64,000 bases of DNA from Myxococcota bacterium (GTDB lineage: Bacteria; Myxococcota_A; UBA9160; SMWR01), in assembly GCA_030749415.1 (NCBI GenBank), contig JASMKC010000045.1, positions 5,897 through 69,896 of the forward strand. Reading direction: 5' to 3'. Each line of letters begins with the position of its first letter. Positions within the stretch are counted from its first letter, which is position 1. Shown here in pieces: positions 1 to 64,000 of this stretch. The translations under genes and the position numbers were made by a program. Below the pieces are notes generated by a model. The model made no database searches. It worked only from the letters and a program-made list of their open reading frames with translations, and was not told the DNA's origin.

Positions 1-323
1 CTCGTCACTTAATCACCTTCATGTATCTCTGCTCTGCACTCACCACAGACTTACCCAATCGACGGCTCTCTCCTGTCCCCGACTGGTTAAAGGAGAGAGG
101 ATGGAGAGCCACCCGAGAGTCATCCTTTGCCCGGGGCCTGATCTCCGCTGCAACCTTCGAGCGTCCCCCTGATTGAATTCTCGAGTGGCCGACGGACCGA
201 AGGAGCCGGTCCAACATCGCCAACCCGTTGAAATCGACCGACACCGGAGGCATCCCCCCGCCGCGGTCTCCGGGGGACAGTACCCCCGACCGGGGAAAGG
301 GATTCCGCGTTACCTTCGCATAG

Positions 324-1100
324 ATGTCCGCTGTCGAGCCCGAACTGCCCATTGGTGCACCCCCCGACCACCAGTTCCGTCACTCGGTCCGGAATGTTGC
401 GACGAGCCCCAGGCGTTGGGGGAGAATCTTCTTGGTCCTGGTTGCGATCGCCCTGGCAATCGCGCTCGTCGCGATACTCGGGAAGTGGTTCGGTTCCAAA
501 TTGCCTCGCTTCGAGCACTGGATTCAGAGTCTAGGCTGGTGGGGTCCCGCGGTTTTCCTCGCTGCCTTTTCGGTCCTGACGCTCTTCCAGGTTCCGGAGT
601 TCTTGTTGGCTATCGCGGGGGGCGTTGCGTTCGGCTTGTGGGAGGGTTTCCTGGTCGTGATTGCAGCGAATGTGACCGCGGCCCTGTTCGCATTCTTCCT
701 CTACCGACTGGTCTTCAGAAAACGATTCGAGCAGATGCTTCAGAGGCACCCCAAGACACATGCCGTCGAGTCGGCTGTGTCGGCCAAGGGATTCAAGCTG
801 ATGCTCCTGTTGCGACTCGCTCCTTTCAATTTCTCGCTTCTCAACGCCATTTTCGGAGCGAGCAACGTCCGGTTGACGCCGTTCCTATTCGCTCTGGTGG
901 GCATCATTCCTGGAAATTTCTCAACGGTCTATTTTGGCACCGTGGCCCGGCACGTTGCCCAGAAAAGTGCCGGAGTCGACACGCTCGGCACGACCCATGA
1001 AATCAGTCTTTTCGTCGGGTTCCTGGTGACCGTCGTCATCTGTCTCTTCGTCGCCCATGTCGCGCACCACGCGCTCGAGCAGGTGGAATCCTCGGTCTAG
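324..1100 (+). CDS. TVP38/TMEM64 (VTT/DedA-superfamily) membrane protein
   Basis: 258 aa ORF with hydrophobic segments and family-like motifs WIQSLGWWGPAVF, LLLRLAPFNFSLLNAIFGASNV, GIIPG. Confidence 0.85.
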   Translation: MSAVEPELPIGAPPDHQFRHSVRNVATSPRRWGRIFLVLVAIALAIALVAILGKWFGSKLPRFEHWIQSLGWWGPAVFLAAFSVLTLFQVPEFLLAIAGGVAFGLWEGFLVVIAANVTAALFAFFLYRLVFRKRFEQMLQRHPKTHAVESAVSAKGFKLMLLLRLAPFNFSLLNAIFGASNVRLTPFLFALVGIIPGNFSTVYFGTVARHVAQKSAGVDTLGTTHEISLFVGFLVTVVICLFVAHVAHHALEQVESSV

Positions 1101-1245
1101 CATAGAGGGTAGAGTACGCTCACTGGGGGCAGGGCACCGGCACCGGAGGCTGTTAAGCCGAAAACGGGCTCTCGGAACAAAGTAGAAACTGTTATTGAAA
1201 ACAGACGAAGGTCAGCACCTGTCGTTTCTGGTGACTCGCCGGGAG

Positions 1246-2619
1246 ATGCGCGACCGCGACGTGCAGCCGTTCTTCGAAGACTACCCCGAGATCACCGTGC
1301 TCCTGGCGGCCTTGCTGGCAATGGGTTGTGGAAGCGAGCCTGAGGCCGAGCCGGCCACCGGGCCGTGTTGGGGTCCGGGTTGCGTGGAGACCGTCAGTGA
1401 GTCCCCGGAGAATCCCTCCCTGGTTGTGTTCGCCGTGATGGATACTGTCCGGGCCGCAAGTCTGTCGATGTGTGGATACGGTCGACCCACCAGTCCATTC
1501 CTACAGTCGATGGTGGACGCGGGCGCTGCGTGGAGTTGTCGAGCGCAGACTCCATCGAGCTGGACGGTTCCCAGTCACGCCAGTTTCTTTACCGGCAAGA
1601 ACGTTTTCGAACACAATAGTCATCGTAGAGGGGAATCCATTCTCCCCCTGGCAAGTGAGTGGGAAACACTGGCGGAGCGTTTTTCCGGTCGGGGATATGA
1701 CACCGTTTGTATCAGTGCCAACTCATTTGTCTCCGAGGGCAGCGGGCTGACTCAAGGCTGCGATTTCATTCGCAAGGGGTTGCGAAAGCTGCGAGGTGAC
1801 GAGGTGGTGTCTCAGCTCGGCGAGGTGCTCGAGGGCCGCACCCACACGGATAGACCTCTATTCGTCTTCCTGAACTTCTACGAAGCCCACACGCCGTGGC
1901 AGCCAGTCCCCGCTGGTGTGGAATGGCTGGAATCGAGAGAACTCCTGGAGAACGATACTGCGAAGCGATGGGACTTCGTGTTGGGCAAGATGGGAGATCG
2001 GGAAGCGCAGGAGTACATCGAGCACATCGGTGATTTGTATGACTACGGTGTGTTCCTCGAAGATCGATACCTGGGCGAGGCTTTCGAGTTGCTGAATGAG
2101 CGGGGGTTGATGGCCGGTGGTGTGCGGTTTGTGGTGACGTCGGATCATGGTGAGTTGCTCGGCGAGCATGGACTGCTCAACCACGGGAAGACTCTTCACG
2201 AGCCGATTACCCGTGTGCCACTTGTCTACTGGGAGAAGCCGACACGTGGGGAAGTGCACTTTCCCGAGAGTCCATTTTCTGCGATATCGAGCTACTACCT
2301 GGTACTGGAGGGGCGCTATGTGCCAGTGCCGGCGATGGCTGTTGATCTGCCATTTCCATACTGGGCGAAGCATACGGGAGGCAAAGTGGGGAACGAGACC
2401 TGGTTTGCTCGCTGGGAGGGAAGCCGGAAGACAATCTGGAAGGACGGCCAGGCCCAGCGGATAGACCTGGATGCCGATCCCGACGAATCCGATGCACGCC
2501 TGGTGGACACTCCACTACCGGTGGAATTCCAGGGGATTGTATCTGTGGAAAAGCCGGAGTCAGAGCCGACGCCTCCCGAAATGCTCGAGATGCTGAAGGC
2601 TCTGGGCTATGCCGAGTAG
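1246..2619 (+). CDS. Sulfatase-fold hydrolase/transferase, probable lipoprotein
   Basis: Motifs VMDTVRA, WTVPSHASFFTG, TSDHGELLGEHG, HGKTLHEPITRVPL; lipobox-like LLAMGC; C-terminal LKALGYAE. Start uncertain (1195 TTG, 1246 ATG or later). Confidence 0.85.
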   Translation: MRDRDVQPFFEDYPEITVLLAALLAMGCGSEPEAEPATGPCWGPGCVETVSESPENPSLVVFAVMDTVRAASLSMCGYGRPTSPFLQSMVDAGAAWSCRAQTPSSWTVPSHASFFTGKNVFEHNSHRRGESILPLASEWETLAERFSGRGYDTVCISANSFVSEGSGLTQGCDFIRKGLRKLRGDEVVSQLGEVLEGRTHTDRPLFVFLNFYEAHTPWQPVPAGVEWLESRELLENDTAKRWDFVLGKMGDREAQEYIEHIGDLYDYGVFLEDRYLGEAFELLNERGLMAGGVRFVVTSDHGELLGEHGLLNHGKTLHEPITRVPLVYWEKPTRGEVHFPESPFSAISSYYLVLEGRYVPVPAMAVDLPFPYWAKHTGGKVGNETWFARWEGSRKTIWKDGQAQRIDLDADPDESDARLVDTPLPVEFQGIVSVEKPESEPTPPEMLEMLKALGYAE

Positions 2620-2656
2620 ATGGCAGGGCCAATGGAACAGCCACCGCGGGATCGGA

Positions 2657-3302
2657 TTACACCGCGACGTCCAGCACCTTGAACTGGTCGGATGGCGACT
2701 CGACGGACAAGTATTTCGACGCGTCGATCAGCGACGACGGTGATCCTGAGGGCACCGAAGACTCCCTTGAACTTCCTTTGCCCAGACGCGGCGTCGCCAG
2801 CTCACCGCCACCCCTCTCCCGCGGGTAGCGTATCGGCCGCGACGGGATCGAGTAGCCTGCGCTGGCTCGACCGCAGGAGACGCCACGTTGTCCAAAGCAC
2901 AACAGCTCGACGCACACAGCTCGCTCGATGCAGAGCGCTTCAGCGAGTAGGAGCAGCTCTTCGATCGCGCCTGGATGCTCGAGCAGTGTACCGCGCGCAT
3001 CGATCGCGCGGGCCTTCGCGTATATGACGTGGGCGGCCGCTCGGAAGAGCGCACTGCGCGCCAAGCAGCAGCCAAAACCAACCGGTGAAGACGAGGGCAA
3101 GCGAAAAGGCGAGACCGAGTGCTCTTGAGTACTGCGGAGAAGGCTCGGCGAATAGCGCCCCGATAGCACCGACGGCACCAGTGAAGGCGGCGCATAACCC
3201 GGCAAGGAGGAGCAGCGCACCTATGACTCGCCAGAGTACGCGCGGTCCCGGAAGCGTCTCATAGGGTCCGGGCGGAAGCTCTGCATCGATCATCGAGCTC
3301 AC
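2657..3302 (-). pseudogene. Small membrane protein, possibly frameshifted near 3065
   Basis: ORF 2940-3302 has two clear TM segments, then turns Arg-rich and low-complexity; the adjacent frame (2657-3220) reads more protein-like from that point (ARSALFRAAAHVIYAKA...). No family recognised. Confidence 0.3.
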
Positions 3303-3418
3303 TTCGGGCCGCCTAACTAGTTGATCACTGGAGCTCTAACGCTCATCCAGCTGACGTGTCCCCGGAGAATCCGTATGCACCGAGCTTGTCTGCGTGCAGG
3401 CTCGTCGACTGCGGCTGC

Positions 3419-3985
3419 CTACTCTTGCCCCCACCTCGCCGCCAGGCGCTCGGTCAGAGCCTGCTTCCAGCTCTCCATCGGCTGGAAGTCCGGCGTGTCC
3501 TTGTAGGTCGATTCGGTCTGGGACAGGATTTCGTCGTCGGAGAGCGAGAGATCCAGCGGTTCGACCACCGGCTGGCGCACGTGCCACGGGGTGTCGACGA
3601 AACACTCGATGCCATTGCCCTCGGGATCGGGGAAGTAGAGCGACCAGCCGCGACCGTGCGTGATGGGCAGGAACTGCGTAACGCCGGCCTTCTCCGCTGC
3701 CACCTTGACGGCGCGCAGCTCCGCCAGGTTCTTCACGTGGAAGGAGATCTGGTTCAGCACGCCCCCCTGGATGCCGGCGTCCCGGCGTCCCTCCACCAGG
3801 GCGATCTGGTGATGCTCGTCGGGATCGGCGCTCAGGAAGACGATTTGCGGCTCCCCGGGCAGCGGCAGCTTGCCGCGGTCCGTGACCTCGAAGCCCAGCA
3901 GCTCGGTGTAGAAGGCCAGCATGGCCTCGATGTCGTGTACGTGAAAGCCGACGTGGCTAAAGCGAATGCGGGGAATTTCGGCCAT
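3419..3985 (-). CDS. VOC/glyoxalase family protein (extradiol dioxygenase-like fold)
   Basis: FSHVGFHVHDIEAMLAFYTELLGF, HHQIAL, NQISFHV, SLYFPDPEGNGIE. Confidence 0.85.
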   Translation of the reverse strand: MAEIPRIRFSHVGFHVHDIEAMLAFYTELLGFEVTDRGKLPLPGEPQIVFLSADPDEHHQIALVEGRRDAGIQGGVLNQISFHVKNLAELRAVKVAAEKAGVTQFLPITHGRGWSLYFPDPEGNGIECFVDTPWHVRQPVVEPLDLSLSDDEILSQTESTYKDTPDFQPMESWKQALTERLAARWGQE

Positions 3986-4064
3986 GATCTCTACTCCTCT
4001 TCAATCGGATCGAAACGCTCCGTGCAGACCGGTTCGCCGTGTGAGCTGCGCGGGCGCGTCATTG

Positions 4065-4700
4065 TCACGAGGGATCGAGCGGCTCGTGCGCGATGCGCTC
4101 GGCCTCCTCAGGTGACACACCGAGACTGCGCAGCACGAGTTCGGCGGTGGTCTCTGCGGCGTCTTCGCCGAGGAGCCCCTGGTTCCAGCACGTGAGCACG
4201 CCGATCAGCGCGCCGTCGATGAAGCTCCAGGTGGCCCGCAGGTCCCTCACCTGGAAGCGGTCGCTGGCCACACCGCGGTTCATGTCTTCCACGGGGGGCG
4301 CCCCCATTCCCTCGGCCAGCCTGCGAAAGGGGGTTCCGGATTGGAAGACGTACCAGTTCCAGAGCGGGTCGCTGGCGATCGCCCGCAGTGCGACGCGAAC
4401 GCCGGCGGAGAGGCGCAATGCCGGATCTCGTCTGCCGCCCGTCACGCGGTCGACCCGCACGTGGATACGCTTCGCCAACTCGTCGATGAGCGGTCGGAGC
4501 ACCTCGGCCTTGCTGTCGAAGTGGCAATAGAAGGTGCCGTGACCGACGTCTGCCTCCTCCGTGATGCCCTGGACGGTTACGGCGTCGACCCCGCGCTCGC
4601 GCATGAGTCGCTCGGCCGCTTCCACGATCCGGGCGCGCGTGCGCTGGCGGCGCCGCTCGCTGCGAGTGCCCGTTGCCGTCTCGCCGGTTTCCAGACTCAT
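4065..4700 (-). CDS. TetR/AcrR family transcriptional regulator
   Basis: N-terminal HTH RARIVEAAERLMRERGVDAVTVQGITEEADVGHGTFYCHFDSK. Confidence 0.9.
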   Translation of the reverse strand: MSLETGETATGTRSERRRQRTRARIVEAAERLMRERGVDAVTVQGITEEADVGHGTFYCHFDSKAEVLRPLIDELAKRIHVRVDRVTGGRRDPALRLSAGVRVALRAIASDPLWNWYVFQSGTPFRRLAEGMGAPPVEDMNRGVASDRFQVRDLRATWSFIDGALIGVLTCWNQGLLGEDAAETTAELVLRSLGVSPEEAERIAHEPLDPS

Positions 4701-4708
4701 CTCCAGTA

Positions 4709-4754
4709 TTATGACTGAAATCAGTCTTGACGCAAGTCATAAACAAACTAGAGT
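4709..4754. promoter_or_regulatory. Divergent promoter with palindromic TetR-type operator(s)
   Basis: GACTGA-AA-TCAGTC (4713-4726) inside a wider inverted repeat TTATGACT (4709-4716) / AGTCATAA (4735-4742); TTGACG (4727) and TAGAGT (4749) resemble -35/-10 for the + gene. Confidence 0.55.
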
Positions 4755-4779
4755 CTGTCTCAGTATTCCCGGAGGCAGC

Positions 4780-5946
4780 ATGCAACTCGAAGACGTCGTC
4801 CCCGCGGCCCGCGCACTGCTTCCGGCCACTTGCGAGCGCGCGGAGAAGACCGAAGCGGCCAGGCAGCTGCTGCCCGAAGCCGTCACCGACCTGCGCGCTG
4901 CCGGCCTGTTCGGGCTGCTCCAGCCAAAGCGCTGGGGAGGGCTCGAGCTGGAGCCGGCGGCACTGGTGCGTGCCAGCACCGAACTCGCCCGCGGCTGCGG
5001 CTCCACCGCGTGGTGTCTGGGTGTGCTGGCGGTGCACAACTGGATGCTGGGTCTCTACGAGGAGCGGGCCCAGCAGGATGTCTGGAGCGAAGACCCGGAA
5101 ACGCTGCTGGCGGCCTCCTTCGCCCCCACCGGCAAGGCCGAGCGTGTGGCGGACGGCATTCGGGTCAGCGGACGCTGGTCGTTCGCCAGCGGCTGCGACG
5201 CTTCGCGCTGGATGATGGTGGGCGCCGTCGTCCCTTCCGAGGGAGAGATCCCGGATCTGCGCCTCTTCCTGGTGCCCCAGAGCGAGTACCGGATCGACGA
5301 CAACTGGCACGTCAGCGGTCTGGCGGGAACCGGCAGCAAGGACATCGTGATCGACGGGGCCGTGGTGCCCGAGCATCGTTCGCTCTCCGTGGTGCAGGCC
5401 ATGCAGGGTCGCTCGCCGGGCCGCGAGCTCTACGCAAACAGCCCGCTCTACCGCGTTCCGTTCGGAACCATGCTGCTCTTCGCTCTGGTCGGGCCGGCGC
5501 TGGGGTTGGCGCGCGGGACCTACACCGCGTTCATCGAGAGAGCGCGCAACCGACAAATCACCTACAGCGTCGAGAAGCAGTCCGAGCAGACCCCCGTGCA
5601 CGTGATGCTGGGCGACGTCAGCTATGAGCTGGATGCGGTGGATCTGCTCTGGGAGCGCGACCTGGCTGAGATCGCGCGCATGACGCGGGAGCAGCAGGAC
5701 TTCAGCGTGGCGCAACGCGCGCGCTACAAGCGCGACGTGGGCCTGGGCCTGCGCCGCTGTCAGGAGGTGGTGACCAGGCTCTCGGGCGCCAGCGGCGCCC
5801 ACGGCATCTTCCTCTCGAGTTCCATCCAGCGCGCCTTCCGAGACACGCATGCCATGACGACCCACGCGGCCCTGGATCCGATCCAGGCGGCCCGCACCCT
5901 GGGACGCGTGGAACTCGATCTCGAGCCCGCTACGGTGATCCTCTGA
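4780..5946 (+). CDS. Acyl-CoA dehydrogenase-fold flavin-dependent monooxygenase, oxygenase component (HsaA/HpaB-like)
   Basis: GGAGG RBS before ATG 4780; motifs LARGCGSTAW, SGRWSFASGCD, WHVSGLAGTGS, IQRAFRDTHAMTTH. Confidence 0.85.
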   Translation: MQLEDVVPAARALLPATCERAEKTEAARQLLPEAVTDLRAAGLFGLLQPKRWGGLELEPAALVRASTELARGCGSTAWCLGVLAVHNWMLGLYEERAQQDVWSEDPETLLAASFAPTGKAERVADGIRVSGRWSFASGCDASRWMMVGAVVPSEGEIPDLRLFLVPQSEYRIDDNWHVSGLAGTGSKDIVIDGAVVPEHRSLSVVQAMQGRSPGRELYANSPLYRVPFGTMLLFALVGPALGLARGTYTAFIERARNRQITYSVEKQSEQTPVHVMLGDVSYELDAVDLLWERDLAEIARMTREQQDFSVAQRARYKRDVGLGLRRCQEVVTRLSGASGAHGIFLSSSIQRAFRDTHAMTTHAALDPIQAARTLGRVELDLEPATVIL

Positions 5947-5970
5947 CGGCGCCCCGGCGGGGCAGGCCCC

Positions 5971-7221
5971 TCAGCGAATCGCCAGCAGCCGGGGGTCGTT
6001 GTCGAGCAGTGCGCGCTTGCACATGAAGTCGACGAGGCCGACGCTGTAGCGCTTCGCCGACGCTTCGCCCGTGAAGACGCGCGGCAGGTGCTTCTCGAAG
6101 TGGGGGCCGAGCATCCGGCCGAGCAACGACTCGCGCATGGTCTCACCGACGCGAAATAGCGTGAACAGCCGCCCGGAATAGAAGTGATCGATGGTCTGTT
6201 GCCACGCGCGAATATGGCGGGCGACGTGGGCCTCGTAACGCCTCATCTGGCGCTCTCCTCCGCCCGCGAGGATCGCCCGGGAGAGCTGCTTCGCGCCGTC
6301 AAAGGCGAGCAGCAGGCCGCTCGAGAAGACGGGGTCGACAAACCCGAAGGTGTCTCCGGCCAGCACCCAGCCGTCCCCGAAGCCGCGCCGGGAGACGAGC
6401 TGGTAGTTCGAGTATTTCAGCACCGGCGTCAGGCGGCGGGGGTGCTCCCCCCAGAGTGCGATCAACGGATCGTGCTTCAGGTAGGCGTCGAACTGCTGGT
6501 CGATCGTGGAGCCGAACTTCTTCAGAGTGTCGGAATCCATCACGAGCCCAACCGACATCTTCCCGGGGAGCGGGATTCGCCAGCTCCAGCCCCGCTCCAG
6601 CCTGTCGGTGTGCACATCGCCTTCGACCACCTGCGCGACCCCCTCGCAGTGCGCGAAGAGTGCCGTGTCGTTGCGGGATCCGGCCGTGAAGGGAAGCTCC
6701 AGCAGGTTGGGAAGCAGCCGGACGCGGCCGCTGGCATCCACGATCAGATCGGGCTGCTCGCGCAGGAAGCCCTCGGTCAGATCCAGCGTCTCCGGCGTGA
6801 GTCGAACCCGGTCCGAATCGCCCACCCGTTCGACGCGCGCGGTCCCGCGCACCACCTTCGCGCCGCACTCTGCGGCCCGCGCCGAGAGCGAAGCGTCGAA
6901 CTCCTCGCGCGGCACGTTGTAGGAGTATCCGGTCGTGGCGCCGCGAACGTCGGCGAAGGTGAAGTTCAAGACGTCGTCCGGGCCGAGCACGAAAGTCGCG
7001 CCGCGCTTGTACGTGCTGTAGCCCGCGACCTCCTCCTCGATCCCCAGCTCCCGGAGAAAGGGAATCGTGGCGGGAACCAGAGACTCGCCGACGACGGCCG
7101 GAGGACGCGTCGCGCGGTCGAAAACAACGACCTGCACGCCGGCCCGGCACAGGTGGATGGTCAGTGCTGCACCGGCGGCTCCGCCCCCGATGATGGCAAC
7201 GCTGCGGATGGGGTTCGCCAC
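5971..7221 (-). CDS. FAD-dependent halogenase-like oxidoreductase A
   Basis: GGGAAG, VGESLVP, YKRGATF (Lys at the halogenase position), GWSWRIP, GDTFGFVDPVFSSG. Start taken as GTG 7221; the track extension to 8706 is antisense to the next gene. Confidence 0.8.
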   Translation of the reverse strand: MANPIRSVAIIGGGAAGAALTIHLCRAGVQVVVFDRATRPPAVVGESLVPATIPFLRELGIEEEVAGYSTYKRGATFVLGPDDVLNFTFADVRGATTGYSYNVPREEFDASLSARAAECGAKVVRGTARVERVGDSDRVRLTPETLDLTEGFLREQPDLIVDASGRVRLLPNLLELPFTAGSRNDTALFAHCEGVAQVVEGDVHTDRLERGWSWRIPLPGKMSVGLVMDSDTLKKFGSTIDQQFDAYLKHDPLIALWGEHPRRLTPVLKYSNYQLVSRRGFGDGWVLAGDTFGFVDPVFSSGLLLAFDGAKQLSRAILAGGGERQMRRYEAHVARHIRAWQQTIDHFYSGRLFTLFRVGETMRESLLGRMLGPHFEKHLPRVFTGEASAKRYSVGLVDFMCKRALLDNDPRLLAIR

Positions 7222-7476
7222 GATGCCGGCAACGCTATGACAGCCGCGTCGGATGGGCAAAGGTCTCGGTCGCTGCACGCGCCAATTTTGGCCTCTCGAG
7301 GGTCTGGCTCCCCCCGATCGTTCCCACCGCTGAGGCGAATCGCCCCGCAGGGGACGCCTCGCGGGCGATCGCGAGGCGTCGCGTGCTGCGATGCACGCTT
7401 CCCCCGAAAACCTGGCTGTCGTAATGTTGCTCTCGCGCCTGCGGGTTTCGCGTGAGCGGGTGCGGAGGCCTGAAGC

Positions 7477-9051
7477 ATGTCGCATTCCAAGCTGGCCGTC
7501 GCGATCCTCGGCGGCGGCATGGCGGGCAGCCTCTTGGCGCGGCAGCTCGTGCGCCAGCTGCCCGGCCACCGGATCGGTGTCTTCGAGAAGAAGCGCGAGC
7601 ACTCGTACACCGTGGGCGAATCCATGGTCGAGATCGCCAGCAACTACTTCGTGCGCCGCCTCGGGCTCAGCAGCTACCTCTATGAGCGTCACTACCCGAA
7701 GAACGGGCTGCGCTTCTTCTTCGACTCGGGGGACAAAACGACGCCGCTCCAGGAAATGAGCGAGATCGGATCCGCCTCGCTCCCGTTCCACCCGGCCTTT
7801 CAGATCGATCGCAGTCGTCTGGAGAGCGACCTGAACCAGATGAACGTCCGGGACGGCGTGCGCGTTCGCATGGGCGTGCGCGTGGATCGACTCGAGCTGG
7901 GCAGGGATGGGGCGCCCCACCGCTTCCGTGTTCTGGACGGGTCGAAGTCCGAGGAGTTCGAGAGCCGCTGGGTCATCGACGCCACCGGCCGGAATCGGAT
8001 GATCGCGCGTCTCGAGAATCTCCAGGTCCCCGAGACACAGCTGGAGAACGCGGCGACCTGGGGCTGGTTCGAAGGGGTCACGGACATCGACTCTCTCGGG
8101 CCCGAGTCCTTTCGCGAGCGCGTGCGTCACACCCCCCGCAGGCTCTCGACGCTGCACTTCCTCTACCGCGGCTACTGGATCTGGTTCATTCCCCTGCAGG
8201 GGGGAACCACGAGCATCGGTGTCGTCGGCGAGAAAAGTCGGCTCGCCCGGAAGTTCGGCAGTGGCGAAGAGTTGCTGGCGTTCCTGCGCCAGCATGCGGC
8301 AGTCGGCTCGCTGCTGGAGAGCGCCAAGCCGATCGCGACCCGAAACTTCGCTCATCTCGCGTACGGGACGCGTCGCTTCTTCAGCCCGGACCGCTGGGGC
8401 CTGGTCGGAGAATCCGGTGCGTTTCCAGATCCCTACTACAGCCCGGGGGCCGACTTCATCGCGCTGGCGAACGATCTCGTGGGGGACCTCATCGCACGCG
8501 ACCTGCGCGGGGAGGAGCCGGCGGCGGTCCGCGACCGCACGGAACTCTACGACCAGTTCATGCACTTCCGCGTGGAGGCCGCCATGCGACTCTACCGCGA
8601 CCTCTACCCCGTCATCGGGAGCTACGAGCTGTGCAAGCTCCGCTGGGACCTCGACATAGGCTGCTACTACAACCTCTGGGTCTCGCAGTTCACCCGAGAC
8701 GAGCATCTCGATGCGCGAGAGCTGAAACGCCAGCTCGTCCAGCGCGACTACATCCTGGCGGCACTGTCAAACTTCACCGCGTTGTTCCAGAAGCTAGACG
8801 CACACCTGAGTGCCAAGGGCGCCTACTACCGGAAGAACCGCGGTGAGTACTCCGACGGTCAGGACTGCCTGGGCTTCGCCCGGCGTGTGGGGTGCCCGCG
8901 CAGTCCCACAGATGTGATCGAGACGACGCAGGAGATCTTCAACGCGGTGCGCAACCGGGCACTCGATCTGCTGGAGGATGCGCCCACTCCGGTGGAGCGC
9001 GAGGCGAAGCCGCTCGTCTGGTTCACGAGCCCGCGCGAGCTCGACGCGTAG
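7477..9051 (+). CDS. FAD-dependent halogenase-like oxidoreductase B (CrpH/McnD/AerJ-like sequence pattern)
   Basis: GGGMAG, VGESMVE, HYPKNGLRFFF, YWIWFIPL, FPDPYYSPGADFI. Confidence 0.8.
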   Translation: MSHSKLAVAILGGGMAGSLLARQLVRQLPGHRIGVFEKKREHSYTVGESMVEIASNYFVRRLGLSSYLYERHYPKNGLRFFFDSGDKTTPLQEMSEIGSASLPFHPAFQIDRSRLESDLNQMNVRDGVRVRMGVRVDRLELGRDGAPHRFRVLDGSKSEEFESRWVIDATGRNRMIARLENLQVPETQLENAATWGWFEGVTDIDSLGPESFRERVRHTPRRLSTLHFLYRGYWIWFIPLQGGTTSIGVVGEKSRLARKFGSGEELLAFLRQHAAVGSLLESAKPIATRNFAHLAYGTRRFFSPDRWGLVGESGAFPDPYYSPGADFIALANDLVGDLIARDLRGEEPAAVRDRTELYDQFMHFRVEAAMRLYRDLYPVIGSYELCKLRWDLDIGCYYNLWVSQFTRDEHLDARELKRQLVQRDYILAALSNFTALFQKLDAHLSAKGAYYRKNRGEYSDGQDCLGFARRVGCPRSPTDVIETTQEIFNAVRNRALDLLEDAPTPVEREAKPLVWFTSPRELDA

Positions 9052-9164
9052 CGCCGTCCTGCGCGTGCGAGTGAACTGGCAACACGCGCACCGACCCGCT
9101 CGGCTGCGCTCCCTTGGCTCGTGACTGCCGTTCGAAGCGGTCGGCGAGGTGAGTTCGGATCGCC

Positions 9165-9218
9165 AGAATCTCTACTGATCGGACCCGGGGAAAACGCAAC
9201 TCGAACTTCCTATACTCC
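9165..9218 (+). repeat. Dispersed upstream element, copy A
   Basis: AGAATCTCTACTGATCGGACCCGGGGAAAACGCAACTCGAACTTCCTATACTCC; 49/54 identical to copy D (46048-46101) by manual alignment. Confidence 0.9.
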
Positions 9219-9335
9219 TCCGTCGAGCCGGTCGATTGGGGTTTCGCCAAGTCCGATGTCGAAAGGCTTCGCGAACGCGGTTCCATCGCTTGAGGAGTTC
9301 TGGTGCGCCACGCTTTTCCCAGGAAAACCGACACC

Positions 9336-10619
9336 ATGGATCTACTCGATCTCGTCACATTTCCGACCCGCCCGCTGCGCGCGCTGTGTCGCGTCCCCGC
9401 AGATCTCGGGTCCGTGACGAGGCGAGGCGTCGAGGTCCCCTCCCAGGAACTCGGCATCTCGCAGGCGCGGGTAGAAGAGGTCTGGGACCGGGTACAGAAG
9501 CTCTACCGGACCGGCCTTTATCCCGGGATCCAGATCTGTATCCGCCGGGAGGGTCGGGTGGTTCTCCACCGCGCCATTGGGCACGCGCGGGGGAACGCTC
9601 CGGGTCAAGATTCGGCCGACAACGCGACCCTTCTCGACGTGACAACGCCTTTTACGCTCTTTTCGGCTTCGAAGGCGATCACCGCGATGTTGATCCACAA
9701 GCTCGATGAACAGCGGGTTCTTCGCCTGGATGATCGCGTCTGTGATTACGTGCCGGAGTTTGCCGCCCACGGCAAGGCCGAGATCACGTTGCGTCACATC
9801 CTGGCCCACCGGTCCGGGATCCCCCACGTGCCACCCGAGATCATGGACCTCGATCTCCTCGCCGACTCCGAGAACGTCCTCGCGGCCGTCTGCGAAGCGC
9901 GGCCCACATCGAAGGCCGGGCGCCGGCTGGCCTACCACGCGATCAGCGGCGGGTTCGTACTTCGGGCCGTCGTCGAGCGTGTCACGGGCCTCGACCTGCG
10001 TGTCGTCCTCGATCGAGAGATTCGCAGACCGCTCGGTATGCGTTGGTTCTCGTATGGTGTCGGCGCAGAAGACGTCTCACAGGTTGCCGAGAATGCCTTT
10101 ACGGGTTTCCCGCCGGTACCGCCCGTTTCGATGCTGCTCGAGCGTGCGCTTGGCATGGAGCTTCGAGAGGCGGTCGCGCTTTCGAACGATCCACGTTTTT
10201 TCGATGAGGCCATTCCGTCGGCGAACGTGGTCACGACGGCGCTGGAACTGAGTCGTTTCTACCAGTGCCTTCTCGACGGAGGAAAGTGGGAAGCAGAGCG
10301 CGTATTCGAGGCCCGCACGGTGCAGCGGGCGACCGCCGAGCAGAGCTTCATGGAGCTCGACTTCACGCTGGGTCTTCCCATTCGCTACGGACTGGGTTTC
10401 ATGCTCGGAGCCAAGAACCTGAGTCTCTACGGTTCCGATACCCCCGAGGCCTTTGGCCACGTGGGCCTCACCAATATTTTCTCCTGGGCGGATCCCGAGA
10501 GACAGATCGCAGTCGCCATCCTGACGAGCGGGAAGCCGTTCATCAGCCTCGATGTTCTCCGGGTCTTTCAGGTCGAAAGCGCGATCGGGCGGTCGTTCCC
10601 AAAACTCGTGGCGGCATGA
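9336..10619 (+). CDS. Serine hydrolase, beta-lactamase class C / LipE-like
   Basis: SxxK motif FSASK, LRHILAHRSG, YHA, FGHVG. Confidence 0.85.
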   Translation: MDLLDLVTFPTRPLRALCRVPADLGSVTRRGVEVPSQELGISQARVEEVWDRVQKLYRTGLYPGIQICIRREGRVVLHRAIGHARGNAPGQDSADNATLLDVTTPFTLFSASKAITAMLIHKLDEQRVLRLDDRVCDYVPEFAAHGKAEITLRHILAHRSGIPHVPPEIMDLDLLADSENVLAAVCEARPTSKAGRRLAYHAISGGFVLRAVVERVTGLDLRVVLDREIRRPLGMRWFSYGVGAEDVSQVAENAFTGFPPVPPVSMLLERALGMELREAVALSNDPRFFDEAIPSANVVTTALELSRFYQCLLDGGKWEAERVFEARTVQRATAEQSFMELDFTLGLPIRYGLGFMLGAKNLSLYGSDTPEAFGHVGLTNIFSWADPERQIAVAILTSGKPFISLDVLRVFQVESAIGRSFPKLVAA

Positions 10620-10735
10620 TGCGCCGGTCTGGGAAGCATCGAGCAAACAGCCCTCGGTGACACGCGCGGCGCCATGGTTGCCTTTTGTCTGCGCAATGAA
10701 GCCGGCGGCTTCTTGCAGTGGGGCCGTTTCGTTGC

Positions 10736-10963
10736 CCATGGCACGCCGAACCCGGCGCTGCGGAGCATCGAAAGGTGGTTGTCGCCGTCGCCGACCATGC
10801 GGCTGAGCATCACCACCGGGTGTTCAGAGTGCGTATCGAGAGAATCCGCGCAGGCGATGACGTCGCGGTTGGCTTCGACGTATCCGCGCTGGAACGGATG
10901 CAGGGGCTCGGGCTGCTTTCAGAGCATGTCCATCCGCGCCCCGGGCGAGTCGCTGTAGACAAG
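10736..10963 (-). pseudogene. Possible HAD-superfamily remnant
   Basis: Minus-strand reading ...RDVIACADS...MVGDGDNHLSMLRSAGFGVPW resembles HAD motif IV (GDGxND.SML..AGxG); in-frame TGA near 10919. Confidence 0.3.
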
Positions 10964-11532
10964 GGGGGAGCCAGAGCGCCTCAACAAGCCCAGGGCGGGC
11001 CGGTAGAACTCCGGGGCAAAGTAGCCCTTATGCGTCATTTCACCGTGAGCCGCCGGGTGGCGGTGGAGGTGGCGACGGTACACGGGGGCGGGCACGCTCG
11101 GTGAGCCGAAAAGCCCAGAGGGGAGAGCCAGGAATGCCTCTCGGACCGCCCGCTTGGAGATCTTCCCGTGTCAAAGTACCTTAGCAACGTTTCCAAGTGG
11201 CTACTTCTGCGCTCCGGCTGAACCAACGGTCGCACAAAGGCTGCGCCGATTTGAGAGATGCTCTCCCAATGCCCTATCCCACCGTCGCCACCGAAGGGAA
11301 GCCTCGAGCCCTACATCGGCGAGCCAGAGGAATGGGAACGGCCATTCTTTTCGGATTGGCGAGACGGGCGACCGGGGAGGGGGTGCACGAGGAGCGCTCC
11401 GGGCTTGCCTCGAAGGCGGGTGCTTCTGCGCTCGACGTTGGCCACACCGCTGATGCCCGCACTCCTCGTCTTCATGTGCGTGAGCCTCGCCCACCGCGGT
11501 GCGGCCGCGGCGCTCACACCATTCGGGGCCGC

Positions 11533-12903
11533 TTGCGTCGCATTGAACGGGTGCTGGGGTCGGCGCTGCTGCTCTCTGGCGTAGCCGTACAGGCCTTGCC
11601 CACCTCGTCAGCCCGAGCCCAGCCCAGCGCAGACCAGCCCAGCGCAGATCAGCCCAGTGCGGATCATGATTCGGTTGTGACGGAGGCGGATCTTGTCGGC
11701 CCGCTGTCGCCCAACCTACTTGTGCAGTACGCGGCCGAGCACAACCCCGCCATCCGCGCTGCGCGCTTCGCATGGGAGGCAACCAGGGAGCGAATCACCG
11801 TAGAGAGCTGGTACGAAAACCCAATGCTCACTTACACGCCGGACACGGGCTCCATGCCGCAAACTCGGGCGGGCCCTCAGGCCAACGGCGTGAAGGTATC
11901 TCAGGCCATCCCCTTCCCGGGGAAGCTCACGACTCGCGGCCGGGTCGAGGAGGCGCGAGCCGATGCGACCTACCAGGTCCTCGAGGCGACCACTCAAGAG
12001 ATCTCGCGCCAGATCCGAGCAAGGTATGCCGAGTTCTACTTGGCTGCACGCTCGCTTGTGATCAACGACGAGATTACCGATCTGACCCGCCAGTTCTCCG
12101 ACATCGCCCAGGCGAAGTACCAGGTCGGGACCGCGGCGCTGCAAGACGTGATCCTCGCGCAGGAGAAGCTGAGCCGCCTGGCGACCGACGACGTCGAATA
12201 CCGGGGGGACTTCGAGACGGCCATCGGTGCTCTGAACGCGCTCCTCGATCGCCCACCTCGGGCCCCGCTGGGACCTCCCGGGGAGCCGGACGTGAAACCG
12301 CTCACTATCTCGCTCGCACGCCTCATCGAAGCGGCCGATGAGTACCGTCCGGAACTCCTCTCGCAGGACCACACCATCGAAGCGAGCCGTCAATCCCTGC
12401 GGCTCGCGTGGCTGGAATACCTGCCGGACCTGAAGCTTGAAGGTGAGTGGGTCGAGGTGGAGGGCGGCACGAACCCTACTTTCTCCGGTGACGGCGACGA
12501 CATCTGGATGGTGAAGCTCGGCTTCTCGGTTCCCTTGTGGCTGAACCGCATCGGTGCCGAAACGAGCGAGATGGAAGCCCGGCTGCAGCGCGAAAAGTCT
12601 TTCCGGCGAAACCTGAGAAACCAAGTCCTAGATCAGGTGCAGCGGCAGTACGAGCGCGTGCTCGTTGCCGTTCGTACCGAGGAAATCTACCGGAGGACGC
12701 TGATGCCCCAGACCGCCGAGCGCGTCGCAGCCGCACGCGCCGGTTATCAGACGGGGGAGGTGGATTTCCTCACGTTGATCGATAGCCTCAAATCTCTCGA
12801 GGAAGTCTGGCTGCAGCGCGACGGTGCGGTGCGCGACTACGAACAAGGCGTTGCGGGCCTCGAGCGAGCTGTCGGCCAGCCGCTCTCGGATCTGGTTCCG
12901 TAG
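11533..12903 (+). CDS. TolC-family outer membrane efflux protein (CusC/CzcC-like role)
   Basis: Signal-peptide-like N-terminus, AAEHNPAIRAA, SQAIPFPGKL, YQTGEVDFLTLID; first gene of the RND operon. Start uncertain (TTG 11533 or GTG 11551). Confidence 0.85.
   Translation: MRRIERVLGSALLLSGVAVQALPTSSARAQPSADQPSADQPSADHDSVVTEADLVGPLSPNLLVQYAAEHNPAIRAARFAWEATRERITVESWYENPMLTYTPDTGSMPQTRAGPQANGVKVSQAIPFPGKLTTRGRVEEARADATYQVLEATTQEISRQIRARYAEFYLAARSLVINDEITDLTRQFSDIAQAKYQVGTAALQDVILAQEKLSRLATDDVEYRGDFETAIGALNALLDRPPRAPLGPPGEPDVKPLTISLARLIEAADEYRPELLSQDHTIEASRQSLRLAWLEYLPDLKLEGEWVEVEGGTNPTFSGDGDDIWMVKLGFSVPLWLNRIGAETSEMEARLQREKSFRRNLRNQVLDQVQRQYERVLVAVRTEEIYRRTLMPQTAERVAAARAGYQTGEVDFLTLIDSLKSLEEVWLQRDGAVRDYEQGVAGLERAVGQPLSDLVP
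11620..11664 (+). repeat. 15-bp tandem repeat x3 encoding QPSAD linker
   Basis: cagcccagcgcagac / cagcccagcgcagat / cagcccagtgcggat. Confidence 0.85.
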
Positions 12904-12905
12904 CC

Positions 12906-14312
12906 GTGAAAGCAGATGGCATGAACAAAGCAATCACACTCGTCGCATTGGTTTCGATGGCCATCCTGCTGTCGGCCTGTTCGGAGGGACCGGCCTCGAA
13001 GACAAAGGGGCCGGCTGCGTCGGCCTCAAAGACAGAGGCGCCGGCTGACGCCAGAGCCGAGCGAAAGATCCTGTACTGGAAGTCGGCCATGGATCCCACC
13101 TTCGTCTCCAAGAGTCCCGGGAAGGACAAGATGGGCATGGATCTCATGCCGGTCTACGAAGGGGCCGAGTCGCAGGACCCAGCGGAAGCCGTGCGCATCG
13201 ATCCGGCAACCGTGCAGAACATCGGAGTCACCACCGCGGTCGTGGAGCGCAAGCGCCTCACGCGCGAGGTCCGGACCGTGGGCCGCATCGACTACGACGA
13301 GACTACAGTCCGCCACATCGCACCGAAGATCGGCGGCTGGATCGAGGCTCAACACGTGAACTTCGCCGGTCAGGTGGTACAACGCGGTGAGCCCCTTCTC
13401 GAAATCTACAGCCCCGAACTGGTCGCAACCCAGGAGGAATACCTGATTGCGCTGCGCTACCAGAATGTTCTCAGTGAGAGCTCACTGAAGGACAGCTTGG
13501 CGGGAGCGGACGACATCGTGCGCGCAGCCGAGACGAGGCTGCGGTATTGGAACATCACCGACCGCCAGATCAAAGCGCTGCGCGAGCGAGGCGAACTCAC
13601 GCGCACCATGGTTCTCTACGCTCCATTTCGCGGGATCATCGTGGAGCGAAACATCCCGGAGGGCGGCTTCCTCGAGCCGGGGCAGACGGTCTACTCGATC
13701 GCCGACCTCTCCACCATCTGGGTCTACGCCGATATCTACGAATACGAGGCGCCATGGTTGATGATCGGCCAGAAGGCGACGATGACACTCGCCTACGAAC
13801 CAGGGAAAACCTATCGGGGCGCTGTCACATACGTGTACCCCTACCTCAACAACAAGACACGGACGATCGAGGTCCGGATGGAGTTTCCCAATACCTCAGA
13901 CCTCCATCTGAAGATCGATATGTGGGCGAATGTCGTGCTGAAGAGCGAGGTCGCGCGCGAGGGGCTGGCCATTCCGATCCAGGCGGTGATGCGAACGGGT
14001 CAACGCAACGTCGCCATTATCGCGCTGGGAGGGGGTCGATTCGAACCCCGGGACATCCAACTCGGCGCGCAGGCCGGTGATGAGTTCGAGGTCCTCGACG
14101 GTCTCGCGGAGGGCGATCAGATCGTCACCTCCGCCAATTTCCTCATCAACTCCGAGAGCAATCTCGGAGCGGCAAGGCGCAAGATGCTCAGTGCGAACGC
14201 GCCAGCGACTCCGCCGAAGAACGCTGAGGGAGCGACCCAGGAACAAGCGCCCGCCGCCGAGCCCAGCAAGGGCACTCCTGCCGCTGGGCAACCCGGGCGC
14301 GGTCAGGAATAG
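12906..14312 (+). CDS. cusB: RND periplasmic adaptor subunit, Cu/Ag type
   Basis: Met-rich heavy-metal-binding segment YWKSAMDPTFVSKSPGKDKMGMDLMPVY; GRIDYDE, YSPELVATQEEYL, VTSANFLINSES. Confidence 0.88.
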   Translation: MKADGMNKAITLVALVSMAILLSACSEGPASKTKGPAASASKTEAPADARAERKILYWKSAMDPTFVSKSPGKDKMGMDLMPVYEGAESQDPAEAVRIDPATVQNIGVTTAVVERKRLTREVRTVGRIDYDETTVRHIAPKIGGWIEAQHVNFAGQVVQRGEPLLEIYSPELVATQEEYLIALRYQNVLSESSLKDSLAGADDIVRAAETRLRYWNITDRQIKALRERGELTRTMVLYAPFRGIIVERNIPEGGFLEPGQTVYSIADLSTIWVYADIYEYEAPWLMIGQKATMTLAYEPGKTYRGAVTYVYPYLNNKTRTIEVRMEFPNTSDLHLKIDMWANVVLKSEVAREGLAIPIQAVMRTGQRNVAIIALGGGRFEPRDIQLGAQAGDEFEVLDGLAEGDQIVTSANFLINSESNLGAARRKMLSANAPATPPKNAEGATQEQAPAAEPSKGTPAAGQPGRGQE

Positions 14313-14317
14313 CCGCG

Positions 14318-17300
14318 GTGCTCGAGAAGATCATCGAAGCCTCGGTCCGAAACCAGCTGTTGGTGCTCCTCTTCACCGCCACGGCCATCGCCACCGGCCT
14401 TTATGCGTTCTGGAACATCCCCATCGATGCGCTCCCGGACGTGAGCGACGTCCAGGTCATCGTCTTCACCGAGTGGCAGGGCCAGCCGCCCCAGATCGTC
14501 GAAGACCAGGTTACCTATCCGATCACGACGACCATGCTGTCGGTCGCCAACGCAAGGGTCGTACGCGGCTACTCATTCTTTGGCCTCTCGTTCGTGTACG
14601 TCATCTTCAACGACGGCACCGACGTCTACTGGGCGCGCAGCCGCGTGCTCGAGTACCTGAGCTTCGTACAGAACCAGTTGCCGCCTGGGGTCACCCCGGT
14701 TCTAGGCCCGGACGCCACGCCCGTCGGCTGGATCTTCGAATACGCGCTGATCGATCGCTCCGGAAAGAACGACCTGTCGGAGCTGCGGAGCATTCAGGAC
14801 TGGTACGTGCGTTACCAACTCCTGGCGGTTCCGGGCGTTGCCAACGTGGCAACCGCCGGCGGCTTCGTAAAGCAGTACCAGGTGACCATCGACCCGAATC
14901 GACTGCTCGCCTACGACCTGCCCCTCGCCACGGTTGTCCAAGCGATCCGCCGCAGCAATAACGACGTGGGAGGACGCGTCGTCGAGTATGCGGAAACCGA
15001 GTACATGGTCGAGGGAATCGGCTACATCGAGCACGTCGGGGACGTCGAGAAGATCCCAGTCGGAGTGGACGACACGGGGACGCCGATCCTGATACGCGAC
15101 ATCGCCGACGTGGGACTCGGGCCCGACGTACGCCGTGGCGCAATTCAACTCGATACCGATGGCGAGGCGGTAATCGGGATCATCGAGATGCGGTATTGGA
15201 ACAACGCCCTTGCCGTGATCAACGCCGTAAAGGAGAAGCTCAAATCAATTGCGCCTGGGTTGCCGGAGGGAGTGGAAGTCGTCCCGATCTACGATCGCTC
15301 CGCGCTGATCGCCCGTGCCCAGGAGATGCTCAACAAGAAGCTCCTGGAGGAGAGCATCATCGTCGCGGCGATTTGCGCCATATTCCTCCTGCACCTGCGG
15401 TCTGCCTTCGTCGCGATCTTCACGCTACCCGTGGGAATCCTGATTGCAATTGCGATCATGTACTTCCAGGGACTGGCGGCGAACATCATGTCGCTCGGCG
15501 GGATTGCGATCGCGATCGGCGCCATGGTGGACGGCGCCATCGTGATGATCGAGAACGCCCACAAGCATCTCGAGCGCGATGGAGGGAAGAAGCCGCACTG
15601 GGAGATCATCGTGGATTCCAGCCGCGAGGTGGGGCCAGCGCTGTTCTTCTCTCTGATGATCATTGCGGTCTCGTTTCTTCCGGTCTTCGCGCTGACCGGG
15701 CAATCGGGTCGGATGTTCTCCCCGCTTGCCTTCACCAAGACCTACGCGATGGCGTCCGCCGCGGTCCTCGCCATCACGGTGGTGCCTGTCCTCATGGGGT
15801 ACTTGATCCGCGGGCGAATTCCTCGCGAAGATCAGAATCCCATCAACCGCTTCTTGATCTGGGCGTATCGCCCTCTGCTCCACGGAGCGCTTCGCTTCCG
15901 GTGGCTGATCCTCGGCGTGGCGATCGCGATCCTCGTGGCGACGTACTTTCCCCTCTCGCGATTGGGCTCGGAGTTCATCCCGCCGTTGAATGAGGGCGAT
16001 CTTCTCTACATGCCGTCGATGCTTCCAGGCGTGTCGATCGCGGAGGGGACGGCGGTAGCAGCGCAGACGAATCGGCTGATCATGACGGTGCCCGAGGTGA
16101 AGCACGCGTTGGCGAAGCTCGGTCGGGCGCGCACACCTCTCGATCCCGCTCCTCTCGAGATGCTCGAGACCACGGTGATTCTGAAGCCCAAGGAGGAATG
16201 GCGGAAGGGAATGACCATCGAGGATGTCGTCACCGAGCTGGACGATCTGATCGTATTCCCCGGCGTCACGAACGCCTGGACGATGCCAATCAAGACACGG
16301 ATCGACATGCTGTCGACGGGCATCAAGACACCGGTGGGCATCAAGATCACTGGCCCGGATCTCTCGGTTCTCGAGGAAATCGGCAAGCAGATCGAGCCCC
16401 TCGTTCGAGGCATTCCGGGCACCCGGAGTGTGTACGCCGAACGGGTCGCCGGTGGCTACTACTTGTCGTTCGTGGTGAAGCGGCTGGAAGCTGCCCGATA
16501 CGGACTGACGGTGCAGGACGTGCTCGACGTGATCCAGTCCGCCATCGGTGGCATGAACGTGACGACCACGATCGAGGGCCTGGAACGCTATCCGTTGAAC
16601 GTCCGCTATTCGCGCGAGCTGCGCGACAGTCCCGAGTCATTGCGCCGAGTCCTTTTGGCAACGCCGACAGGTGCGCATGTGCCGCTGGGTCAGGTGGCGG
16701 ATATCTTTCCACGAATGGGACCTCCCTCCATCAAGACCGAGGGAGCGCAACCTCAGGCCTGGATCTACGTGGACATCAACCCGGATCAGGATCTGGGAGG
16801 CTACGTAGATCGAGCGCGCACTACGGTGGATGAGAAGATCAGCCTCCCACCGGGCTACACGATCCAATGGAGCGGACAGTACGAGTACATGGAGCAGGCG
16901 AACGCCCGCCTGAAGGTCGTGCTGCCGATCACGCTGATAATCATCTTCCTGCTGCTCTATCTGAACTTCCAGAATGTCGTAGAGGTCGCCATCGTGATGC
17001 TGGCGCTTCCCTTCGCCGTCATCGGGGGCATCTGGTTCATGTGGCTGCTCGACTACAACCTGAGCGTCGCGGTGATGGTGGGCTTCATCGCGCTCTCAGG
17101 CGTCGCCACCGAGATTGGAGTGGTGATGATCCTCTATCTGGACCATGCGTACGAGGCGAAGCGTGCCCAGGTTTCCAAGATGACTACAGAGGACCTCTAC
17201 GAAGCTGTCACGGCGGGGGCCGTCGAACGGGTGCGTCCGATCGTGATGACGGCGAGCGCCGTCATCGCCGGGCTTCTCCCGATCATGTGGAGCGACGAGA

Positions 17301-17479
17301 CCGGGGCGCGGGTGATGAAGCGGATCGCAGCGCCCATGGTCGGCGGGATGCTCTCGGCGACAATTCTCGCGCTCCTGCTCCTTCCCATCGTCTACGAGAT
17401 CTGGCGGGCGTGGCAGCTGCGTCGGGAGGCCAAGCAGGAGGCCAAGCGGGAGGGCGAGGCTCCGGCCCCGGCTCAGTAG
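14318..17479 (+). CDS. cusA: CusA/SilA-type heavy-metal efflux RND permease
   Basis: 1053 aa; IDALPDVSDVQV, LGPDATPVGW, SLGGIAIAIGAMVDGAIVMIEN, DPAPLEMLET, NAWTMPIKTRIDMLSTG, RVRPIVMT. Confidence 0.95.
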   Translation: MLEKIIEASVRNQLLVLLFTATAIATGLYAFWNIPIDALPDVSDVQVIVFTEWQGQPPQIVEDQVTYPITTTMLSVANARVVRGYSFFGLSFVYVIFNDGTDVYWARSRVLEYLSFVQNQLPPGVTPVLGPDATPVGWIFEYALIDRSGKNDLSELRSIQDWYVRYQLLAVPGVANVATAGGFVKQYQVTIDPNRLLAYDLPLATVVQAIRRSNNDVGGRVVEYAETEYMVEGIGYIEHVGDVEKIPVGVDDTGTPILIRDIADVGLGPDVRRGAIQLDTDGEAVIGIIEMRYWNNALAVINAVKEKLKSIAPGLPEGVEVVPIYDRSALIARAQEMLNKKLLEESIIVAAICAIFLLHLRSAFVAIFTLPVGILIAIAIMYFQGLAANIMSLGGIAIAIGAMVDGAIVMIENAHKHLERDGGKKPHWEIIVDSSREVGPALFFSLMIIAVSFLPVFALTGQSGRMFSPLAFTKTYAMASAAVLAITVVPVLMGYLIRGRIPREDQNPINRFLIWAYRPLLHGALRFRWLILGVAIAILVATYFPLSRLGSEFIPPLNEGDLLYMPSMLPGVSIAEGTAVAAQTNRLIMTVPEVKHALAKLGRARTPLDPAPLEMLETTVILKPKEEWRKGMTIEDVVTELDDLIVFPGVTNAWTMPIKTRIDMLSTGIKTPVGIKITGPDLSVLEEIGKQIEPLVRGIPGTRSVYAERVAGGYYLSFVVKRLEAARYGLTVQDVLDVIQSAIGGMNVTTTIEGLERYPLNVRYSRELRDSPESLRRVLLATPTGAHVPLGQVADIFPRMGPPSIKTEGAQPQAWIYVDINPDQDLGGYVDRARTTVDEKISLPPGYTIQWSGQYEYMEQANARLKVVLPITLIIIFLLLYLNFQNVVEVAIVMLALPFAVIGGIWFMWLLDYNLSVAVMVGFIALSGVATEIGVVMILYLDHAYEAKRAQVSKMTTEDLYEAVTAGAVERVRPIVMTASAVIAGLLPIMWSDETGARVMKRIAAPMVGGMLSATILALLLLPIVYEIWRAWQLRREAKQEAKREGEAPAPAQ

Positions 17480-17669
17480 ATGCGGCATAGAGACGGGGAT
17501 CGGGCGCCGGAGGCCCTTCGGTCTCTGGGCACGGTTGTTGGCGAAATCGAAGTCCTCGATCTGAACGAGAACCGGATCGCGGAACGCGCGAACCCTGCCT
17601 GCCGCCATGTGCCGATCACTCGGAGCCGAGTCCCCATTTTTTCTCGGTCCACGACTTCTCTCTTCCAGC

Positions 17670-19748
17670 TCAGCCCTTCTGATCGAGGACGTAATCCCCA
17701 GCATCATCGATCATCGCGGTCCAACCGGGATACACGACAATCGTCGTAAAGGATTCCTCGATGATGCCCGGGCCGCAGATCGTATGCCCCGGCTTCAGAT
17801 CCGCCCCCCGGTAGATTCCGGTCTCCACAAGACCCCGACCGAGATTGGCCTTCCGAGTTCCACCGGGGAGTGCGGCTTCCTGTTTCGCAGTGAAGCCTTC
17901 GCCGAAGATCGGCCTCGTGATTTCAGCTGAAGCCTGGAGACGGACACCGGCAATCTCCGGTACCTCTTCCTCGCGCCGATGCCCATAAGATGCCTCGTGC
18001 TCCCGATGGAAACCCTCGACGACCTCCTCGAAGAGTTCATCGCTCACGAAGGAAAGATCGCGTGCACCCTCGATCTCCTCCACATCGACCACGAGTGCAA
18101 AATTCTGCCCCGGATAGCGAAGATTGATTTGATAGAGGACCGTCATGTCGTCCCGCTTGAATCCAGCTGCAATAAAGTAGGCCTCGGCCCGCTCATCCAA
18201 CTCGCGCCACAGATCGCTCAGTTTCCCCGGATCGGCTGCAGTGGCGGAAACCAGATAGGCGCGCTCTTCGTCGATGGTGGGCTTCGCCGCCAACGCACCC
18301 AAGGCAGAGAAGGTGGGCGAAGACCTCGGAACAAGAACCCGCCTGATGCCCAGCTCTTCGGCCTGAATGGCCGCGAAGGCGGGGCCATTGCCCCCATATG
18401 CCAGGAGCGTGAGACTCTTCGGATCGATCCCCTTGCCGGCAGTCATGCGCCTCACGGCCTGGGTCATGTTGGCATTCACCACACGCAGGGAGTTGAAGGC
18501 CGCCGCCTCGACACTGCAGTTCAGGGGAGCAGCAATCTGCTCCTGAAAGGCCTCGGCGACTCCATCGCGTGTCAATTCAAAGCGGCCGCCCGCAAACTCC
18601 GATCCCGCCTCGAGGATCCCGAGCATGAGAATCGCGTCGGTCACAGTTGGGCGCGTCCCGCCGCGGCCATAACAGATCGGCCCCGGATCGGCACCGGCAC
18701 TCTCGGGTCCCACCTCCAGCGTTCCGTTCTTGACCACGCAAATCGAACCTCCACCCGCTCCAAGCGTCTCCACACCCACCATGGGCACACCGATGAGATT
18801 TCGGTGATGCCAGTTCCAGCCCACTTCGGCCGGCGCCGATGCACCGATCACTACCGAGACGTCATAACTGGTGCCCCCCATATCGACACATAGGAGATCC
18901 GGTGAGTGCTTCGCTTCGGCGACACAGGCTGCGCCTACGACACCACCCGCTGGACCCGAGGCCAGAACCCGGATCGGGCTCCCGCGCAGATACTCGCGCG
19001 TCATCACTCCGCCGCTGGATTGCATGACCAGAAGCTGGCGCCCATAACCGGCCTCCTTCAGCCGATCCTCCAATCGATCCAGATAATGCGAAACACTCGG
19101 ACCCAGATACGCATTCACCACCGTGGTGCTGGTGCGATCGAACTCGGGTGCCCGAGGCAAGACTTCGGATGAGAGCGAGATTGCGACATCGGGCATCTCC
19201 TCCCGAACGAGTTCAGCGAGCCTGCGCTCATGAATCGAGTTCGCAAACGAAAAGAGCAACGAAATTGCAACCGACTCGACATTCTGCAACTTCAGACGAC
19301 GGATGGCCTTCCGAGCTGCCGCCTCGTCCAATGCTTTGAAGATGGAGCCATCGGATAGAATGCGTTCCGGAACTGTGAGGCGCCGCCGGCGGGGAACGAC
19401 GAAGTCCGGTGCCGACAGGCGCACATCCCAGATATCCTCCTTGAAACCGCGGCGCAGTTCGAGTTCGTCGCGGAAGCCCTCGGTCGTGAGAAGCCCGGTC
19501 ACGGCGCCATTCATCTGAATCAAGGTATTGTCCGCAACCGTCGTCCCGTGAACGATGGCCTCGACCTCCGCCAGAAAATCGCCCAGCGTGCGCCCCTCGC
19601 ATTCTGCGAGCTTCGCCAACCCATCCATCACAGCCAATGAGTGATCCCGGGGTGTGCTGAGGGTCTTGTCGAGGACGACGCCGTCATCCTTCAAGAGGGC
19701 AAAGTCGGTGAAGGTGCCACCGATGTCGATCCCAAGACGGTAGGCCAC
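17670..19748 (-). CDS. Hydantoinase/oxoprolinase A subunit
   Basis: GIDIGGTFTD, HGTTVADN, SGPAGGV, DMGGTSYDVS, GAGGGS, GPESAGADPGPICYGRGG. Confidence 0.92.
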   Translation of the reverse strand: MAYRLGIDIGGTFTDFALLKDDGVVLDKTLSTPRDHSLAVMDGLAKLAECEGRTLGDFLAEVEAIVHGTTVADNTLIQMNGAVTGLLTTEGFRDELELRRGFKEDIWDVRLSAPDFVVPRRRRLTVPERILSDGSIFKALDEAAARKAIRRLKLQNVESVAISLLFSFANSIHERRLAELVREEMPDVAISLSSEVLPRAPEFDRTSTTVVNAYLGPSVSHYLDRLEDRLKEAGYGRQLLVMQSSGGVMTREYLRGSPIRVLASGPAGGVVGAACVAEAKHSPDLLCVDMGGTSYDVSVVIGASAPAEVGWNWHHRNLIGVPMVGVETLGAGGGSICVVKNGTLEVGPESAGADPGPICYGRGGTRPTVTDAILMLGILEAGSEFAGGRFELTRDGVAEAFQEQIAAPLNCSVEAAAFNSLRVVNANMTQAVRRMTAGKGIDPKSLTLLAYGGNGPAFAAIQAEELGIRRVLVPRSSPTFSALGALAAKPTIDEERAYLVSATAADPGKLSDLWRELDERAEAYFIAAGFKRDDMTVLYQINLRYPGQNFALVVDVEEIEGARDLSFVSDELFEEVVEGFHREHEASYGHRREEEVPEIAGVRLQASAEITRPIFGEGFTAKQEAALPGGTRKANLGRGLVETGIYRGADLKPGHTICGPGIIEESFTTIVVYPGWTAMIDDAGDYVLDQKG

Positions 19749-19751
19749 CGA

Positions 19752-21563
19752 CTACTCCCGCTCCGCGAGTAGCCGGGTGCGCAGTTCCTCGGTCGCCCGG
19801 AGATCCACTTCCACATTGCACTCCGCCGCGGAGCCGGTCAGAACCACCCCGTAGTGCTCACGAGCAGCTTCCACACCAACATATTCATCGAGCACATCTT
19901 CTCGCACGGCCTCGGGATCCCGGAGCAGTGGACTCTCGAAGCCGCCGCCACCTCCATATTGATACGCGATCATCGCACCGGCTGGAAGATCTGCACGTAC
20001 CGAATTCTCAATTTTATATTCGTCAGGTGTACCCACCTCGAAGTGATTGCTATAGGGAGAGGCGTCATTGCCTCCCCGCAAACCGCGCAGCGGGTATTTC
20101 ATGGAGACCATCCACGCCACTGCCATGGTCGGCTTCAATACCTTCTTGACGTTGAGTGTCCCGGGTTGTCCCCGCCAACGTCCTGGCCCACCGCTATCGC
20201 AGGTCATCTCGCGACTCAGATTGATGACCGGGAAGCGACTCTCGGCATCCTCCGCCTGGCCGAGGATCAGATTGCCGAGTCCGCTGCACATGGACCCCCA
20301 ACCATCGATACCCTCCGTCGCCGACGCATCCGAAGCCCGCACATCGACGCCCTGATCCATCCACATCTCGCCAGCTTCGTCGAAGCCGATTACGGCGTTG
20401 GGCATGCCGAGCTTGTAGACCTGCGGCGAAGAGCGTTGGGGGACGATCTCTGAGAGAGCGATACAGATGGCTTCACCGATCTCGCAGGCCGGATGAAACG
20501 CACCGAGAGCAGCCGGCTTATTGGGCGGCGGCTGCACGATCGTGCCCTCTGGAATGATCATCTCGACGGCGTTGAAAAGCCCCTCGTTCTTGACGATGGT
20601 TGGATCCACCATGGAGACGAGTTGCGCCATCGCATAGCCGCGACTATTCGAGAAGGTATTCCAGACATTTACCAACTCGGGACGATCGTCGCTTCCAGTC
20701 ATGTCCACCGTGAGCTGATCCCCCGCGACACTGCAGGCCACGTGAACACGCACGTCTTCATTACCCACCGTGTCGTGATCGATCCAGACGTCCGCCTCAT
20801 AACAACCGTCGGGCCATTTTTCGATCTCTGCGCGAAAGCGCTGCTCTGTCTCCATGATGTTGAAGTTCATGGCCGCGCGAACGGTATCCGCACCCCAGCG
20901 TTCCACCAGATCGCCGAGCAGGTTGGCACCGAGTTCGGCGGCCCCGATCATGGCGGCGATATCCCCGGAGAACGAGGGGAGACGGTTATTGCGGATCAGC
21001 AGATCGACCACATCGCTTCGAGACCGACCGCGGTGCACGAGCTTGAGCCTCGGAATGGGCAGGCCTTCGTGGAAGATGTCCAGGGAGTCCACGGAGAAGC
21101 CCCCGGGATCCTTGCCCCCTGTATCTCCCTGGTGGGCCTGCAGGGCCTGGATAGCGACGAGTCCACCCGCCGGGTCGAAGCAGGGCGCGTAGACGGTGTA
21201 GTCGGGAAGATGCCCTCCCCCGTGGTCTGGATCGTTTCCGAGGAAGACATCCCCGGGGCCCCAATCATCCACATCGCAGTGTTCGAGGCCCCAGCGAACA
21301 GCCATCGGTGAGATGAAGAGCAGCTGGGGAATGCCCACCGAGATCCCGGCCAGACGACCGTTGGCATCGATGATGCTGCCGTTGCGCTCGTTCGATTGAT
21401 TGATGATCGCCGAGGACGCCGCACGCCCGAGATGGACAGCGGTCTCGTAGCAGATGGTCTCGAACGCGCCCCGGATGATCCCGGCGCTGACCGAATCGAC
21501 TGCCACCGAAGTCTCCAGTGGAGAGCGTTTCGCGGACAGGCGTCGATTGGTCTCGTAACTCAC
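19752..21563 (-). CDS. Hydantoinase B/oxoprolinase subunit
   Basis: NDPDHGGGHLPD, AHQGDTGG, EGLPIP, DSGGPGRWRG, GGGGG near the C-terminus. Confidence 0.92.
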   Translation of the reverse strand: MSYETNRRLSAKRSPLETSVAVDSVSAGIIRGAFETICYETAVHLGRAASSAIINQSNERNGSIIDANGRLAGISVGIPQLLFISPMAVRWGLEHCDVDDWGPGDVFLGNDPDHGGGHLPDYTVYAPCFDPAGGLVAIQALQAHQGDTGGKDPGGFSVDSLDIFHEGLPIPRLKLVHRGRSRSDVVDLLIRNNRLPSFSGDIAAMIGAAELGANLLGDLVERWGADTVRAAMNFNIMETEQRFRAEIEKWPDGCYEADVWIDHDTVGNEDVRVHVACSVAGDQLTVDMTGSDDRPELVNVWNTFSNSRGYAMAQLVSMVDPTIVKNEGLFNAVEMIIPEGTIVQPPPNKPAALGAFHPACEIGEAICIALSEIVPQRSSPQVYKLGMPNAVIGFDEAGEMWMDQGVDVRASDASATEGIDGWGSMCSGLGNLILGQAEDAESRFPVINLSREMTCDSGGPGRWRGQPGTLNVKKVLKPTMAVAWMVSMKYPLRGLRGGNDASPYSNHFEVGTPDEYKIENSVRADLPAGAMIAYQYGGGGGFESPLLRDPEAVREDVLDEYVGVEAAREHYGVVLTGSAAECNVEVDLRATEELRTRLLAERE

Positions 21564-21604
21564 TGGACCTTCTCCAACTGGCCAGCAATCTCCGGCAGCT
21601 GGAT

Positions 21605-22750
21605 CTAGTCCAGATTCAATCCGAAGAACTTGATGGCGTTATCGCGCACGATCATTCGCGTCTCATCGGGAGGCACGTCCTTGAATCTCTTGGATACGAG
21701 GGCCGTGGAGTTGGGAAAGGTCGTATCGCTATGGGGATAGTCGACCTCGAACATGATGTTTTCGATTCCGATGTAGTGGCGGATAGCGAGCCCCACCTCG
21801 TCGTCGAGGAAATTCGCGAAGACCTGGCGCTTGAAGTAGAAGCTCGGCTTCTCCTTGATCACCGCATGGGTCCAGTGGCGATGCTTCACGTAGACCTCGT
21901 CCGCGCGCTGCACGAGATAGCCGAGCCATCCGATGCCCCCCTCCACCGAGAGGAAACGCAGCTTGGGGTGTCGATCCAACACGCCACTCCAGAGCAGGGT
22001 CGCAACGCTCACGAAGTTGCTGCTGGGCGCGACGGTGACGAAGACCTCGGCGGGGGTTCCCCCCGCCACCTCCAGGGGCAGCTGTGTATCGCGCATGGAC
22101 CCCGAAGCGATGTGCATGCTCACAGGCACACCGGCTTCCTCGACGGCATCCCAGAGCGGATCCCAATGTGCATCTCCGATATTGGGCAGCCCCAGACTCT
22201 CCGGTGCGTTGGGGAAGGAGAGCGCCTTATGTCCCAGGCTGATTCCGCGCTGAAACTCCTTGACGGCTAGATCGATATCCCAGAGCGGCACGATCATCTG
22301 CCCGATGAAGCGCTCGGGCGCAGTGGAACACCAGGTGTCCGCGAGCCAATCGTTGTACGTTTCGAGGCAGCGCAGACCGAGATCTTTGTCGTCCGCTTGA
22401 TTGAAGAGCGTCCCCGCCATACCGGGAATCGTCGGAAAGAGTGCCGAAGCCTCGATGCCGTCGCGATCCATGTCGAGGAGGCGCTCCTCCGGGTCGTAGC
22501 AGCCCTTGCGCATGTCGCGAAAGCGTACTGGCGCAACCGTGTACTCCTCGTAGGGGCGCCCTGCCATCACCGAGAGGCCGATATTGGGGATGCGGCGCCC
22601 TTCGAACTCCCAATAGTCCATGTCGTCTTCCACGATCACATGGGGAGCACGATCCTGAAACTTCGACTCCAATCGGCCATCCCAGACGCCGGGGGGTTCG
22701 ATGATGTGATCGTCGGTAGAAATCGGGCGGTAATCGAGTTCCGTAGCCAT
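21605..22750 (-). CDS. Amidohydrolase_2 family protein (paralog 1)
   Basis: STDDHIIEPP, MHIASG, EGGIGW, FEVDYPHSDTTFP. Confidence 0.9.
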   Translation of the reverse strand: MATELDYRPISTDDHIIEPPGVWDGRLESKFQDRAPHVIVEDDMDYWEFEGRRIPNIGLSVMAGRPYEEYTVAPVRFRDMRKGCYDPEERLLDMDRDGIEASALFPTIPGMAGTLFNQADDKDLGLRCLETYNDWLADTWCSTAPERFIGQMIVPLWDIDLAVKEFQRGISLGHKALSFPNAPESLGLPNIGDAHWDPLWDAVEEAGVPVSMHIASGSMRDTQLPLEVAGGTPAEVFVTVAPSSNFVSVATLLWSGVLDRHPKLRFLSVEGGIGWLGYLVQRADEVYVKHRHWTHAVIKEKPSFYFKRQVFANFLDDEVGLAIRHYIGIENIMFEVDYPHSDTTFPNSTALVSKRFKDVPPDETRMIVRDNAIKFFGLNLD

Positions 22751-22804
22751 TTCCCTCTCCTCGAGTGCTGGATCCTGCTTCGATGATCGGCTTCCGAACC
22801 AGGA

Positions 22805-23917
22805 CTAGATGAAACCATAGAGCTTGCCTGCATTCTCGCAGAAGATCTTGTGCTTTTTCGATCTGTCGATGCCCTGTGCCATGGCGTCGATGAGATAGCG
22901 GGAGTTGGGCCAGTCGTTGATGTGATGCGGAAAATCACTCGACCACATCATCGTCTCGACGCCGACGTCATCACAATTGCGCACACCATATTGATCGCGC
23001 ACGAATCCCACCATCCAATTTCTCCCGTAGTACTCGCTGGGCAGCATTTCGAGATTGACCTTGCACCAGTGGCGGTTGCGGCGATAGCGATCGTCGATCT
23101 CCTGCAGGAGATAGGGGACCCAACCCGCCCCGACCTCGCTGCCAACGAACTTCAGCCCCGGGAAGCGGTCGAAGATGCCGTTGAAGATCGTCTCGGCGAT
23201 CAGCACCGGCATGCGACTCATGACCGACGCCAACGCGACGAGTTGAGGCGCTCCACCCTTCTTGGATGTGACCTTCTGCGTCGTGTAGTTGGCGGGAACC
23301 AAACCGATGTGAACGTGAATCGGCATCCCCAACTCTTCGGCGACAGCAAAGAACCGATCGTCCTCGCGCGAGAGCAGCGTGTTGCCACTGGGCCAGGTTG
23401 CCAACCCGACGCCGACGGCTCCGGCATCCTTCGCGCGCTTCAGCATCTCGATGGCATCCCCGACCCCCGATGCGGGAATCTGCCAGATGGCGGCAAGCCT
23501 CGAGCGGTCGTGAGAGACCCAGTTCGTAATCCAGCGATTGTAGGCATCCATACCCGCCACGTGGAGTTCTCGATCCTTCACGGTCATGAAGTAGAACATG
23601 GTCCGCTGGGGCGGGAAGAAGACTGCAGCGCTGATGCCGTCTTCGTCCATCAACTCCAGGCGTGCCTTGGGATCGATGATTCCGGGGTGCAGCTCCGAAT
23701 AGCGAACTCCGGTCCACTTCAGATCTCGCGGCTGGGTGTTCACCGATGCGACCAGCCCCAGAGACTCGGCGTGCTTGCCCAGGAGCCAAGCATCCCCGCC
23801 ATCCTCATCCTTTACGAGCTTGGGAGCCCGATCCTGAAATTTGGCCGGGAGCATCGTCTCCCATAGATCGGGAGCCTCGATGACGTGCTGATCGCAATCA
23901 ATGATCTTGTATTCCAT
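22805..23917 (-). CDS. Amidohydrolase_2 family protein (paralog 2)
   Basis: GAGGA RBS before ATG 23917; DCDQHVIEAP, HVHIG, EVGAGW, WSSDFPH. Confidence 0.9.
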   Translation of the reverse strand: MEYKIIDCDQHVIEAPDLWETMLPAKFQDRAPKLVKDEDGGDAWLLGKHAESLGLVASVNTQPRDLKWTGVRYSELHPGIIDPKARLELMDEDGISAAVFFPPQRTMFYFMTVKDRELHVAGMDAYNRWITNWVSHDRSRLAAIWQIPASGVGDAIEMLKRAKDAGAVGVGLATWPSGNTLLSREDDRFFAVAEELGMPIHVHIGLVPANYTTQKVTSKKGGAPQLVALASVMSRMPVLIAETIFNGIFDRFPGLKFVGSEVGAGWVPYLLQEIDDRYRRNRHWCKVNLEMLPSEYYGRNWMVGFVRDQYGVRNCDDVGVETMMWSSDFPHHINDWPNSRYLIDAMAQGIDRSKKHKIFCENAGKLYGFI

Positions 23918-24219
23918 ATTCCTCACCCATTCGGTCTTGTATGTCTTGCATAGGAGTCACGTCAATACCCCGTGAGGTACTCGGCAACCGGCCCTCAGAC
24001 GAATTGCGCACACCACTTTCGAAGCTTGGAGATGGGGCCATCGCCGCTGCAGAACACCGGCTTGCTCCAATAGGGCGCGATCTCCGGTGTCGACCTGCGG
24101 GATCAAGTAGCGGGGGGCGGCGGTTTCGTCTCTGCTCATGATCGGCAGGCTCCTGGAAGGCGGGAACACCCGCCGGATCTGGATTCCCGGATCGTCCGAC
24201 CGCTCCCGCCTCTCTTTAT

Positions 24220-24232
24220 ATGCAGACTGCAT
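24220..24232. promoter_or_regulatory. Palindromic putative operator
   Basis: ATGCAG-A-CTGCAT in an AT-richer patch, overlapping TTGACA on the minus strand. Confidence 0.3.
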
Positions 24233-24349
24233 GTCAATGGCAAATGGTGAAATTGGTTTTTCAGATCCTCCAACGGCCCGCTCGCCGGCGTGCTGAGTCT
24301 TGCGAGAGTGATCGATCCGGCTCCCGCTCGGGCCCTCGAGACACTTCGC

Positions 24350-24421
24350 CTGGAGTTCGAGGCACCACGCCCTGCAGATGGCATTGGCTTCACATAGCTC
24401 GCGATCCACAACCACTCTCAC
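24350..24421 (-). pseudogene. Ferredoxin N-terminal remnant
   Basis: GAGGAG RBS then VRVVVDRELCEANAIC, 11/16 identical to the intact ferredoxin at 25977; similarity is lost after the second Cys. Confidence 0.55.
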
Positions 24422-24701
24422 GACGATCTCCTCACCGCTTCCGGTGCTCACAAGCACCTTGGTCGGAGAGTTCGAGACCCGACTCGGGTGGATCGGCCTC
24501 GAGTACCATTCCCCGGACCGGTCCCAGGCGAGCGCGCCCACCGGCTCCTCAACGGGGAACCGGCGGGCGTGGCGCTCGGACTCCCAGGCCCGGTGCCCAC
24601 ACCTGGTGCGCTTTCATGAGGTTCCAGGTGGCTCCACCACCCAGCACGGATCGTGAGTGTTACTGTACACCTCTCACTCACGCACCCGAGGAGCGTTATC
24701 G

Positions 24702-25934
24702 ATGCTCGAGATCGACGGACTTCGCCTGATCGAACCCGCACGCTACGCGGAGCACGGCTATCCGTACGAGGAGTGGGCGCTGCTGCGGCGCGAAGCGCCG
24801 CTCACCCAGATCGAGCCGCCGGGTTGGCCGGCGTTCTGGGCGCTCACGAAGCACGCGGACATCATCGAGGTTTCGAAGCAGCCGGAGAACTTCTTGAACG
24901 CTCCCGGGATGACGCTGGTCCGCGAGCGTAGCGATAACCAGGAGGTCTCCCAGCAGATCCGCACCATCATCAACATGGACCCGCCGGATCACAGGAAGTA
25001 CCGGCAGGTCGCGACTCGCTTCTTTACCCCGCGTGCGATCAAGGCCCTCGATCCGCTGGTGCGCGAGACGGCACGCAAGCTCGTGGACGGACTCGGTGCG
25101 GAGGGCGAGTGTGACTTCATCACCGACATCGCCTCGCTCCATCCCCTGAAGGTGATCGCACGTATCCTCGGGGTTCCCGAATCCGATGAGCCCTTCATCC
25201 TGAAGCTCACGAACGAGCTCTTCGGAGGGGAGGACCCCGAGTTCCAGCGCGGTGAGGACCGGATGCAGGCAATGCGTGGTCTGTTCATGGAATTCTGGGA
25301 GTACTTCGGCAAGATCATGCAGGATCGGCGCGCCAAGCCCCGCGATGATCTCGCCAGCTTGTTCGCCAACGCGCGCATCGACGGTGAACCCATGGGCGAA
25401 CTCGAGACGATGGGCTACTGCCTCATCGCCTTCACGGCCGGACACGAGACGACGCGCGGGGCGATCGGGGGCGGCATGCAGGCCTTGATCGACAACCCCG
25501 AGCAGCGCGGCCGCTGGGCCCGCGAGCCCGAGCTCACAGCCACAGCCATCGATGAGATCGTCCGCTTCGTGACCCCCGTGAATCACATGGTGCGGACCGC
25601 CGCCCGGGACTACGTGCTGCGCGGCCAGAAGATCTGCAAAGGGGATCGCCTCGTGCTCTTCTACGCATCGGCGAATCGCGACGAAGAGGTCTTCGACGGA
25701 CCCGACGAACTCCACCTCGACCGGTACCCGAACCGTCACCTGGGCTTCGGGATCGGTGAGCACTTCTGCCTCGGCGCACACCTGGCCCGCATGACGAGCG
25801 GCTCCCTTTTCCGCGAGCTGGTGTCGCGTATCGAATACATCGAACCCGCCGGCACGCCGCTGAGAACCGCGTCGAACCTGGTGCCGGGCCTCAAGCACAT
25901 GCCGATTCGCTACCGCCTCGCGTCAGCCACCTGA
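24702..25934 (+). CDS. Cytochrome P450
   Basis: GAGGAG RBS; AGHETT (I helix), EIVR (ExxR), FGIGEHFCLG heme motif. Confidence 0.95.
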   Translation: MLEIDGLRLIEPARYAEHGYPYEEWALLRREAPLTQIEPPGWPAFWALTKHADIIEVSKQPENFLNAPGMTLVRERSDNQEVSQQIRTIINMDPPDHRKYRQVATRFFTPRAIKALDPLVRETARKLVDGLGAEGECDFITDIASLHPLKVIARILGVPESDEPFILKLTNELFGGEDPEFQRGEDRMQAMRGLFMEFWEYFGKIMQDRRAKPRDDLASLFANARIDGEPMGELETMGYCLIAFTAGHETTRGAIGGGMQALIDNPEQRGRWAREPELTATAIDEIVRFVTPVNHMVRTAARDYVLRGQKICKGDRLVLFYASANRDEEVFDGPDELHLDRYPNRHLGFGIGEHFCLGAHLARMTSGSLFRELVSRIEYIEPAGTPLRTASNLVPGLKHMPIRYRLASAT

Positions 25935-25976
25935 ACGGCGTCTTGAGCGCAACGACCGAACCACCGGAGAAAGCCG

Positions 25977-26165
25977 ATGAAGATTCGTGTCGATCGAGAC
26001 CTGTGCGAGGCGAATGCCATCTGCCAGGGATGCGCTCCCGCCGTCTTTCGAGTCGAAGAAGACGACACCCTCACACTGCTGATCGAGGAGGTCTCGGACG
26101 ATCTCGCAAAGGCGGTGGCGGAGGCTATTCGACTGTGTCCGCGCCAGGCGTTGCAAATCGAGTAG
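25977..26165 (+). CDS. Ferredoxin (P450-associated, 3Fe-4S/4Fe-4S type)
   Basis: 62 aa; CEANAIC...CP; directly after the P450. Confidence 0.9.
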   Translation: MKIRVDRDLCEANAICQGCAPAVFRVEEDDTLTLLIEEVSDDLAKAVAEAIRLCPRQALQIE

Positions 26166-26186
26166 TCGCGAATACGACGCGAGACC

Positions 26187-26900
26187 TCAGTCGCTCAGTA
26201 CAGGTGCTCCGGCGGAGCGAAACTGCTCGTAGACAGGCGGCACACCGACCCCGAGTTGCTCGCGCACGCTGTCGATCGGTTGCTCGAAGAGCGCCTCCCA
26301 GTCCTGCTCCAGCAGGGGCTCTGCCCGCTTCCCGCGGCGATAGCCCTCTCGGATCAGCCTTCCACCCGGCGAGTTCCAGCCTTCGGCGCGCAACGCGTTC
26401 CAGACGAGGTAGGCGATTCCGCTGTGGAAGTTCTGTCCGATCGTGAAAGCCAGCACGGCGGATTCCCCGCGCAGGTCGCGGTCGTAGCCAGCAAGGACGT
26501 GGAAGACATCGTGCAGGTTGAGCTGCCGCGAACCATAGATCTGCTGCTCCTGGCTGATCGCCGGTGACGCGCCGCCCTGGGCTGCAACGCTCGCCTGGAC
26601 CAGGCCCTCGGTGCTGATTCCCTCGCGCTCGAACCACTCGATGATGCTGCGTCCCAACGAACCGGGGGGCATGGCCTCGAGCCGTTCGCGGTCAGTCAGA
26701 ATATCGTAGAGATCTTGCTTCTCGCCCAGGATCTGGGCGCCTCGCGTGGATCGCTGGAAGCGCTCGAAGCCGCGCTTCCCGGAATTCCCCGCCAGCGCCG
26801 CGATGACGCGAATCGCGGCGGCCGTATCGTCGGGGTTGTTGCGCAGTTCACGCATTGCGTTCCTGGCGAGCAAGGGGTGCATTCGATTGCGAAAGGCCAT
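26187..26900 (-). CDS. Coq4-like protein
   Basis: LEAMPPGSLG and LHDVFHVLAGY...GE (HDxxH metal motif); AGGAGG RBS fits ATG 26900. Confidence 0.75.
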   Translation of the reverse strand: MAFRNRMHPLLARNAMRELRNNPDDTAAAIRVIAALAGNSGKRGFERFQRSTRGAQILGEKQDLYDILTDRERLEAMPPGSLGRSIIEWFEREGISTEGLVQASVAAQGGASPAISQEQQIYGSRQLNLHDVFHVLAGYDRDLRGESAVLAFTIGQNFHSGIAYLVWNALRAEGWNSPGGRLIREGYRRGKRAEPLLEQDWEALFEQPIDSVREQLGVGVPPVYEQFRSAGAPVLSD

Positions 26901-26982
26901 GGCCATCCCTCCTGCCGACCCCGTGGAGACGCGGCGCACGGTCGGCTGACGCAGCGACGTCGCAAGCGAGATGCCGGTCGAG

Positions 26983-27051
26983 GCACGGGCTCGCCTTCTT
27001 CTCGCAGCACGGGCTCGCCTTCTTCTCGCAGCACGGGCCCTTCCTCTCGCA
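26983..27051. repeat. 24-bp tandem repeat x2 plus a 21-bp variant
   Basis: gcacgggctcgccttcttctcgca at 26983 and 27007; gcacgggcccttcctctcgca at 27031. Confidence 0.9.
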
Positions 27052-27140
27052 GCCCTGTCTCTTCGGGCGGAACTCTTTGCCCCGCAGCGCGCAGTCCCAA
27101 CCGGCCCACTTTGGGGCACTCATATGTAAATTACTCGTCC

Positions 27141-27156
27141 TGTATATAATTATACA
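27141..27156. promoter_or_regulatory. Palindromic TetR-type operator in an AT-rich divergent promoter
   Basis: TGTATA-TAAT-TATACA within the strongly AT-rich segment 27121-27185 between Coq4-like (-) and TetR (+). Confidence 0.5.
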
Positions 27157-27204
27157 AAAATTTATACTTGTACTGAAGTGTACTTTCGTGTCACCCTTCG
27201 GGCC

Positions 27205-27849
27205 GTGAGTGACGTCGATAGCGTGGAGCGGCGGGACACACCGACGGGACGCCGGGAGCGACGCAAGGAGGAGATGCGAAGCCGCATCCTCGAGGCCAGC
27301 GTCGAGCTCTTCGACACGAAGGGGATCGAAGCGACCACGGTCGTCGAGATCTGCGAGCGGGCGGACGTCGCCCACAAGACCTTCTTCAACCACTTCGCCT
27401 CCAAGGCGCAGCTGCTGCGTCTGGTCGCCGAGTTCGCGCTGGGGCAATTGCTGGTCGATATCGAAGAGGCGCGAAAACAGCCCCTCGCGAGCCGCGAACG
27501 GATCCACCACTTCTTCGAGACCCTGGCCGTAAACGCAGACAACGCGGGGCCGATGCACCGCGAACTTCTGAGCGAGATCGTGCATGCAGCCCATAGTTCC
27601 GGCACTGAATCCGAGCAGGCCCGGGCACTCCATGACGCCTTCGGCTCGCTGATCCTCGACGGCCGTGCACGGGGCGACCTGTGCAGCCGGCACGATTCCA
27701 CGACCCAGACCGAGATGCTGATGGGCGCCTTCTACGTGCTGATGTTCAACTGGGCTCACCTGGACGGGTACCCACTGCGGGAACGAGCACTCGCGACAGC
27801 GAACTTTCTCGCAGATTCGATGACCGTATCCACAGAGGACGCCCGATGA
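27205..27849 (+). CDS. TetR/AcrR family transcriptional regulator
   Basis: RSRILEASVELFDTKGIEATTVVEICERADVAHKTFFNHFASK; start uncertain (27178 or 27205). Confidence 0.9.
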   Translation: MSDVDSVERRDTPTGRRERRKEEMRSRILEASVELFDTKGIEATTVVEICERADVAHKTFFNHFASKAQLLRLVAEFALGQLLVDIEEARKQPLASRERIHHFFETLAVNADNAGPMHRELLSEIVHAAHSSGTESEQARALHDAFGSLILDGRARGDLCSRHDSTTQTEMLMGAFYVLMFNWAHLDGYPLRERALATANFLADSMTVSTEDAR

Positions 27850-28049
27850 GATGCGAAACCAAAGGCCCCAGCATCCCGAGCGGGTGGTTTGCCGGCGCAG
27901 GATCGAAGCAGTCCGACCCTGGTGAGATCGAGCAGATCGACTGCTTCGACGACGAACCGGTGCTCTTCCGCGCCCGTTCGGGCGAGCCGCTCACGAAGTT
28001 CCGTAGCTGGGCCAAACAGTTCTACACGACTCCTCTCGCAGGAGAATAG
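27846..28049 (+). pseudogene. Internally deleted KshA-like Rieske oxygenase remnant
   Basis: 67 aa ORF with ATGA overlap to TetR; N-terminal pattern PSGWFA...PGEIEQIDCFDDEPVLFRARSG joined directly to the C-terminal pattern PLTKFRSWAKQFY; no CxH or CxxH. Confidence 0.7.
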
Positions 28050-28151
28050 CCAGGACCGCCTGACTCCCGAGGAGAAGCTCCACGGAAACGCGTCTCGGAC
28101 AACCCCACCTCGAGACCCCGCGAGATAGCGGAATCAAAGGAGAGATCCCAC

Positions 28152-29333
28152 ATGTGGAAGAGTGTGCTTCGAACGGATGACGGCGAGAGCCTCCGCAAGG
28201 CCAGGACCATCGCTCCCATCCTGGAGGCCGGGGCTGAGGAAGGTATTGCACTCCGCACGCTTCCCGAGAAGACCGTGAAAGCGCTGCGAGAGAGCGGTCT
28301 CCTCTCACTCGGCCTGCCGAAGGAACTCGGCGGCGAGGAGCACGACTTCGCCACACTGCTCGAGGTCTCTGAGGAGCTGTCGCGTGCGGACGGATCCGCC
28401 GGCTGGAACTCGATCGCGAACGGACCCTCGGTCGCCTTCGCGGGCGCCTTTCTCGGCGACGATGCAGTCGAGGAGATCTTCGCCAACGGGACCGACGTCT
28501 GCTGCGGCGGGCAGTTCGCACCCAACGGGCGGGCGGAGCCGATCGACGGTGGCTACCGGATCTCCGGCAAGTGGAACTTCGGCAGCGGAACTGCCTACGC
28601 CGAGTGGATCATGGGCGGCTTCATGATCATCGAGAACGGCTCTCCCGTGATGGTCGACGGCATGCCCGACCTGCGTGTCGCCGCGATGCCGCGCGAGGCC
28701 ATCACCTTCACCGACGGCTGGCACGTGATGGGCCTCCAGGCAACGGGGAGCTACGACTACGAATGCCAGGACGTCTTCGTGCCCGAGTCCTACACCTATC
28801 CCCTCTTCAGTCGCGAGCCCAAACGGGGAGGAACCATCTTCCGGCTGGGACTCATGGCCACCACGGCCAACGGTCACGCGGCCTGGTCCCTCGGCGTGGC
28901 GCGGCGAGCGCTGGACGAGATCAAGGCTCTCGGTCTGGTGCACACGCGCATGGGTGCGCCGAGCACCATCGCCCAGAAACCCACCTTCCAGCGCGACTAC
29001 ATCCGAGCCGAGGCGCGGCTGCGCGCCGCGCGCCTCCTGATGATCGACGTCTTCGCCGGGGTGCTCGAGGCGGCCCGTGCTGGCGAAAGCTTTGGGATCC
29101 AGGAGCGGGCCACGTTGCGCGCGGCGGCCACCTACGCGACCGAGGTGGCGAAGAACGCCGTGGATCTCGCGCACGAGGTGGCCGGCACCACATCCATCCG
29201 CAACGGCCATGTGCTCCAGCGCTGCTTTCGCGACATGCACACCGGAACCCAGCACGCGTTCATCAACGAGGAAACCTATATCCAATCCTCAGAGGTATTT
29301 CTGGGCCTGCGCGACGACTCACCCATGCTCTGA
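28152..29333 (+). CDS. Acyl-CoA dehydrogenase-fold flavin-dependent monooxygenase
   Basis: LSRADGSAGW, ISGKWNFGSG, WHVMGLQATGSYDY, LQRCFRDMHTGTQH. Confidence 0.85.
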   Translation: MWKSVLRTDDGESLRKARTIAPILEAGAEEGIALRTLPEKTVKALRESGLLSLGLPKELGGEEHDFATLLEVSEELSRADGSAGWNSIANGPSVAFAGAFLGDDAVEEIFANGTDVCCGGQFAPNGRAEPIDGGYRISGKWNFGSGTAYAEWIMGGFMIIENGSPVMVDGMPDLRVAAMPREAITFTDGWHVMGLQATGSYDYECQDVFVPESYTYPLFSREPKRGGTIFRLGLMATTANGHAAWSLGVARRALDEIKALGLVHTRMGAPSTIAQKPTFQRDYIRAEARLRAARLLMIDVFAGVLEAARAGESFGIQERATLRAAATYATEVAKNAVDLAHEVAGTTSIRNGHVLQRCFRDMHTGTQHAFINEETYIQSSEVFLGLRDDSPML

Positions 29334-29389
29334 TCGGGGCATGCCAGACAGGTTTCGACAACAATCCGAAATGGATCGGAGGACTCCAA

Positions 29390-30625
29390 ATGGACCGCTA
29401 TCTCGTGATCAACTCAGACGGACACGCCGGCCTTCCCCCCGAGCGCTACCGCGACTACCTCGATCCCCAGTATCGGGATGAGTTCGACCGCCAGCTCGAA
29501 GTCCGCCTGGCAGCACTCGCGCAGGCAAGCGAACTCCTCGAGATGTCTCAGCAGAGCGCGGACTGGGCGAAGGACAAGCAGCACGGCCTCGCCGGCGCCT
29601 GGGATTCCGATCGCCGCACCGAGGTGCTCGACGCCGACGGCGTGGCCGCCGAGATCCTCTACGTGGACGGCCTCACGGAACGAAACTCCCCGCCCTTCGG
29701 CGGCGACCTGGGGCTGCTGCCGATGGGCGCCGACCCGGAGCTGCAGTGGGCGGGTTGCCGCGCTCACAACCGCTGGCTCACCGAGTTCGTCTCCCTCGAT
29801 CCCGTGCGGCGCATCGGGCTCGCCCTCATTCCGCCCTTCTGGGACGTCGACCAGTCGGTCAAGGAAATCGAGTCGGCCCGCAAACAGGGCCTGAGTGGGA
29901 TCATGTTGCCGCACCTGTGGCAGAACCAGGATCCCTACCACCACCCGCGGTTCGACCCGATGTGGGCAGCGTGCCAGGACAACGACATGATCGTCCACTT
30001 CCACTGCGGCGCCTGCCCCATGCAGGACTACTTCGGCACGGAGCTATTCGGTCAGCAACCCGGAGCCGAGCCGCCGACCCATCTGCCCGGCGGGCTCGGG
30101 ATCTTCGTCACCGAGATACACTTCTGGCTGGTGCGACCCATCGTGTTCATGATCTGGGGCGGCGTGTTCGAGCGCTTCCCCGGGCTCAAGGCGGTGGTCT
30201 CCGAGGGCACCTCGATCTGGGCGCCCGAGCTGCTGGCGCTCATGGACCAGCGCTACTCCGACCATCACTTCACGGCCAAGCTCGGCAACAGCTACACCGC
30301 GCACATCCCGTTGAAGCCGAGCGAGTACTTCAACCGCAACGTGCGAATCGGAAGCTCCTGCATGGCACGCCGCGAGGCGGAGATGGCCCATGAAATTGGT
30401 GTCCAGAACATCCTGTGGGGCACGGACTACCCGCACCCCGAAGGCACCTGGCCTTTCACCAAGAAGCTGATGATCGAGACCTTCCACGGCATGCCCGAAG
30501 GCGACATCGGGGCGATGCTCGGCGACAACGCGGTCGATTTCTACGGCCTCGATGTCGACAAGCTGAACCCGATTGCCGAGCGCATCGGCCCCGAGCGCGA
30601 CTGGTTTCGCGACGAGGTCGCCTGA
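29390..30625 (+). CDS. Amidohydrolase_2 family protein (paralog 3)
   Basis: GGAGGA RBS; INSDGHAG, HFHCG, WGTDYPHPEGTWP. Confidence 0.9.
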   Translation: MDRYLVINSDGHAGLPPERYRDYLDPQYRDEFDRQLEVRLAALAQASELLEMSQQSADWAKDKQHGLAGAWDSDRRTEVLDADGVAAEILYVDGLTERNSPPFGGDLGLLPMGADPELQWAGCRAHNRWLTEFVSLDPVRRIGLALIPPFWDVDQSVKEIESARKQGLSGIMLPHLWQNQDPYHHPRFDPMWAACQDNDMIVHFHCGACPMQDYFGTELFGQQPGAEPPTHLPGGLGIFVTEIHFWLVRPIVFMIWGGVFERFPGLKAVVSEGTSIWAPELLALMDQRYSDHHFTAKLGNSYTAHIPLKPSEYFNRNVRIGSSCMARREAEMAHEIGVQNILWGTDYPHPEGTWPFTKKLMIETFHGMPEGDIGAMLGDNAVDFYGLDVDKLNPIAERIGPERDWFRDEVA

Positions 30626-30679
30626 CCCCGATTGATCCACGACAGATCGGAGCCGGAGCGCTCCGACAAGGAGCCAAAC

Positions 30680-31852
30680 GTGAGTGAGTCTCTCTTCGAT
30701 CGACACCGTGCAATCGACACCGACACCCACGTGACCGAGCCTCCCGATACCTGGACCTCCCGTGTGGCCTCGAAGTGGGGTGACGCGATTCCGCATCTCG
30801 AACGCGACGACGGGAGGGACGTCTGGGTCATGGGTGGCAAGAACGCGGGGATGGGACCCGGCTTCGTCACGGCCGCGGGCTTCGACGGCACCTTCCCCGA
30901 GAGTCGAAAGACCTTCGATGAGTGCCCCGCCGCTTCCTGGGACCCGAAAGAGCGCCTGGCCCTCATGGACGCGGACGGCGTCTACGCCCAGATCATCTAC
31001 CCCAACGCCGGAGGCTTCGGCTCCGGGGCCTTCCTCAGCCTCGGAGAGCCCGAGCTCATGCTCGTCTGCGTGCAGGCCTACAACGACTTCTTGCTCGAGT
31101 GGTGCAGCGCCGATCCGAAGCGTCTGATCCCGGTGATGGCCAGCCCCTTCTGGGACTCCGACGCCTGGGTCGGCGAGATCGAGCGTTGTGCGGCACTCGG
31201 TCACAAGGCCGTCCTGGCCTGCAACCAGCCCAAGGCATGGGGCTATCCGGCGCTCTTCGACCCGCACTGGGATCGGGTCTACGCCGCCGCTCAAGACCAC
31301 GGCCTGTCGATCAGCTTCCACATCGGCGGCGGCTCCTTCGAGGAGATGGCAGGGGAGTTCAATGCCAGCGGAGGTGTCAAGGCCAACTTCGCACGCGTGT
31401 CCTCGACGATCTTCGCCGACAACGCGAAGCAGATCGCGGACGTGATTTTCGGTGGGGTCTGCCATCGCTTCCCCAAGCTCGATTTCGTCTCGGTCGAGAG
31501 CGGCGTCGGCTGGATCGGGAGTTCCCTCGAGGCCATGGACTGGCAATGGCGGAACGGCGGCGTGTCGAAGGAGCATCCCGAGTTCGACCTGCTGCCCAGC
31601 GAGTACTTCGAACGGCAGATCTACGGCTGCTTCTGGTTCGAGGAGCAGGCCCTCAGGGCGGCGCTCGAGCGCTTCCCCAACAACATCATGTGGGAGACCG
31701 ACTATCCGCATCCCACCAGCATGTCCCCCGGGCCGGCCACGCCGGCCCTTCCTCCGCGGGACTACATCGACCGGGCGCTCGCTGGCGTACCCGACGACGT
31801 CGCCCACAAGGTGCTCGAAGGAACACCCTCGAGGATCTACAACCTCGACTGA
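30680..31852 (+). CDS. Amidohydrolase_2 family protein (paralog 4)
   Basis: AAGGAG RBS before GTG 30680; DTDTHVTEPP, SFHIGG, ESGVGW, WETDYPHP. Confidence 0.9.
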   Translation: MSESLFDRHRAIDTDTHVTEPPDTWTSRVASKWGDAIPHLERDDGRDVWVMGGKNAGMGPGFVTAAGFDGTFPESRKTFDECPAASWDPKERLALMDADGVYAQIIYPNAGGFGSGAFLSLGEPELMLVCVQAYNDFLLEWCSADPKRLIPVMASPFWDSDAWVGEIERCAALGHKAVLACNQPKAWGYPALFDPHWDRVYAAAQDHGLSISFHIGGGSFEEMAGEFNASGGVKANFARVSSTIFADNAKQIADVIFGGVCHRFPKLDFVSVESGVGWIGSSLEAMDWQWRNGGVSKEHPEFDLLPSEYFERQIYGCFWFEEQALRAALERFPNNIMWETDYPHPTSMSPGPATPALPPRDYIDRALAGVPDDVAHKVLEGTPSRIYNLD

Positions 31853-31876
31853 TCGCAATCGGCCCGGCGCGTCGGC

Positions 31877-31984
31877 TCAGCTCGTGGATTGGTTTGCGGC
31901 CCGGCCTGCCTCCAGCTCGACACGGATCGCCGCGCGCTTGTTCTCGTCGATTCTGAGCGACCCGTAGAAGAAGAGCGCGCTCAC
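31877..31984 (-). pseudogene. Possible GPH/MFS sugar-symporter C-terminal remnant
   Basis: VSALFFYGSLRIDENKRAAIRVELEAGRAA* resembles the last TM and amphipathic tail of MelB-type transporters. Confidence 0.3.
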
Positions 31985-32018
31985 GGTGCACCGTGGAAGC
32001 GCCTTCGGGCTCGCCACA

Positions 32019-32206
32019 CTAGAGACGGATCGGAACGTGGGAGTAACCGCGGACGGTACTGGCGTGGATCATCTGGAGGCCGTCCTCGTCGACGTCGCTT
32101 CGCAGCGCAGCAGCTACTCGGCGCCGCAGGGAATGAGAGCCGGGGCGTCCACGAGCTTCTCGCGCTCGCCGGCGTGCCTCATCGAAGGTCTCGGGGGACG
32201 AAGCAT
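32019..32206 (-). pseudogene. Collapsed cytochrome P450 remnant
   Basis: One frame gives HAGEREKLVDAPALIPCGAE*LLR (J/K helix, ExxR broken by TAG); another frame gives DVDEDGLQMIHASTVRGYSHVPIRL* (P450 C-terminus); heme motif missing. Confidence 0.65.
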
Positions 32207-32291
32207 TCCTCACCGCAGTCGACCTAGAATGGAGGCTTGGCACACTGCCCGATGAAATCGTCGCATCGATCGACGCGATCTTCCCCATCAC

Positions 32292-32324
32292 GAATTAACC
32301 CCCATCCAGAATTAACCCCCATCC
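32292..32324. repeat. 16-bp direct repeat x2 (17-bp period)
   Basis: gaattaacccccatcc at 32292 and 32309, ending 11 bp upstream of ATG 32336. Confidence 0.9.
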
Positions 32325-32335
32325 CCGGAGCCGCC

Positions 32336-33115
32336 ATGCGCATTCGACAACTCGCACTCGTCGCCCGGGACCTCGCGACCACGGTGGGCCAACTGCGCAC
32401 CCTCTTCGCCCTGGACGACGGCTTCGCGGACCCGGGGGTCGGAACCTTTGGGCTCGTCAATCGCGTTCTCGTTCTGGACGACACCTTCCTGGAAGTCGTC
32501 TCACCCGACCGGAGCGGCACCACGGCCGAACGACTCCTCGAAAAGCGGGGCGGAGACGGTGGCTACATGGTGATCGTCCAGGCAGACGGCGACGACCTGA
32601 GTCTCACAGCCGAGCGCCAGCGCATGGAGCGCCTGGGCGTCCGCATGGTCTTCGACCTCTCCCTCGACGACATCTCTACACTCCACCTGCACCCCCGGGA
32701 CGTCGGCGGTGCAATTCTTTCGATCGATCGCACCATCCCCGCGAGCGCGTGGCGGTGGGCGGGGCCCGGTTGGGAAGCCCGCAAGAGCGAGAGTCGTATT
32801 GGAGGCCTGGTCGGTGCCGGAATCCAGTCGAAGGATCCGACTGCCATGGCACAGCGCTGGGCCGCAGTACTCGACTGCGAGGTTTCCAGCGGAAAAGAAG
32901 GCGTTGCCCAGATCAATCTCGTTGGCAGCGACCTCCGCTTCCTCCCGGACACCGACCGGCGCGGCGAAGGTCTCGCTGAAATCGACGTCGCTTGTCCTGA
33001 TCCCGAACCTGTCCTTCGTACCGCGAGCGACCTCGGACTCCGCTGCGAACCCGCGGCTCCCGCCGTTCACGTCGCTGGAGTTCGCGTGCGATTGCAAACG
33101 ACCTCGCGAAACTAA
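32336..33115 (+). CDS. Glyoxalase-like (VOC) domain protein
   Basis: MRIRQLALVARDL, DPGVGTFGLVN, TFLEVVSP, RGGDGGYMVIVQ, LHPRDVGGAILSID. Confidence 0.75.
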   Translation: MRIRQLALVARDLATTVGQLRTLFALDDGFADPGVGTFGLVNRVLVLDDTFLEVVSPDRSGTTAERLLEKRGGDGGYMVIVQADGDDLSLTAERQRMERLGVRMVFDLSLDDISTLHLHPRDVGGAILSIDRTIPASAWRWAGPGWEARKSESRIGGLVGAGIQSKDPTAMAQRWAAVLDCEVSSGKEGVAQINLVGSDLRFLPDTDRRGEGLAEIDVACPDPEPVLRTASDLGLRCEPAAPAVHVAGVRVRLQTTSRN

Positions 33116-33286
33116 TCGGCCGAAGGGCGACATTGAGGCTGAACTCGGCTGCAAAATTCATTCCTAGCACTCTCGAATCGCATGAACCAGCAGCGACAAT
33201 GGCAGTTCCTGGGCGAGCCCTCCCTGCCGGGGTCCATGGCGGTCCCCTACCTCCTCGGAGCCAAATGGGTATACCCTCCCCCGCCT

Positions 33287-33349
33287 CTATTTGACAGAAT
33301 CCCTACTCATCGAAGCTTGCCGAAGACGCAGCGCGAATTTCCTGGGCTC
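33287..33349 (+). repeat. Dispersed upstream element, degenerate copy B
   Basis: ctatttgacagaatccctactcatcgaagcttgccgaagacgcagcgcgaatttcctgggctc aligns along the full length of copy D with scattered mismatches. Confidence 0.6.
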
Positions 33350-33382
33350 GGATGCGCTCTCGGCCCTCTGGAGGACGAATTG

Positions 33383-34777
33383 ATGTCGGAGAAGAAATCA
33401 CAATCAGATGAGACCCGGGGTTCAGTCGAATTCCGGACCCTCGCAACGGAATCGCTTTCGCGCGAGACCTTTCCGGTGGGGGGCCAGGATCCCGAAGCCA
33501 CCTACCAGGTGCTCAGCGAAGAACTCCTTCTCGATGGGAACTCGAAGCAGAATCTCGCAACTTTTTGTCAGACCTGGGAAAGCAATCAGGTCCATCGGCT
33601 CATGGACCTCGCGATGGACAAGAACCTGATCGACAAGGATGAGTACCCGCAAACGGCCGAGATCGAGCGTCGCTGCGTCGCTCTTCTGGCCGACCTGTGG
33701 AACGCGCCGAAGGGTAGCCAGGTGGGTTGTTCCACCATCGGAAGCTCCGAGGCAGCGATGCTCGGCGGCATGGCGGCGAAATGGCGTTGGCGGGAAAAGC
33801 GGCGCGCGGCCGGCCTGTCGACCGATCGACCCAATATGGTGTGTGGGAGTGTCCAGATCTGCTGGATAAAATTCGCTCGCTATTGGGACATCGAAATGCG
33901 GGAGATCGAGATGTCGCCCGGCCGCCTTTGCATGGATCCCGAAGAGGTTCTGGAAAAAGTCGACGAAAATACGATTTTTGTCGTGCCCACACTTGGCGTG
34001 ACCTACCATGGTCTCTACGAGGACGTGCAGGCGATCAGTGAGGCGCTCGACGACCTGCAGGCGCGCACGGGTCTCGACATTCCCATCCATGTCGATGCTG
34101 CCAGTGGGGGATTTCTCATCCCGTTCACCAGGGGCGAGCACAAGCCCTGGGATTTCCAGCTCGAGAGAGTCAAGTCGATCAACTCGTCGGGTCATAAGTT
34201 TGGTCTGGCACCGCTCGGTGTCGGGTGGATTCTGTGGCGCGAGAAGAAAGACCTTCCAGAAGAGCTGGTCTTTCATGTGAGCTATCTGGGCGGAGACATG
34301 CCGACCTTCCAGATCAATTTCTCACGGCCGGCGGGGCAGGTCATTGCACAGTACTACGACTTCGTTCGCCTGGGCCGTTCGGGTTACGCCGAGATCCACA
34401 ATGGTTCTCACGAAGTCGCTCAATATTTCTGCTCCATACTGAAGACATTGGGCGAGTTCGACATCATTCACGATGGCGCTCCGGAAATGGGCATTCCTGC
34501 GGTGGTCTGGACGCTACCCGAAGGGGCCAATCCCGGATACAACCTGTATGACCTCGCCGACCGGTTGCGAATGCGGGGATGGCAGGTACCGGCGTACCCA
34601 CTCACCGGGACGTACAAGGCAACCCCAGTGCAACGCATCCTGGTGAAACTCGGCTTTACCAAGGAAATGGCCGATCTTCTGCTGCAGCATGTGAAAGAGG
34701 CTCTGGATTATTTCCAGAAGCACCCGGCCCACACCCCGCTTTCGGCCGAAGAGGGCGGTTCCTACTGCCATCTCTAG
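33383..34777 (+). CDS. gadB: Glutamate decarboxylase
   Basis: GGAGG RBS; LDGNSKQNLATFCQTWE, KNLIDKDEYPQTAEIE, TIGSSEA, HVDAASGG, PLP-lysine SGHK, GWQVPAY. Confidence 0.93.
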   Translation: MSEKKSQSDETRGSVEFRTLATESLSRETFPVGGQDPEATYQVLSEELLLDGNSKQNLATFCQTWESNQVHRLMDLAMDKNLIDKDEYPQTAEIERRCVALLADLWNAPKGSQVGCSTIGSSEAAMLGGMAAKWRWREKRRAAGLSTDRPNMVCGSVQICWIKFARYWDIEMREIEMSPGRLCMDPEEVLEKVDENTIFVVPTLGVTYHGLYEDVQAISEALDDLQARTGLDIPIHVDAASGGFLIPFTRGEHKPWDFQLERVKSINSSGHKFGLAPLGVGWILWREKKDLPEELVFHVSYLGGDMPTFQINFSRPAGQVIAQYYDFVRLGRSGYAEIHNGSHEVAQYFCSILKTLGEFDIIHDGAPEMGIPAVVWTLPEGANPGYNLYDLADRLRMRGWQVPAYPLTGTYKATPVQRILVKLGFTKEMADLLLQHVKEALDYFQKHPAHTPLSAEEGGSYCHL

Positions 34778-34829
34778 TCAGCGTCGTTCGTGCACAAAGC
34801 ATTCGTGGCGGGCTGTGCGGCGGGGAACT

Positions 34830-35209
34830 CAGCGTTCCCACCACTCGCATGCTGCTCCACAACCTGCTGCTCGGCGGAACACCACCACGCGGGGTTCGAT
34901 CGGAAACCTGCTGCTCGAGGCGCTCACGCGGCCCGAACTCCATGTACAGCTGGGGCATGCTCTCACAATCACAGCTTCCTAGCCGGGGGCGTAGGCGAAC
35001 CTCACCTCTTCCCGCTGCGGGCATTCTTCTGCAACAGGAGGAACAGAGCTGGGGTCCTCGCGCTCTCCGCCCACCCAGCCGATGCTCTCCTCGTAGAAGA
35101 GCAACAGCCTCTGGTCCAAGACCTCCGCATCCAGAACGCCGGCAAGATGACCGAAGTCGGAGAGAGTGCGCACGCAATTGCGCGCCCAGCGACCACGACG
35201 CAAATGCAC
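34830..35209 (-). pseudogene. Possible collapsed Gfo/Idh/MocA sugar dehydrogenase (WbpB/WlbA-like)
   Basis: Immediately after the aminotransferase stop: GRWARNCVRTLSDFGHLAGVLDAE (N-terminal pattern G.WG.N.VR...LG.L..V.DA) abutting DQRLLLFYEESIGW; stops and frameshifts follow. Confidence 0.35.
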
Positions 35210-36346
35210 CTAGGTATAAAAGTCTTCGATGGCGGAGATCACGTGGTCTTGCATGGTGCGGCTCAACTCGGGGTAGACGGGAAGCGCCAACGTCTGCTCC
35301 GCAGCCGTTTCGCTGTGTGGAAAGTCTCCCTTCGAGTAACCGAGATCCGCGAAACACTCCTGAAGGTGGAAGGGCACGCGGTAGTAGACCTCGCTTCCGA
35401 TCCCGCGCTTCGCGAGGAAGGCGCACAATTCGTTCCGGCGCTCGGGGACGCGGATCACGTACTGGTTGTAGACGTGGCACTCCCGCTTCCACGCAATGGC
35501 GGGCGTCACGGCGCCCGACGCGGGGAGCCTTTCGTCGTAGTAGGCCGCGTTGGCCTGACGCCGAGCGTTCCAGCTTTCGAGATGCGGGAGCTTTACGCGC
35601 AGGGCCGCCGCCTGGATGGCATCGAGTCGAAAGTTGCCTCCCACCAGGGAGTGGAAATTCTTGGGTCTCGCCCCATGGCTGCGCAGACTCACGAGCTTCT
35701 GGTGAAGCGCACTGTCGTCCGTTACGACCATGCCCCCGTCGCCAATTCCGCCCAGGTTCTTGCTCGGAAAGAAGGAGAAGCAGCCGGTTGTCCCCATGCT
35801 GCCGGCCCGTCGCTCGCCACCGCGTGAGGGACAGCGAGCCCCGATGGCCTGGGCGGCGTCCTCCACCACGGGGATCCCGTGGCGAGCCGCCGCCTCGAGA
35901 ATCGGATCCATGTCCGCGCACTGGCCGTAGAGGTGGACCGGAACAATGGCCTTGACGCGCGAGCGCTTCTCCGGGTGGGCATCCAGCCAGGCCTCCAGCT
36001 GCTGAGGATCGAGGTTGTAGGTGCGAGGAACGATGTCAACGAAGACCGGCCGAGCCCCCAGCCGCACCACCGCCCCCGCCGTGGCAAAGAAGGAGTAGGA
36101 GGTAGTGAGGACCAGGTCGCCGGCGCCCACGCCCAGGGCCATGAGCGAGACCAGCAACGCATCGGTGCCCGAGGACACGCCCACCGCGTGGCGGCTGCCC
36201 ACGCAGGAGGCCACCTGTTCCTCGATGGCCTCGACTTTCGGCCCGCCGATGTAGCGGGTCCCGCGAACCACCTCGAGCACCGCGGCCTCGAGTTCCGAGG
36301 CAATGCTGGCGTACTGCGCACCGAGATCGAGGAGAGGAACCTTCAT
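35210..36346 (-). CDS. DegT/DnrJ/EryC1/StrS sugar aminotransferase (WbpE-like)
   Basis: [61 protein letters not shown]. Confidence 0.92.
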
Positions 36347-36410
36347 GCGATGAGGCGAACTCCAGCCCGTTGTCCACGCCCTGGAAGGCGCCGGCCCCGA
36401 GCCTCTCACA

Positions 36411-36582
36411 GCCACGCTCGGGCTGCCAGTCACACACGTCGAGACTGGACTGCGCTCCTGGGGCCACGCTCGATGCCCGAAGAGATCAATCGGGTGATCG
36501 CCGGCCACCTCTCGAACCTGCTCTTCGCACCTACCACAGCCGCGGCAGAAAACCTCGTACTGGAGGGAATCGCGGAGAGCGT
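36411..36582 (+). pseudogene. UDP-N-acetylglucosamine 2-epimerase (WecB/WbpI-like) fragment
   Basis: [15 protein letters not shown] then a frameshift to [33 protein letters not shown]; both ends missing. Confidence 0.75.
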
Positions 36583-36817
36583 GCGCCTCGCGAGCCCGGC
36601 GTCGCCGAGCTCGCGGTACCGGTCTCACCAGAGGTAAAAGGTCGATCTCGCGATTCCGAAGCGGCGGCATGTCGTTCTGATGTTGCCGATCGTCTCGGCG
36701 TACTCGAGGACTCGCTTCTTACGTCTGATTTCACTTTGATCTTCCGTCATCTAGACCCCCTCGGTCAGCCTCTGTCATCGTGGCAGGGTGTCCGACTGAA
36801 TCTGTAATTTCACAACA
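36583..36817 (-). mobile_element. IS481-family-like transposase 5' remnant
   Basis: Left end 5'-TGTTGTGAAATTACAGATTCAGTCGGACACC; ATG 36750 gives [52 protein letters not shown] (HTH with premature TGA); no DDE domain. Confidence 0.7.
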
Positions 36818-37022
36818 GACCCACCCGTTCACCCTCCTCGAGTCCGAGCTCACGCATCGCATTCGCTACCCGCTTTGCCCGGGGCTTCAGTTCTTCGAAG
36901 GCAAAACGACACCCGGAGGAAGGCTCAACCAGAGCCTCTAGACTGGGGTCTCGGTGTACCCGACACGTGAGAAACGGTCGGACGTCTCGATTCTCTGTAG
37001 ATCCATTTCGGATGGGTCCTGC

Positions 37023-38354
37023 TCAATCCACGTATCCAAGCTGCCGGAGCTGCTCCATGAGGACCTCTTCGGAGCCGGATCCGGAACCCTCGAGTCGCAT
37101 TATCTCTGTCGTGTCGTAGGTCTCGATGGGCTCGACGAGGTTGCCCTTGAAAAAGCCAGGAACGACGCCGTCCATGTCCTGAGCCAGCGGTTCACCCAGC
37201 CATGCGAGTATCAGGGGAGTGACGTCGTTTACGCTCATGTCCGGCTTGGACGTCTTCTCGATGCCTGGTCCACGAGCGAAGACGATGCCGTCTTCCGCCT
37301 CGGCTGAGATGTGGCCGCCAGTGTGGGCGACACCGGTCTCCGCTGCTTCGAAGCCGTGGTCGGAGACGACAAGTACGAGATCGTGCTCGTCGTACCGTTC
37401 GAGAAACAGGCCGATGAGGGCATCCGTGAACTCGTAGTAGGTCTCGAGGGCCGCCCGGGCCGCTGCCTGCTGGCGTCTGTCGATGCGCCGTTTCTCCGAG
37501 TACGCTTCGGCCGGTTCGAAGCCGGCCCAGAGAAAATGGGAGGTGCGGTCGATGCCCTGGAGGAGCACCATGAGCAGGCTCGGCTGGATCTCGAGCTCAA
37601 TCTCGAGTGCGATCGAGGCGAACCTTTCGTCTTGCTCGTAGAAAAGGGAGTACTGCTCGAGAAAATCCTGGCCGGGAAGATCCGTATTCCCATCGAAGGG
37701 ATTGGGAACGTTCGTTAGCTCGCCCCTCGTGTGGTGCTCCGAGAGTGAACGCGCCTGCCAAGATGGCGGAAAGGTTACTGCGTTCCGCTCCTCTTCGACG
37801 GAGATGGGCTCGGGCTCGGACCGACCCGAGAATATTCTCGCGAGGTACTTCTTGCCGTCCACCTCATACGAGGTCGTGTGGTCGGAAACGAGGACTCCGT
37901 GCACCACCTCGGGTGGATAGGTCATCAGCCAGTTCACGACACCCACGGTATAGCCGGCTTCGGACAAGATGTTCCAGAGTGCATGGCCCTTACGGTCCGA
38001 GCTGTACAGAAGTCGCGTGGTCTTGGGTCCGGTCGATTTCACCCAACTCTTGATCCCGTGCTTGTCCGGCTCCTTGCCCGTCGCGACGGAGGTCCACACG
38101 CGGGGTGAAAGCAGCGGATGGTGTGATTTCAACGGACCGCTGACTCCTTTTTGGGCGATGCTTTCGAGGTGAGGGAGCCGGCCTTGCTGCATGAGTGGCT
38201 GGATCACGCGGAGGCTTGCACCATCAATCCCGATCACGAGCACACGGCCCGAGGGCGTCTCATCTCGGACGTCGCCGCAACTCAGCAGTGCTAGGAGTGC
38301 AGCCGAGGTGACGGTCCAGGCGGCCCGGCGACCGTTCAGGGCAGTACTCTGCAT
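37023..38354 (-). CDS. Alkaline phosphatase / nucleotide pyrophosphatase-phosphodiesterase family lipoprotein
   Basis: Lipobox LLALLSC; VIGIDGAS, SPRVWTSVATG, GIDRTSH, VVSDHGF; C-terminal LRQLGYVD. Confidence 0.85.
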   Translation of the reverse strand: MQSTALNGRRAAWTVTSAALLALLSCGDVRDETPSGRVLVIGIDGASLRVIQPLMQQGRLPHLESIAQKGVSGPLKSHHPLLSPRVWTSVATGKEPDKHGIKSWVKSTGPKTTRLLYSSDRKGHALWNILSEAGYTVGVVNWLMTYPPEVVHGVLVSDHTTSYEVDGKKYLARIFSGRSEPEPISVEEERNAVTFPPSWQARSLSEHHTRGELTNVPNPFDGNTDLPGQDFLEQYSLFYEQDERFASIALEIELEIQPSLLMVLLQGIDRTSHFLWAGFEPAEAYSEKRRIDRRQQAAARAALETYYEFTDALIGLFLERYDEHDLVLVVSDHGFEAAETGVAHTGGHISAEAEDGIVFARGPGIEKTSKPDMSVNDVTPLILAWLGEPLAQDMDGVVPGFFKGNLVEPIETYDTTEIMRLEGSGSGSEEVLMEQLRQLGYVD

Positions 38355-38609
38355 GGGCGATGCAGTCTAGCGCGACAATTGGTGTGCAGCTCAGGCTCGC
38401 TGATCCCAAGCTTCCGGCACACCCCAGCCACTGACGCTCCCTGCTCGACCTGCTGCAGCCCCAGCGCGATCTGCTGGTCCAAATATCGACTCTTTCGCAT
38501 GGTCTGACCCTTCCATTCTAAATGAAAAAAATCACACCAGACCTGGACCCAAATTCAGGGTTTGGGTCACCTGAGCTAGCCTCGAATACTGGCTGCACGA
38601 GGGGGACAA

Positions 38610-39948
38610 GTGGGGCTCAGGACGGCGCTCTTTTTCGCACACGAGTGCGCGCCGCACCATCGCGTCGAATCGACCATGGGCGCCCAGCGACCCGCACAGT
38701 TCGCCAAGCACCTGCCCGAGTTCGGTTGGCGTGCGCTCGTCGTGTGCTGCGATATCAATCGGCGCCGCAGCGTTGGGCGCGGTGACCGAGAAGCCATCGA
38801 AACCGAGGTGGCGCAGCGCTGGGCCGAAGCGGATCCCGAGACCTCGCTGCTCGTACCGACGCCATCGCTCACGAGCGACGGCGCGATCGACGCGGCCTGG
38901 ACCCACCTGCAAGAACCCAAAGCACGCGGCGCACGTGCCGTCGCCCGCCGCGCGCTCACTCTCGCGAAATACCCGCTCGGCGACCACTCCCAGTCCTGGC
39001 AGCCATGCGCCCGCTGGGCGGCGGAGGTGCTCGCCCACCATGGTGCAATCGACGTCTGCGTGGGCGAACACGGCCCTGACGCGGGACTCTTCCTGGCGCG
39101 CTGGTTCCACGACACCCACGGCATCCCATGGATCGCCGACTTCCGCGACCCGATCCTGCGGCCCTTCAAAGGCTGGCGCCGCCGCTTCTACCGACCGGTC
39201 GCACGCCGCCTGGTCGGCACGGCACAGCATGTCGTAAACATAACCCCACACTGGGCAGAGTTCGACAGCGACCTATTCGGCCGGCCCGCGACCTGCATCC
39301 CGAACGGTTTCGACCCCGAGGAGTATCCGGCTGCCGAGCCGGATGCGGGCTTCACGGTTTCCTACGTTGGCAACCTGGTGCCGGAGCAACCAATCGAACT
39401 CGCGCTCGCGGCCTGGGCCGCGTTCATCGCTACTCCTTTCCACCGAAGAACGCAGGCATGTCCGTCTGGTCTACCGGGGCCTCGCGCTCGATCGCGTGCG
39501 CAGCGCTGCAGCCAGTGCCGGTCTCGAGACCACGCTCGATGCCGCTGGGCGGACGAATCGCAACGAAACGCTTCGCCTCATGAAGCGCTCACAGCTTCTC
39601 CTGCTCTTCTCGGCCGTAGACCCGGATCCGAAGTCTTTCCATCGCCGCGGGCTGTATCCGGGAAAGGTCTTCGAATACTTCGGAGCACGCCGCCCCATTC
39701 TCTGCATGCCAGGAGACGATGGCCAACTCGACCAACTCCTCAAAGAGACCCACACGGGCGTCATCTGCTCGTCTCGCGAGGAAGTCTCGGGCTTCTTCGC
39801 CGAGGCCTTTACCGAATGGCAACGGGCCGGAAGGCTCGCCTACCAGCCCGATGAAGCTGCAGTCGCCCGCTACGAACGACGAGCCCAAGCGAGAGAACTC
39901 GCGTCGATCCTCGACACCACAACTCAAACTTCTCCCAGACACAGGTAG
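38610..39948 (+). pseudogene. GT4-like glycosyltransferase with a single +1 frameshift near 39435
   Basis: Frame 1: RPAQFAKHLPEFGW, PWIADFRDP, IPNGFDP, YVGNL; frame 2 continues LSTEERRH...YPGKVFEYFGARRPIL; removing one C at gctactcctttcc joins them. Confidence 0.8.
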
Positions 39949-40186
39949 AATGCTTCAGCCCGCTCGATACCCACCGCGCGCGCGAGTAGATCACAAGAGA
40001 CACTGCCCAAACGACGAAGCGGGGACTCGAGTTCGCAAGCGAGTGCAGGTCTCGCCTCGAGAGCCCGAGAGACCGCATGCTTTCCCCCACCTCCAATTGA
40101 AGGAATGCCTCGTGTGACATCACAGATCCAGCCGGACCTCCTGTCATCGTGATGAGGCAGGGTGAACCAGAGGGCCGAAGTGACCG

Positions 40187-40218
40187 AGGGAAAAGGCAGC
40201 TTGAACTTCCTATGCTCC
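40187..40218 (+). repeat. Dispersed upstream element, copy C (core only)
   Basis: agggaaaaggcagcttgaacttcctatgctcc, 29/32 identical to copy D. Confidence 0.85.
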
Positions 40219-40257
40219 ACGGGCTCTGTTCGATATTCAACGTGAAGAGGAAGCAAA

Positions 40258-41580
40258 ATGACTACAGGAACAACTGCCACGAAACTCCCCAAGACGCCGA
40301 TCGAGCGGGCCTCGAAGCCGCAGCTCGGGACGGACCTCATCCCGAAGGAACGCTACCTCTCACCCGAATTCGCGGAGCTCGAGTGGAAGCACATGTGGAC
40401 GAAAACCTGGCTGCTGGCCGGCTTCGAGCGGGACATTCCCGAGCCGGGTGATTACTTCACCTTCGAGATCGGTCGAGAGTCGATTCTCGTGGTCCGTCAG
40501 CCGTCGGGGGAGATCGGCGCCTGCTACAACGTCTGCACACATCGCGGCAACCGACTGCGCGATCCGGGTCTGGGACACGCGATCTCCTTCTCGTGCACCT
40601 ATCACGCCTGGATGTTCGGCCTCGATGGCGCGCTCGAGTACGCGCAGGACCCCAAGAGCTTTCCGCAGGGATGTCCCGCGGAGACGCTCGGACTCGGCAA
40701 GCTGCGCTGTGAGAGCTGGGCGGGGTTCATCTTCGTGAATCTCGACCCGGACGCCGAGCCCCTGCACGGTTATCTGGACATCATTCCCCGTCACCTCGAC
40801 CCCTATCACTTCGAGGAGATGAGCCTGCTCGACGATGTCACGGTCGAGGTCGCCTGCAACTGGAAGGCCTCGATCGACGCGTTCAACGAGCCCTATCACA
40901 TGGCCGGAACCCATCCGGACGTGCTGATCTTCAGCGACGACGTAAACGTTCCCATCGACTGCTACGAGCGCCACACGCGAATGATCATGCCGTTGGGCGT
41001 TGCGAGCCCCCGTCATCCATCGCACGGCGAGTTGAACGATGAGATCCGAGAGCAATTCCTGCGGCGCTTCGGCATCGATCCAGACACCTTCGAGGGTGGC
41101 GCTGCAGACGTTCGCCCGGCCATTGCGAAGATCGTACGCGAGAAACACGGACCGGCACTCGGTGTCGATTTCTCGGAGCTGCGGGATGAACAGCTCATCG
41201 ACGACTTCCACTACACGATCTTTCCGAACGTCACGTTCAACATCTTCGGGATGACGGCCTGGCTCTTCCGCCATCGGCCGCATCCGACCGATCCGAACCG
41301 GATGTATTTCGATTTCTTCAACCTGATTCGAGGGGCCGGGCGCGGCGAACGCCCGGAGCACGTGGAACTCGTCCTCACCGACGAGCTCGTCGTCGAGCCG
41401 ACGGGTGGCGGCGGAAAATTGATTGGGCAGGATTTCTACAACCTGCCGCGCGTCCAGGCCGGAATGCACTCCGCGGGCTTCGCGGGGCTCCACATGGGAG
41501 ACCAGGAAGTACGAGTCCGGCACTTCCACGAGACGCTTATGTGCTACATCGACGGCAAGGCCCGAGCCAGCGACGCGTGA
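40258..41580 (+). CDS. Rieske non-heme iron oxygenase alpha subunit
   Basis: CTHRGN...CTYHAW Rieske motif; NWK, EPYHMAGTHP, QDFYNLPRVQAG mononuclear iron site. Confidence 0.92.
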   Translation: MTTGTTATKLPKTPIERASKPQLGTDLIPKERYLSPEFAELEWKHMWTKTWLLAGFERDIPEPGDYFTFEIGRESILVVRQPSGEIGACYNVCTHRGNRLRDPGLGHAISFSCTYHAWMFGLDGALEYAQDPKSFPQGCPAETLGLGKLRCESWAGFIFVNLDPDAEPLHGYLDIIPRHLDPYHFEEMSLLDDVTVEVACNWKASIDAFNEPYHMAGTHPDVLIFSDDVNVPIDCYERHTRMIMPLGVASPRHPSHGELNDEIREQFLRRFGIDPDTFEGGAADVRPAIAKIVREKHGPALGVDFSELRDEQLIDDFHYTIFPNVTFNIFGMTAWLFRHRPHPTDPNRMYFDFFNLIRGAGRGERPEHVELVLTDELVVEPTGGGGKLIGQDFYNLPRVQAGMHSAGFAGLHMGDQEVRVRHFHETLMCYIDGKARASDA

Positions 41581-41608
41581 GGGCGAGAGCCTCGGAAAGG
41601 AAGAGCGC

Positions 41609-43333
41609 ATGCCCGATCTACTGATCGAGGGGGGCACCATCGTCGACGGTACGGGGCGCACCCCCTACTGCGGCGACATCGGCATCGAGGGGGGCAGGAT
41701 CGCGGCGATCGGCGAGCCGGGCTGCGCCGGCTCGCAAGCCGCGGAGGTGATCGATGCGGCGGGCCTGATCGTCACGCCCGGCTTCGTCGACATCCATACT
41801 CATTACGACGGCCAGATTTCGTGGGACCCGCTTCTCACCCCTTCGTGTTGGCACGGCGTGACCACGGCGATCATCGGGAATTGCGGTGTGGGCTTTGCGC
41901 CCATCGAAAAAGGCGACCATCGCTGGATGATCGAGCTGCTGGCCGGCGTCGAGGACATCCCGGCGGATGTGCTCTCCGAAGCGATGGTGTGGGGCTGGGA
42001 GAGCTTTCCGGAGTACATCGAGTTCCTCGCTTCCACACCCCGTGTGATGGATGTGGGGACCCAGGTTCCCCACAGTGCGCTGCGCACCTACGTGATGGGC
42101 AAACGGGGCGCCAGCGACGAAGCGCCCACTGCCCAGGAACTCTCGCGCATGGTGGATCTCGTGAAGGAGGCCGTGAGAGCCGGAGCTCTGGGCTTCACGA
42201 CATCGCGAACGACCACGCATCGGGCGCTGAACGGCGACCCCGTACCCGGCACCTTCGCGAGTGAGAACGAACTATTCGCCATTGGGGGTGCCCTTGCGGA
42301 GCTGGGGAAGGGGATGTTCGGCGTCTCTCCGGCCGGCGTGGCGGGTGAAGACGACGACGCCACCCACCGGGAACTCGACTTGATGATTCGTATCGCCGAG
42401 AGGATCGGTCGCCCGGTCTGCTTCAACCTCACTCAGGGGCCCGGAAACCCCGGGTTGTTCCGCGAAGCCCTTGCGCGGCTCGAAGAGGCGGCCGCCCGCG
42501 GCGCCGAGCTCTACGCGCAGATCGCCGGGCGTCCCGTCGGGCTCCTGATGGGCCTCGAGGCCACCTACCACCCCTTCCTCGATCGGCCGAGCTATGCCGC
42601 GATCCACGACCTGCCGGCAGAGGAGCAGGTCGCGAAGCTCCGCGATCCGGGGCTGCGGGCGAAGATTCTCTCGGAGACGCAGAGCTACGACGACCCCTAC
42701 CAGGCGATGATCTTCACCCGCTTCGATCGCATCTTCCCCATTCGCGAACAGGTTCACTACGAACCCGAGTTCGCGGAGAGTTTTGCCGGCATCGCCGAGC
42801 GCGAGGGGCGCACACCGGCAGAGGTGATCTACGACTTCATGCTCGAAGAGGGCGGCCGGCGGCTCATGCTCTTCCCGATTCTCAACTTTGCCGATGGCAA
42901 TTGCGACGCCATCCGCGAGATGCTGCTCCATCCGCGTGCCGTACTCGGCCTCGCCGATGGCGGTGCGCACCTGGCGACGATCTGCGACTCGAGCATCTCG
43001 ACCTTCATGCTGACCCACTGGGCACGCGATCGCAGTCGGGGTGAGAAGATCCCGCTCGCCGAGGTCGTCAAGCAGCAGACCTCGGATACGGCGGCGATCT
43101 ACGGGCTGGACGACCGCGGCACCCTGGCGCCGGGCATGAAGGCCGATATCAACCTGATCGACTTCGAGGGCCTGCGCATGCTGCCACCCGAAGTGGTCTT
43201 CGACCTTCCCCGGGGCGGCCGGCGCATCATCCAGAAGGCCGAGGGCTACGTCGCGACCCTCGTCTCCGGCGTCGTCACTTTCCGAAACGGAGAGCCGACC
43301 GGCGCCCGGCCGGGTCAGATCATCCGCAAGTAG
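41609..43333 (+). CDS. N-acyl-D-amino-acid deacylase family amidohydrolase
   Basis: PGFVDIHTHYDGQ, HGVTTAIIGNCGVGFAP, VEDIP, ADGGAH, PGMKADINLID. Confidence 0.9.
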   Translation: MPDLLIEGGTIVDGTGRTPYCGDIGIEGGRIAAIGEPGCAGSQAAEVIDAAGLIVTPGFVDIHTHYDGQISWDPLLTPSCWHGVTTAIIGNCGVGFAPIEKGDHRWMIELLAGVEDIPADVLSEAMVWGWESFPEYIEFLASTPRVMDVGTQVPHSALRTYVMGKRGASDEAPTAQELSRMVDLVKEAVRAGALGFTTSRTTTHRALNGDPVPGTFASENELFAIGGALAELGKGMFGVSPAGVAGEDDDATHRELDLMIRIAERIGRPVCFNLTQGPGNPGLFREALARLEEAAARGAELYAQIAGRPVGLLMGLEATYHPFLDRPSYAAIHDLPAEEQVAKLRDPGLRAKILSETQSYDDPYQAMIFTRFDRIFPIREQVHYEPEFAESFAGIAEREGRTPAEVIYDFMLEEGGRRLMLFPILNFADGNCDAIREMLLHPRAVLGLADGGAHLATICDSSISTFMLTHWARDRSRGEKIPLAEVVKQQTSDTAAIYGLDDRGTLAPGMKADINLIDFEGLRMLPPEVVFDLPRGGRRIIQKAEGYVATLVSGVVTFRNGEPTGARPGQIIRK

Positions 43334-43472
43334 GCCGGCCGGACCCGTCACTCGGCCAGGATCGATTCCCCAGTCGCGCCGAGGGCAGTCGGCCGCCTCG
43401 GTGCAACGCGGCCCGAGTGACTCGCCGCAGACCCTCCGATGCTGGATAGATCCACGCGGCTCCTGCGGCCGC

Positions 43473-44567
43473 TCAGGTCCCCTTCGAGACCTCGGACAGC
43501 GCCACCTCCCTGCCCTCGGCAGCACTGCGTCCCGCCGCCAGCGCGAACGCCAGCGTCTTCCTCGCCTCGGAGACGTCCTGTGCGGGCTGGCAGCCTTCGC
43601 GGATCGCGTCGACGAATGCGTGTCCACCCAGGCGGAACGACTCAGCCCAATCGGTGGGCAGGTCGTGGAACGCGCGTGTCTCGCCCTCGCGATAGAGGAC
43701 GACGGAAGGCTCGTCGAGGAGCTTTCCCGTGCACCGGTTCACCCAGATGATCCCCTCGCTGCCGTGAATCTCGAGCCGATCGTCGCTGACGTAGTAGCGC
43801 GACCGCACCCGCATCCCGACCGACGCGATCACCTCCCACGACCCGAAGCGCGGTGGGTCACCGGCGTAGCGCCAGCTGATCAGCGCGGGACCGTCGATCC
43901 AGGCCTCCTCGCCGAGCTTCGTCCAGTGGATGAAGGCGTGGACGCGGTCGATTTCGGCCGGCACGAACATGCGGCCCATCTGGAAGCAGTGGTAGCCGTG
44001 GTCGAACGTCGTCGGCCCCCCGCCGCAGGTGTCGGGATTCATCCGCCAGGCCAGACTGGCCGGTCCGACCTCCCAGCCGTCGCCGAAGCGGCCGGCAGCC
44101 GTCTTCACGCGGACCGACAGCGGCGTTCCGATGGCACCGTCGGCGACCAGCTCGGCGGCCTTCGTGTGCGGTGGGTAGTGGCTGAAGTTCTCGAAGACGC
44201 GCAGCGTGCGGTCGCTCTTGTCGACCGCCCGCGCGATGCGGTCGAGTTCATCCAGCGTGCGCGTGGGTGGCTTCTGGAGCGAGACATGCTTGCCCGCCGA
44301 CAGCGCGGCCAGCGCGTGGTCGGTGTGCAGGTGGTGCGGCGTGAGGATCTCGACGGCGTCGACATCGGGATCGGCGAGCAGGCGATCCAGGTCCGCGTAC
44401 ACGCGGGTGGCACCCCACTGCTCGGCGCGCCGCGCCGCGAGCGTCTCGTCTGCATCGCAGACTGCGAAGATCTCGGCGTGGGGATGGTCGAGGTAGCCCA
44501 GGCACTGCAGATCGGCGATGCGCCCGCACCCGACGAAGCCGACGCGCAGGTGCTCGAGTTCCGGCAT
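43473..44567 (-). CDS. Gfo/Idh/MocA family oxidoreductase
   Basis: VGFVGCGRIA, DAVEILTPHHLH, GKHVSLQKP, DHGYH. Confidence 0.88.
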   Translation of the reverse strand: MPELEHLRVGFVGCGRIADLQCLGYLDHPHAEIFAVCDADETLAARRAEQWGATRVYADLDRLLADPDVDAVEILTPHHLHTDHALAALSAGKHVSLQKPPTRTLDELDRIARAVDKSDRTLRVFENFSHYPPHTKAAELVADGAIGTPLSVRVKTAAGRFGDGWEVGPASLAWRMNPDTCGGGPTTFDHGYHCFQMGRMFVPAEIDRVHAFIHWTKLGEEAWIDGPALISWRYAGDPPRFGSWEVIASVGMRVRSRYYVSDDRLEIHGSEGIIWVNRCTGKLLDEPSVVLYREGETRAFHDLPTDWAESFRLGGHAFVDAIREGCQPAQDVSEARKTLAFALAAGRSAAEGREVALSEVSKGT

Positions 44568-44605
44568 GGCGGACGAGTGTATCGAACCGTGCGGTGCGGT
44601 CGGCG

Positions 44606-45724
44606 TCAGCCGCCGCCGCCCAGCACGCGGCCCAGGAAGCCCAGCAGGTGCGCGTCGGACTTCGACTTCGTAGCGTCGTCGCGGCCGATCACGTAGCCCG
44701 ACTTCACGCAGTCGGCCATCACACGCCCGCTCGCGATGCGCAGCGCGACACGCTCCTCGCGGCTCGTCTCGATCGGCACCGACACGATCGGGGTGTCGCC
44801 CATGAACGAGTGCCCCCTCTCGTCGTACACGACCTCGCAGCCGGTCACGTAGGGGGCTTCCTCGATCAGCGAGCGCGGGCGGTTGGCCTCCCAGGCGTGG
44901 CCGGCACCCTCGTAGACGTGGGCCTCCACATCGACGCCGCCTCGCCGCAACTCGGCCTCCCGCACGACGCAGGCCGCGAGATCGTTCGAGGCGTCCTCGG
45001 TTCCGCGCAACGTGAGGATCGGTGCACCCGTGAGCGACGGACTGCGGAGGTTCTGGAAGCACGGACCGTAGTAGTCGACGTGGGCCGCAAAGCCGGGCTC
45101 GTCGCCAATCAGTGCCTGCTTGATGCGGCCGTCCATGGCGAAGCGCGCCGCCATACCGCCGTACGAGAAGCCCATGATGCCGATCCGCGTGGCATCGATG
45201 TCGGGGTGCGTGTGCAGGATCTGCAGCGCCCGGTAGGCATCCGTGATCGCGTCGAACTCGGTCGTCGACAGCACCCGAACCATGTAGGGCGTCTCCTCCG
45301 TAACGCCGCGAGGTGTGTAGTAGTTCAACACGAACGCCGCATAGCCGTTCTCCGTCAGCAACTCCGCGTACCCGCCCTCACGCCCCGGCGTGAGCCCCCC
45401 GCTTCCGTGCAGCAACACCATGGCGGGCACGGGCGATGCGGGGCTCGCCGCGTCCGGCAGGTAGAGCGTGCCCTCGGCAGTGGTCGGCCGGGAAAGCGCG
45501 GAGTCGCCGAGCAGGACGTCGAGATCGAAGGGCGTGTCGCTGTGGAAAAGGATGTGCCCCTGCTGTCCCGACGCGAGCCGGTCGGCAGGCGGCGGCCAGT
45601 CCGGGAACTCGGGCAGCGCGGCGCCCACGATGCCGGCGAGACCGCCCTGCTGGCGATAGATCGCGTAGCCGCCGGCGGTGACCACGACGAGTCCGATCAC
45701 GAGTCCAATCAACCAGCGCTTCAT
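44606..45724 (-). CDS. Dienelactone hydrolase-like alpha/beta hydrolase, N-terminally anchored
   Basis: N-terminal TM; LLHGSGG, GFSYGG (Ser nucleophile), GTED, GAGHAW. Confidence 0.8.
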   Translation of the reverse strand: MKRWLIGLVIGLVVVTAGGYAIYRQQGGLAGIVGAALPEFPDWPPPADRLASGQQGHILFHSDTPFDLDVLLGDSALSRPTTAEGTLYLPDAASPASPVPAMVLLHGSGGLTPGREGGYAELLTENGYAAFVLNYYTPRGVTEETPYMVRVLSTTEFDAITDAYRALQILHTHPDIDATRIGIMGFSYGGMAARFAMDGRIKQALIGDEPGFAAHVDYYGPCFQNLRSPSLTGAPILTLRGTEDASNDLAACVVREAELRRGGVDVEAHVYEGAGHAWEANRPRSLIEEAPYVTGCEVVYDERGHSFMGDTPIVSVPIETSREERVALRIASGRVMADCVKSGYVIGRDDATKSKSDAHLLGFLGRVLGGGG

Positions 45725-46047
45725 TCGTGCCTCCGAGGGCTGTCCGCCGCGGCGTGCCCCACACTCCCGACCTCACGGTCGTCGGGCCCGCATTCGATAC
45801 GCGGGCAAGGCGATAGTAACGCTGGCGCGGCAGCGTCTCCTCCCGCAGGAACCTCGCGCGCCTGGCTCCAGCACTGCTGGCGGTGAGGCGAACGGGCGGC
45901 CGACCTCGGCTGTCGCATGGTGGGCCGGGTGCGCGGGCGCGAAGGCGCCTGACCCGGACGGGCGCACGTGGTGATCGCGCCGCTGCTGATCGGCTGTGCA
46001 GCCCTCCCCTCGTACCGGGCCTGGTCCCCTCCCCGGTCGCTATTGAG

Positions 46048-46101
46048 AGAATCTCTACTGATCGGAGCCAGGGAAAACACAGCTCGAACTTCCTATGCTC
46101 C
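46048..46101 (+). repeat. Dispersed upstream element, copy D
   Basis: AGAATCTCTACTGATCGGAGCCAGGGAAAACACAGCTCGAACTTCCTATGCTCC. Confidence 0.9.
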
Positions 46102-46141
46102 GGGGTGCGCCCGCAGCGGGGAGCGCTCACGGGGGGCAACG

Positions 46142-46633
46142 ATGCGGAGCCAGCGAGACGCGGTCGTGCGCCCCGGGGCGCGCGTGATCCTGCTCGATCC
46201 GGAGGACCGCGTCCTGCTGCTTCGCGTGGAGGCGCCTCAAAGCGACAAGCCGTTGCTGTGGCTGCCCCCCGGCGGCGCGCTCGAGGCCGGTGAGTCGTTC
46301 GAGGACTGCGCGCGCCGTGAGCTGTGGGAGGAGACCGGTCTCCGCGACGCGGAGCTCGGCCCCTGCGTCTGGCTGCGACAGCACGTCTGGCGGTGGGAAG
46401 ATCGCTTCTACGACTCGCGTGAGCACTACTTCCTGGCACGCGTCGAGTCGTTCGACGTGCAGCCCCAGGCGCTGGAGGGAATGGAGCTGGGAACGCTTGC
46501 TGGGCACCGTTGGTGGAGCCTGCCGGAGCTCGCCGCGTCACAAGAGCTATTCGTTCCTCGCAACCTGGCAAAGCTGCTGACACCGCTAATCGCCGGTGAG
46601 CTGCCGCCGGAGCCGCTGGAGGTGGGGGAGTAG
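46142..46633 (+). CDS. NUDIX hydrolase
   Basis: Nudix box GGALEAGESFEDCARRELWEETG. Confidence 0.9.
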   Translation: MRSQRDAVVRPGARVILLDPEDRVLLLRVEAPQSDKPLLWLPPGGALEAGESFEDCARRELWEETGLRDAELGPCVWLRQHVWRWEDRFYDSREHYFLARVESFDVQPQALEGMELGTLAGHRWWSLPELAASQELFVPRNLAKLLTPLIAGELPPEPLEVGE

Positions 46634-47046
46634 CGCCTGGCGGCCCGGCGGTGCCGTATATGCTCTGGGCATGGCGCAGTGCAGCGTGCGGGCGGTTCTC
46701 TTCTTCGTTCGCCCGTTTCGAGCTGGCTGCGAATTGCTCGAGCCAGTGTTAGTGCTGTTTGGTGTCCTTGGCATTGCCGGCGGCGCCTAGCAGCTCGTGC
46801 CGGCCTCGAGTGGTCTCACTGGTGCTGGCAGCTTCGCCATCGTCGTTTTCTTCTTGGCCATGATCGCCGCCTACCGGCCGCAAGGGCGGCTTGATACCCG
46901 GCGCACCAACCGTGAGATCGCTAATCGGCTCGCGCGGTTCCTGCTACCTGGGCAGCCCATCTGGAGGGCAATCGCCCGGCACCCGTGCCGCTCTTTCTCA
47001 TGCGCGTGCTTGCACCGACCGTGCGGTTGGGGTATTCACAGGAATC

Positions 47047-47085
47047 AATTGGTCCGACCACAGCCAAGGGCGGTCCGACCAACTT
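47047..47085. promoter_or_regulatory. Two FadR-subfamily operator sites
   Basis: AATTGGTCCGACCA (47047-47060, core palindrome TGGTC-C-GACCA) and GGTCCGACCAACTT (47072-47085), matching the TGGTnnnACCA pattern of FadR/PdhR/LldR sites, upstream of a GntR gene. Confidence 0.7.
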
Positions 47086-47129
47086 GTAGCCAGAGCCAAC
47101 CCTGCTGCGAGAAACCGGGCTGCCGAGGT

Positions 47130-47858
47130 ATGACGCAAAGCCGCGCAGAGAAGATCGCCGGCACCATCCGGGACGAGATCCTGCAGGGCAGGCTCGAGCC
47201 CGGCCAGCGCCTGCCCTCCGAACGCGACCTCGCCGCCCTGCACCAGACCCACCGCAGCGTGGTGCGCGAAGCCCTGAAAAAGCTCGAACAGCTTCGCCTG
47301 GTGGAGATCCGGCGCGGTGGGGGTGCGCGGGTCTCGCCCCTGGATGGCGCGAGTCTCGACATCGTGGGCCACATGCTCGAGATGAACGACCTGCCCGACC
47401 CGGTGCTGGTCGAGCAGCTGCTCGACGTGATCGAGAGTCTGATGACCGGTGCTGTGCGCTTCGCCGTGGAGCGTGGCAGCGACGCCGAACTCGCCCGCGG
47501 TCGAGAGCTACTGGCCGCCATCGCCGATCCCAGCAACGGCGACGACGACTACCTGGCCGCCCACGACGAGCTGGTGCGCCTGCTCGCCACCGCGAGTCGA
47601 AACCTGGTGCTCGAGATCATCCGCAGGAGCCTGCGACCGCGATTCATCACACGTCTTCGTGATGGCGAGGGGCGCATCCGCCCGCCCCGCAGCACCCTGA
47701 TTCCGCTGGCCGCCGGCCTCGACCGGGCCCTGGCGGAGCGCGATCCCATCGCCGCAGAAGAAGAGGTCCGCAGTCTGCTGCGCCTGCACCGCGAAATGTT
47801 GCTGAAGGCCCTGGAGCGAGAGCTGACGCGCCAGACCCCCAGCCAAGGAGAACTCTGA
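47130..47858 (+). CDS. GntR/FadR family transcriptional regulator
   Basis: LEPGQRLPSERDLAALHQTHRSVVREALKKLE winged HTH plus FCD-type C-terminal domain. Confidence 0.92.
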   Translation: MTQSRAEKIAGTIRDEILQGRLEPGQRLPSERDLAALHQTHRSVVREALKKLEQLRLVEIRRGGGARVSPLDGASLDIVGHMLEMNDLPDPVLVEQLLDVIESLMTGAVRFAVERGSDAELARGRELLAAIADPSNGDDDYLAAHDELVRLLATASRNLVLEIIRRSLRPRFITRLRDGEGRIRPPRSTLIPLAAGLDRALAERDPIAAEEEVRSLLRLHREMLLKALERELTRQTPSQGEL

Positions 47859-47862
47859 AACC

Positions 47863-48969
47863 ATGCCCCACCCCCTTCCCATCCGAATGCCCGCGACCGG
47901 CGAGACCCTCGAGACCGCCTTCGACGCAATCTACAACTGGAACTACGACAGCGATATCGAAGAGCTCCGCACGCTCTACGCCAACGGTGTGACAGCCCAG
48001 TGGAGCAGCCTCCGCGATCTCGATTGGGAGCGAGAGATCGATCGCGAGGCATTTTCCCGCACCTTCAGCATCGCCGGTGTACCGCTGCAGCAGACGCGGT
48101 TCTGGCAGAACCTCGATCCCGACCTGCGTTGGCAGATTTCACGGAAGACCGCGGCCTTCATGCTTTCGACCTTCCTGCACGGCGAGCAGGGGGCGATGAT
48201 GGCGGCCGGTCAGCTCGTGAGTGCCGTCCCCGATATGGACGGGAAGCTCTACGCCGCCACCCAGACCATCGACGAGGCGCGCCACGTCGAGGTCTTCGCT
48301 GCCTACGTCGAGCGACTCGACGAGATCTATCCCATCCCGGTCGGCTTGAAGAACATCATCGACGGCATCATGGCCACGGACAACTGGACGATGAAGGTCA
48401 TGGGAATGCAGATCATGGTGGAGGGGCTGGCGCTCTACTCCTTCCGCGACATGCGCAACACCACTGAGGAGCCCCTGCTCAAGCAGCTACTCACCCTGGT
48501 CGCACGGGATGAAGCGCGGCACACGGGCTTCGGTATCAAGTACCTCTCCCGCGTGGTGCCCAGCTTGAGCCAGCGCGAGCGCGACGCGCTGGAAGACTTC
48601 GGATTCGAAGCCGCACGGCAGCTGGTCGATTCGCGCACTGGCAACTCGATGCGCGCCTCGTTGCTCGCTCTCTGGCTCGACGCCGGCTTCGACGTCCAGC
48701 CAATGTTCAAAGAGCTGGCGCAAGACAGCGAACAGCTACGAGAGGCCATTGCCAGCAAGGGCGGACGCCGCGGTCCACTGCAGGGCTTCGTGCTGCCGAC
48801 CCTGAAGTCCATCGGCCTCTTCAGCGAGCGCATCGAGGGTCACTTCCAGGAGATGTTCGCCCACAATCGCGAAGCCACTTCCGGAGAGTTCACGATGATG
48901 CTGGCCAAGCTGCCCGAAGACCTGGAGGCGTGGGCGATGAGCGAAGGCGAAGAGGCCGTAAGCGCCTGA
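47863..48969 (+). CDS. Ferritin-like diiron protein
   Basis: AAGGAG RBS, 4 bp after the GntR stop; HGEQGA, DEARH (twice), VEGLA carboxylate/His ligand pattern. Confidence 0.8.
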   Translation: MPHPLPIRMPATGETLETAFDAIYNWNYDSDIEELRTLYANGVTAQWSSLRDLDWEREIDREAFSRTFSIAGVPLQQTRFWQNLDPDLRWQISRKTAAFMLSTFLHGEQGAMMAAGQLVSAVPDMDGKLYAATQTIDEARHVEVFAAYVERLDEIYPIPVGLKNIIDGIMATDNWTMKVMGMQIMVEGLALYSFRDMRNTTEEPLLKQLLTLVARDEARHTGFGIKYLSRVVPSLSQRERDALEDFGFEAARQLVDSRTGNSMRASLLALWLDAGFDVQPMFKELAQDSEQLREAIASKGGRRGPLQGFVLPTLKSIGLFSERIEGHFQEMFAHNREATSGEFTMMLAKLPEDLEAWAMSEGEEAVSA

Positions 48970-49140
48970 GCGCCGTCCCGACAGCACCGAGAGTCTGCGG
49001 ATAGTCAGGATGGCACCGCCACCCGCTGAGTCGCTTCACATCTCGGGGCTATTGGGGCCTGATCCCTTCCCCGGTCCCTATTTGCCAGGCGGGGTCCTCG
49101 ACCGAGAGCCAGCCAGGTCCGATACGGCCAGGCGCCACTT

Positions 49141-49170
49141 CCTTGCCCGCGCTCACCTTGCCCGCGCTCA
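49141..49170. repeat. 15-bp tandem duplication
   Basis: ccttgcccgcgctca x2, the second copy including the stop codon of the dehalogenase remnant. Confidence 0.85.
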
Positions 49171-49353
49171 ACTTCCGGTTCGCTCGATGAAGTCGAGCAC
49201 GACCCGGGCGAACTCCTCGCCCCGGTCCTCCTGCACGAAGTGTCCGGCCCCGCGGATCGTCACGTGTGGCTGGTCCTTCGCGCCCGGGACGCGCTCGCGG
49301 AAGCGGGTCTCGAAACCGCGGGTGGCAGGGTCGCCGTCGCTGAAGGCCGTCAG
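49168..49353 (-). pseudogene. Haloalkane dehalogenase-like C-terminal remnant
   Basis: LTAFSDGDPATRGFETRFRERVPGAKDQPHVTIRGAGHFVQEDRGEEFARVVLDFI*; begins at the codon right after the COMT-like stop. Confidence 0.75.
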
Positions 49354-50031
49354 TCAGGCCCCGTGGTAGGTCGATATCTCCACGGCATCTTCGATCTCGG
49401 TGTATTCCACCGTCGACACCATGCTGCGGTTGTCGTAGTGGCCGCAGTTGCGAACGTAGGCGAGGTATTCGTCGGCACCGAACAACGGCCCGACATTGTC
49501 CGCGAACACGACGCTGCCCTCGCGCAGGAGACCCGAGGACTCGATGGCCTGAAGATCCGGCTTGTAGAGATCCTTCCAGTGGTCGAGAAAGACCAGGTCG
49601 AAGAAACCCTCGAGAGTGGGGATGACTTCACTCGACTTTCCGTAGACCACGTCGACCCGGTTGGCGAGGCCGGCAACCTCGAGAATTCCGGTAGCGGCGT
49701 TCGTCGAGATCTCACTGGATTCAATGGAAGTGAGGTGCCCGGCCCCTTCGAGGCCTTTGGCCATCAGGATCGCCGAGTAACCGCAGTAGCAACCCAGTTC
49801 GAGGATGCGCGCTGCCACTCCCGCGGCGGCTACTTCTGCCTCGAGAAGTTTCCCCTTCACCGGCCCCACGTTGATGAGGAACCCGTGGTTCATGGCGAAA
49901 TCGTCGAGCGTGGAGAGCACATTGTCGGGATCACCTGCTCGGGCGTGTTCCCGCACGTAGGCGAGGGCCTCGGCGGGTCTCTCCTCGAGCCCGTCGAGCT
50001 TTCCTTCGAGTTGCTTCCACGCGTCTTTCAT
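49354..50031 (-). CDS. Catechol O-methyltransferase-like SAM-dependent methyltransferase
   Basis: INVGPVKG, ILELGCYCGYSA, DLVFLDHWKDLY, FADNV. Confidence 0.85.
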   Translation of the reverse strand: MKDAWKQLEGKLDGLEERPAEALAYVREHARAGDPDNVLSTLDDFAMNHGFLINVGPVKGKLLEAEVAAAGVAARILELGCYCGYSAILMAKGLEGAGHLTSIESSEISTNAATGILEVAGLANRVDVVYGKSSEVIPTLEGFFDLVFLDHWKDLYKPDLQAIESSGLLREGSVVFADNVGPLFGADEYLAYVRNCGHYDNRSMVSTVEYTEIEDAVEISTYHGA

Positions 50032-50164
50032 GTCGGGGCTCCCATTGCTTGCTCGTGCTGGGTGATTATCGCGCAGGGGTATTCTGCACGCTCCGCCCTT
50101 CTGTGGCGAGATCTGCTTGACCTCGAGAGTCTCCGCCGCGATGCTGGATCGCTGGAGGAAGCCC

Positions 50165-51184
50165 ATGACGACGACCTATCACGATCAGGATGCCGACCCC
50201 GGGGCCATCCGAGGGGAGCGCGTGGCGATTCTCGGCTACGGCAACCAGGGGAGCGCCCAGGCGCGCAACCTGCGCGACTCGGGGGTCGACGTGATCGTCG
50301 GCAACACCGACGATCCCTACCGCGAGGAGGCGCTCGCCGAGGGCTTCGAGGTGCTCCCGATCGCCGAGGCCAGTGCCCGCGCCGACATCCTGCTCCTGCT
50401 CATTCCAGACGAGGTCATGCCGGAGGTCTACGAGAAGGAAGTGGCCCCTCACCTCACCGAGGGCAACCTGCTCGATTTCGCGCACGGCTACAACGTGGGC
50501 TTCGACCTGATCGTGCCGCCGCCCTTTGTCGACGTGGTGTTCATCGCACCGCGAATGATCGGTGCCGGTGTGCGCGACGGTTACGTGTCGGGGGAGGGCT
50601 TCGCGAGCTTCGTGGGCGTGCATCAGGATGCCACGGGCCGGGCGAAGGAGCGCATGCTCGGGCTGGCCCACGCGCTGGGCTCGACCCGGGGGGGGTGCCT
50701 GGAGATGACCATGAAGCAGGAGGCCACCCTCGACCTGTTCACCGAGCAGGCCTTCGGCCCCGCCTTCGGCAGCGTCTACCAGTCGTGTGTCGAGGTTCTC
50801 GTGGAAGCGGGTTATCCGCCCGAGGCGGTGATGATGGAGCTGATGCTCTCGGGGGAGATGGCCTACAGCCTGCTCAAGATCCGCGAAATCGGCTCCCTCG
50901 CCCAGCACGAGTTGCACTCGCACACGAGCCAGTATGGGACGCTGTCACGCAGCCAGCGCTACAACGACGCCAAACCGCTGTTGCGCGAGCAGATGAAGGC
51001 CACCGTCGAGGAGATCGAGTCCGGCGCGTTTGCCAAGGAGTGGTCGACGGGCCGAGAGGACAAGATCTCGATGCTGGAGAAGATTCGCGAGATCCGGAAG
51101 GACCACCCGATGACGCGCTGGGAGGAGTCGACGCGGCGCATCTTCCGGATTGGCGATGCAGCCGGGGACGACCCGACTCCCTAG
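50165..51184 (+). CDS. ilvC: Ketol-acid reductoisomerase-like (short, divergent)
   Basis: GGAGGA RBS; ILGYGNQGSAQARNLRDSG, LLIPDE, FAHGYN, DLFTEQ, HSHTSQYG. Confidence 0.82.
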   Translation: MTTTYHDQDADPGAIRGERVAILGYGNQGSAQARNLRDSGVDVIVGNTDDPYREEALAEGFEVLPIAEASARADILLLLIPDEVMPEVYEKEVAPHLTEGNLLDFAHGYNVGFDLIVPPPFVDVVFIAPRMIGAGVRDGYVSGEGFASFVGVHQDATGRAKERMLGLAHALGSTRGGCLEMTMKQEATLDLFTEQAFGPAFGSVYQSCVEVLVEAGYPPEAVMMELMLSGEMAYSLLKIREIGSLAQHELHSHTSQYGTLSRSQRYNDAKPLLREQMKATVEEIESGAFAKEWSTGREDKISMLEKIREIRKDHPMTRWEESTRRIFRIGDAAGDDPTP

Positions 51185-51316
51185 CTGCGCTGCGCGGTTG
51201 GCCGCGTGCAGGTGAACCACGCGGAATCTCTCCCCGACGATCCGCGGCGAGTCGCACCGGGGGTGGGTCAGGCGGCCGGAACCGAAACCCGAAGCATTGG
51301 CGATCCGGAAAGCCTT

Positions 51317-53428
51317 TCATTGCTCGAAGGCAACCGTCAAGCCGATGTCGAAGTTGCGCGCTGCCGACGGGTAGTAGCCCGTAACCCCAGCCCAGTCCAG
51401 AGCGGCAAACTGCGAATACTTTTCTCCATTCAGGTTTTGAACCTGGAAGAAGAGCGTGATGTGATAACGGCCCAGGATCTTCTTTCCGATCCGGCCGTGC
51501 AGATCGACGGTGCCGTAAGTCGGCAGCTTCGATTTCTCGTTCAGAAGATCGTTCGCCACAAAACGCGGACCTACGATATTCGCGTTCACACCGAGTTCTG
51601 TCCCGTCGAACCAAGGCACCGGCAGGAAGAAGTTCATCCCCGCCGTTCCACGGTATTCCGGCGTGATCGGCAAACGCTTGCCATCCACCGCAGAATTCGC
51701 CGTGTAGCGCCTGATTTCAGTATTGTCGTAGGTGAAGTTCGCGTAGACATCGACCCAGGTCCACGGTTGGTAATCAACCGATACCTCGACCCCGCGATGC
51801 CGGACACGATCGATATTCTGGTTCTGAAACGCAATGGGGTCGAAAAGAAGCTCGTCATCCACCGTCATGGTGTAGAAAGTGAGTCCCGCCTGCACCTGGC
51901 GGTTGCGAAATTTCGCCCCGATCTCGTAGGACGTGGAACGCTCGGGCTCGAGGACGGTCGCCCGGCTGCCGTAGACGGGGTAGATCTCGTCGAAATTCGG
52001 GAAGCGCAACCCGCGGTTGTACGAAAAGTAGATAGAGAACGGATCGAACGGGCGCCACGTAATCGCGGCCTTCGGGCTCCATTGATCGTAGGTCTCGCGG
52101 CTGTGGTTTCCGAGCGTCTGATCCTTCTCGCGATAATGCGCTTTGTCGTAACGAAAGCCACCCGAAACGTGGAGTCGCTCGAAGACTTCGAGCTCCTCCT
52201 GGACGTAGGCACTCCCGATACTGCGGCGGTTTCGAGACTCGTTCGCCCCGGGCTGTGACCCGATTGGCCCGCGCTTGTCGAGATCGAGCAACCACTCACC
52301 ACCGACGACCAGGCGGTTACGCAGAGGACCGAGGGGGCGATCCACCTCGAACTGGCCGTTGACTGTTGTCGTCGAGGTGGTGGAATCCTGGGTCCAGCTG
52401 AATCCGCTCCCGACGACCTCGCTCTGCTGATTCCACTGCCTCCAGGTCGGCTGCAACTTGAAGACGATACCCTCGCTGGCCCTCCATTCGACGACACCCT
52501 GGGCAAACCCCGTCTGCACATCGTATCTGTCGACGAGGATATCCGGGTCGGCCGCCCTCCGACCCCACTGGTCGATCTCCGCCTGGGTGAGCGCCCCGGG
52601 AAACTTCCGCCTGTCCTCGCCATAGCCTCCCTCGATGTCGATCACGAGGCTTTCGCCCAGGCTGTAGCGGAGATTTCCCTTCGCTTTGCCGGTCGTAAAA
52701 TCGCTGCGCTCGCGGTAGCCGTCGGCGGTGTAGCCGTCGATGAAAAGCGACCCCGAAAAGTCGCTGACGCTGCCACCGGCAAAGAGGCTGCCCTGGCCCA
52801 TGCCGTAGCTGCCCCCCCGTCCCGTGGCGTTGAACTGGAGCCCTTTGTCGGAGCGTCGCGTAAAGATCTCGATCACGCCGCCGATCGCGTTGTCTCCGTA
52901 CACGGCACTCGCAGGGCCGCGAACGATTTCGATGCGCTCGACGTCATCGATCCGCATCAGGGCCCAGTCGGTATTTCCAGTTTGTGGCAAGTTCGCACGA
53001 CGGCCGTCGATGAGCACCAGGGTTCGCGACCCGTTTCCGCCCCCGTTGTTGAAGCCGCGGAGCTCGAGGTCGATACCAGTAGGGTTCGAGCCGTTCTTGT
53101 TCGTCACGAAGACACCCACCTGACGGCGGAGCAACTCGGGAACGGTATTCACACCACTCTCGAGAATTTCCTCGCGGGTAATGATGGTGATGTTGCCGGG
53201 CTGGTCGAGAACGGCGCGCTCGGCCCGGGCGGCGGTGACAGAGACCTCGTCGACCTGGATGAGCGGCGGCTCAACCGGCGGCGGGGCGGCGGCGCCATCA
53301 GCAGCCTCACTCTCGCCATCCGGCGCGGTCTCCCCCCCTGTTTCAGAGGCCGCGACTCCAGCCGAGAACATGAGAATCAGCCCGCATGCGAGGCTTGCGT
53401 GTGCACCGCGGGAAAGAATTCTTCGCAT
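51317..53428 (-). CDS. TonB-dependent receptor, probable cobalamin uptake (BtuB-like)
   Basis: Signal peptide; VSVTAARAE, LIDGRR, ERIEIVRGPASAVYGDNAIGGVIEIFT plug; beta-barrel pattern; downstream of a B12 riboswitch. Confidence 0.88.
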   Translation of the reverse strand: MRRILSRGAHASLACGLILMFSAGVAASETGGETAPDGESEAADGAAAPPPVEPPLIQVDEVSVTAARAERAVLDQPGNITIITREEILESGVNTVPELLRRQVGVFVTNKNGSNPTGIDLELRGFNNGGGNGSRTLVLIDGRRANLPQTGNTDWALMRIDDVERIEIVRGPASAVYGDNAIGGVIEIFTRRSDKGLQFNATGRGGSYGMGQGSLFAGGSVSDFSGSLFIDGYTADGYRERSDFTTGKAKGNLRYSLGESLVIDIEGGYGEDRRKFPGALTQAEIDQWGRRAADPDILVDRYDVQTGFAQGVVEWRASEGIVFKLQPTWRQWNQQSEVVGSGFSWTQDSTTSTTTVNGQFEVDRPLGPLRNRLVVGGEWLLDLDKRGPIGSQPGANESRNRRSIGSAYVQEELEVFERLHVSGGFRYDKAHYREKDQTLGNHSRETYDQWSPKAAITWRPFDPFSIYFSYNRGLRFPNFDEIYPVYGSRATVLEPERSTSYEIGAKFRNRQVQAGLTFYTMTVDDELLFDPIAFQNQNIDRVRHRGVEVSVDYQPWTWVDVYANFTYDNTEIRRYTANSAVDGKRLPITPEYRGTAGMNFFLPVPWFDGTELGVNANIVGPRFVANDLLNEKSKLPTYGTVDLHGRIGKKILGRYHITLFFQVQNLNGEKYSQFAALDWAGVTGYYPSAARNFDIGLTVAFEQ

Positions 53429-53558
53429 CCTGAAACTCCCGGCCCCGATTCGCGCGGGACGGCGCTTCACCTGGCGAAGGCCGAGCCCCGCTTCCAACCC
53501 GGGTGGGATGCGAAATGGGTGACAGCCTGTGCGCGAGGCCTCAATTTTCCAATCGAGA

Positions 53559-53775
53559 GGCAGGTCTTCCGGCTCAGGGTTTCCGACCGACCCACCTTCC
53601 CGCCCGGCCCCTTGCAGGCCCGACAGTGGCTTCCGAGTCGATCGCCGTCCGTGAGGACACCCATTACGGCGGCGCGTCCGCGGGGGAATCGAGGCCGGCA
53701 GTCCCCGGCGCTCTCACCCCTCTTCCCTTTTCACCCGCGCCGGCGCAAGCACCGGCACGGGAAACCTTTCGAATC
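53559..53775 (-). ncRNA. Cobalamin riboswitch
   Basis: Minus strand in order: AAAGGTTTCCC, GAAAAGGGAA, GGTGAGA, GCGCCGCCGTAA, GCCACTG, GGGAAGG, AGCCGGAAGACCTGCC. Confidence 0.87.
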
Positions 53776-53783
53776 CGTCGAGG

Positions 53784-53812
53784 ACCCTACGCAGCACCCG
53801 CCCCAATGTCAA
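53784..53812 (-). promoter_or_regulatory. Sigma70-type promoter for the riboswitch/TonB transcript
   Basis: TTGACA-17 bp-TAGGGT on the minus strand just upstream of the riboswitch. Confidence 0.55.
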
Positions 53813-54012
53813 TCAGCGGTCCTGGCAGGTGCGCGATGCGGCCCGGATGATTCCGAGTGGCCCTATGCGAGTACCGCGCAGGATCGTCGAAGAGACCCGG
53901 TGTCTCAACGAAAATTCAGCCGGGAGGCGCTGGCTCCATGGCCCGTCCGAACTTGCGGTGAAACTCGTTCGGCCCGTCCGTCGGTCCCTCGACCCCGTCC
54001 GCTGTCACGGCT

Positions 54013-55293
54013 TCAGCCGCGGTCCTGCGGCGGGCTCTGGGGCAAGCGCCATGCCGACACCGAGCTCACGATGCCGACCGCGAGCAGAAAGAGCGCCGGC
54101 GAAAGGGGCTCGCCCGTGCGTTGTACGAGCCCGCTGCAGACGAGCGGCGCGAGCCCCCCGAGAAATGCCTGGGGCACGTTGTACCCGAGCCCCATGGCGC
54201 TGGTGCGCAACGCCACCGGAAACAGCCGCGCGAGCACCACGGAAGGCTGCAGCAGCCCCAAGAGGGCACCGACGCCCATCTGCGCCAGCATGGCGCCAGC
54301 CAGCGTTCCGGAATCGAGGAGCGCAATCCCGGGAACCATGGCGGCGGTCAACGCCGCCACGACTCCGACATAGAGGCGCTTGTAACCGACCACGTCGCTG
54401 AGCCACCCGCCGAAGGGAGTGAGCACCGCCAATGTCACGAGACCAGCCGTATTGGCGAGCATCGCACTGCGGGCATCGAGACCCAGGTGGGACTGCGCAT
54501 AGCCGGGCGCCCAGATGAAAAACACCGTGAACGTGACCGTGCTGATTCCGACCGCCCCCATCATCAGCGCGATGCGCCGCGGAACGCTGCGAATGGCGGC
54601 GTGAATCGGATGCGCCGCTCGCCGGTCGCTTTCAGCCAGCTCGACGAAGGCGGGCGACTCGCGAATCACACGGCGAACCCAGACCCCAAAGAACGCGAGC
54701 ACGCCGCCCAAAAGGTATGGAATCCGCCAGGCCCAGCTCTGCCAGCCGCCGTCCCCGAAGCTGCTGTGCACGAGAAGAACGACACCAGAGCCGAGCGCGA
54801 GACCGAGCGAGATGGTCACCAGTCCGAAACTCGACCGAAAACCCTGACGGTGGGATTCGGACGATTCGACCAGGAAGATCATCGAACTCACCCACTCGCC
54901 CCCGACCGAAAGCCCCTGAATCACACGCAACACGATCAAGAGCGCAGTCGCCCAGATTCCGAGCACGTCCACGCCCGGAAGCAGTCCGATCCCCAACGTG
55001 GGAATCACCATCAACCAGATCGAAAGTGTGAGCGAGCGCCTGCGCCCAAAGCGATCGCCTACCCACCCGAAGAAGATCCCACCGAGCGGCCGCGCCAGAA
55101 AGCCGGCCGCGAACGTCGCGAATACCCGGATCAATCCCGCGCCGCCATCGTGCGTGGGAAAGAACTGCTCCGAGAAAACGGCTGCCGTCAGGCCGAATAG
55201 CGCGAAGTCGTACCATTCGAGCAGGTTTCCGATAGACGCCGCCAGTGTCTGGCGCCAGCGCCCCCCCCGGTCTCCGAGCTCCCGGGGCCTCAC
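54013..55293 (-). CDS. MFS transporter, MHS (ProP-like) family
   Basis: GNLLEWYDFALFG, GWVGDRFGRRRSL, RVIQGLSVGGEW. Confidence 0.9.
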   Translation of the reverse strand: MRPRELGDRGGRWRQTLAASIGNLLEWYDFALFGLTAAVFSEQFFPTHDGGAGLIRVFATFAAGFLARPLGGIFFGWVGDRFGRRRSLTLSIWLMVIPTLGIGLLPGVDVLGIWATALLIVLRVIQGLSVGGEWVSSMIFLVESSESHRQGFRSSFGLVTISLGLALGSGVVLLVHSSFGDGGWQSWAWRIPYLLGGVLAFFGVWVRRVIRESPAFVELAESDRRAAHPIHAAIRSVPRRIALMMGAVGISTVTFTVFFIWAPGYAQSHLGLDARSAMLANTAGLVTLAVLTPFGGWLSDVVGYKRLYVGVVAALTAAMVPGIALLDSGTLAGAMLAQMGVGALLGLLQPSVVLARLFPVALRTSAMGLGYNVPQAFLGGLAPLVCSGLVQRTGEPLSPALFLLAVGIVSSVSAWRLPQSPPQDRG

Positions 55294-55427
55294 CGCTGCG
55301 TGCCATGAGAGAACGGCTCATGCAGACCGGCCGCCCGCATCACTCCCGGGACCCAGGTTCTGGGCAACCTGCACTCGGCCGGCACCCGTGTCTTCGCAGG
55401 AATCGGCGCCTCTGAGCCGCGCAATCC

Positions 55428-56090
55428 ATGGGGAGTCGTGACATCGTAGACATCGAGACTCGGCCCTGGAAAGTCGGCTTCGACGATCCCGTGCTCGAAG
55501 CAGGCGGCATTGATCGGCCGTTGCTCCGCCGAGGCCACGGCTTCAGATACGACGGTCTCGATATCGACAAGAAGGAGCTGTGCCATACGATCTACGATCA
55601 TTTCTGGGTCCAGTCGATTGAACGATCCGTACCTGAGAATTATCAGATGATCATCTCGATGACATTGCTCGAGCACGTGCAGGACAACGCCGCCAGTGCA
55701 AAGAGCATGTTCGAAGCCCTGCTTCCGTCGGGAACCACCCACCACTACGTTCCGTCCCGATGGCACCCCTACGCGCTGATCCTCCGCCTAGTCGGCCCGA
55801 AGCTGCAGAAGCGCCTTATCACGTCGTTGCGCTCGGAGCAGGAAGCCAGCGTCTCTGGGTATCCGACGTTCTTCAACCAATGTACGTCACGCGCCATGCG
55901 ATTGACTTTCGAACGTGCGGGCTTCGAGGAAGTCGATATCCGGCCGTTCTATCGGGCCAATGGCTATTTCGCCTTCTTCGTACCCGCGTTCGTGCTCTTG
56001 ACGGCGTTCGAAACTCTCTGCAGATACGTCGACTGGTGGTACTTCGCCTCCGGCTTCATCATCAGCGGGCGGAAACCCGAATGCCGCTGA
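55428..56090 (+). CDS. Class I SAM-dependent methyltransferase
   Basis: VLEAGG, YDGLDID, SMTLLEHV, GYPTFF; the N-terminus may be eroded. Confidence 0.68.
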   Translation: MGSRDIVDIETRPWKVGFDDPVLEAGGIDRPLLRRGHGFRYDGLDIDKKELCHTIYDHFWVQSIERSVPENYQMIISMTLLEHVQDNAASAKSMFEALLPSGTTHHYVPSRWHPYALILRLVGPKLQKRLITSLRSEQEASVSGYPTFFNQCTSRAMRLTFERAGFEEVDIRPFYRANGYFAFFVPAFVLLTAFETLCRYVDWWYFASGFIISGRKPECR

Positions 56091-56139
56091 GAAGCTTCGA
56101 GCAGTCCAGGATAGAAGGTGGACTGCAGCTTGGGACGGG

Positions 56140-57513
56140 TCACTGGTCCTCGATATAGCCGAGTGCGCGCAGTCTCTCTCTTTCGACCTCGGACACTGTC
56201 TGCCGCTGAGACTTGAACGCGCGGCCCAGGGTGCCCCGAATCTTCTGGAACTCCCTCCGGAGCTCATCGAGCCGCCCGGGCTGCTCATGCGAGAGATCGG
56301 TCGAGTCGTCAGGCAGCCGATGGAGACGCTCCACGATCCCGGTCGACGAGGAAAGCACGACGTACTTCTCGTCTCCCGTCACCAAGGCGTAGCGCGCAGG
56401 ATTCGACCCGACGAGCGTCGAAAGCACCAGTGCGGGCTCTGCAGCGCTTCGAGAGAACAGATCCCGTCCCTCACTCGATGTCATTGTAATGCCGAGCAAC
56501 GACAAGAGAGTTGGCTTCACGTCGAGGAGGGAGGCGGTGTCACGTCTCCGCTCGCTCTTGCGTCCCGGAGCGCGGATCATCAGCGGGATGCGCACCACCG
56601 GTTCGCCCAGGGTCTCGCCGTGTGCGAACCAGTAGTCATCCTCGCCGAGACCTTCCCCATGGTCGGAGGCAAAGACGACAATCGCATTGTCGAGCGCCCC
56701 ACGCGATTGGAGACCTTCCAGCAGCGCGCTGATCTCGGCGTCGACGAATGCGACCTCTGCGTCGTAGCTCCCGCGGTAGAATCCCACCTCGCGTTCGTCT
56801 CCCAGTTGCTGGTAGTCTGGAATACCACCGATTCCAGAGACGGTTCGAGACATCGGAAGGCTCCGTCTACCGTCCGCGGCGGAGCGCGCCTCCTCGACCA
56901 ACGCATCGCGATAATACTCGGGCGGCGTATAGGGCCCGTGTGGATCCTGAAAGTGGGCCCAGAGAAAGACTGGAACCACATCCTCTCGCTTCAATTCGTC
57001 GAACACCGCGAGCGCAGCTTCGCGGGTCTTTTGAGCAGTCCGCTCGGGATGCTCTCGATTGAGTTCCAGTTGGGTGAACTGGTCATCGTACGCATCGAAT
57101 CCGCGATTGAAGCCGCTGGTGCGGCGCAGTGCGAAGTTGCTGACGACTGCCCCCGTCCGCCAGCCAGCCTCGCGCAACCGCTCCGCCAGTGTCGGAACTG
57201 CATCGGGGACGATGTCGAAATTCCCCATGACCCCCGTGACGAACGGGTGTCGCCCGGTGAGCAGACCGGATACAGAGGGTACGGTGTAGGGGACCGGTGC
57301 GTAGGCATTCTCGAAGACCACACTCTCGGCCGCCAGCCGATCGAGACCGGGTGTGAGCGCGCGACCACTGCCATAAGCACCGAGGCGATCTGCGCGAAGC
57401 GTGTCGACCGTAATGAGAAAGACGTTCGGGGAGTCCGGAGTCTCGACCTCGTTGCACCCGAAGGTCCCGATCAGCGTGGCGATTGCCCACAGTGCAACAA
57501 CCCGCCGTGTCAC
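56140..57513 (-). CDS. Sulfatase-fold hydrolase/transferase, probable lipoprotein
   Basis: Lipobox-like GTFGC; ITVDTLRADRL, YTVPSVSGLLTG, QDPHGPYTPP, SDHGEGLGE, VRIPLMIR; C-terminal LRALGYIEDQ. Confidence 0.88.
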   Translation of the reverse strand: MTRRVVALWAIATLIGTFGCNEVETPDSPNVFLITVDTLRADRLGAYGSGRALTPGLDRLAAESVVFENAYAPVPYTVPSVSGLLTGRHPFVTGVMGNFDIVPDAVPTLAERLREAGWRTGAVVSNFALRRTSGFNRGFDAYDDQFTQLELNREHPERTAQKTREAALAVFDELKREDVVPVFLWAHFQDPHGPYTPPEYYRDALVEEARSAADGRRSLPMSRTVSGIGGIPDYQQLGDEREVGFYRGSYDAEVAFVDAEISALLEGLQSRGALDNAIVVFASDHGEGLGEDDYWFAHGETLGEPVVRIPLMIRAPGRKSERRRDTASLLDVKPTLLSLLGITMTSSEGRDLFSRSAAEPALVLSTLVGSNPARYALVTGDEKYVVLSSSTGIVERLHRLPDDSTDLSHEQPGRLDELRREFQKIRGTLGRAFKSQRQTVSEVERERLRALGYIEDQ

Positions 57514-57612
57514 GCATCGGCTCCCGACAAACCCATCGATTGGTCGACTCTAGCGCGCTCGAGTTGAGCACGCCGAGACCACGGATGCGCTGCGGTGAGA
57601 GCAAACCCCGAA

Positions 57613-57744
57613 ATGGAGGCGGGGAAGAGCATCAAGACCGCGACCTCCTTCCGAGAGAACGTGACGGCCATCGTCGACATGGCTCACATCTCGAGACAAA
57701 ACGGGGCGACCATCGACGACATCTGCCATCTGACAGAGCGCGGA
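57613..57744 (+). pseudogene. Possible collapsed SGNH hydrolase remnant
   Basis: SFRENVTAIVDMAHISRQNGA abutting DDICHLTERG resembles SGNH block III-to-V fragments. Confidence 0.22.
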
Positions 57745-57758
57745 TCAAGCGGTTCACA

Positions 57759-59939
57759 TCACTTCTCGTTCCGATCATTCGGGAGATCCGGCAACGAGCC
57801 CGAGCCAACACCGAGGACCCGGTCGACCCGCTCGAAGCTGGCCAGCAATGAGGCCTTGTACCGAAGCGGATAGGAGGGACCCGCTCGCGGAATCCAGGAG
57901 AGGGTGCTCGAGAAAGTCGCCAGGCATGAGATAACGATGATCCAGGGCATGATCGGAACGAGGGGGTGTTCGCCGGCATCGCGCAGATAGAAGGCATAGG
58001 CGAAGGACAGGAAGGGCAGGAAGTCGAGGGCGTAGCGCTGCTCCACGAGGAAGTAACACATCACCAGAACCAGTTCGGCCAGCAGCAGCATCGCGAACAA
58101 CCGGGCCAGGAGGCTGGCGCTCAGCAGCCGGTAACTCCCCACGGCGGCGCCGATCAACAGCCAAGGCGAGACCACCAACAGCGACACCACGTGGCTCGGC
58201 GCCACCCAGGGATAGAGTTCCGGCGAGAGCACCGGCGAGGACACGCGCACCCAGGGAAAGCTCGAGGAGAACGCGCCCTGACCCGCCCCGAAGTAGTTGG
58301 CGAGGCCATAGAAGAGGCGGCGCGGATCGAAGCCCCAAGCATCGGTCCCCGATGCCAGGTAGGGCAGGTACTTCGGATCGTAGAAGACGGTCACCGAACC
58401 GAAGCGGTCCAGGTTGTACCAGAGCTGGAAAACCAGGCAGGCCACAGCGGGGAGCAGGGCCACGGCGAGGCGTGCCAGGGCGCGGTCACGCGCCTCGCCC
58501 GCGATGGCGTTGCGCAGGGCGAGACTTCCAGCCAACGCGAGAATCCCGTAGAGCGGAACCCCGAAGGTCACGCGGGAGAGGAGCGCCGCTCCGGCAGCGG
58601 CGGACAGCCCGAGAAGAGCTGCTCCTGAAACCTGCTCTGCTTCCAGAAGTCGAGCCGCAAAGTACACGCCCCAGGCGGAGGCGGCGGCACCCCAGACGAT
58701 GGACTCGTGGTACAGGGAGCCGGCGCTCATCACGAAGAGCCAGGGAGAGGCCAGACCGAAGCCCAACAGCGAAAATTCGAGCAGGCGGCGCCGCGTGGGA
58801 AGAGCCAGGTGGGGGTTGCTCGCCAGGGCGTGCTGGAGCAGCAGCGCCAGCGCCCCGAGCGCCAGGACCGCGGCCAACAGGCACGACCCGCGCGACCAGA
58901 GTCCGTAAAGAGAGGGCGCCAACTGGTTGGCGGGCATCCGCAGCAGGGCCGGGAGCGGGCCGAAGTAGGTGTGGATCCGATCCCCTACGTGGAACGCCTC
59001 CCACCGGATCGCCCAGGGTTCGAGGGTCGAGCGGCCCCGGGTAAGGTGATCGGCCAAGGAGTCATAGGCCGCACCGAGCAATTCGGGGCCCGCCAGATGC
59101 CCGCTGAAGCGGGTGAGCAGCAGCAACTGCACCGTCACCACGACCAGCAGCACTCCGAGCGCGCGGGGAGTCCAGAGCCGCTCGCCCGTCCCACCCGGGC
59201 TGCGTGCGACCAGCCCGTAGATCGCCAGGGCACCGAGTGCGGCGGGAGCAAGCCACGCAGATCCCAGCGCCAGGCCGAATACGGCGACCACCGCGTCGTG
59301 GCGTCGCCAGCCGGCGAGAACACGCTGTGCCCTCGGCTGTAACACTGAGAACCGACTTCCGACGAACGTGAGGCCGAACAGCAGCCAGGCCAGAGCCGCC
59401 ACTTGCCAGGGATGCAGGCTCACCCCCGGAGCGACCACCGCGACGTCAGAAATTCTCGCAGCTCCCCCAACGCTTGCGATGCGAAGCGCCTGCACCGGCT
59501 CCGGCAAGCGAAGCGTAGGCCCCCGGCGGGTGCGCAGGCCCGGTGGATCCAGCGCCGGGACATCCCAGACATGCTGGAAGGATTTCCCGTCCGGCGAGGC
59601 GACGATCCGAAGGGTGGCACCGCTCTCCGCCTGGACATCGACTCGGGCGATGCGGGTGGGGTGCAGGAGTTCAACGTCGAGCTTCTGGCCGGGCTCCAGA
59701 AGGAAGCCAGCTTCGCCCGACGCGCCCTCTTCCCCGCGCACCAGGCGGGCAGTCTGCTCCGCCGCACGCCAACCCGAAGGCACGCGTTCGACGACGACGA
59801 CGCGCCCGACCTCGGCCGGACGCTGACAGCTCCACGAAGAGCCTACGGCGGCCAGGACCAGCGGCAGGACAACGAGACTTAACCAGGGCAATCGGAACAT
59901 TTTGCTCCCAGCAGAAAGTCTATGCATCCGATTCGGCAT
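57759..59939 (-). CDS. Hypothetical polytopic membrane protein with N-terminal extracytoplasmic domain (GT-C-like features)
   Basis: 726 aa, lipobox-like N-terminus, beta-rich soluble domain, then about 11-13 TM segments with YDSLADHL, YFGPLPALLRMP, LYHESIVW, RYALDFLP. Start 59939 or 59900. Confidence 0.7.
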   Translation of the reverse strand: MPNRMHRLSAGSKMFRLPWLSLVVLPLVLAAVGSSWSCQRPAEVGRVVVVERVPSGWRAAEQTARLVRGEEGASGEAGFLLEPGQKLDVELLHPTRIARVDVQAESGATLRIVASPDGKSFQHVWDVPALDPPGLRTRRGPTLRLPEPVQALRIASVGGAARISDVAVVAPGVSLHPWQVAALAWLLFGLTFVGSRFSVLQPRAQRVLAGWRRHDAVVAVFGLALGSAWLAPAALGALAIYGLVARSPGGTGERLWTPRALGVLLVVVTVQLLLLTRFSGHLAGPELLGAAYDSLADHLTRGRSTLEPWAIRWEAFHVGDRIHTYFGPLPALLRMPANQLAPSLYGLWSRGSCLLAAVLALGALALLLQHALASNPHLALPTRRRLLEFSLLGFGLASPWLFVMSAGSLYHESIVWGAAASAWGVYFAARLLEAEQVSGAALLGLSAAAGAALLSRVTFGVPLYGILALAGSLALRNAIAGEARDRALARLAVALLPAVACLVFQLWYNLDRFGSVTVFYDPKYLPYLASGTDAWGFDPRRLFYGLANYFGAGQGAFSSSFPWVRVSSPVLSPELYPWVAPSHVVSLLVVSPWLLIGAAVGSYRLLSASLLARLFAMLLLAELVLVMCYFLVEQRYALDFLPFLSFAYAFYLRDAGEHPLVPIMPWIIVISCLATFSSTLSWIPRAGPSYPLRYKASLLASFERVDRVLGVGSGSLPDLPNDRNEK

Positions 59940-59973
59940 GGATCAACACGGCCCAAACCTTGTCCTTGGCACT

Positions 59974-60013
59974 GAGCATAGGCAGTTCGAGCTGCGTTTT
60001 CCCTGGTTCCGAT
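59974..60013 (-). repeat. Dispersed upstream element, copy E
   Basis: Reverse complement atcggaaccagggaaaacgcagctcgaactgcctatgctc, 37/40 identical to copy D. Confidence 0.88.
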
Positions 60014-60413
60014 TGCCAAACAATACTGTCGAATCGAGAACCTCAATGCCTGTTCCCGGGTACATCGTGTCCGGCCGAAGGATTTCGGATCTGTATCCCG
60101 AATCTCGATGCGCGTCCTCGCCCCGCCGGCATAGAGTGGCCGGCAGGGCCGAGCGGCCCCACCGTTTCCGCGCGTTGCACCACGATTACCGATTCCGCTA
60201 CCTTGCCGTCCCAGGCAACAGCGAACCGCCAAAGGGCCATCCGCCAATCTCCCGATCGTTTACCAAGACGGTGAGATGAGAATCCGTGACCTTTCCCAGA
60301 ACCGACCCGAAGATCTTTTCACACCGCATCCGTCAACCTAGCTTCTTTGTTCCGCGTCGCAGCGATTCGCTGGGGCCTCGCGCCTGAGCACCGCTTCGGC
60401 ACGCAGGCCTGCG

Positions 60414-60650
60414 GTGCCGGAAACGGCATCGAGCAGGCGGCCGTCATGGGTCATCGCAGCTGCCATCGTGGTGCTCGCGACCGGCCTTCACCTGGAGATC
60501 CCCACAGACAGACCGCTGTGGTCCGACGAGTATTCTGTAGCAACTCTCGTGCACACAGCGACAGATGCCGGCGACCTGGTTCGCCGAGTAGCCGAGTACG
60601 ACAGCGATACGAATCCGCCACTTCACCCGGCGATACTCACACCAACCTGA
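60414..60650 (+). pseudogene. Truncated GT39/ArnT-like glycosyltransferase N-terminus
   Basis: First TM then RPLWSDEYS and DTNPPLHPAIL (LWxDE ... D.HPPL pattern); stop codon 37 bp before the DNA methyltransferase. Confidence 0.55.
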
Positions 60651-60687
60651 TCGCTCGGAGACGCCAGCGGCGAAAGGAGACTCAAAA

Positions 60688-61989
60688 TTGGCCAACGCTC
60701 CTGGCTTCAACGATCCCGCATTCGCGAGCAATAAGTCACTTCCGTTGCATCGCTGGGTTCCATGGATTGCCGGCTTCTCGCGGGACTTTGTCCAGAGTGC
60801 GCTCGAGAGACACATGAAACAACCCGGATTGGTGCTCGACCCGTTCGCTGGAGTCGGCACAACCTTGGTGGAGGCAAATCTCGCTGGCCACGATGTGGCT
60901 GGCTTCGAAATCAATCCTTACGCCGCCTTTGCATGCAGAATAAAAACCCAGGCGTATCGAATTGAACCGTCAGCTCTCGAGAAGGCTACGCTCGAGTTCC
61001 TCTCGTTTCACGAAGATGCTTCTCGAAATGATCGAAAACCAAAGGCACAACCGCCCGAAGGGTTCCGCACAAGAACTGCATTCTACAGCCCGAAGGTTCT
61101 CCGAAAGGTGTTGCTGACGCTCGACTTCATCGAGCAGCTGAATGACAAGTCCGCCAGTGACGCGTTTCGACTCGCGTTCGCATCCACGATGGTCACCTAC
61201 TCGAACTACTCGTATGAGCCGAGTCTCAGTCGAAAGGTCAGCGCTGGACGGCCCGAGGTAGAAGATCATGCGGTGGACCAGGCGATCGCAGGGAAGCTCT
61301 ACGAGATGGCGAGTGACATCGACTGGGTGAGGGCTCGGATGAAGGGCTGCAAGCCCAGTTCGATCGTGGTCAATGAATCCTTCTTTGATTCCTTCCGCCA
61401 GATCAAATCCGGGTCTGTAGACCTGCTCATCACATCTCCCCCGTACTTGAACAATTATCACTACAACCGGAATACCCGGCCTCATCTGTACTGGCTTGGA
61501 CTGGCAAGTTCACCTAAGGACTTCAAGGAGTTGGAGTATCGGAACTTTGGAAAGTTCTGGCAGACGGTACGTGAGAACGAGCGCATCGATCTGGATTTTC
61601 CGATCGCAGATGAAGAAATTCGACGGACTCTTGGGGTTCTGCGCCGGAAGAACCCAGAGAACGGCGTTTACGGCGGGCGCGGATGGGCAAACTATGCGGC
61701 GTCGTACTTCAATGACTGTTACCGATTCTCGAAGGCCGCCAGGTTCGTTCTTCGCCGCCGCGGAACTGCCCTTGTCGTGATTGGGAACAGCATCTTGCAA
61801 GGAGTAATGATCCCAACAGATCGGTATCTCGCCAGAATCGCCGAATCGGTCGGGCTCGAGGTTGTGGACATTCATATCCCCCGGGCGTCGCGAGTCGGAA
61901 GCAGCATCATCCATTCAGAAGTGCGAGCCGAAAAAGCGAAGAAGGGGGGACAGCTCTACGAGGCCGTGGTGGAACTGAGGAAGCGCTGA
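60688..61989 (+). CDS. Amino (N4-C or N6-A) DNA methyltransferase, alpha-type motif order, no cognate endonuclease adjacent
   Basis: HRW...GFS, motif I VLDPFAGVGTT, motif IV DLLITSPPY, VVIGNS; GGAG RBS before TTG; visibly lower GC than neighbours. Confidence 0.9.
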   Translation: MANAPGFNDPAFASNKSLPLHRWVPWIAGFSRDFVQSALERHMKQPGLVLDPFAGVGTTLVEANLAGHDVAGFEINPYAAFACRIKTQAYRIEPSALEKATLEFLSFHEDASRNDRKPKAQPPEGFRTRTAFYSPKVLRKVLLTLDFIEQLNDKSASDAFRLAFASTMVTYSNYSYEPSLSRKVSAGRPEVEDHAVDQAIAGKLYEMASDIDWVRARMKGCKPSSIVVNESFFDSFRQIKSGSVDLLITSPPYLNNYHYNRNTRPHLYWLGLASSPKDFKELEYRNFGKFWQTVRENERIDLDFPIADEEIRRTLGVLRRKNPENGVYGGRGWANYAASYFNDCYRFSKAARFVLRRRGTALVVIGNSILQGVMIPTDRYLARIAESVGLEVVDIHIPRASRVGSSIIHSEVRAEKAKKGGQLYEAVVELRKR

Positions 61990-62067
61990 TACTGGCTGCC
62001 ACTCACCCGGCGGCGAGCGGACCGTGTCGACACCGCGCGGTTTGGAGCCCGGCCTCGTCCCGGATCC

Positions 62068-64000
62068 CTACTCATCGGATGTCACAAAACCACTCCTCAA
62101 GCTCCCAGGCTTCGGCAGGTCGAGGATCTGGCTGAAGAGATCGCTGTAGTCGTCCGTCCAGACCGGGATGTCCTGAAGGAAGGCGGATGCCGGCAGACCT
62201 ATTCTGATCCCGGAAGCGCGCAGCCCCAAGCGGTTGTAGTACCGAGCGATTCTCGCAGTGAGTCGCTGGATTCGATTCGGATCTCGGCTGAGCAGTACCC
62301 ACTCTGACGGCATGCTACGGAAGCGCTTCGCCTGCAGCGTAGAAACGTGAAGTGCTGTCAAGCCGGAAGCCAACCCCTGTCGAGACACCTGATACCTGAT
62401 GTCCATGTAGCGGTTGGTTACGTGAACGGCGAGCAGCCCGTCTGGGGCGAGGGTGTCGGCGTAGTGGCGGAAGGCCTCTTCCGTGAGCAGGTGGACCGGA
62501 ATCGCATCGCTGCTAAACGCATCGACGACCAGGATATCGAAGTCCTGTTCGATGCCTTCAGATTGCTCTCTGGCGAGCGACAGCCGAGCATCACCGACCA
62601 CAACCTCGATCTCGGCTGGGCTTGCACTCAGGAAGTCGAAATATCCGTCGTCGCGGGCGATGCGGACGACAGCCGGATCGATCTCGTAAAAGCGAAACAA
62701 ATCGCCGTCACGGCCATAGGCAGCCAAGGTCCCGGCGCCCAGGCCGATCACGCCAACCCGGACCGAAACCTCTGGATCCAGATTGCTCACGAGCAAACCG
62801 ATCGCCGTGGCAGGGCCATAGTAGGATGAGGCGAGCCCTCTCAATTCTGGATTCGAGAACTGCACGCCATGCAGGGTCGTACCGTTCAACAGGTGGAGTT
62901 GACGGTTGTCTTCTTCTCCCCTTTCAACAAGACGGAGTATCCCGAAGAAGGTTCGTTCCTGGTATCGCAGGTCCTTGGGGTTGAATCCGGTCGTCCCCAT
63001 GTTGTAAGCGATCAGCGCCACGGCCAGCGTGGCCACCACCGCCGGGCTCCACCGAGCGGTTCGGGTGGTCGGGAGAGCGGAGCGGCCATAGGCGCAGGCG
63101 ATGGGAAAAAGTATCCAGGCCAGTGCCAGACCCAGTTCCAGCTCGTAGTAGGCGTCGAAGAGAACTGGAGCCATGATGCCGACAAAAATCCCACCGAGGG
63201 CGCCGCCACCGGCGACACAAAGATAGAAGGCCGTGAGTGCATGGGCAGGTGGGCGAAGCCGGTAGAGTTCACCGTGCATCATCATCCCCACGCTGAAGAG
63301 CAGCAGACAGAAGCACGTAATCTGCAGGTCGATCGATCCGAAGAACGATTGCACGGACGGGTCGACCCATCCGAGCCAGAGCGGCAGTCCAACCGTCAAT
63401 ACCAGCGCTGCGAGGGCGAGTGCGGCATAGGGAATCCGGCTGTAAAGCGATTCGGACGCGAAGCAAAGAATGAGCGTGAGTAGGTAGGTAGCCAGCGGAA
63501 GTATCCACAGGAACGGAGCGCTGGCGATGTCCAGACACAACTTATTGGTCACGCCCATCAGCACCAGCACCGCGGACGCCGAGAGCAGAAGCCAGAGCAC
63601 GACCCGCAGGGCGCTCAGCCGCTCCGTACCTTCGCTGCGGTCCACCTCGAGCGAGTCACCCGAATCCGAAGGGCTGCGCCAAGCCAGCGCAGCACACGCG
63701 AGCACCAGAGCGGCGGTAACGCCAAAGGCAATCGCCCAGAGATCCCCGGTGTCCGACAGTCCGAGCTGCGGTTCCAAGAGGACGGGGTAGGCGACCAAGG
63801 CCAACAACGAGCCCAGGTTCGAGACTGCGTAGAGCGGGTAGGGAGAGCGCCCCGGATAGCGGCGTGCAAACCAGGCCTGCACCAGCGGGCCTGTGGACGC
63901 GAGCACGACAAAAGGCAGAGCGACGTTGGCGACCAGCATGATCAGGATTTCGACTTCTGGACTCGAGGCACCCAACGGTTGCCAGTGATCGCCAGGAAGA
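62068..64000 (-). CDS. Membrane-fused spermidine-synthase-like methyltransferase-fold protein (5' end outside window)
   Basis: YAVSNLGSL, RTFFG, NGTTLHG, VIGLGAGTLAAY, YEIDPAVV, GDARLSL, DAFSSDAIPVHLLT, WTDDYSDL; frame open to the window edge. Confidence 0.87.
   Translation of the reverse strand, partial: LPGDHWQPLGASSPEVEILIMLVANVALPFVVLASTGPLVQAWFARRYPGRSPYPLYAVSNLGSLLALVAYPVLLEPQLGLSDTGDLWAIAFGVTAALVLACAALAWRSPSDSGDSLEVDRSEGTERLSALRVVLWLLLSASAVLVLMGVTNKLCLDIASAPFLWILPLATYLLTLILCFASESLYSRIPYAALALAALVLTVGLPLWLGWVDPSVQSFFGSIDLQITCFCLLLFSVGMMMHGELYRLRPPAHALTAFYLCVAGGGALGGIFVGIMAPVLFDAYYELELGLALAWILFPIACAYGRSALPTTRTARWSPAVVATLAVALIAYNMGTTGFNPKDLRYQERTFFGILRLVERGEEDNRQLHLLNGTTLHGVQFSNPELRGLASSYYGPATAIGLLVSNLDPEVSVRVGVIGLGAGTLAAYGRDGDLFRFYEIDPAVVRIARDDGYFDFLSASPAEIEVVVGDARLSLAREQSEGIEQDFDILVVDAFSSDAIPVHLLTEEAFRHYADTLAPDGLLAVHVTNRYMDIRYQVSRQGLASGLTALHVSTLQAKRFRSMPSEWVLLSRDPNRIQRLTARIARYYNRLGLRASGIRIGLPASAFLQDIPVWTDDYSDLFSQILDLPKPGSLRSGFVTSDE

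Follow-up and report, generated by a model that had tools for sequence, protein, structure and literature searches.

The stretch of DNA analysed here, a window of 64,000 nucleotides, carries a repeated sequence ahead of five unrelated genes, each time pointing towards the next start codon, and this raises the question of whether the repeat is a transcription signal, a junction at which genes are joined, or a mobile element. A sequence-only reading of the window had described a dispersed element of 31-60 bp and offered three interpretations, a portable promoter, a regulon and the end of a small mobile element. The last of these held in its general form, on the strength of 122 copies at unrelated places in the genome, some 16 of which are identical, their presence at indel and synteny breakpoints, and a 22-nt stretch resembling an ISL3 inverted repeat; the promoter and the regulon fell when gene orientation and distance were considered. 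We put at roughly two in three the probability that the five sites belong to a non-autonomous mobile repeat resembling BOX elements or MITEs, one of them being a full copy and the other four truncated at the 5' end.

All five co-oriented sites are where they had been reported: the core AGGGAAAACGCAGCTCGAACTTCCTATGCTC matched, with 1-3 mismatches each, at 9187-9217 (+), 40187-40217 (+), 46070-46100 (+) and 59974-60004 (-), and copy B was recovered by the profile. This core had 0 matches in 100 shuffles, and the five window copies are far above chance. According to the profile, the repeat unit is not 31-60 bp but about 95 nt long, non-coding, and built of three modules, L, M and R. In module L the GC hairpin CCCCGTAYYGGGG precedes a C-rich tract, M reads TTGACAGAAT..CTACT.ATCGGACCC, and R reads GAAAACGCAGCTYGAACTTCCTATSYKC, laid out as GAAAACGCAGCTYGAACTTCCTAT plus 4-5 variable bases at the tip. 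The pieces found in the window, with their positions in the 95-position model, are as follows.

9156-9217, plus strand: copy A, modules M and R, 5'-truncated (model 34-95, E 2.3e-15); next gene a serine hydrolase (Pfam Beta-lactamase), ATG at 9336, about 118-119 nt past the tip
33270-33347, plus strand: copy B, degenerate, with tip CCTGGGCTC (model 17-93, E 2.6e-14, profile); next gene a PLP decarboxylase (Pfam Pyridoxal_deC), ATG at 33383, 34 nt past the end of the hexamer
40071-40113, plus strand: weak L/M fragment (model 12-54, E 0.048), which may be the 5' portion of copy C, separated from it by an insert
40182-40217, plus strand: copy C, module R alone (model 60-95, E 1.8e-7); next gene a Rieske oxygenase alpha subunit (Pfam Rieske and Ring_hydroxyl_A), ATG at 40258, 40-41 nt away
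46009-46100, plus strand: copy D, L-M-R (model 2-95 of 95, 77.4 bits, E 4.8e-23); next gene a NUDIX protein, ATG at 46142, 41-42 nt away
49043-49090, plus strand: sixth piece, L only, 3'-truncated, ggggctattggggcctgatcccttccccggtccctatttgcc (model 6-44, E 8.2e-6)
59974-60041, minus strand: copy E, modules M and R, 5'-truncated (model 29-95, E 3.8e-10); next gene a 726-aa protein, ATG at 59939, 34-35 nt away

The distances from the terminal hexamer to the ATG given earlier, 34 (B), 41 (C), 42 (D), 35 (E) and 119 nt (A), were confirmed by reading the sequence, and Pfam agrees with the identities proposed for the serine hydrolase, PLP decarboxylase, Rieske and NUDIX genes; the product of the fifth, of 726 aa, has no Pfam match. 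Copy D is the sole full-length element within the window, and its stretch occurs as identical sequence in two further public assemblies. The sixth piece, which the sequence-only reading had missed, lies 74 nt past the stop codon of an AurF-like gene. Between the L/M fragment and copy C, the interval 40113-40189 matches a different repeat family at C61, C78 and C5. In the two congeneric genomes, 20 kb of the window lacks a syntenic counterpart.

The unit has no terminal inverted repeats: its ends, CCCCGTACCGGGG... and ...CTTCCTATCTGC, are non-complementary, and no dyad appears in the fold. Copy D had been thought to form an imperfect hairpin, a proposal that finds no echo in the folding energies, since the full element, folded as single-strand DNA, is no better than its shuffles (z 0.5-0.8) and RNAalifold returned an empty consensus structure on both strands for 81 distinct copies. 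The Rfam search that had been suggested gave no match, either at the gathering threshold or at E<=1, and no plasmid or phage match for the element was found. No conserved sequence flanks the copies, and we found no parent element, larger than the unit, that is common to them.

Genome-wide, the family amounts to 122 copies (114-122 at E<1e-3), of which 70 are full, 38 lack the 5' part and 11 lack the 3' part, and 12 copies consist of R only. They are scattered over 36 contigs and unevenly spread, with zero copies on contigs summing to 2.2 Mb, and the GC content of 10-kb windows is 64.0% with a copy and 66.9% without (p 7e-16); the copies concentrate in accessory DNA that is low in GC and lacks synteny. 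Measured against GC skew, they show no significant strand bias (50/92). Tandem duplication of R or of L/M parts is seen at C69, C12/C8, C78, C9, C49, C23 and C48, including a duplicated R at C69 and a 30-nt array at C12/C8. A 94-mer is 100% identical in 15-17 copies whose flanking DNA is unrelated on both sides, and it is from these identical copies that we infer mobility of the 95-nt unit alone. No target-site duplication accompanies them: the left and right flanks of 15 identical copies, compared for k = 3-8 at any offset, share no k-mer beyond chance.

The family recurs in related uncultured Myxococcota. At 75-88% identity, it reaches dozens of copies in G004, a genome of another genus that is probably MAG DT_70, and it also occurs in MAGs UWMA-0330, SP3084, Cli_2 and DT_69/71; the repeat is specific to one marine Myxococcota lineage. 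Comparison of these genomes places copies at several points of rearrangement. A glycosyltransferase gene together with an inverted pair of elements is in G000 and missing from one congeneric genome, and copies flank a 2.0-kb block that two genera share at 80% identity; the block begins 30-42 nt past a tip in both genomes and ends, in DT_70, 70 nt ahead of the next copy. The match between DT_71 and G000 breaks off precisely at an L end, and DT_70 has tips to which a tmRNA copy and a gene fragment are attached directly. Each of the breakpoints recovered involves more DNA than the element alone, and among them there is no clean pair of filled and empty sites differing by just 95 nt.

That R is the best-conserved part of the unit across genera, above its flanks, could alternatively reflect a function for the host. 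In the transcriptional reading, the R module would be a portable promoter, with GGAAAAC in the place of the -35 hexamer and TATGCT or TCTGC in that of the -10, read by an alternative sigma factor (e.g. ECF) or an activator and turning on the next gene. Besides this conservation, the idea draws on the window itself, where 5/5 copies point the same way as the gene that follows, at the spacings given above, on a loose likeness of GGAAAAC-N16/17-TCTGC to ECF-type promoters, a lead only, and on a first, cruder set of gene calls in which 64 downstream genes were co-oriented with the element and 42 opposed (41 vs 24 in other genomes). However, in a refined analysis, with gene calls from a custom codon-usage caller rather than standard annotation, co-oriented starts within 150 nt of the tip were counted for 35/108 copies, compared with 25/81 for the L side, with no excess at the tip; there is no spacing peak either, 8/108 copies having a start at 25-50 nt compared with 111/1500 random intergenic points. 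Where the intergenic region lies between genes in tandem, 30 copies point with the genes and 25 against them. About a quarter of the tips (25/108) face the 3' end of a gene, and gene 3' ends precede 19/81 of the L ends. This count, the test set beforehand for the promoter and regulon claims, shows no preference: genome-wide, the element is neutral in orientation to genes, and its distance to start codons is like that of random intergenic points. Moreover, the supposed spacer is as conserved as the hexamers, unlike in promoters, and the downstream genes are accessory and unrelated to each other. It had been noted correctly that no TTGACA-like -35 is present, the position 17 nt upstream of TATGCT reading GGGAAA, and a sigma-70-type scan gave 0 sites in 40000-46400 of the window, which holds copies C and D. 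We consider a promoter or regulon quite improbable. The co-orientation and the 30-41 nt spacing in the window are a local feature and not a property of the family.

This local feature is nevertheless what the selfish-repeat reading leaves unexplained, and it keeps alive, at low probability, the possibility that the copies are cassette boundaries, with the R tip being joined to accessory genes tens of nucleotides downstream by a site-specific recombinase of a non-integron kind. The tip lies 30-41 nt before the start codon of unrelated stand-alone genes in 4/5 window copies, compared with 4/103 elsewhere, a pattern with a chance of about 1e-4 at a background rate of 7.4% by our own calculation. 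The inter-genus 2.0-kb block, the divergence at an L end and the tmRNA copy and gene fragment joined to tips would all fit junctions of this kind, as would the existence of the R-only copies and of co-oriented runs with 1-2 kb spacing (C47, C28, L077, L110, L153). Yet neighbouring copies 150-3000 nt apart are co-oriented in 20 cases and opposed in 16, the genome-wide orientation is unrelated to genes, no recombinase is consistently beside the copies, and the 16 identical copies have unrelated DNA on both flanks. The genome does encode an integron integrase (454 bits), but its attI is canonical (GTTAGAC) and on another contig without an element array, relatives carry canonical attC sites, to whose dyad symmetry the element has no counterpart, and integron integrases occur in 19/31 relatives regardless of the presence of the element. 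On balance we judge such junctions unlikely, and about as unlikely the broader scenario of a non-integron cassette exchange, in which genes from a marine Myxococcota pool would be captured about 30-40 nt past the R tip and the unit would act as a recombination site and possibly as a transcription signal for the gene taken up. If true, this exchange would explain the four stand-alone genes of the window, the copy-bounded 2-kb block and the co-oriented runs. An origin from ISL3, as a one-ended MITE or a solo inverted repeat mobilised or generated by the ISL3 transposase, is highly improbable, although the element's reverse complement, over its own positions 18-41, agrees with the ISL3 inverted repeat (positions 7-30) at 18/22, equalled by only 1-7/2000 shuffles, and 8/9 of the ISL3 ends found adjoin the element at one and the same position inside it, with GAACTTCC duplicated. 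The identity of the transposase is established (DDE_Tnp_ISL3, 4e-37), but it was undetected in G004, where the copy number of the element is at least as high; the likeness to the GGCTCTTC-type terminal inverted repeat is internal, the tip of that repeat (GGCTCTTCC) is not found at the element end, and the element has neither a second inverted repeat nor an 8-bp target duplication of its own. A better fit is an insertion sequence homing to a sequence that resembles its own end, comparable to the insertion sequences that target REP sequences described in PMC1525189.

In line with the preferred reading, the unit behaves like a non-autonomous mobile repeat. It has reached some 120 intergenic sites, a recent burst having left about 16 identical copies, and it decays through truncation and through internal tandem duplication of its modules. 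The enzyme making the copies would recognise the conserved M-R part and produce no target-site duplication, which would point to a rolling-circle HUH enzyme, a serine or tyrosine recombinase or a DEDD-type enzyme and not to a DDE transposase; our searches found no mobilising enzyme, and Y1/RAYT proteins (PF01797, Y1_Tnp) had no match in G000 or G004, MAGs that are 89-95% complete. The R end would be the essential one, which would account for two observations, its being the best-conserved part across genera and its retention at three times the frequency of the L end. In ordinary use, the result allows the annotation of one more uncatalogued family of small repeats, which explains many contig breaks in these MAGs and serves as a marker of accessory DNA with low GC. 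It also cautions that repeated upstream sequences need not mean a regulon. The homing of ISL3 to one exact position of the element offers a clean natural case of IS targeting by likeness to the IS's own end, and the coincidence of copies with the edges of accessory-gene blocks that different genera have in common would, if causal, indicate non-integron cassette exchange in a poorly known marine lineage.

Compared with known systems, the element resembles the attC sites of sedentary chromosomal integrons, such as the Vibrio VCRs, in forming near-identical repeats of about 100 nt among accessory genes of an integrase-encoding genome and, for some copies, in the short gap that separates the repeat end from the following ORF. 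Unlike attC arrays, its copies lie in mixed orientation across many contigs, with attI elsewhere, and an identity with attC is rejected, as the element lacks both the R''/L''-L'/R' dyad symmetry and the GTTRRRY core and tip. With REP, BIME and REPIN sequences it shares a dispersed, intergenic and mosaic character and the role of a preferred IS landing site (PMC1525189). A REP/REPIN-RAYT system is rejected, the element being non-palindromic bar a 4-5 bp hairpin at one end and Y1_Tnp being missing from G000 and G004, and so is a PATE derived from IS200/IS605, given one hairpin only, no conserved flank and no Y1_Tnp gene. A MITE, whether derived from ISL3 or of the Correia/NEMIS type, would be similar in length (about 95 nt), in being non-coding and high-copy, in its recent burst of identical copies and in its partial likeness to an IS end; the element differs in lacking terminal inverted repeats and target-site duplications, and in G004, rich as it is in the element, the matching IS was not detected. 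Correia/NEMIS elements carry outward promoters. The BOX repeats of Streptococcus pneumoniae, made of boxA-boxB-boxC modules that may be missing or tandemly duplicated, occur in roughly 100 or more copies without a transposase of their own, inverted ends or target duplication, and are predicted to fold stably. Our element is unlike BOX in bearing no sequence relation to it, in not folding above shuffles and in belonging to a Myxococcota lineage. Like BOX, it is short, intergenic, non-coding and modular, with modules lost or duplicated over 100-plus copies, and L-only, M+R, R-only and full copies are all present with no associated gene.

The five window copies, which the sequence-only reading took for a portable promoter, a regulon site or the end of a mobile element, fit a dispersed repeat that is modular and non-autonomous, like BOX elements or MITEs, and that is recently spreading and tolerated mainly in accessory DNA. 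Four of the sites match a 31-nt core at 1-3 mismatches, a fit reached by 0 of 100 shuffles, and the fifth, the degenerate copy B, was recovered by profile (E 2.6e-14). The spacings read earlier between the terminal hexamer and the start codon were right on re-reading (34 nt for B, 41 for C, 42 for D, 35 for E and 119 for A), and Pfam verified four of the downstream genes; the gene after copy E encodes a 726-aa protein without any Pfam family. Further public assemblies from this population have copy D unchanged.

Copies and pieces of the element in the window
Copy A, 9156-9217 (+): modules M and R, before a Beta-lactamase-family serine hydrolase gene
Copy B, 33270-33347 (+): degenerate, before a PLP decarboxylase gene
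Copy C, 40182-40217 (+): module R alone, before a gene for a Rieske ring-hydroxylating alpha subunit
Copy D, 46009-46100 (+): the sole full-length element in the window, before a NUDIX gene
Copy E, 59974-60041 (-): modules M and R, before the gene of the 726-aa protein
L-only piece, 49043-49090

A profile built from the five window copies gave 114 matches across the source genome (4.08 Mb, 66.5% GC, 79 contigs, labelled C with a number here), and a full-length profile gave 122 copies. The consensus of about 95 nt, CCCCGTACCGGGGCCTGATCCCCTCCCCCGCCTCTATTGGACAGAATGTCTACTTATCGGACCCAGGGAAAACGCAGCTTGAACTTCCTATGCTC, comes from 91 distinct copies aligned with their flanks, in which both element edges are sharp. 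Module L is a GC hairpin of 4-5 bp followed by a C-rich tract, module M reads TTGACAGAAT..CTACT.ATCGGACCC, and module R is GAAAACGCAGCTYGAACTTCCTAT followed by a variable tip, most frequently CCTATCTGC (n=23), CCTATGCTC (n=22) or CCTGTGCTC (n=8). Seventy of the 122 copies are full, 26 lack L, 12 consist of R alone and 11 lack R. Across element-bearing genomes R is nearly invariant, M recognisable and the linker 3' of the hairpin variable; the invariance of R across genera, together with a three-fold preponderance of 5' over 3' truncations, suggests that R is the essential end. One 94-mer is identical in 15-17 copies with unrelated flanks (C28:101354-101447, C47:4023-4116 and C20:104903-104996 are examples), which points to recent spread, and since many of these lie at contig ends, identical copies also contribute to the fragmentation of the assembly. 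Modules can be duplicated in place: R is repeated in tandem (28 nt) on C69 and forms an array of a 30-nt unit, ACGCAGCTTGAACTTCCTCTGCCTATGCTC, at C12:50760-50864 (contig end) and C8:1-133 (contig start), which runs off both contig ends so that its visible length is a minimum; parts of L and M are duplicated too. Five copies (C14:5213, C3:49835, C28:88544, C45:1776 and C69:1810) carry a conserved extension 5' of the hairpin, ..CCGCCGACCCGTTGAAATCG, and a hairpin-less relative lies at window position 224; the extension may be a fourth module, or else a repeat that the element prefers as a neighbour.

A genome (G004) from a different genus within the taxonomic family has the element in dozens of copies, at 75-88% identity. 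A scan of public genomes found it in the 'Myxococcales bacterium' MAGs DT_70 (where the terminal 14 nt are duplicated), DT_69, DT_71, UWMA-0330 and Cli_2, and in 'Deltaproteobacteria bacterium' SP3084. Small contigs in the bins of other phyla have it too; several are identical to contigs of the source genome, so that mis-binning is likely. Matches in Streptococcus are 22 nt long and were attributed to chance. Within the source genome, copies occupy 36 contigs, densely on C78, C14, C47, C23, C9, C3, C28 and C45 (the window's own contig, of which the window is 5897-69896), while element-free contigs sum to 2.2 Mb, and 10-kb windows with a copy have a mean GC content of 64.0% vs 66.9% for those without (p 7e-16). 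For 20 kb of the window the two congeneric genomes offer no synteny, each gene there matching a different contig at 65-84% identity. Of 44 family genomes, no more than 6 have the decarboxylase that follows copy B. The low GC, the missing synteny and the rarity of the decarboxylase indicate that the element resides in the accessory fraction, which is also why no orthologous loci of copy D or the decarboxylase were found in relatives. The window holds two further dispersed repeat families, one of about 230 nt (36582-36814 and 40113-40189, with copies at C9:13858-14080, C20:114184-114373, C15:4-140, C61:24342-24565 and C1:250-301), a 75-nt piece of which lies directly upstream of copy C, and one of about 190 nt (48142-48336), with copies at 75-82% identity on C35, C9, C73 (two) and C78 and in both congeneric genomes. 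A cobalamin riboswitch is found at 53542-53772 (-) (RF00174, 54.7 bits, full model).

A role as promoter or regulon site predicts a consistent placement relative to genes. Genes were called with a codon-usage caller made for this genome (2967 genes). When gene starts were placed at the longest ORF, 64 copies were followed by a co-oriented gene and 42 by an opposed one; tandem intergenic regions, the informative class, gave 30 vs 25, and the ratio of divergent to convergent regions (24:16) was in line with background. Because longest-ORF starts overshoot, among them those of B and D, the orientation test was redone from the earliest plausible start codon beyond the tip (the R end), with the same count in mirror image on the L side and 1500 random intergenic points as controls.

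Distances from the element to neighbouring genes
Gene start within 150 nt: tip side 35/108, L side 25/81, random points 534/1500
Spacing of 25-50 nt: tip side 8/108, L side 4/81, random points 111/1500
Gene 3' end within 150 nt: tip side 25/108, L side 19/81

The weak co-orientation disappeared with these start calls and controls, and across the genome the family shows neither an orientation preference nor a spacing peak. Random orientation or a position downstream of genes, which the sequence-only reading had named as grounds for refutation, is what we find family-wide, and the promoter and regulon readings fail for the family as a whole; no sigma-70-type promoter was detected in the scanned stretch containing copies C and D. 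A replication-strand bias, suggestive on contig totals, did not reach significance once the definitive set of copies was counted (50/92; where skew was strong, 29/45, p 0.07).

One feature of the window is left unexplained by the selfish-repeat reading: half of the eight copies spaced at 25-50 nt are B, C, D and E of the window (4/5 window copies vs 4/103 elsewhere), with a chance of about 1e-4 by our own calculation at a background rate of 7.4%. This excess lends some weight to an alternative in which the element is the joining site of accessory gene cassettes, an unlikely one in our estimation, which is retained because we found no site whose sole difference is the element unit. Several gene blocks have their breakpoints near copies. 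A 2.0-kb block 80% identical between C9 (31383-33400) and a DT_70 locus (L077, 1532-3549) begins 30-42 nt past the tip in both genomes and ends, in DT_70, 70 nt short of the next copy. At C48 126068-127534 a glycosyltransferase gene is accompanied by an inverted pair of degenerate copies, and a congeneric genome (G001) has about 42 nt in place of this stretch. An RRM-protein gene is 99.6% identical in DT_71 and the source genome, with divergence exactly at a copy's L end. In DT_70 an element tip takes the place of the first ~40 nt of a tmRNA gene (L101:2635-2986), whose counterpart in the source genome (C68, about 66668-67030) has a normal GGGGGCGAUCGGUUUCGACGGG 5' end; a tip there is also joined to part of a gene that the source genome has intact. 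An RRM-domain protein gene stands beside a tyrosine integrase at C20:107200-108701 and in public loci L151-L160, where the cargo past the integrase differs among metagenome contigs (PQQ/Vgb_lyase, SIS/PfkB/GT4, DUF3631 and others) and, in L153, includes element copies among its genes; this locus looks like an integration hot spot.

As for integron cassettes proper, the source genome has a complete integron integrase at the start of C20 (C20:429-1358; TIGR02249, 454 bits, cut-off 265) with a canonical attI core, GTTAGAC (ACTAGTTAGAC), some 270 nt upstream of it, and no cassette array is assembled beside it (C20:1-1358). This attI and the attI and attC sites of related genomes are canonical and the element lacks attC-like symmetry, so it was rejected as an attC; integrases occur in 19 of 31 relatives whether or not the element is present. 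Other known classes fared no better. The element's ends are not inverted repeats, as those of a classical MITE would be, and 15 identical copies showed neither target duplications nor a conserved flank; the copies' identity ends at 94-97 nt without common flanks, which disposes of the end of a larger IS. No Y1_Tnp gene, the mark of REP/RAYT and IS200/IS605 systems, was found in the source genome or in the element-rich G004. The hairpin proposed earlier for copy D was not supported, and no structured RNA emerged: neither strand of the 94-mer has a fold better than that of shuffled sequence, RNAalifold gave zero consensus pairs for 81 distinct copies, covariation was not seen, and Rfam had no match for the window at the gathering threshold or for copy D at E<=1. 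Plasmid and phage collections contained no match to the element, and a literature search found no description of the family.

The element is itself a target. An ISL3-family IS of two subtypes, with inverted repeats GGCGCTTCAGGCTTTCGTGTGGG and GGCTCTTCCGGGTTTTGTGTGGGTCCGAT and a transposase matching DDE_Tnp_ISL3 (4e-37) and HTH_Tnp_ISL3, adjoins it at one exact position, with GAACTTCC duplicated, at 8 of the 9 ISL3 ends found.

ISL3 sites
Source genome: C64:1-137, C64:5085-5209, C65:1-125, C5:5384-6441, C73:18664-18870
Public loci: L041, L069, L087

The 22 nt beside the landing point look like part of the inverted repeat of the IS, its positions 7-30 (18/22; shuffles as good: 1-7/2000). ISL3 was rejected as the driver of the element because its transposase is not detectable in G004, and we regard it as a lineage-specific exploiter.

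For the non-autonomous repeat, a DDE transposase is disfavoured, since the ends are constant and neither a duplication nor a target motif is seen; candidate movers would be a rolling-circle HUH, DEDD, serine or tyrosine enzyme. Two features raise the modest interest of the element slightly, the coincidence of copies with the borders of accessory blocks common to different genera and the exact-site homing of ISL3. The family, without an Rfam model or a description that we could find, belongs to a well-known kind of repeat, and its use as a landing site has a precedent in the IS elements homing to REP sequences described in PMC1525189.
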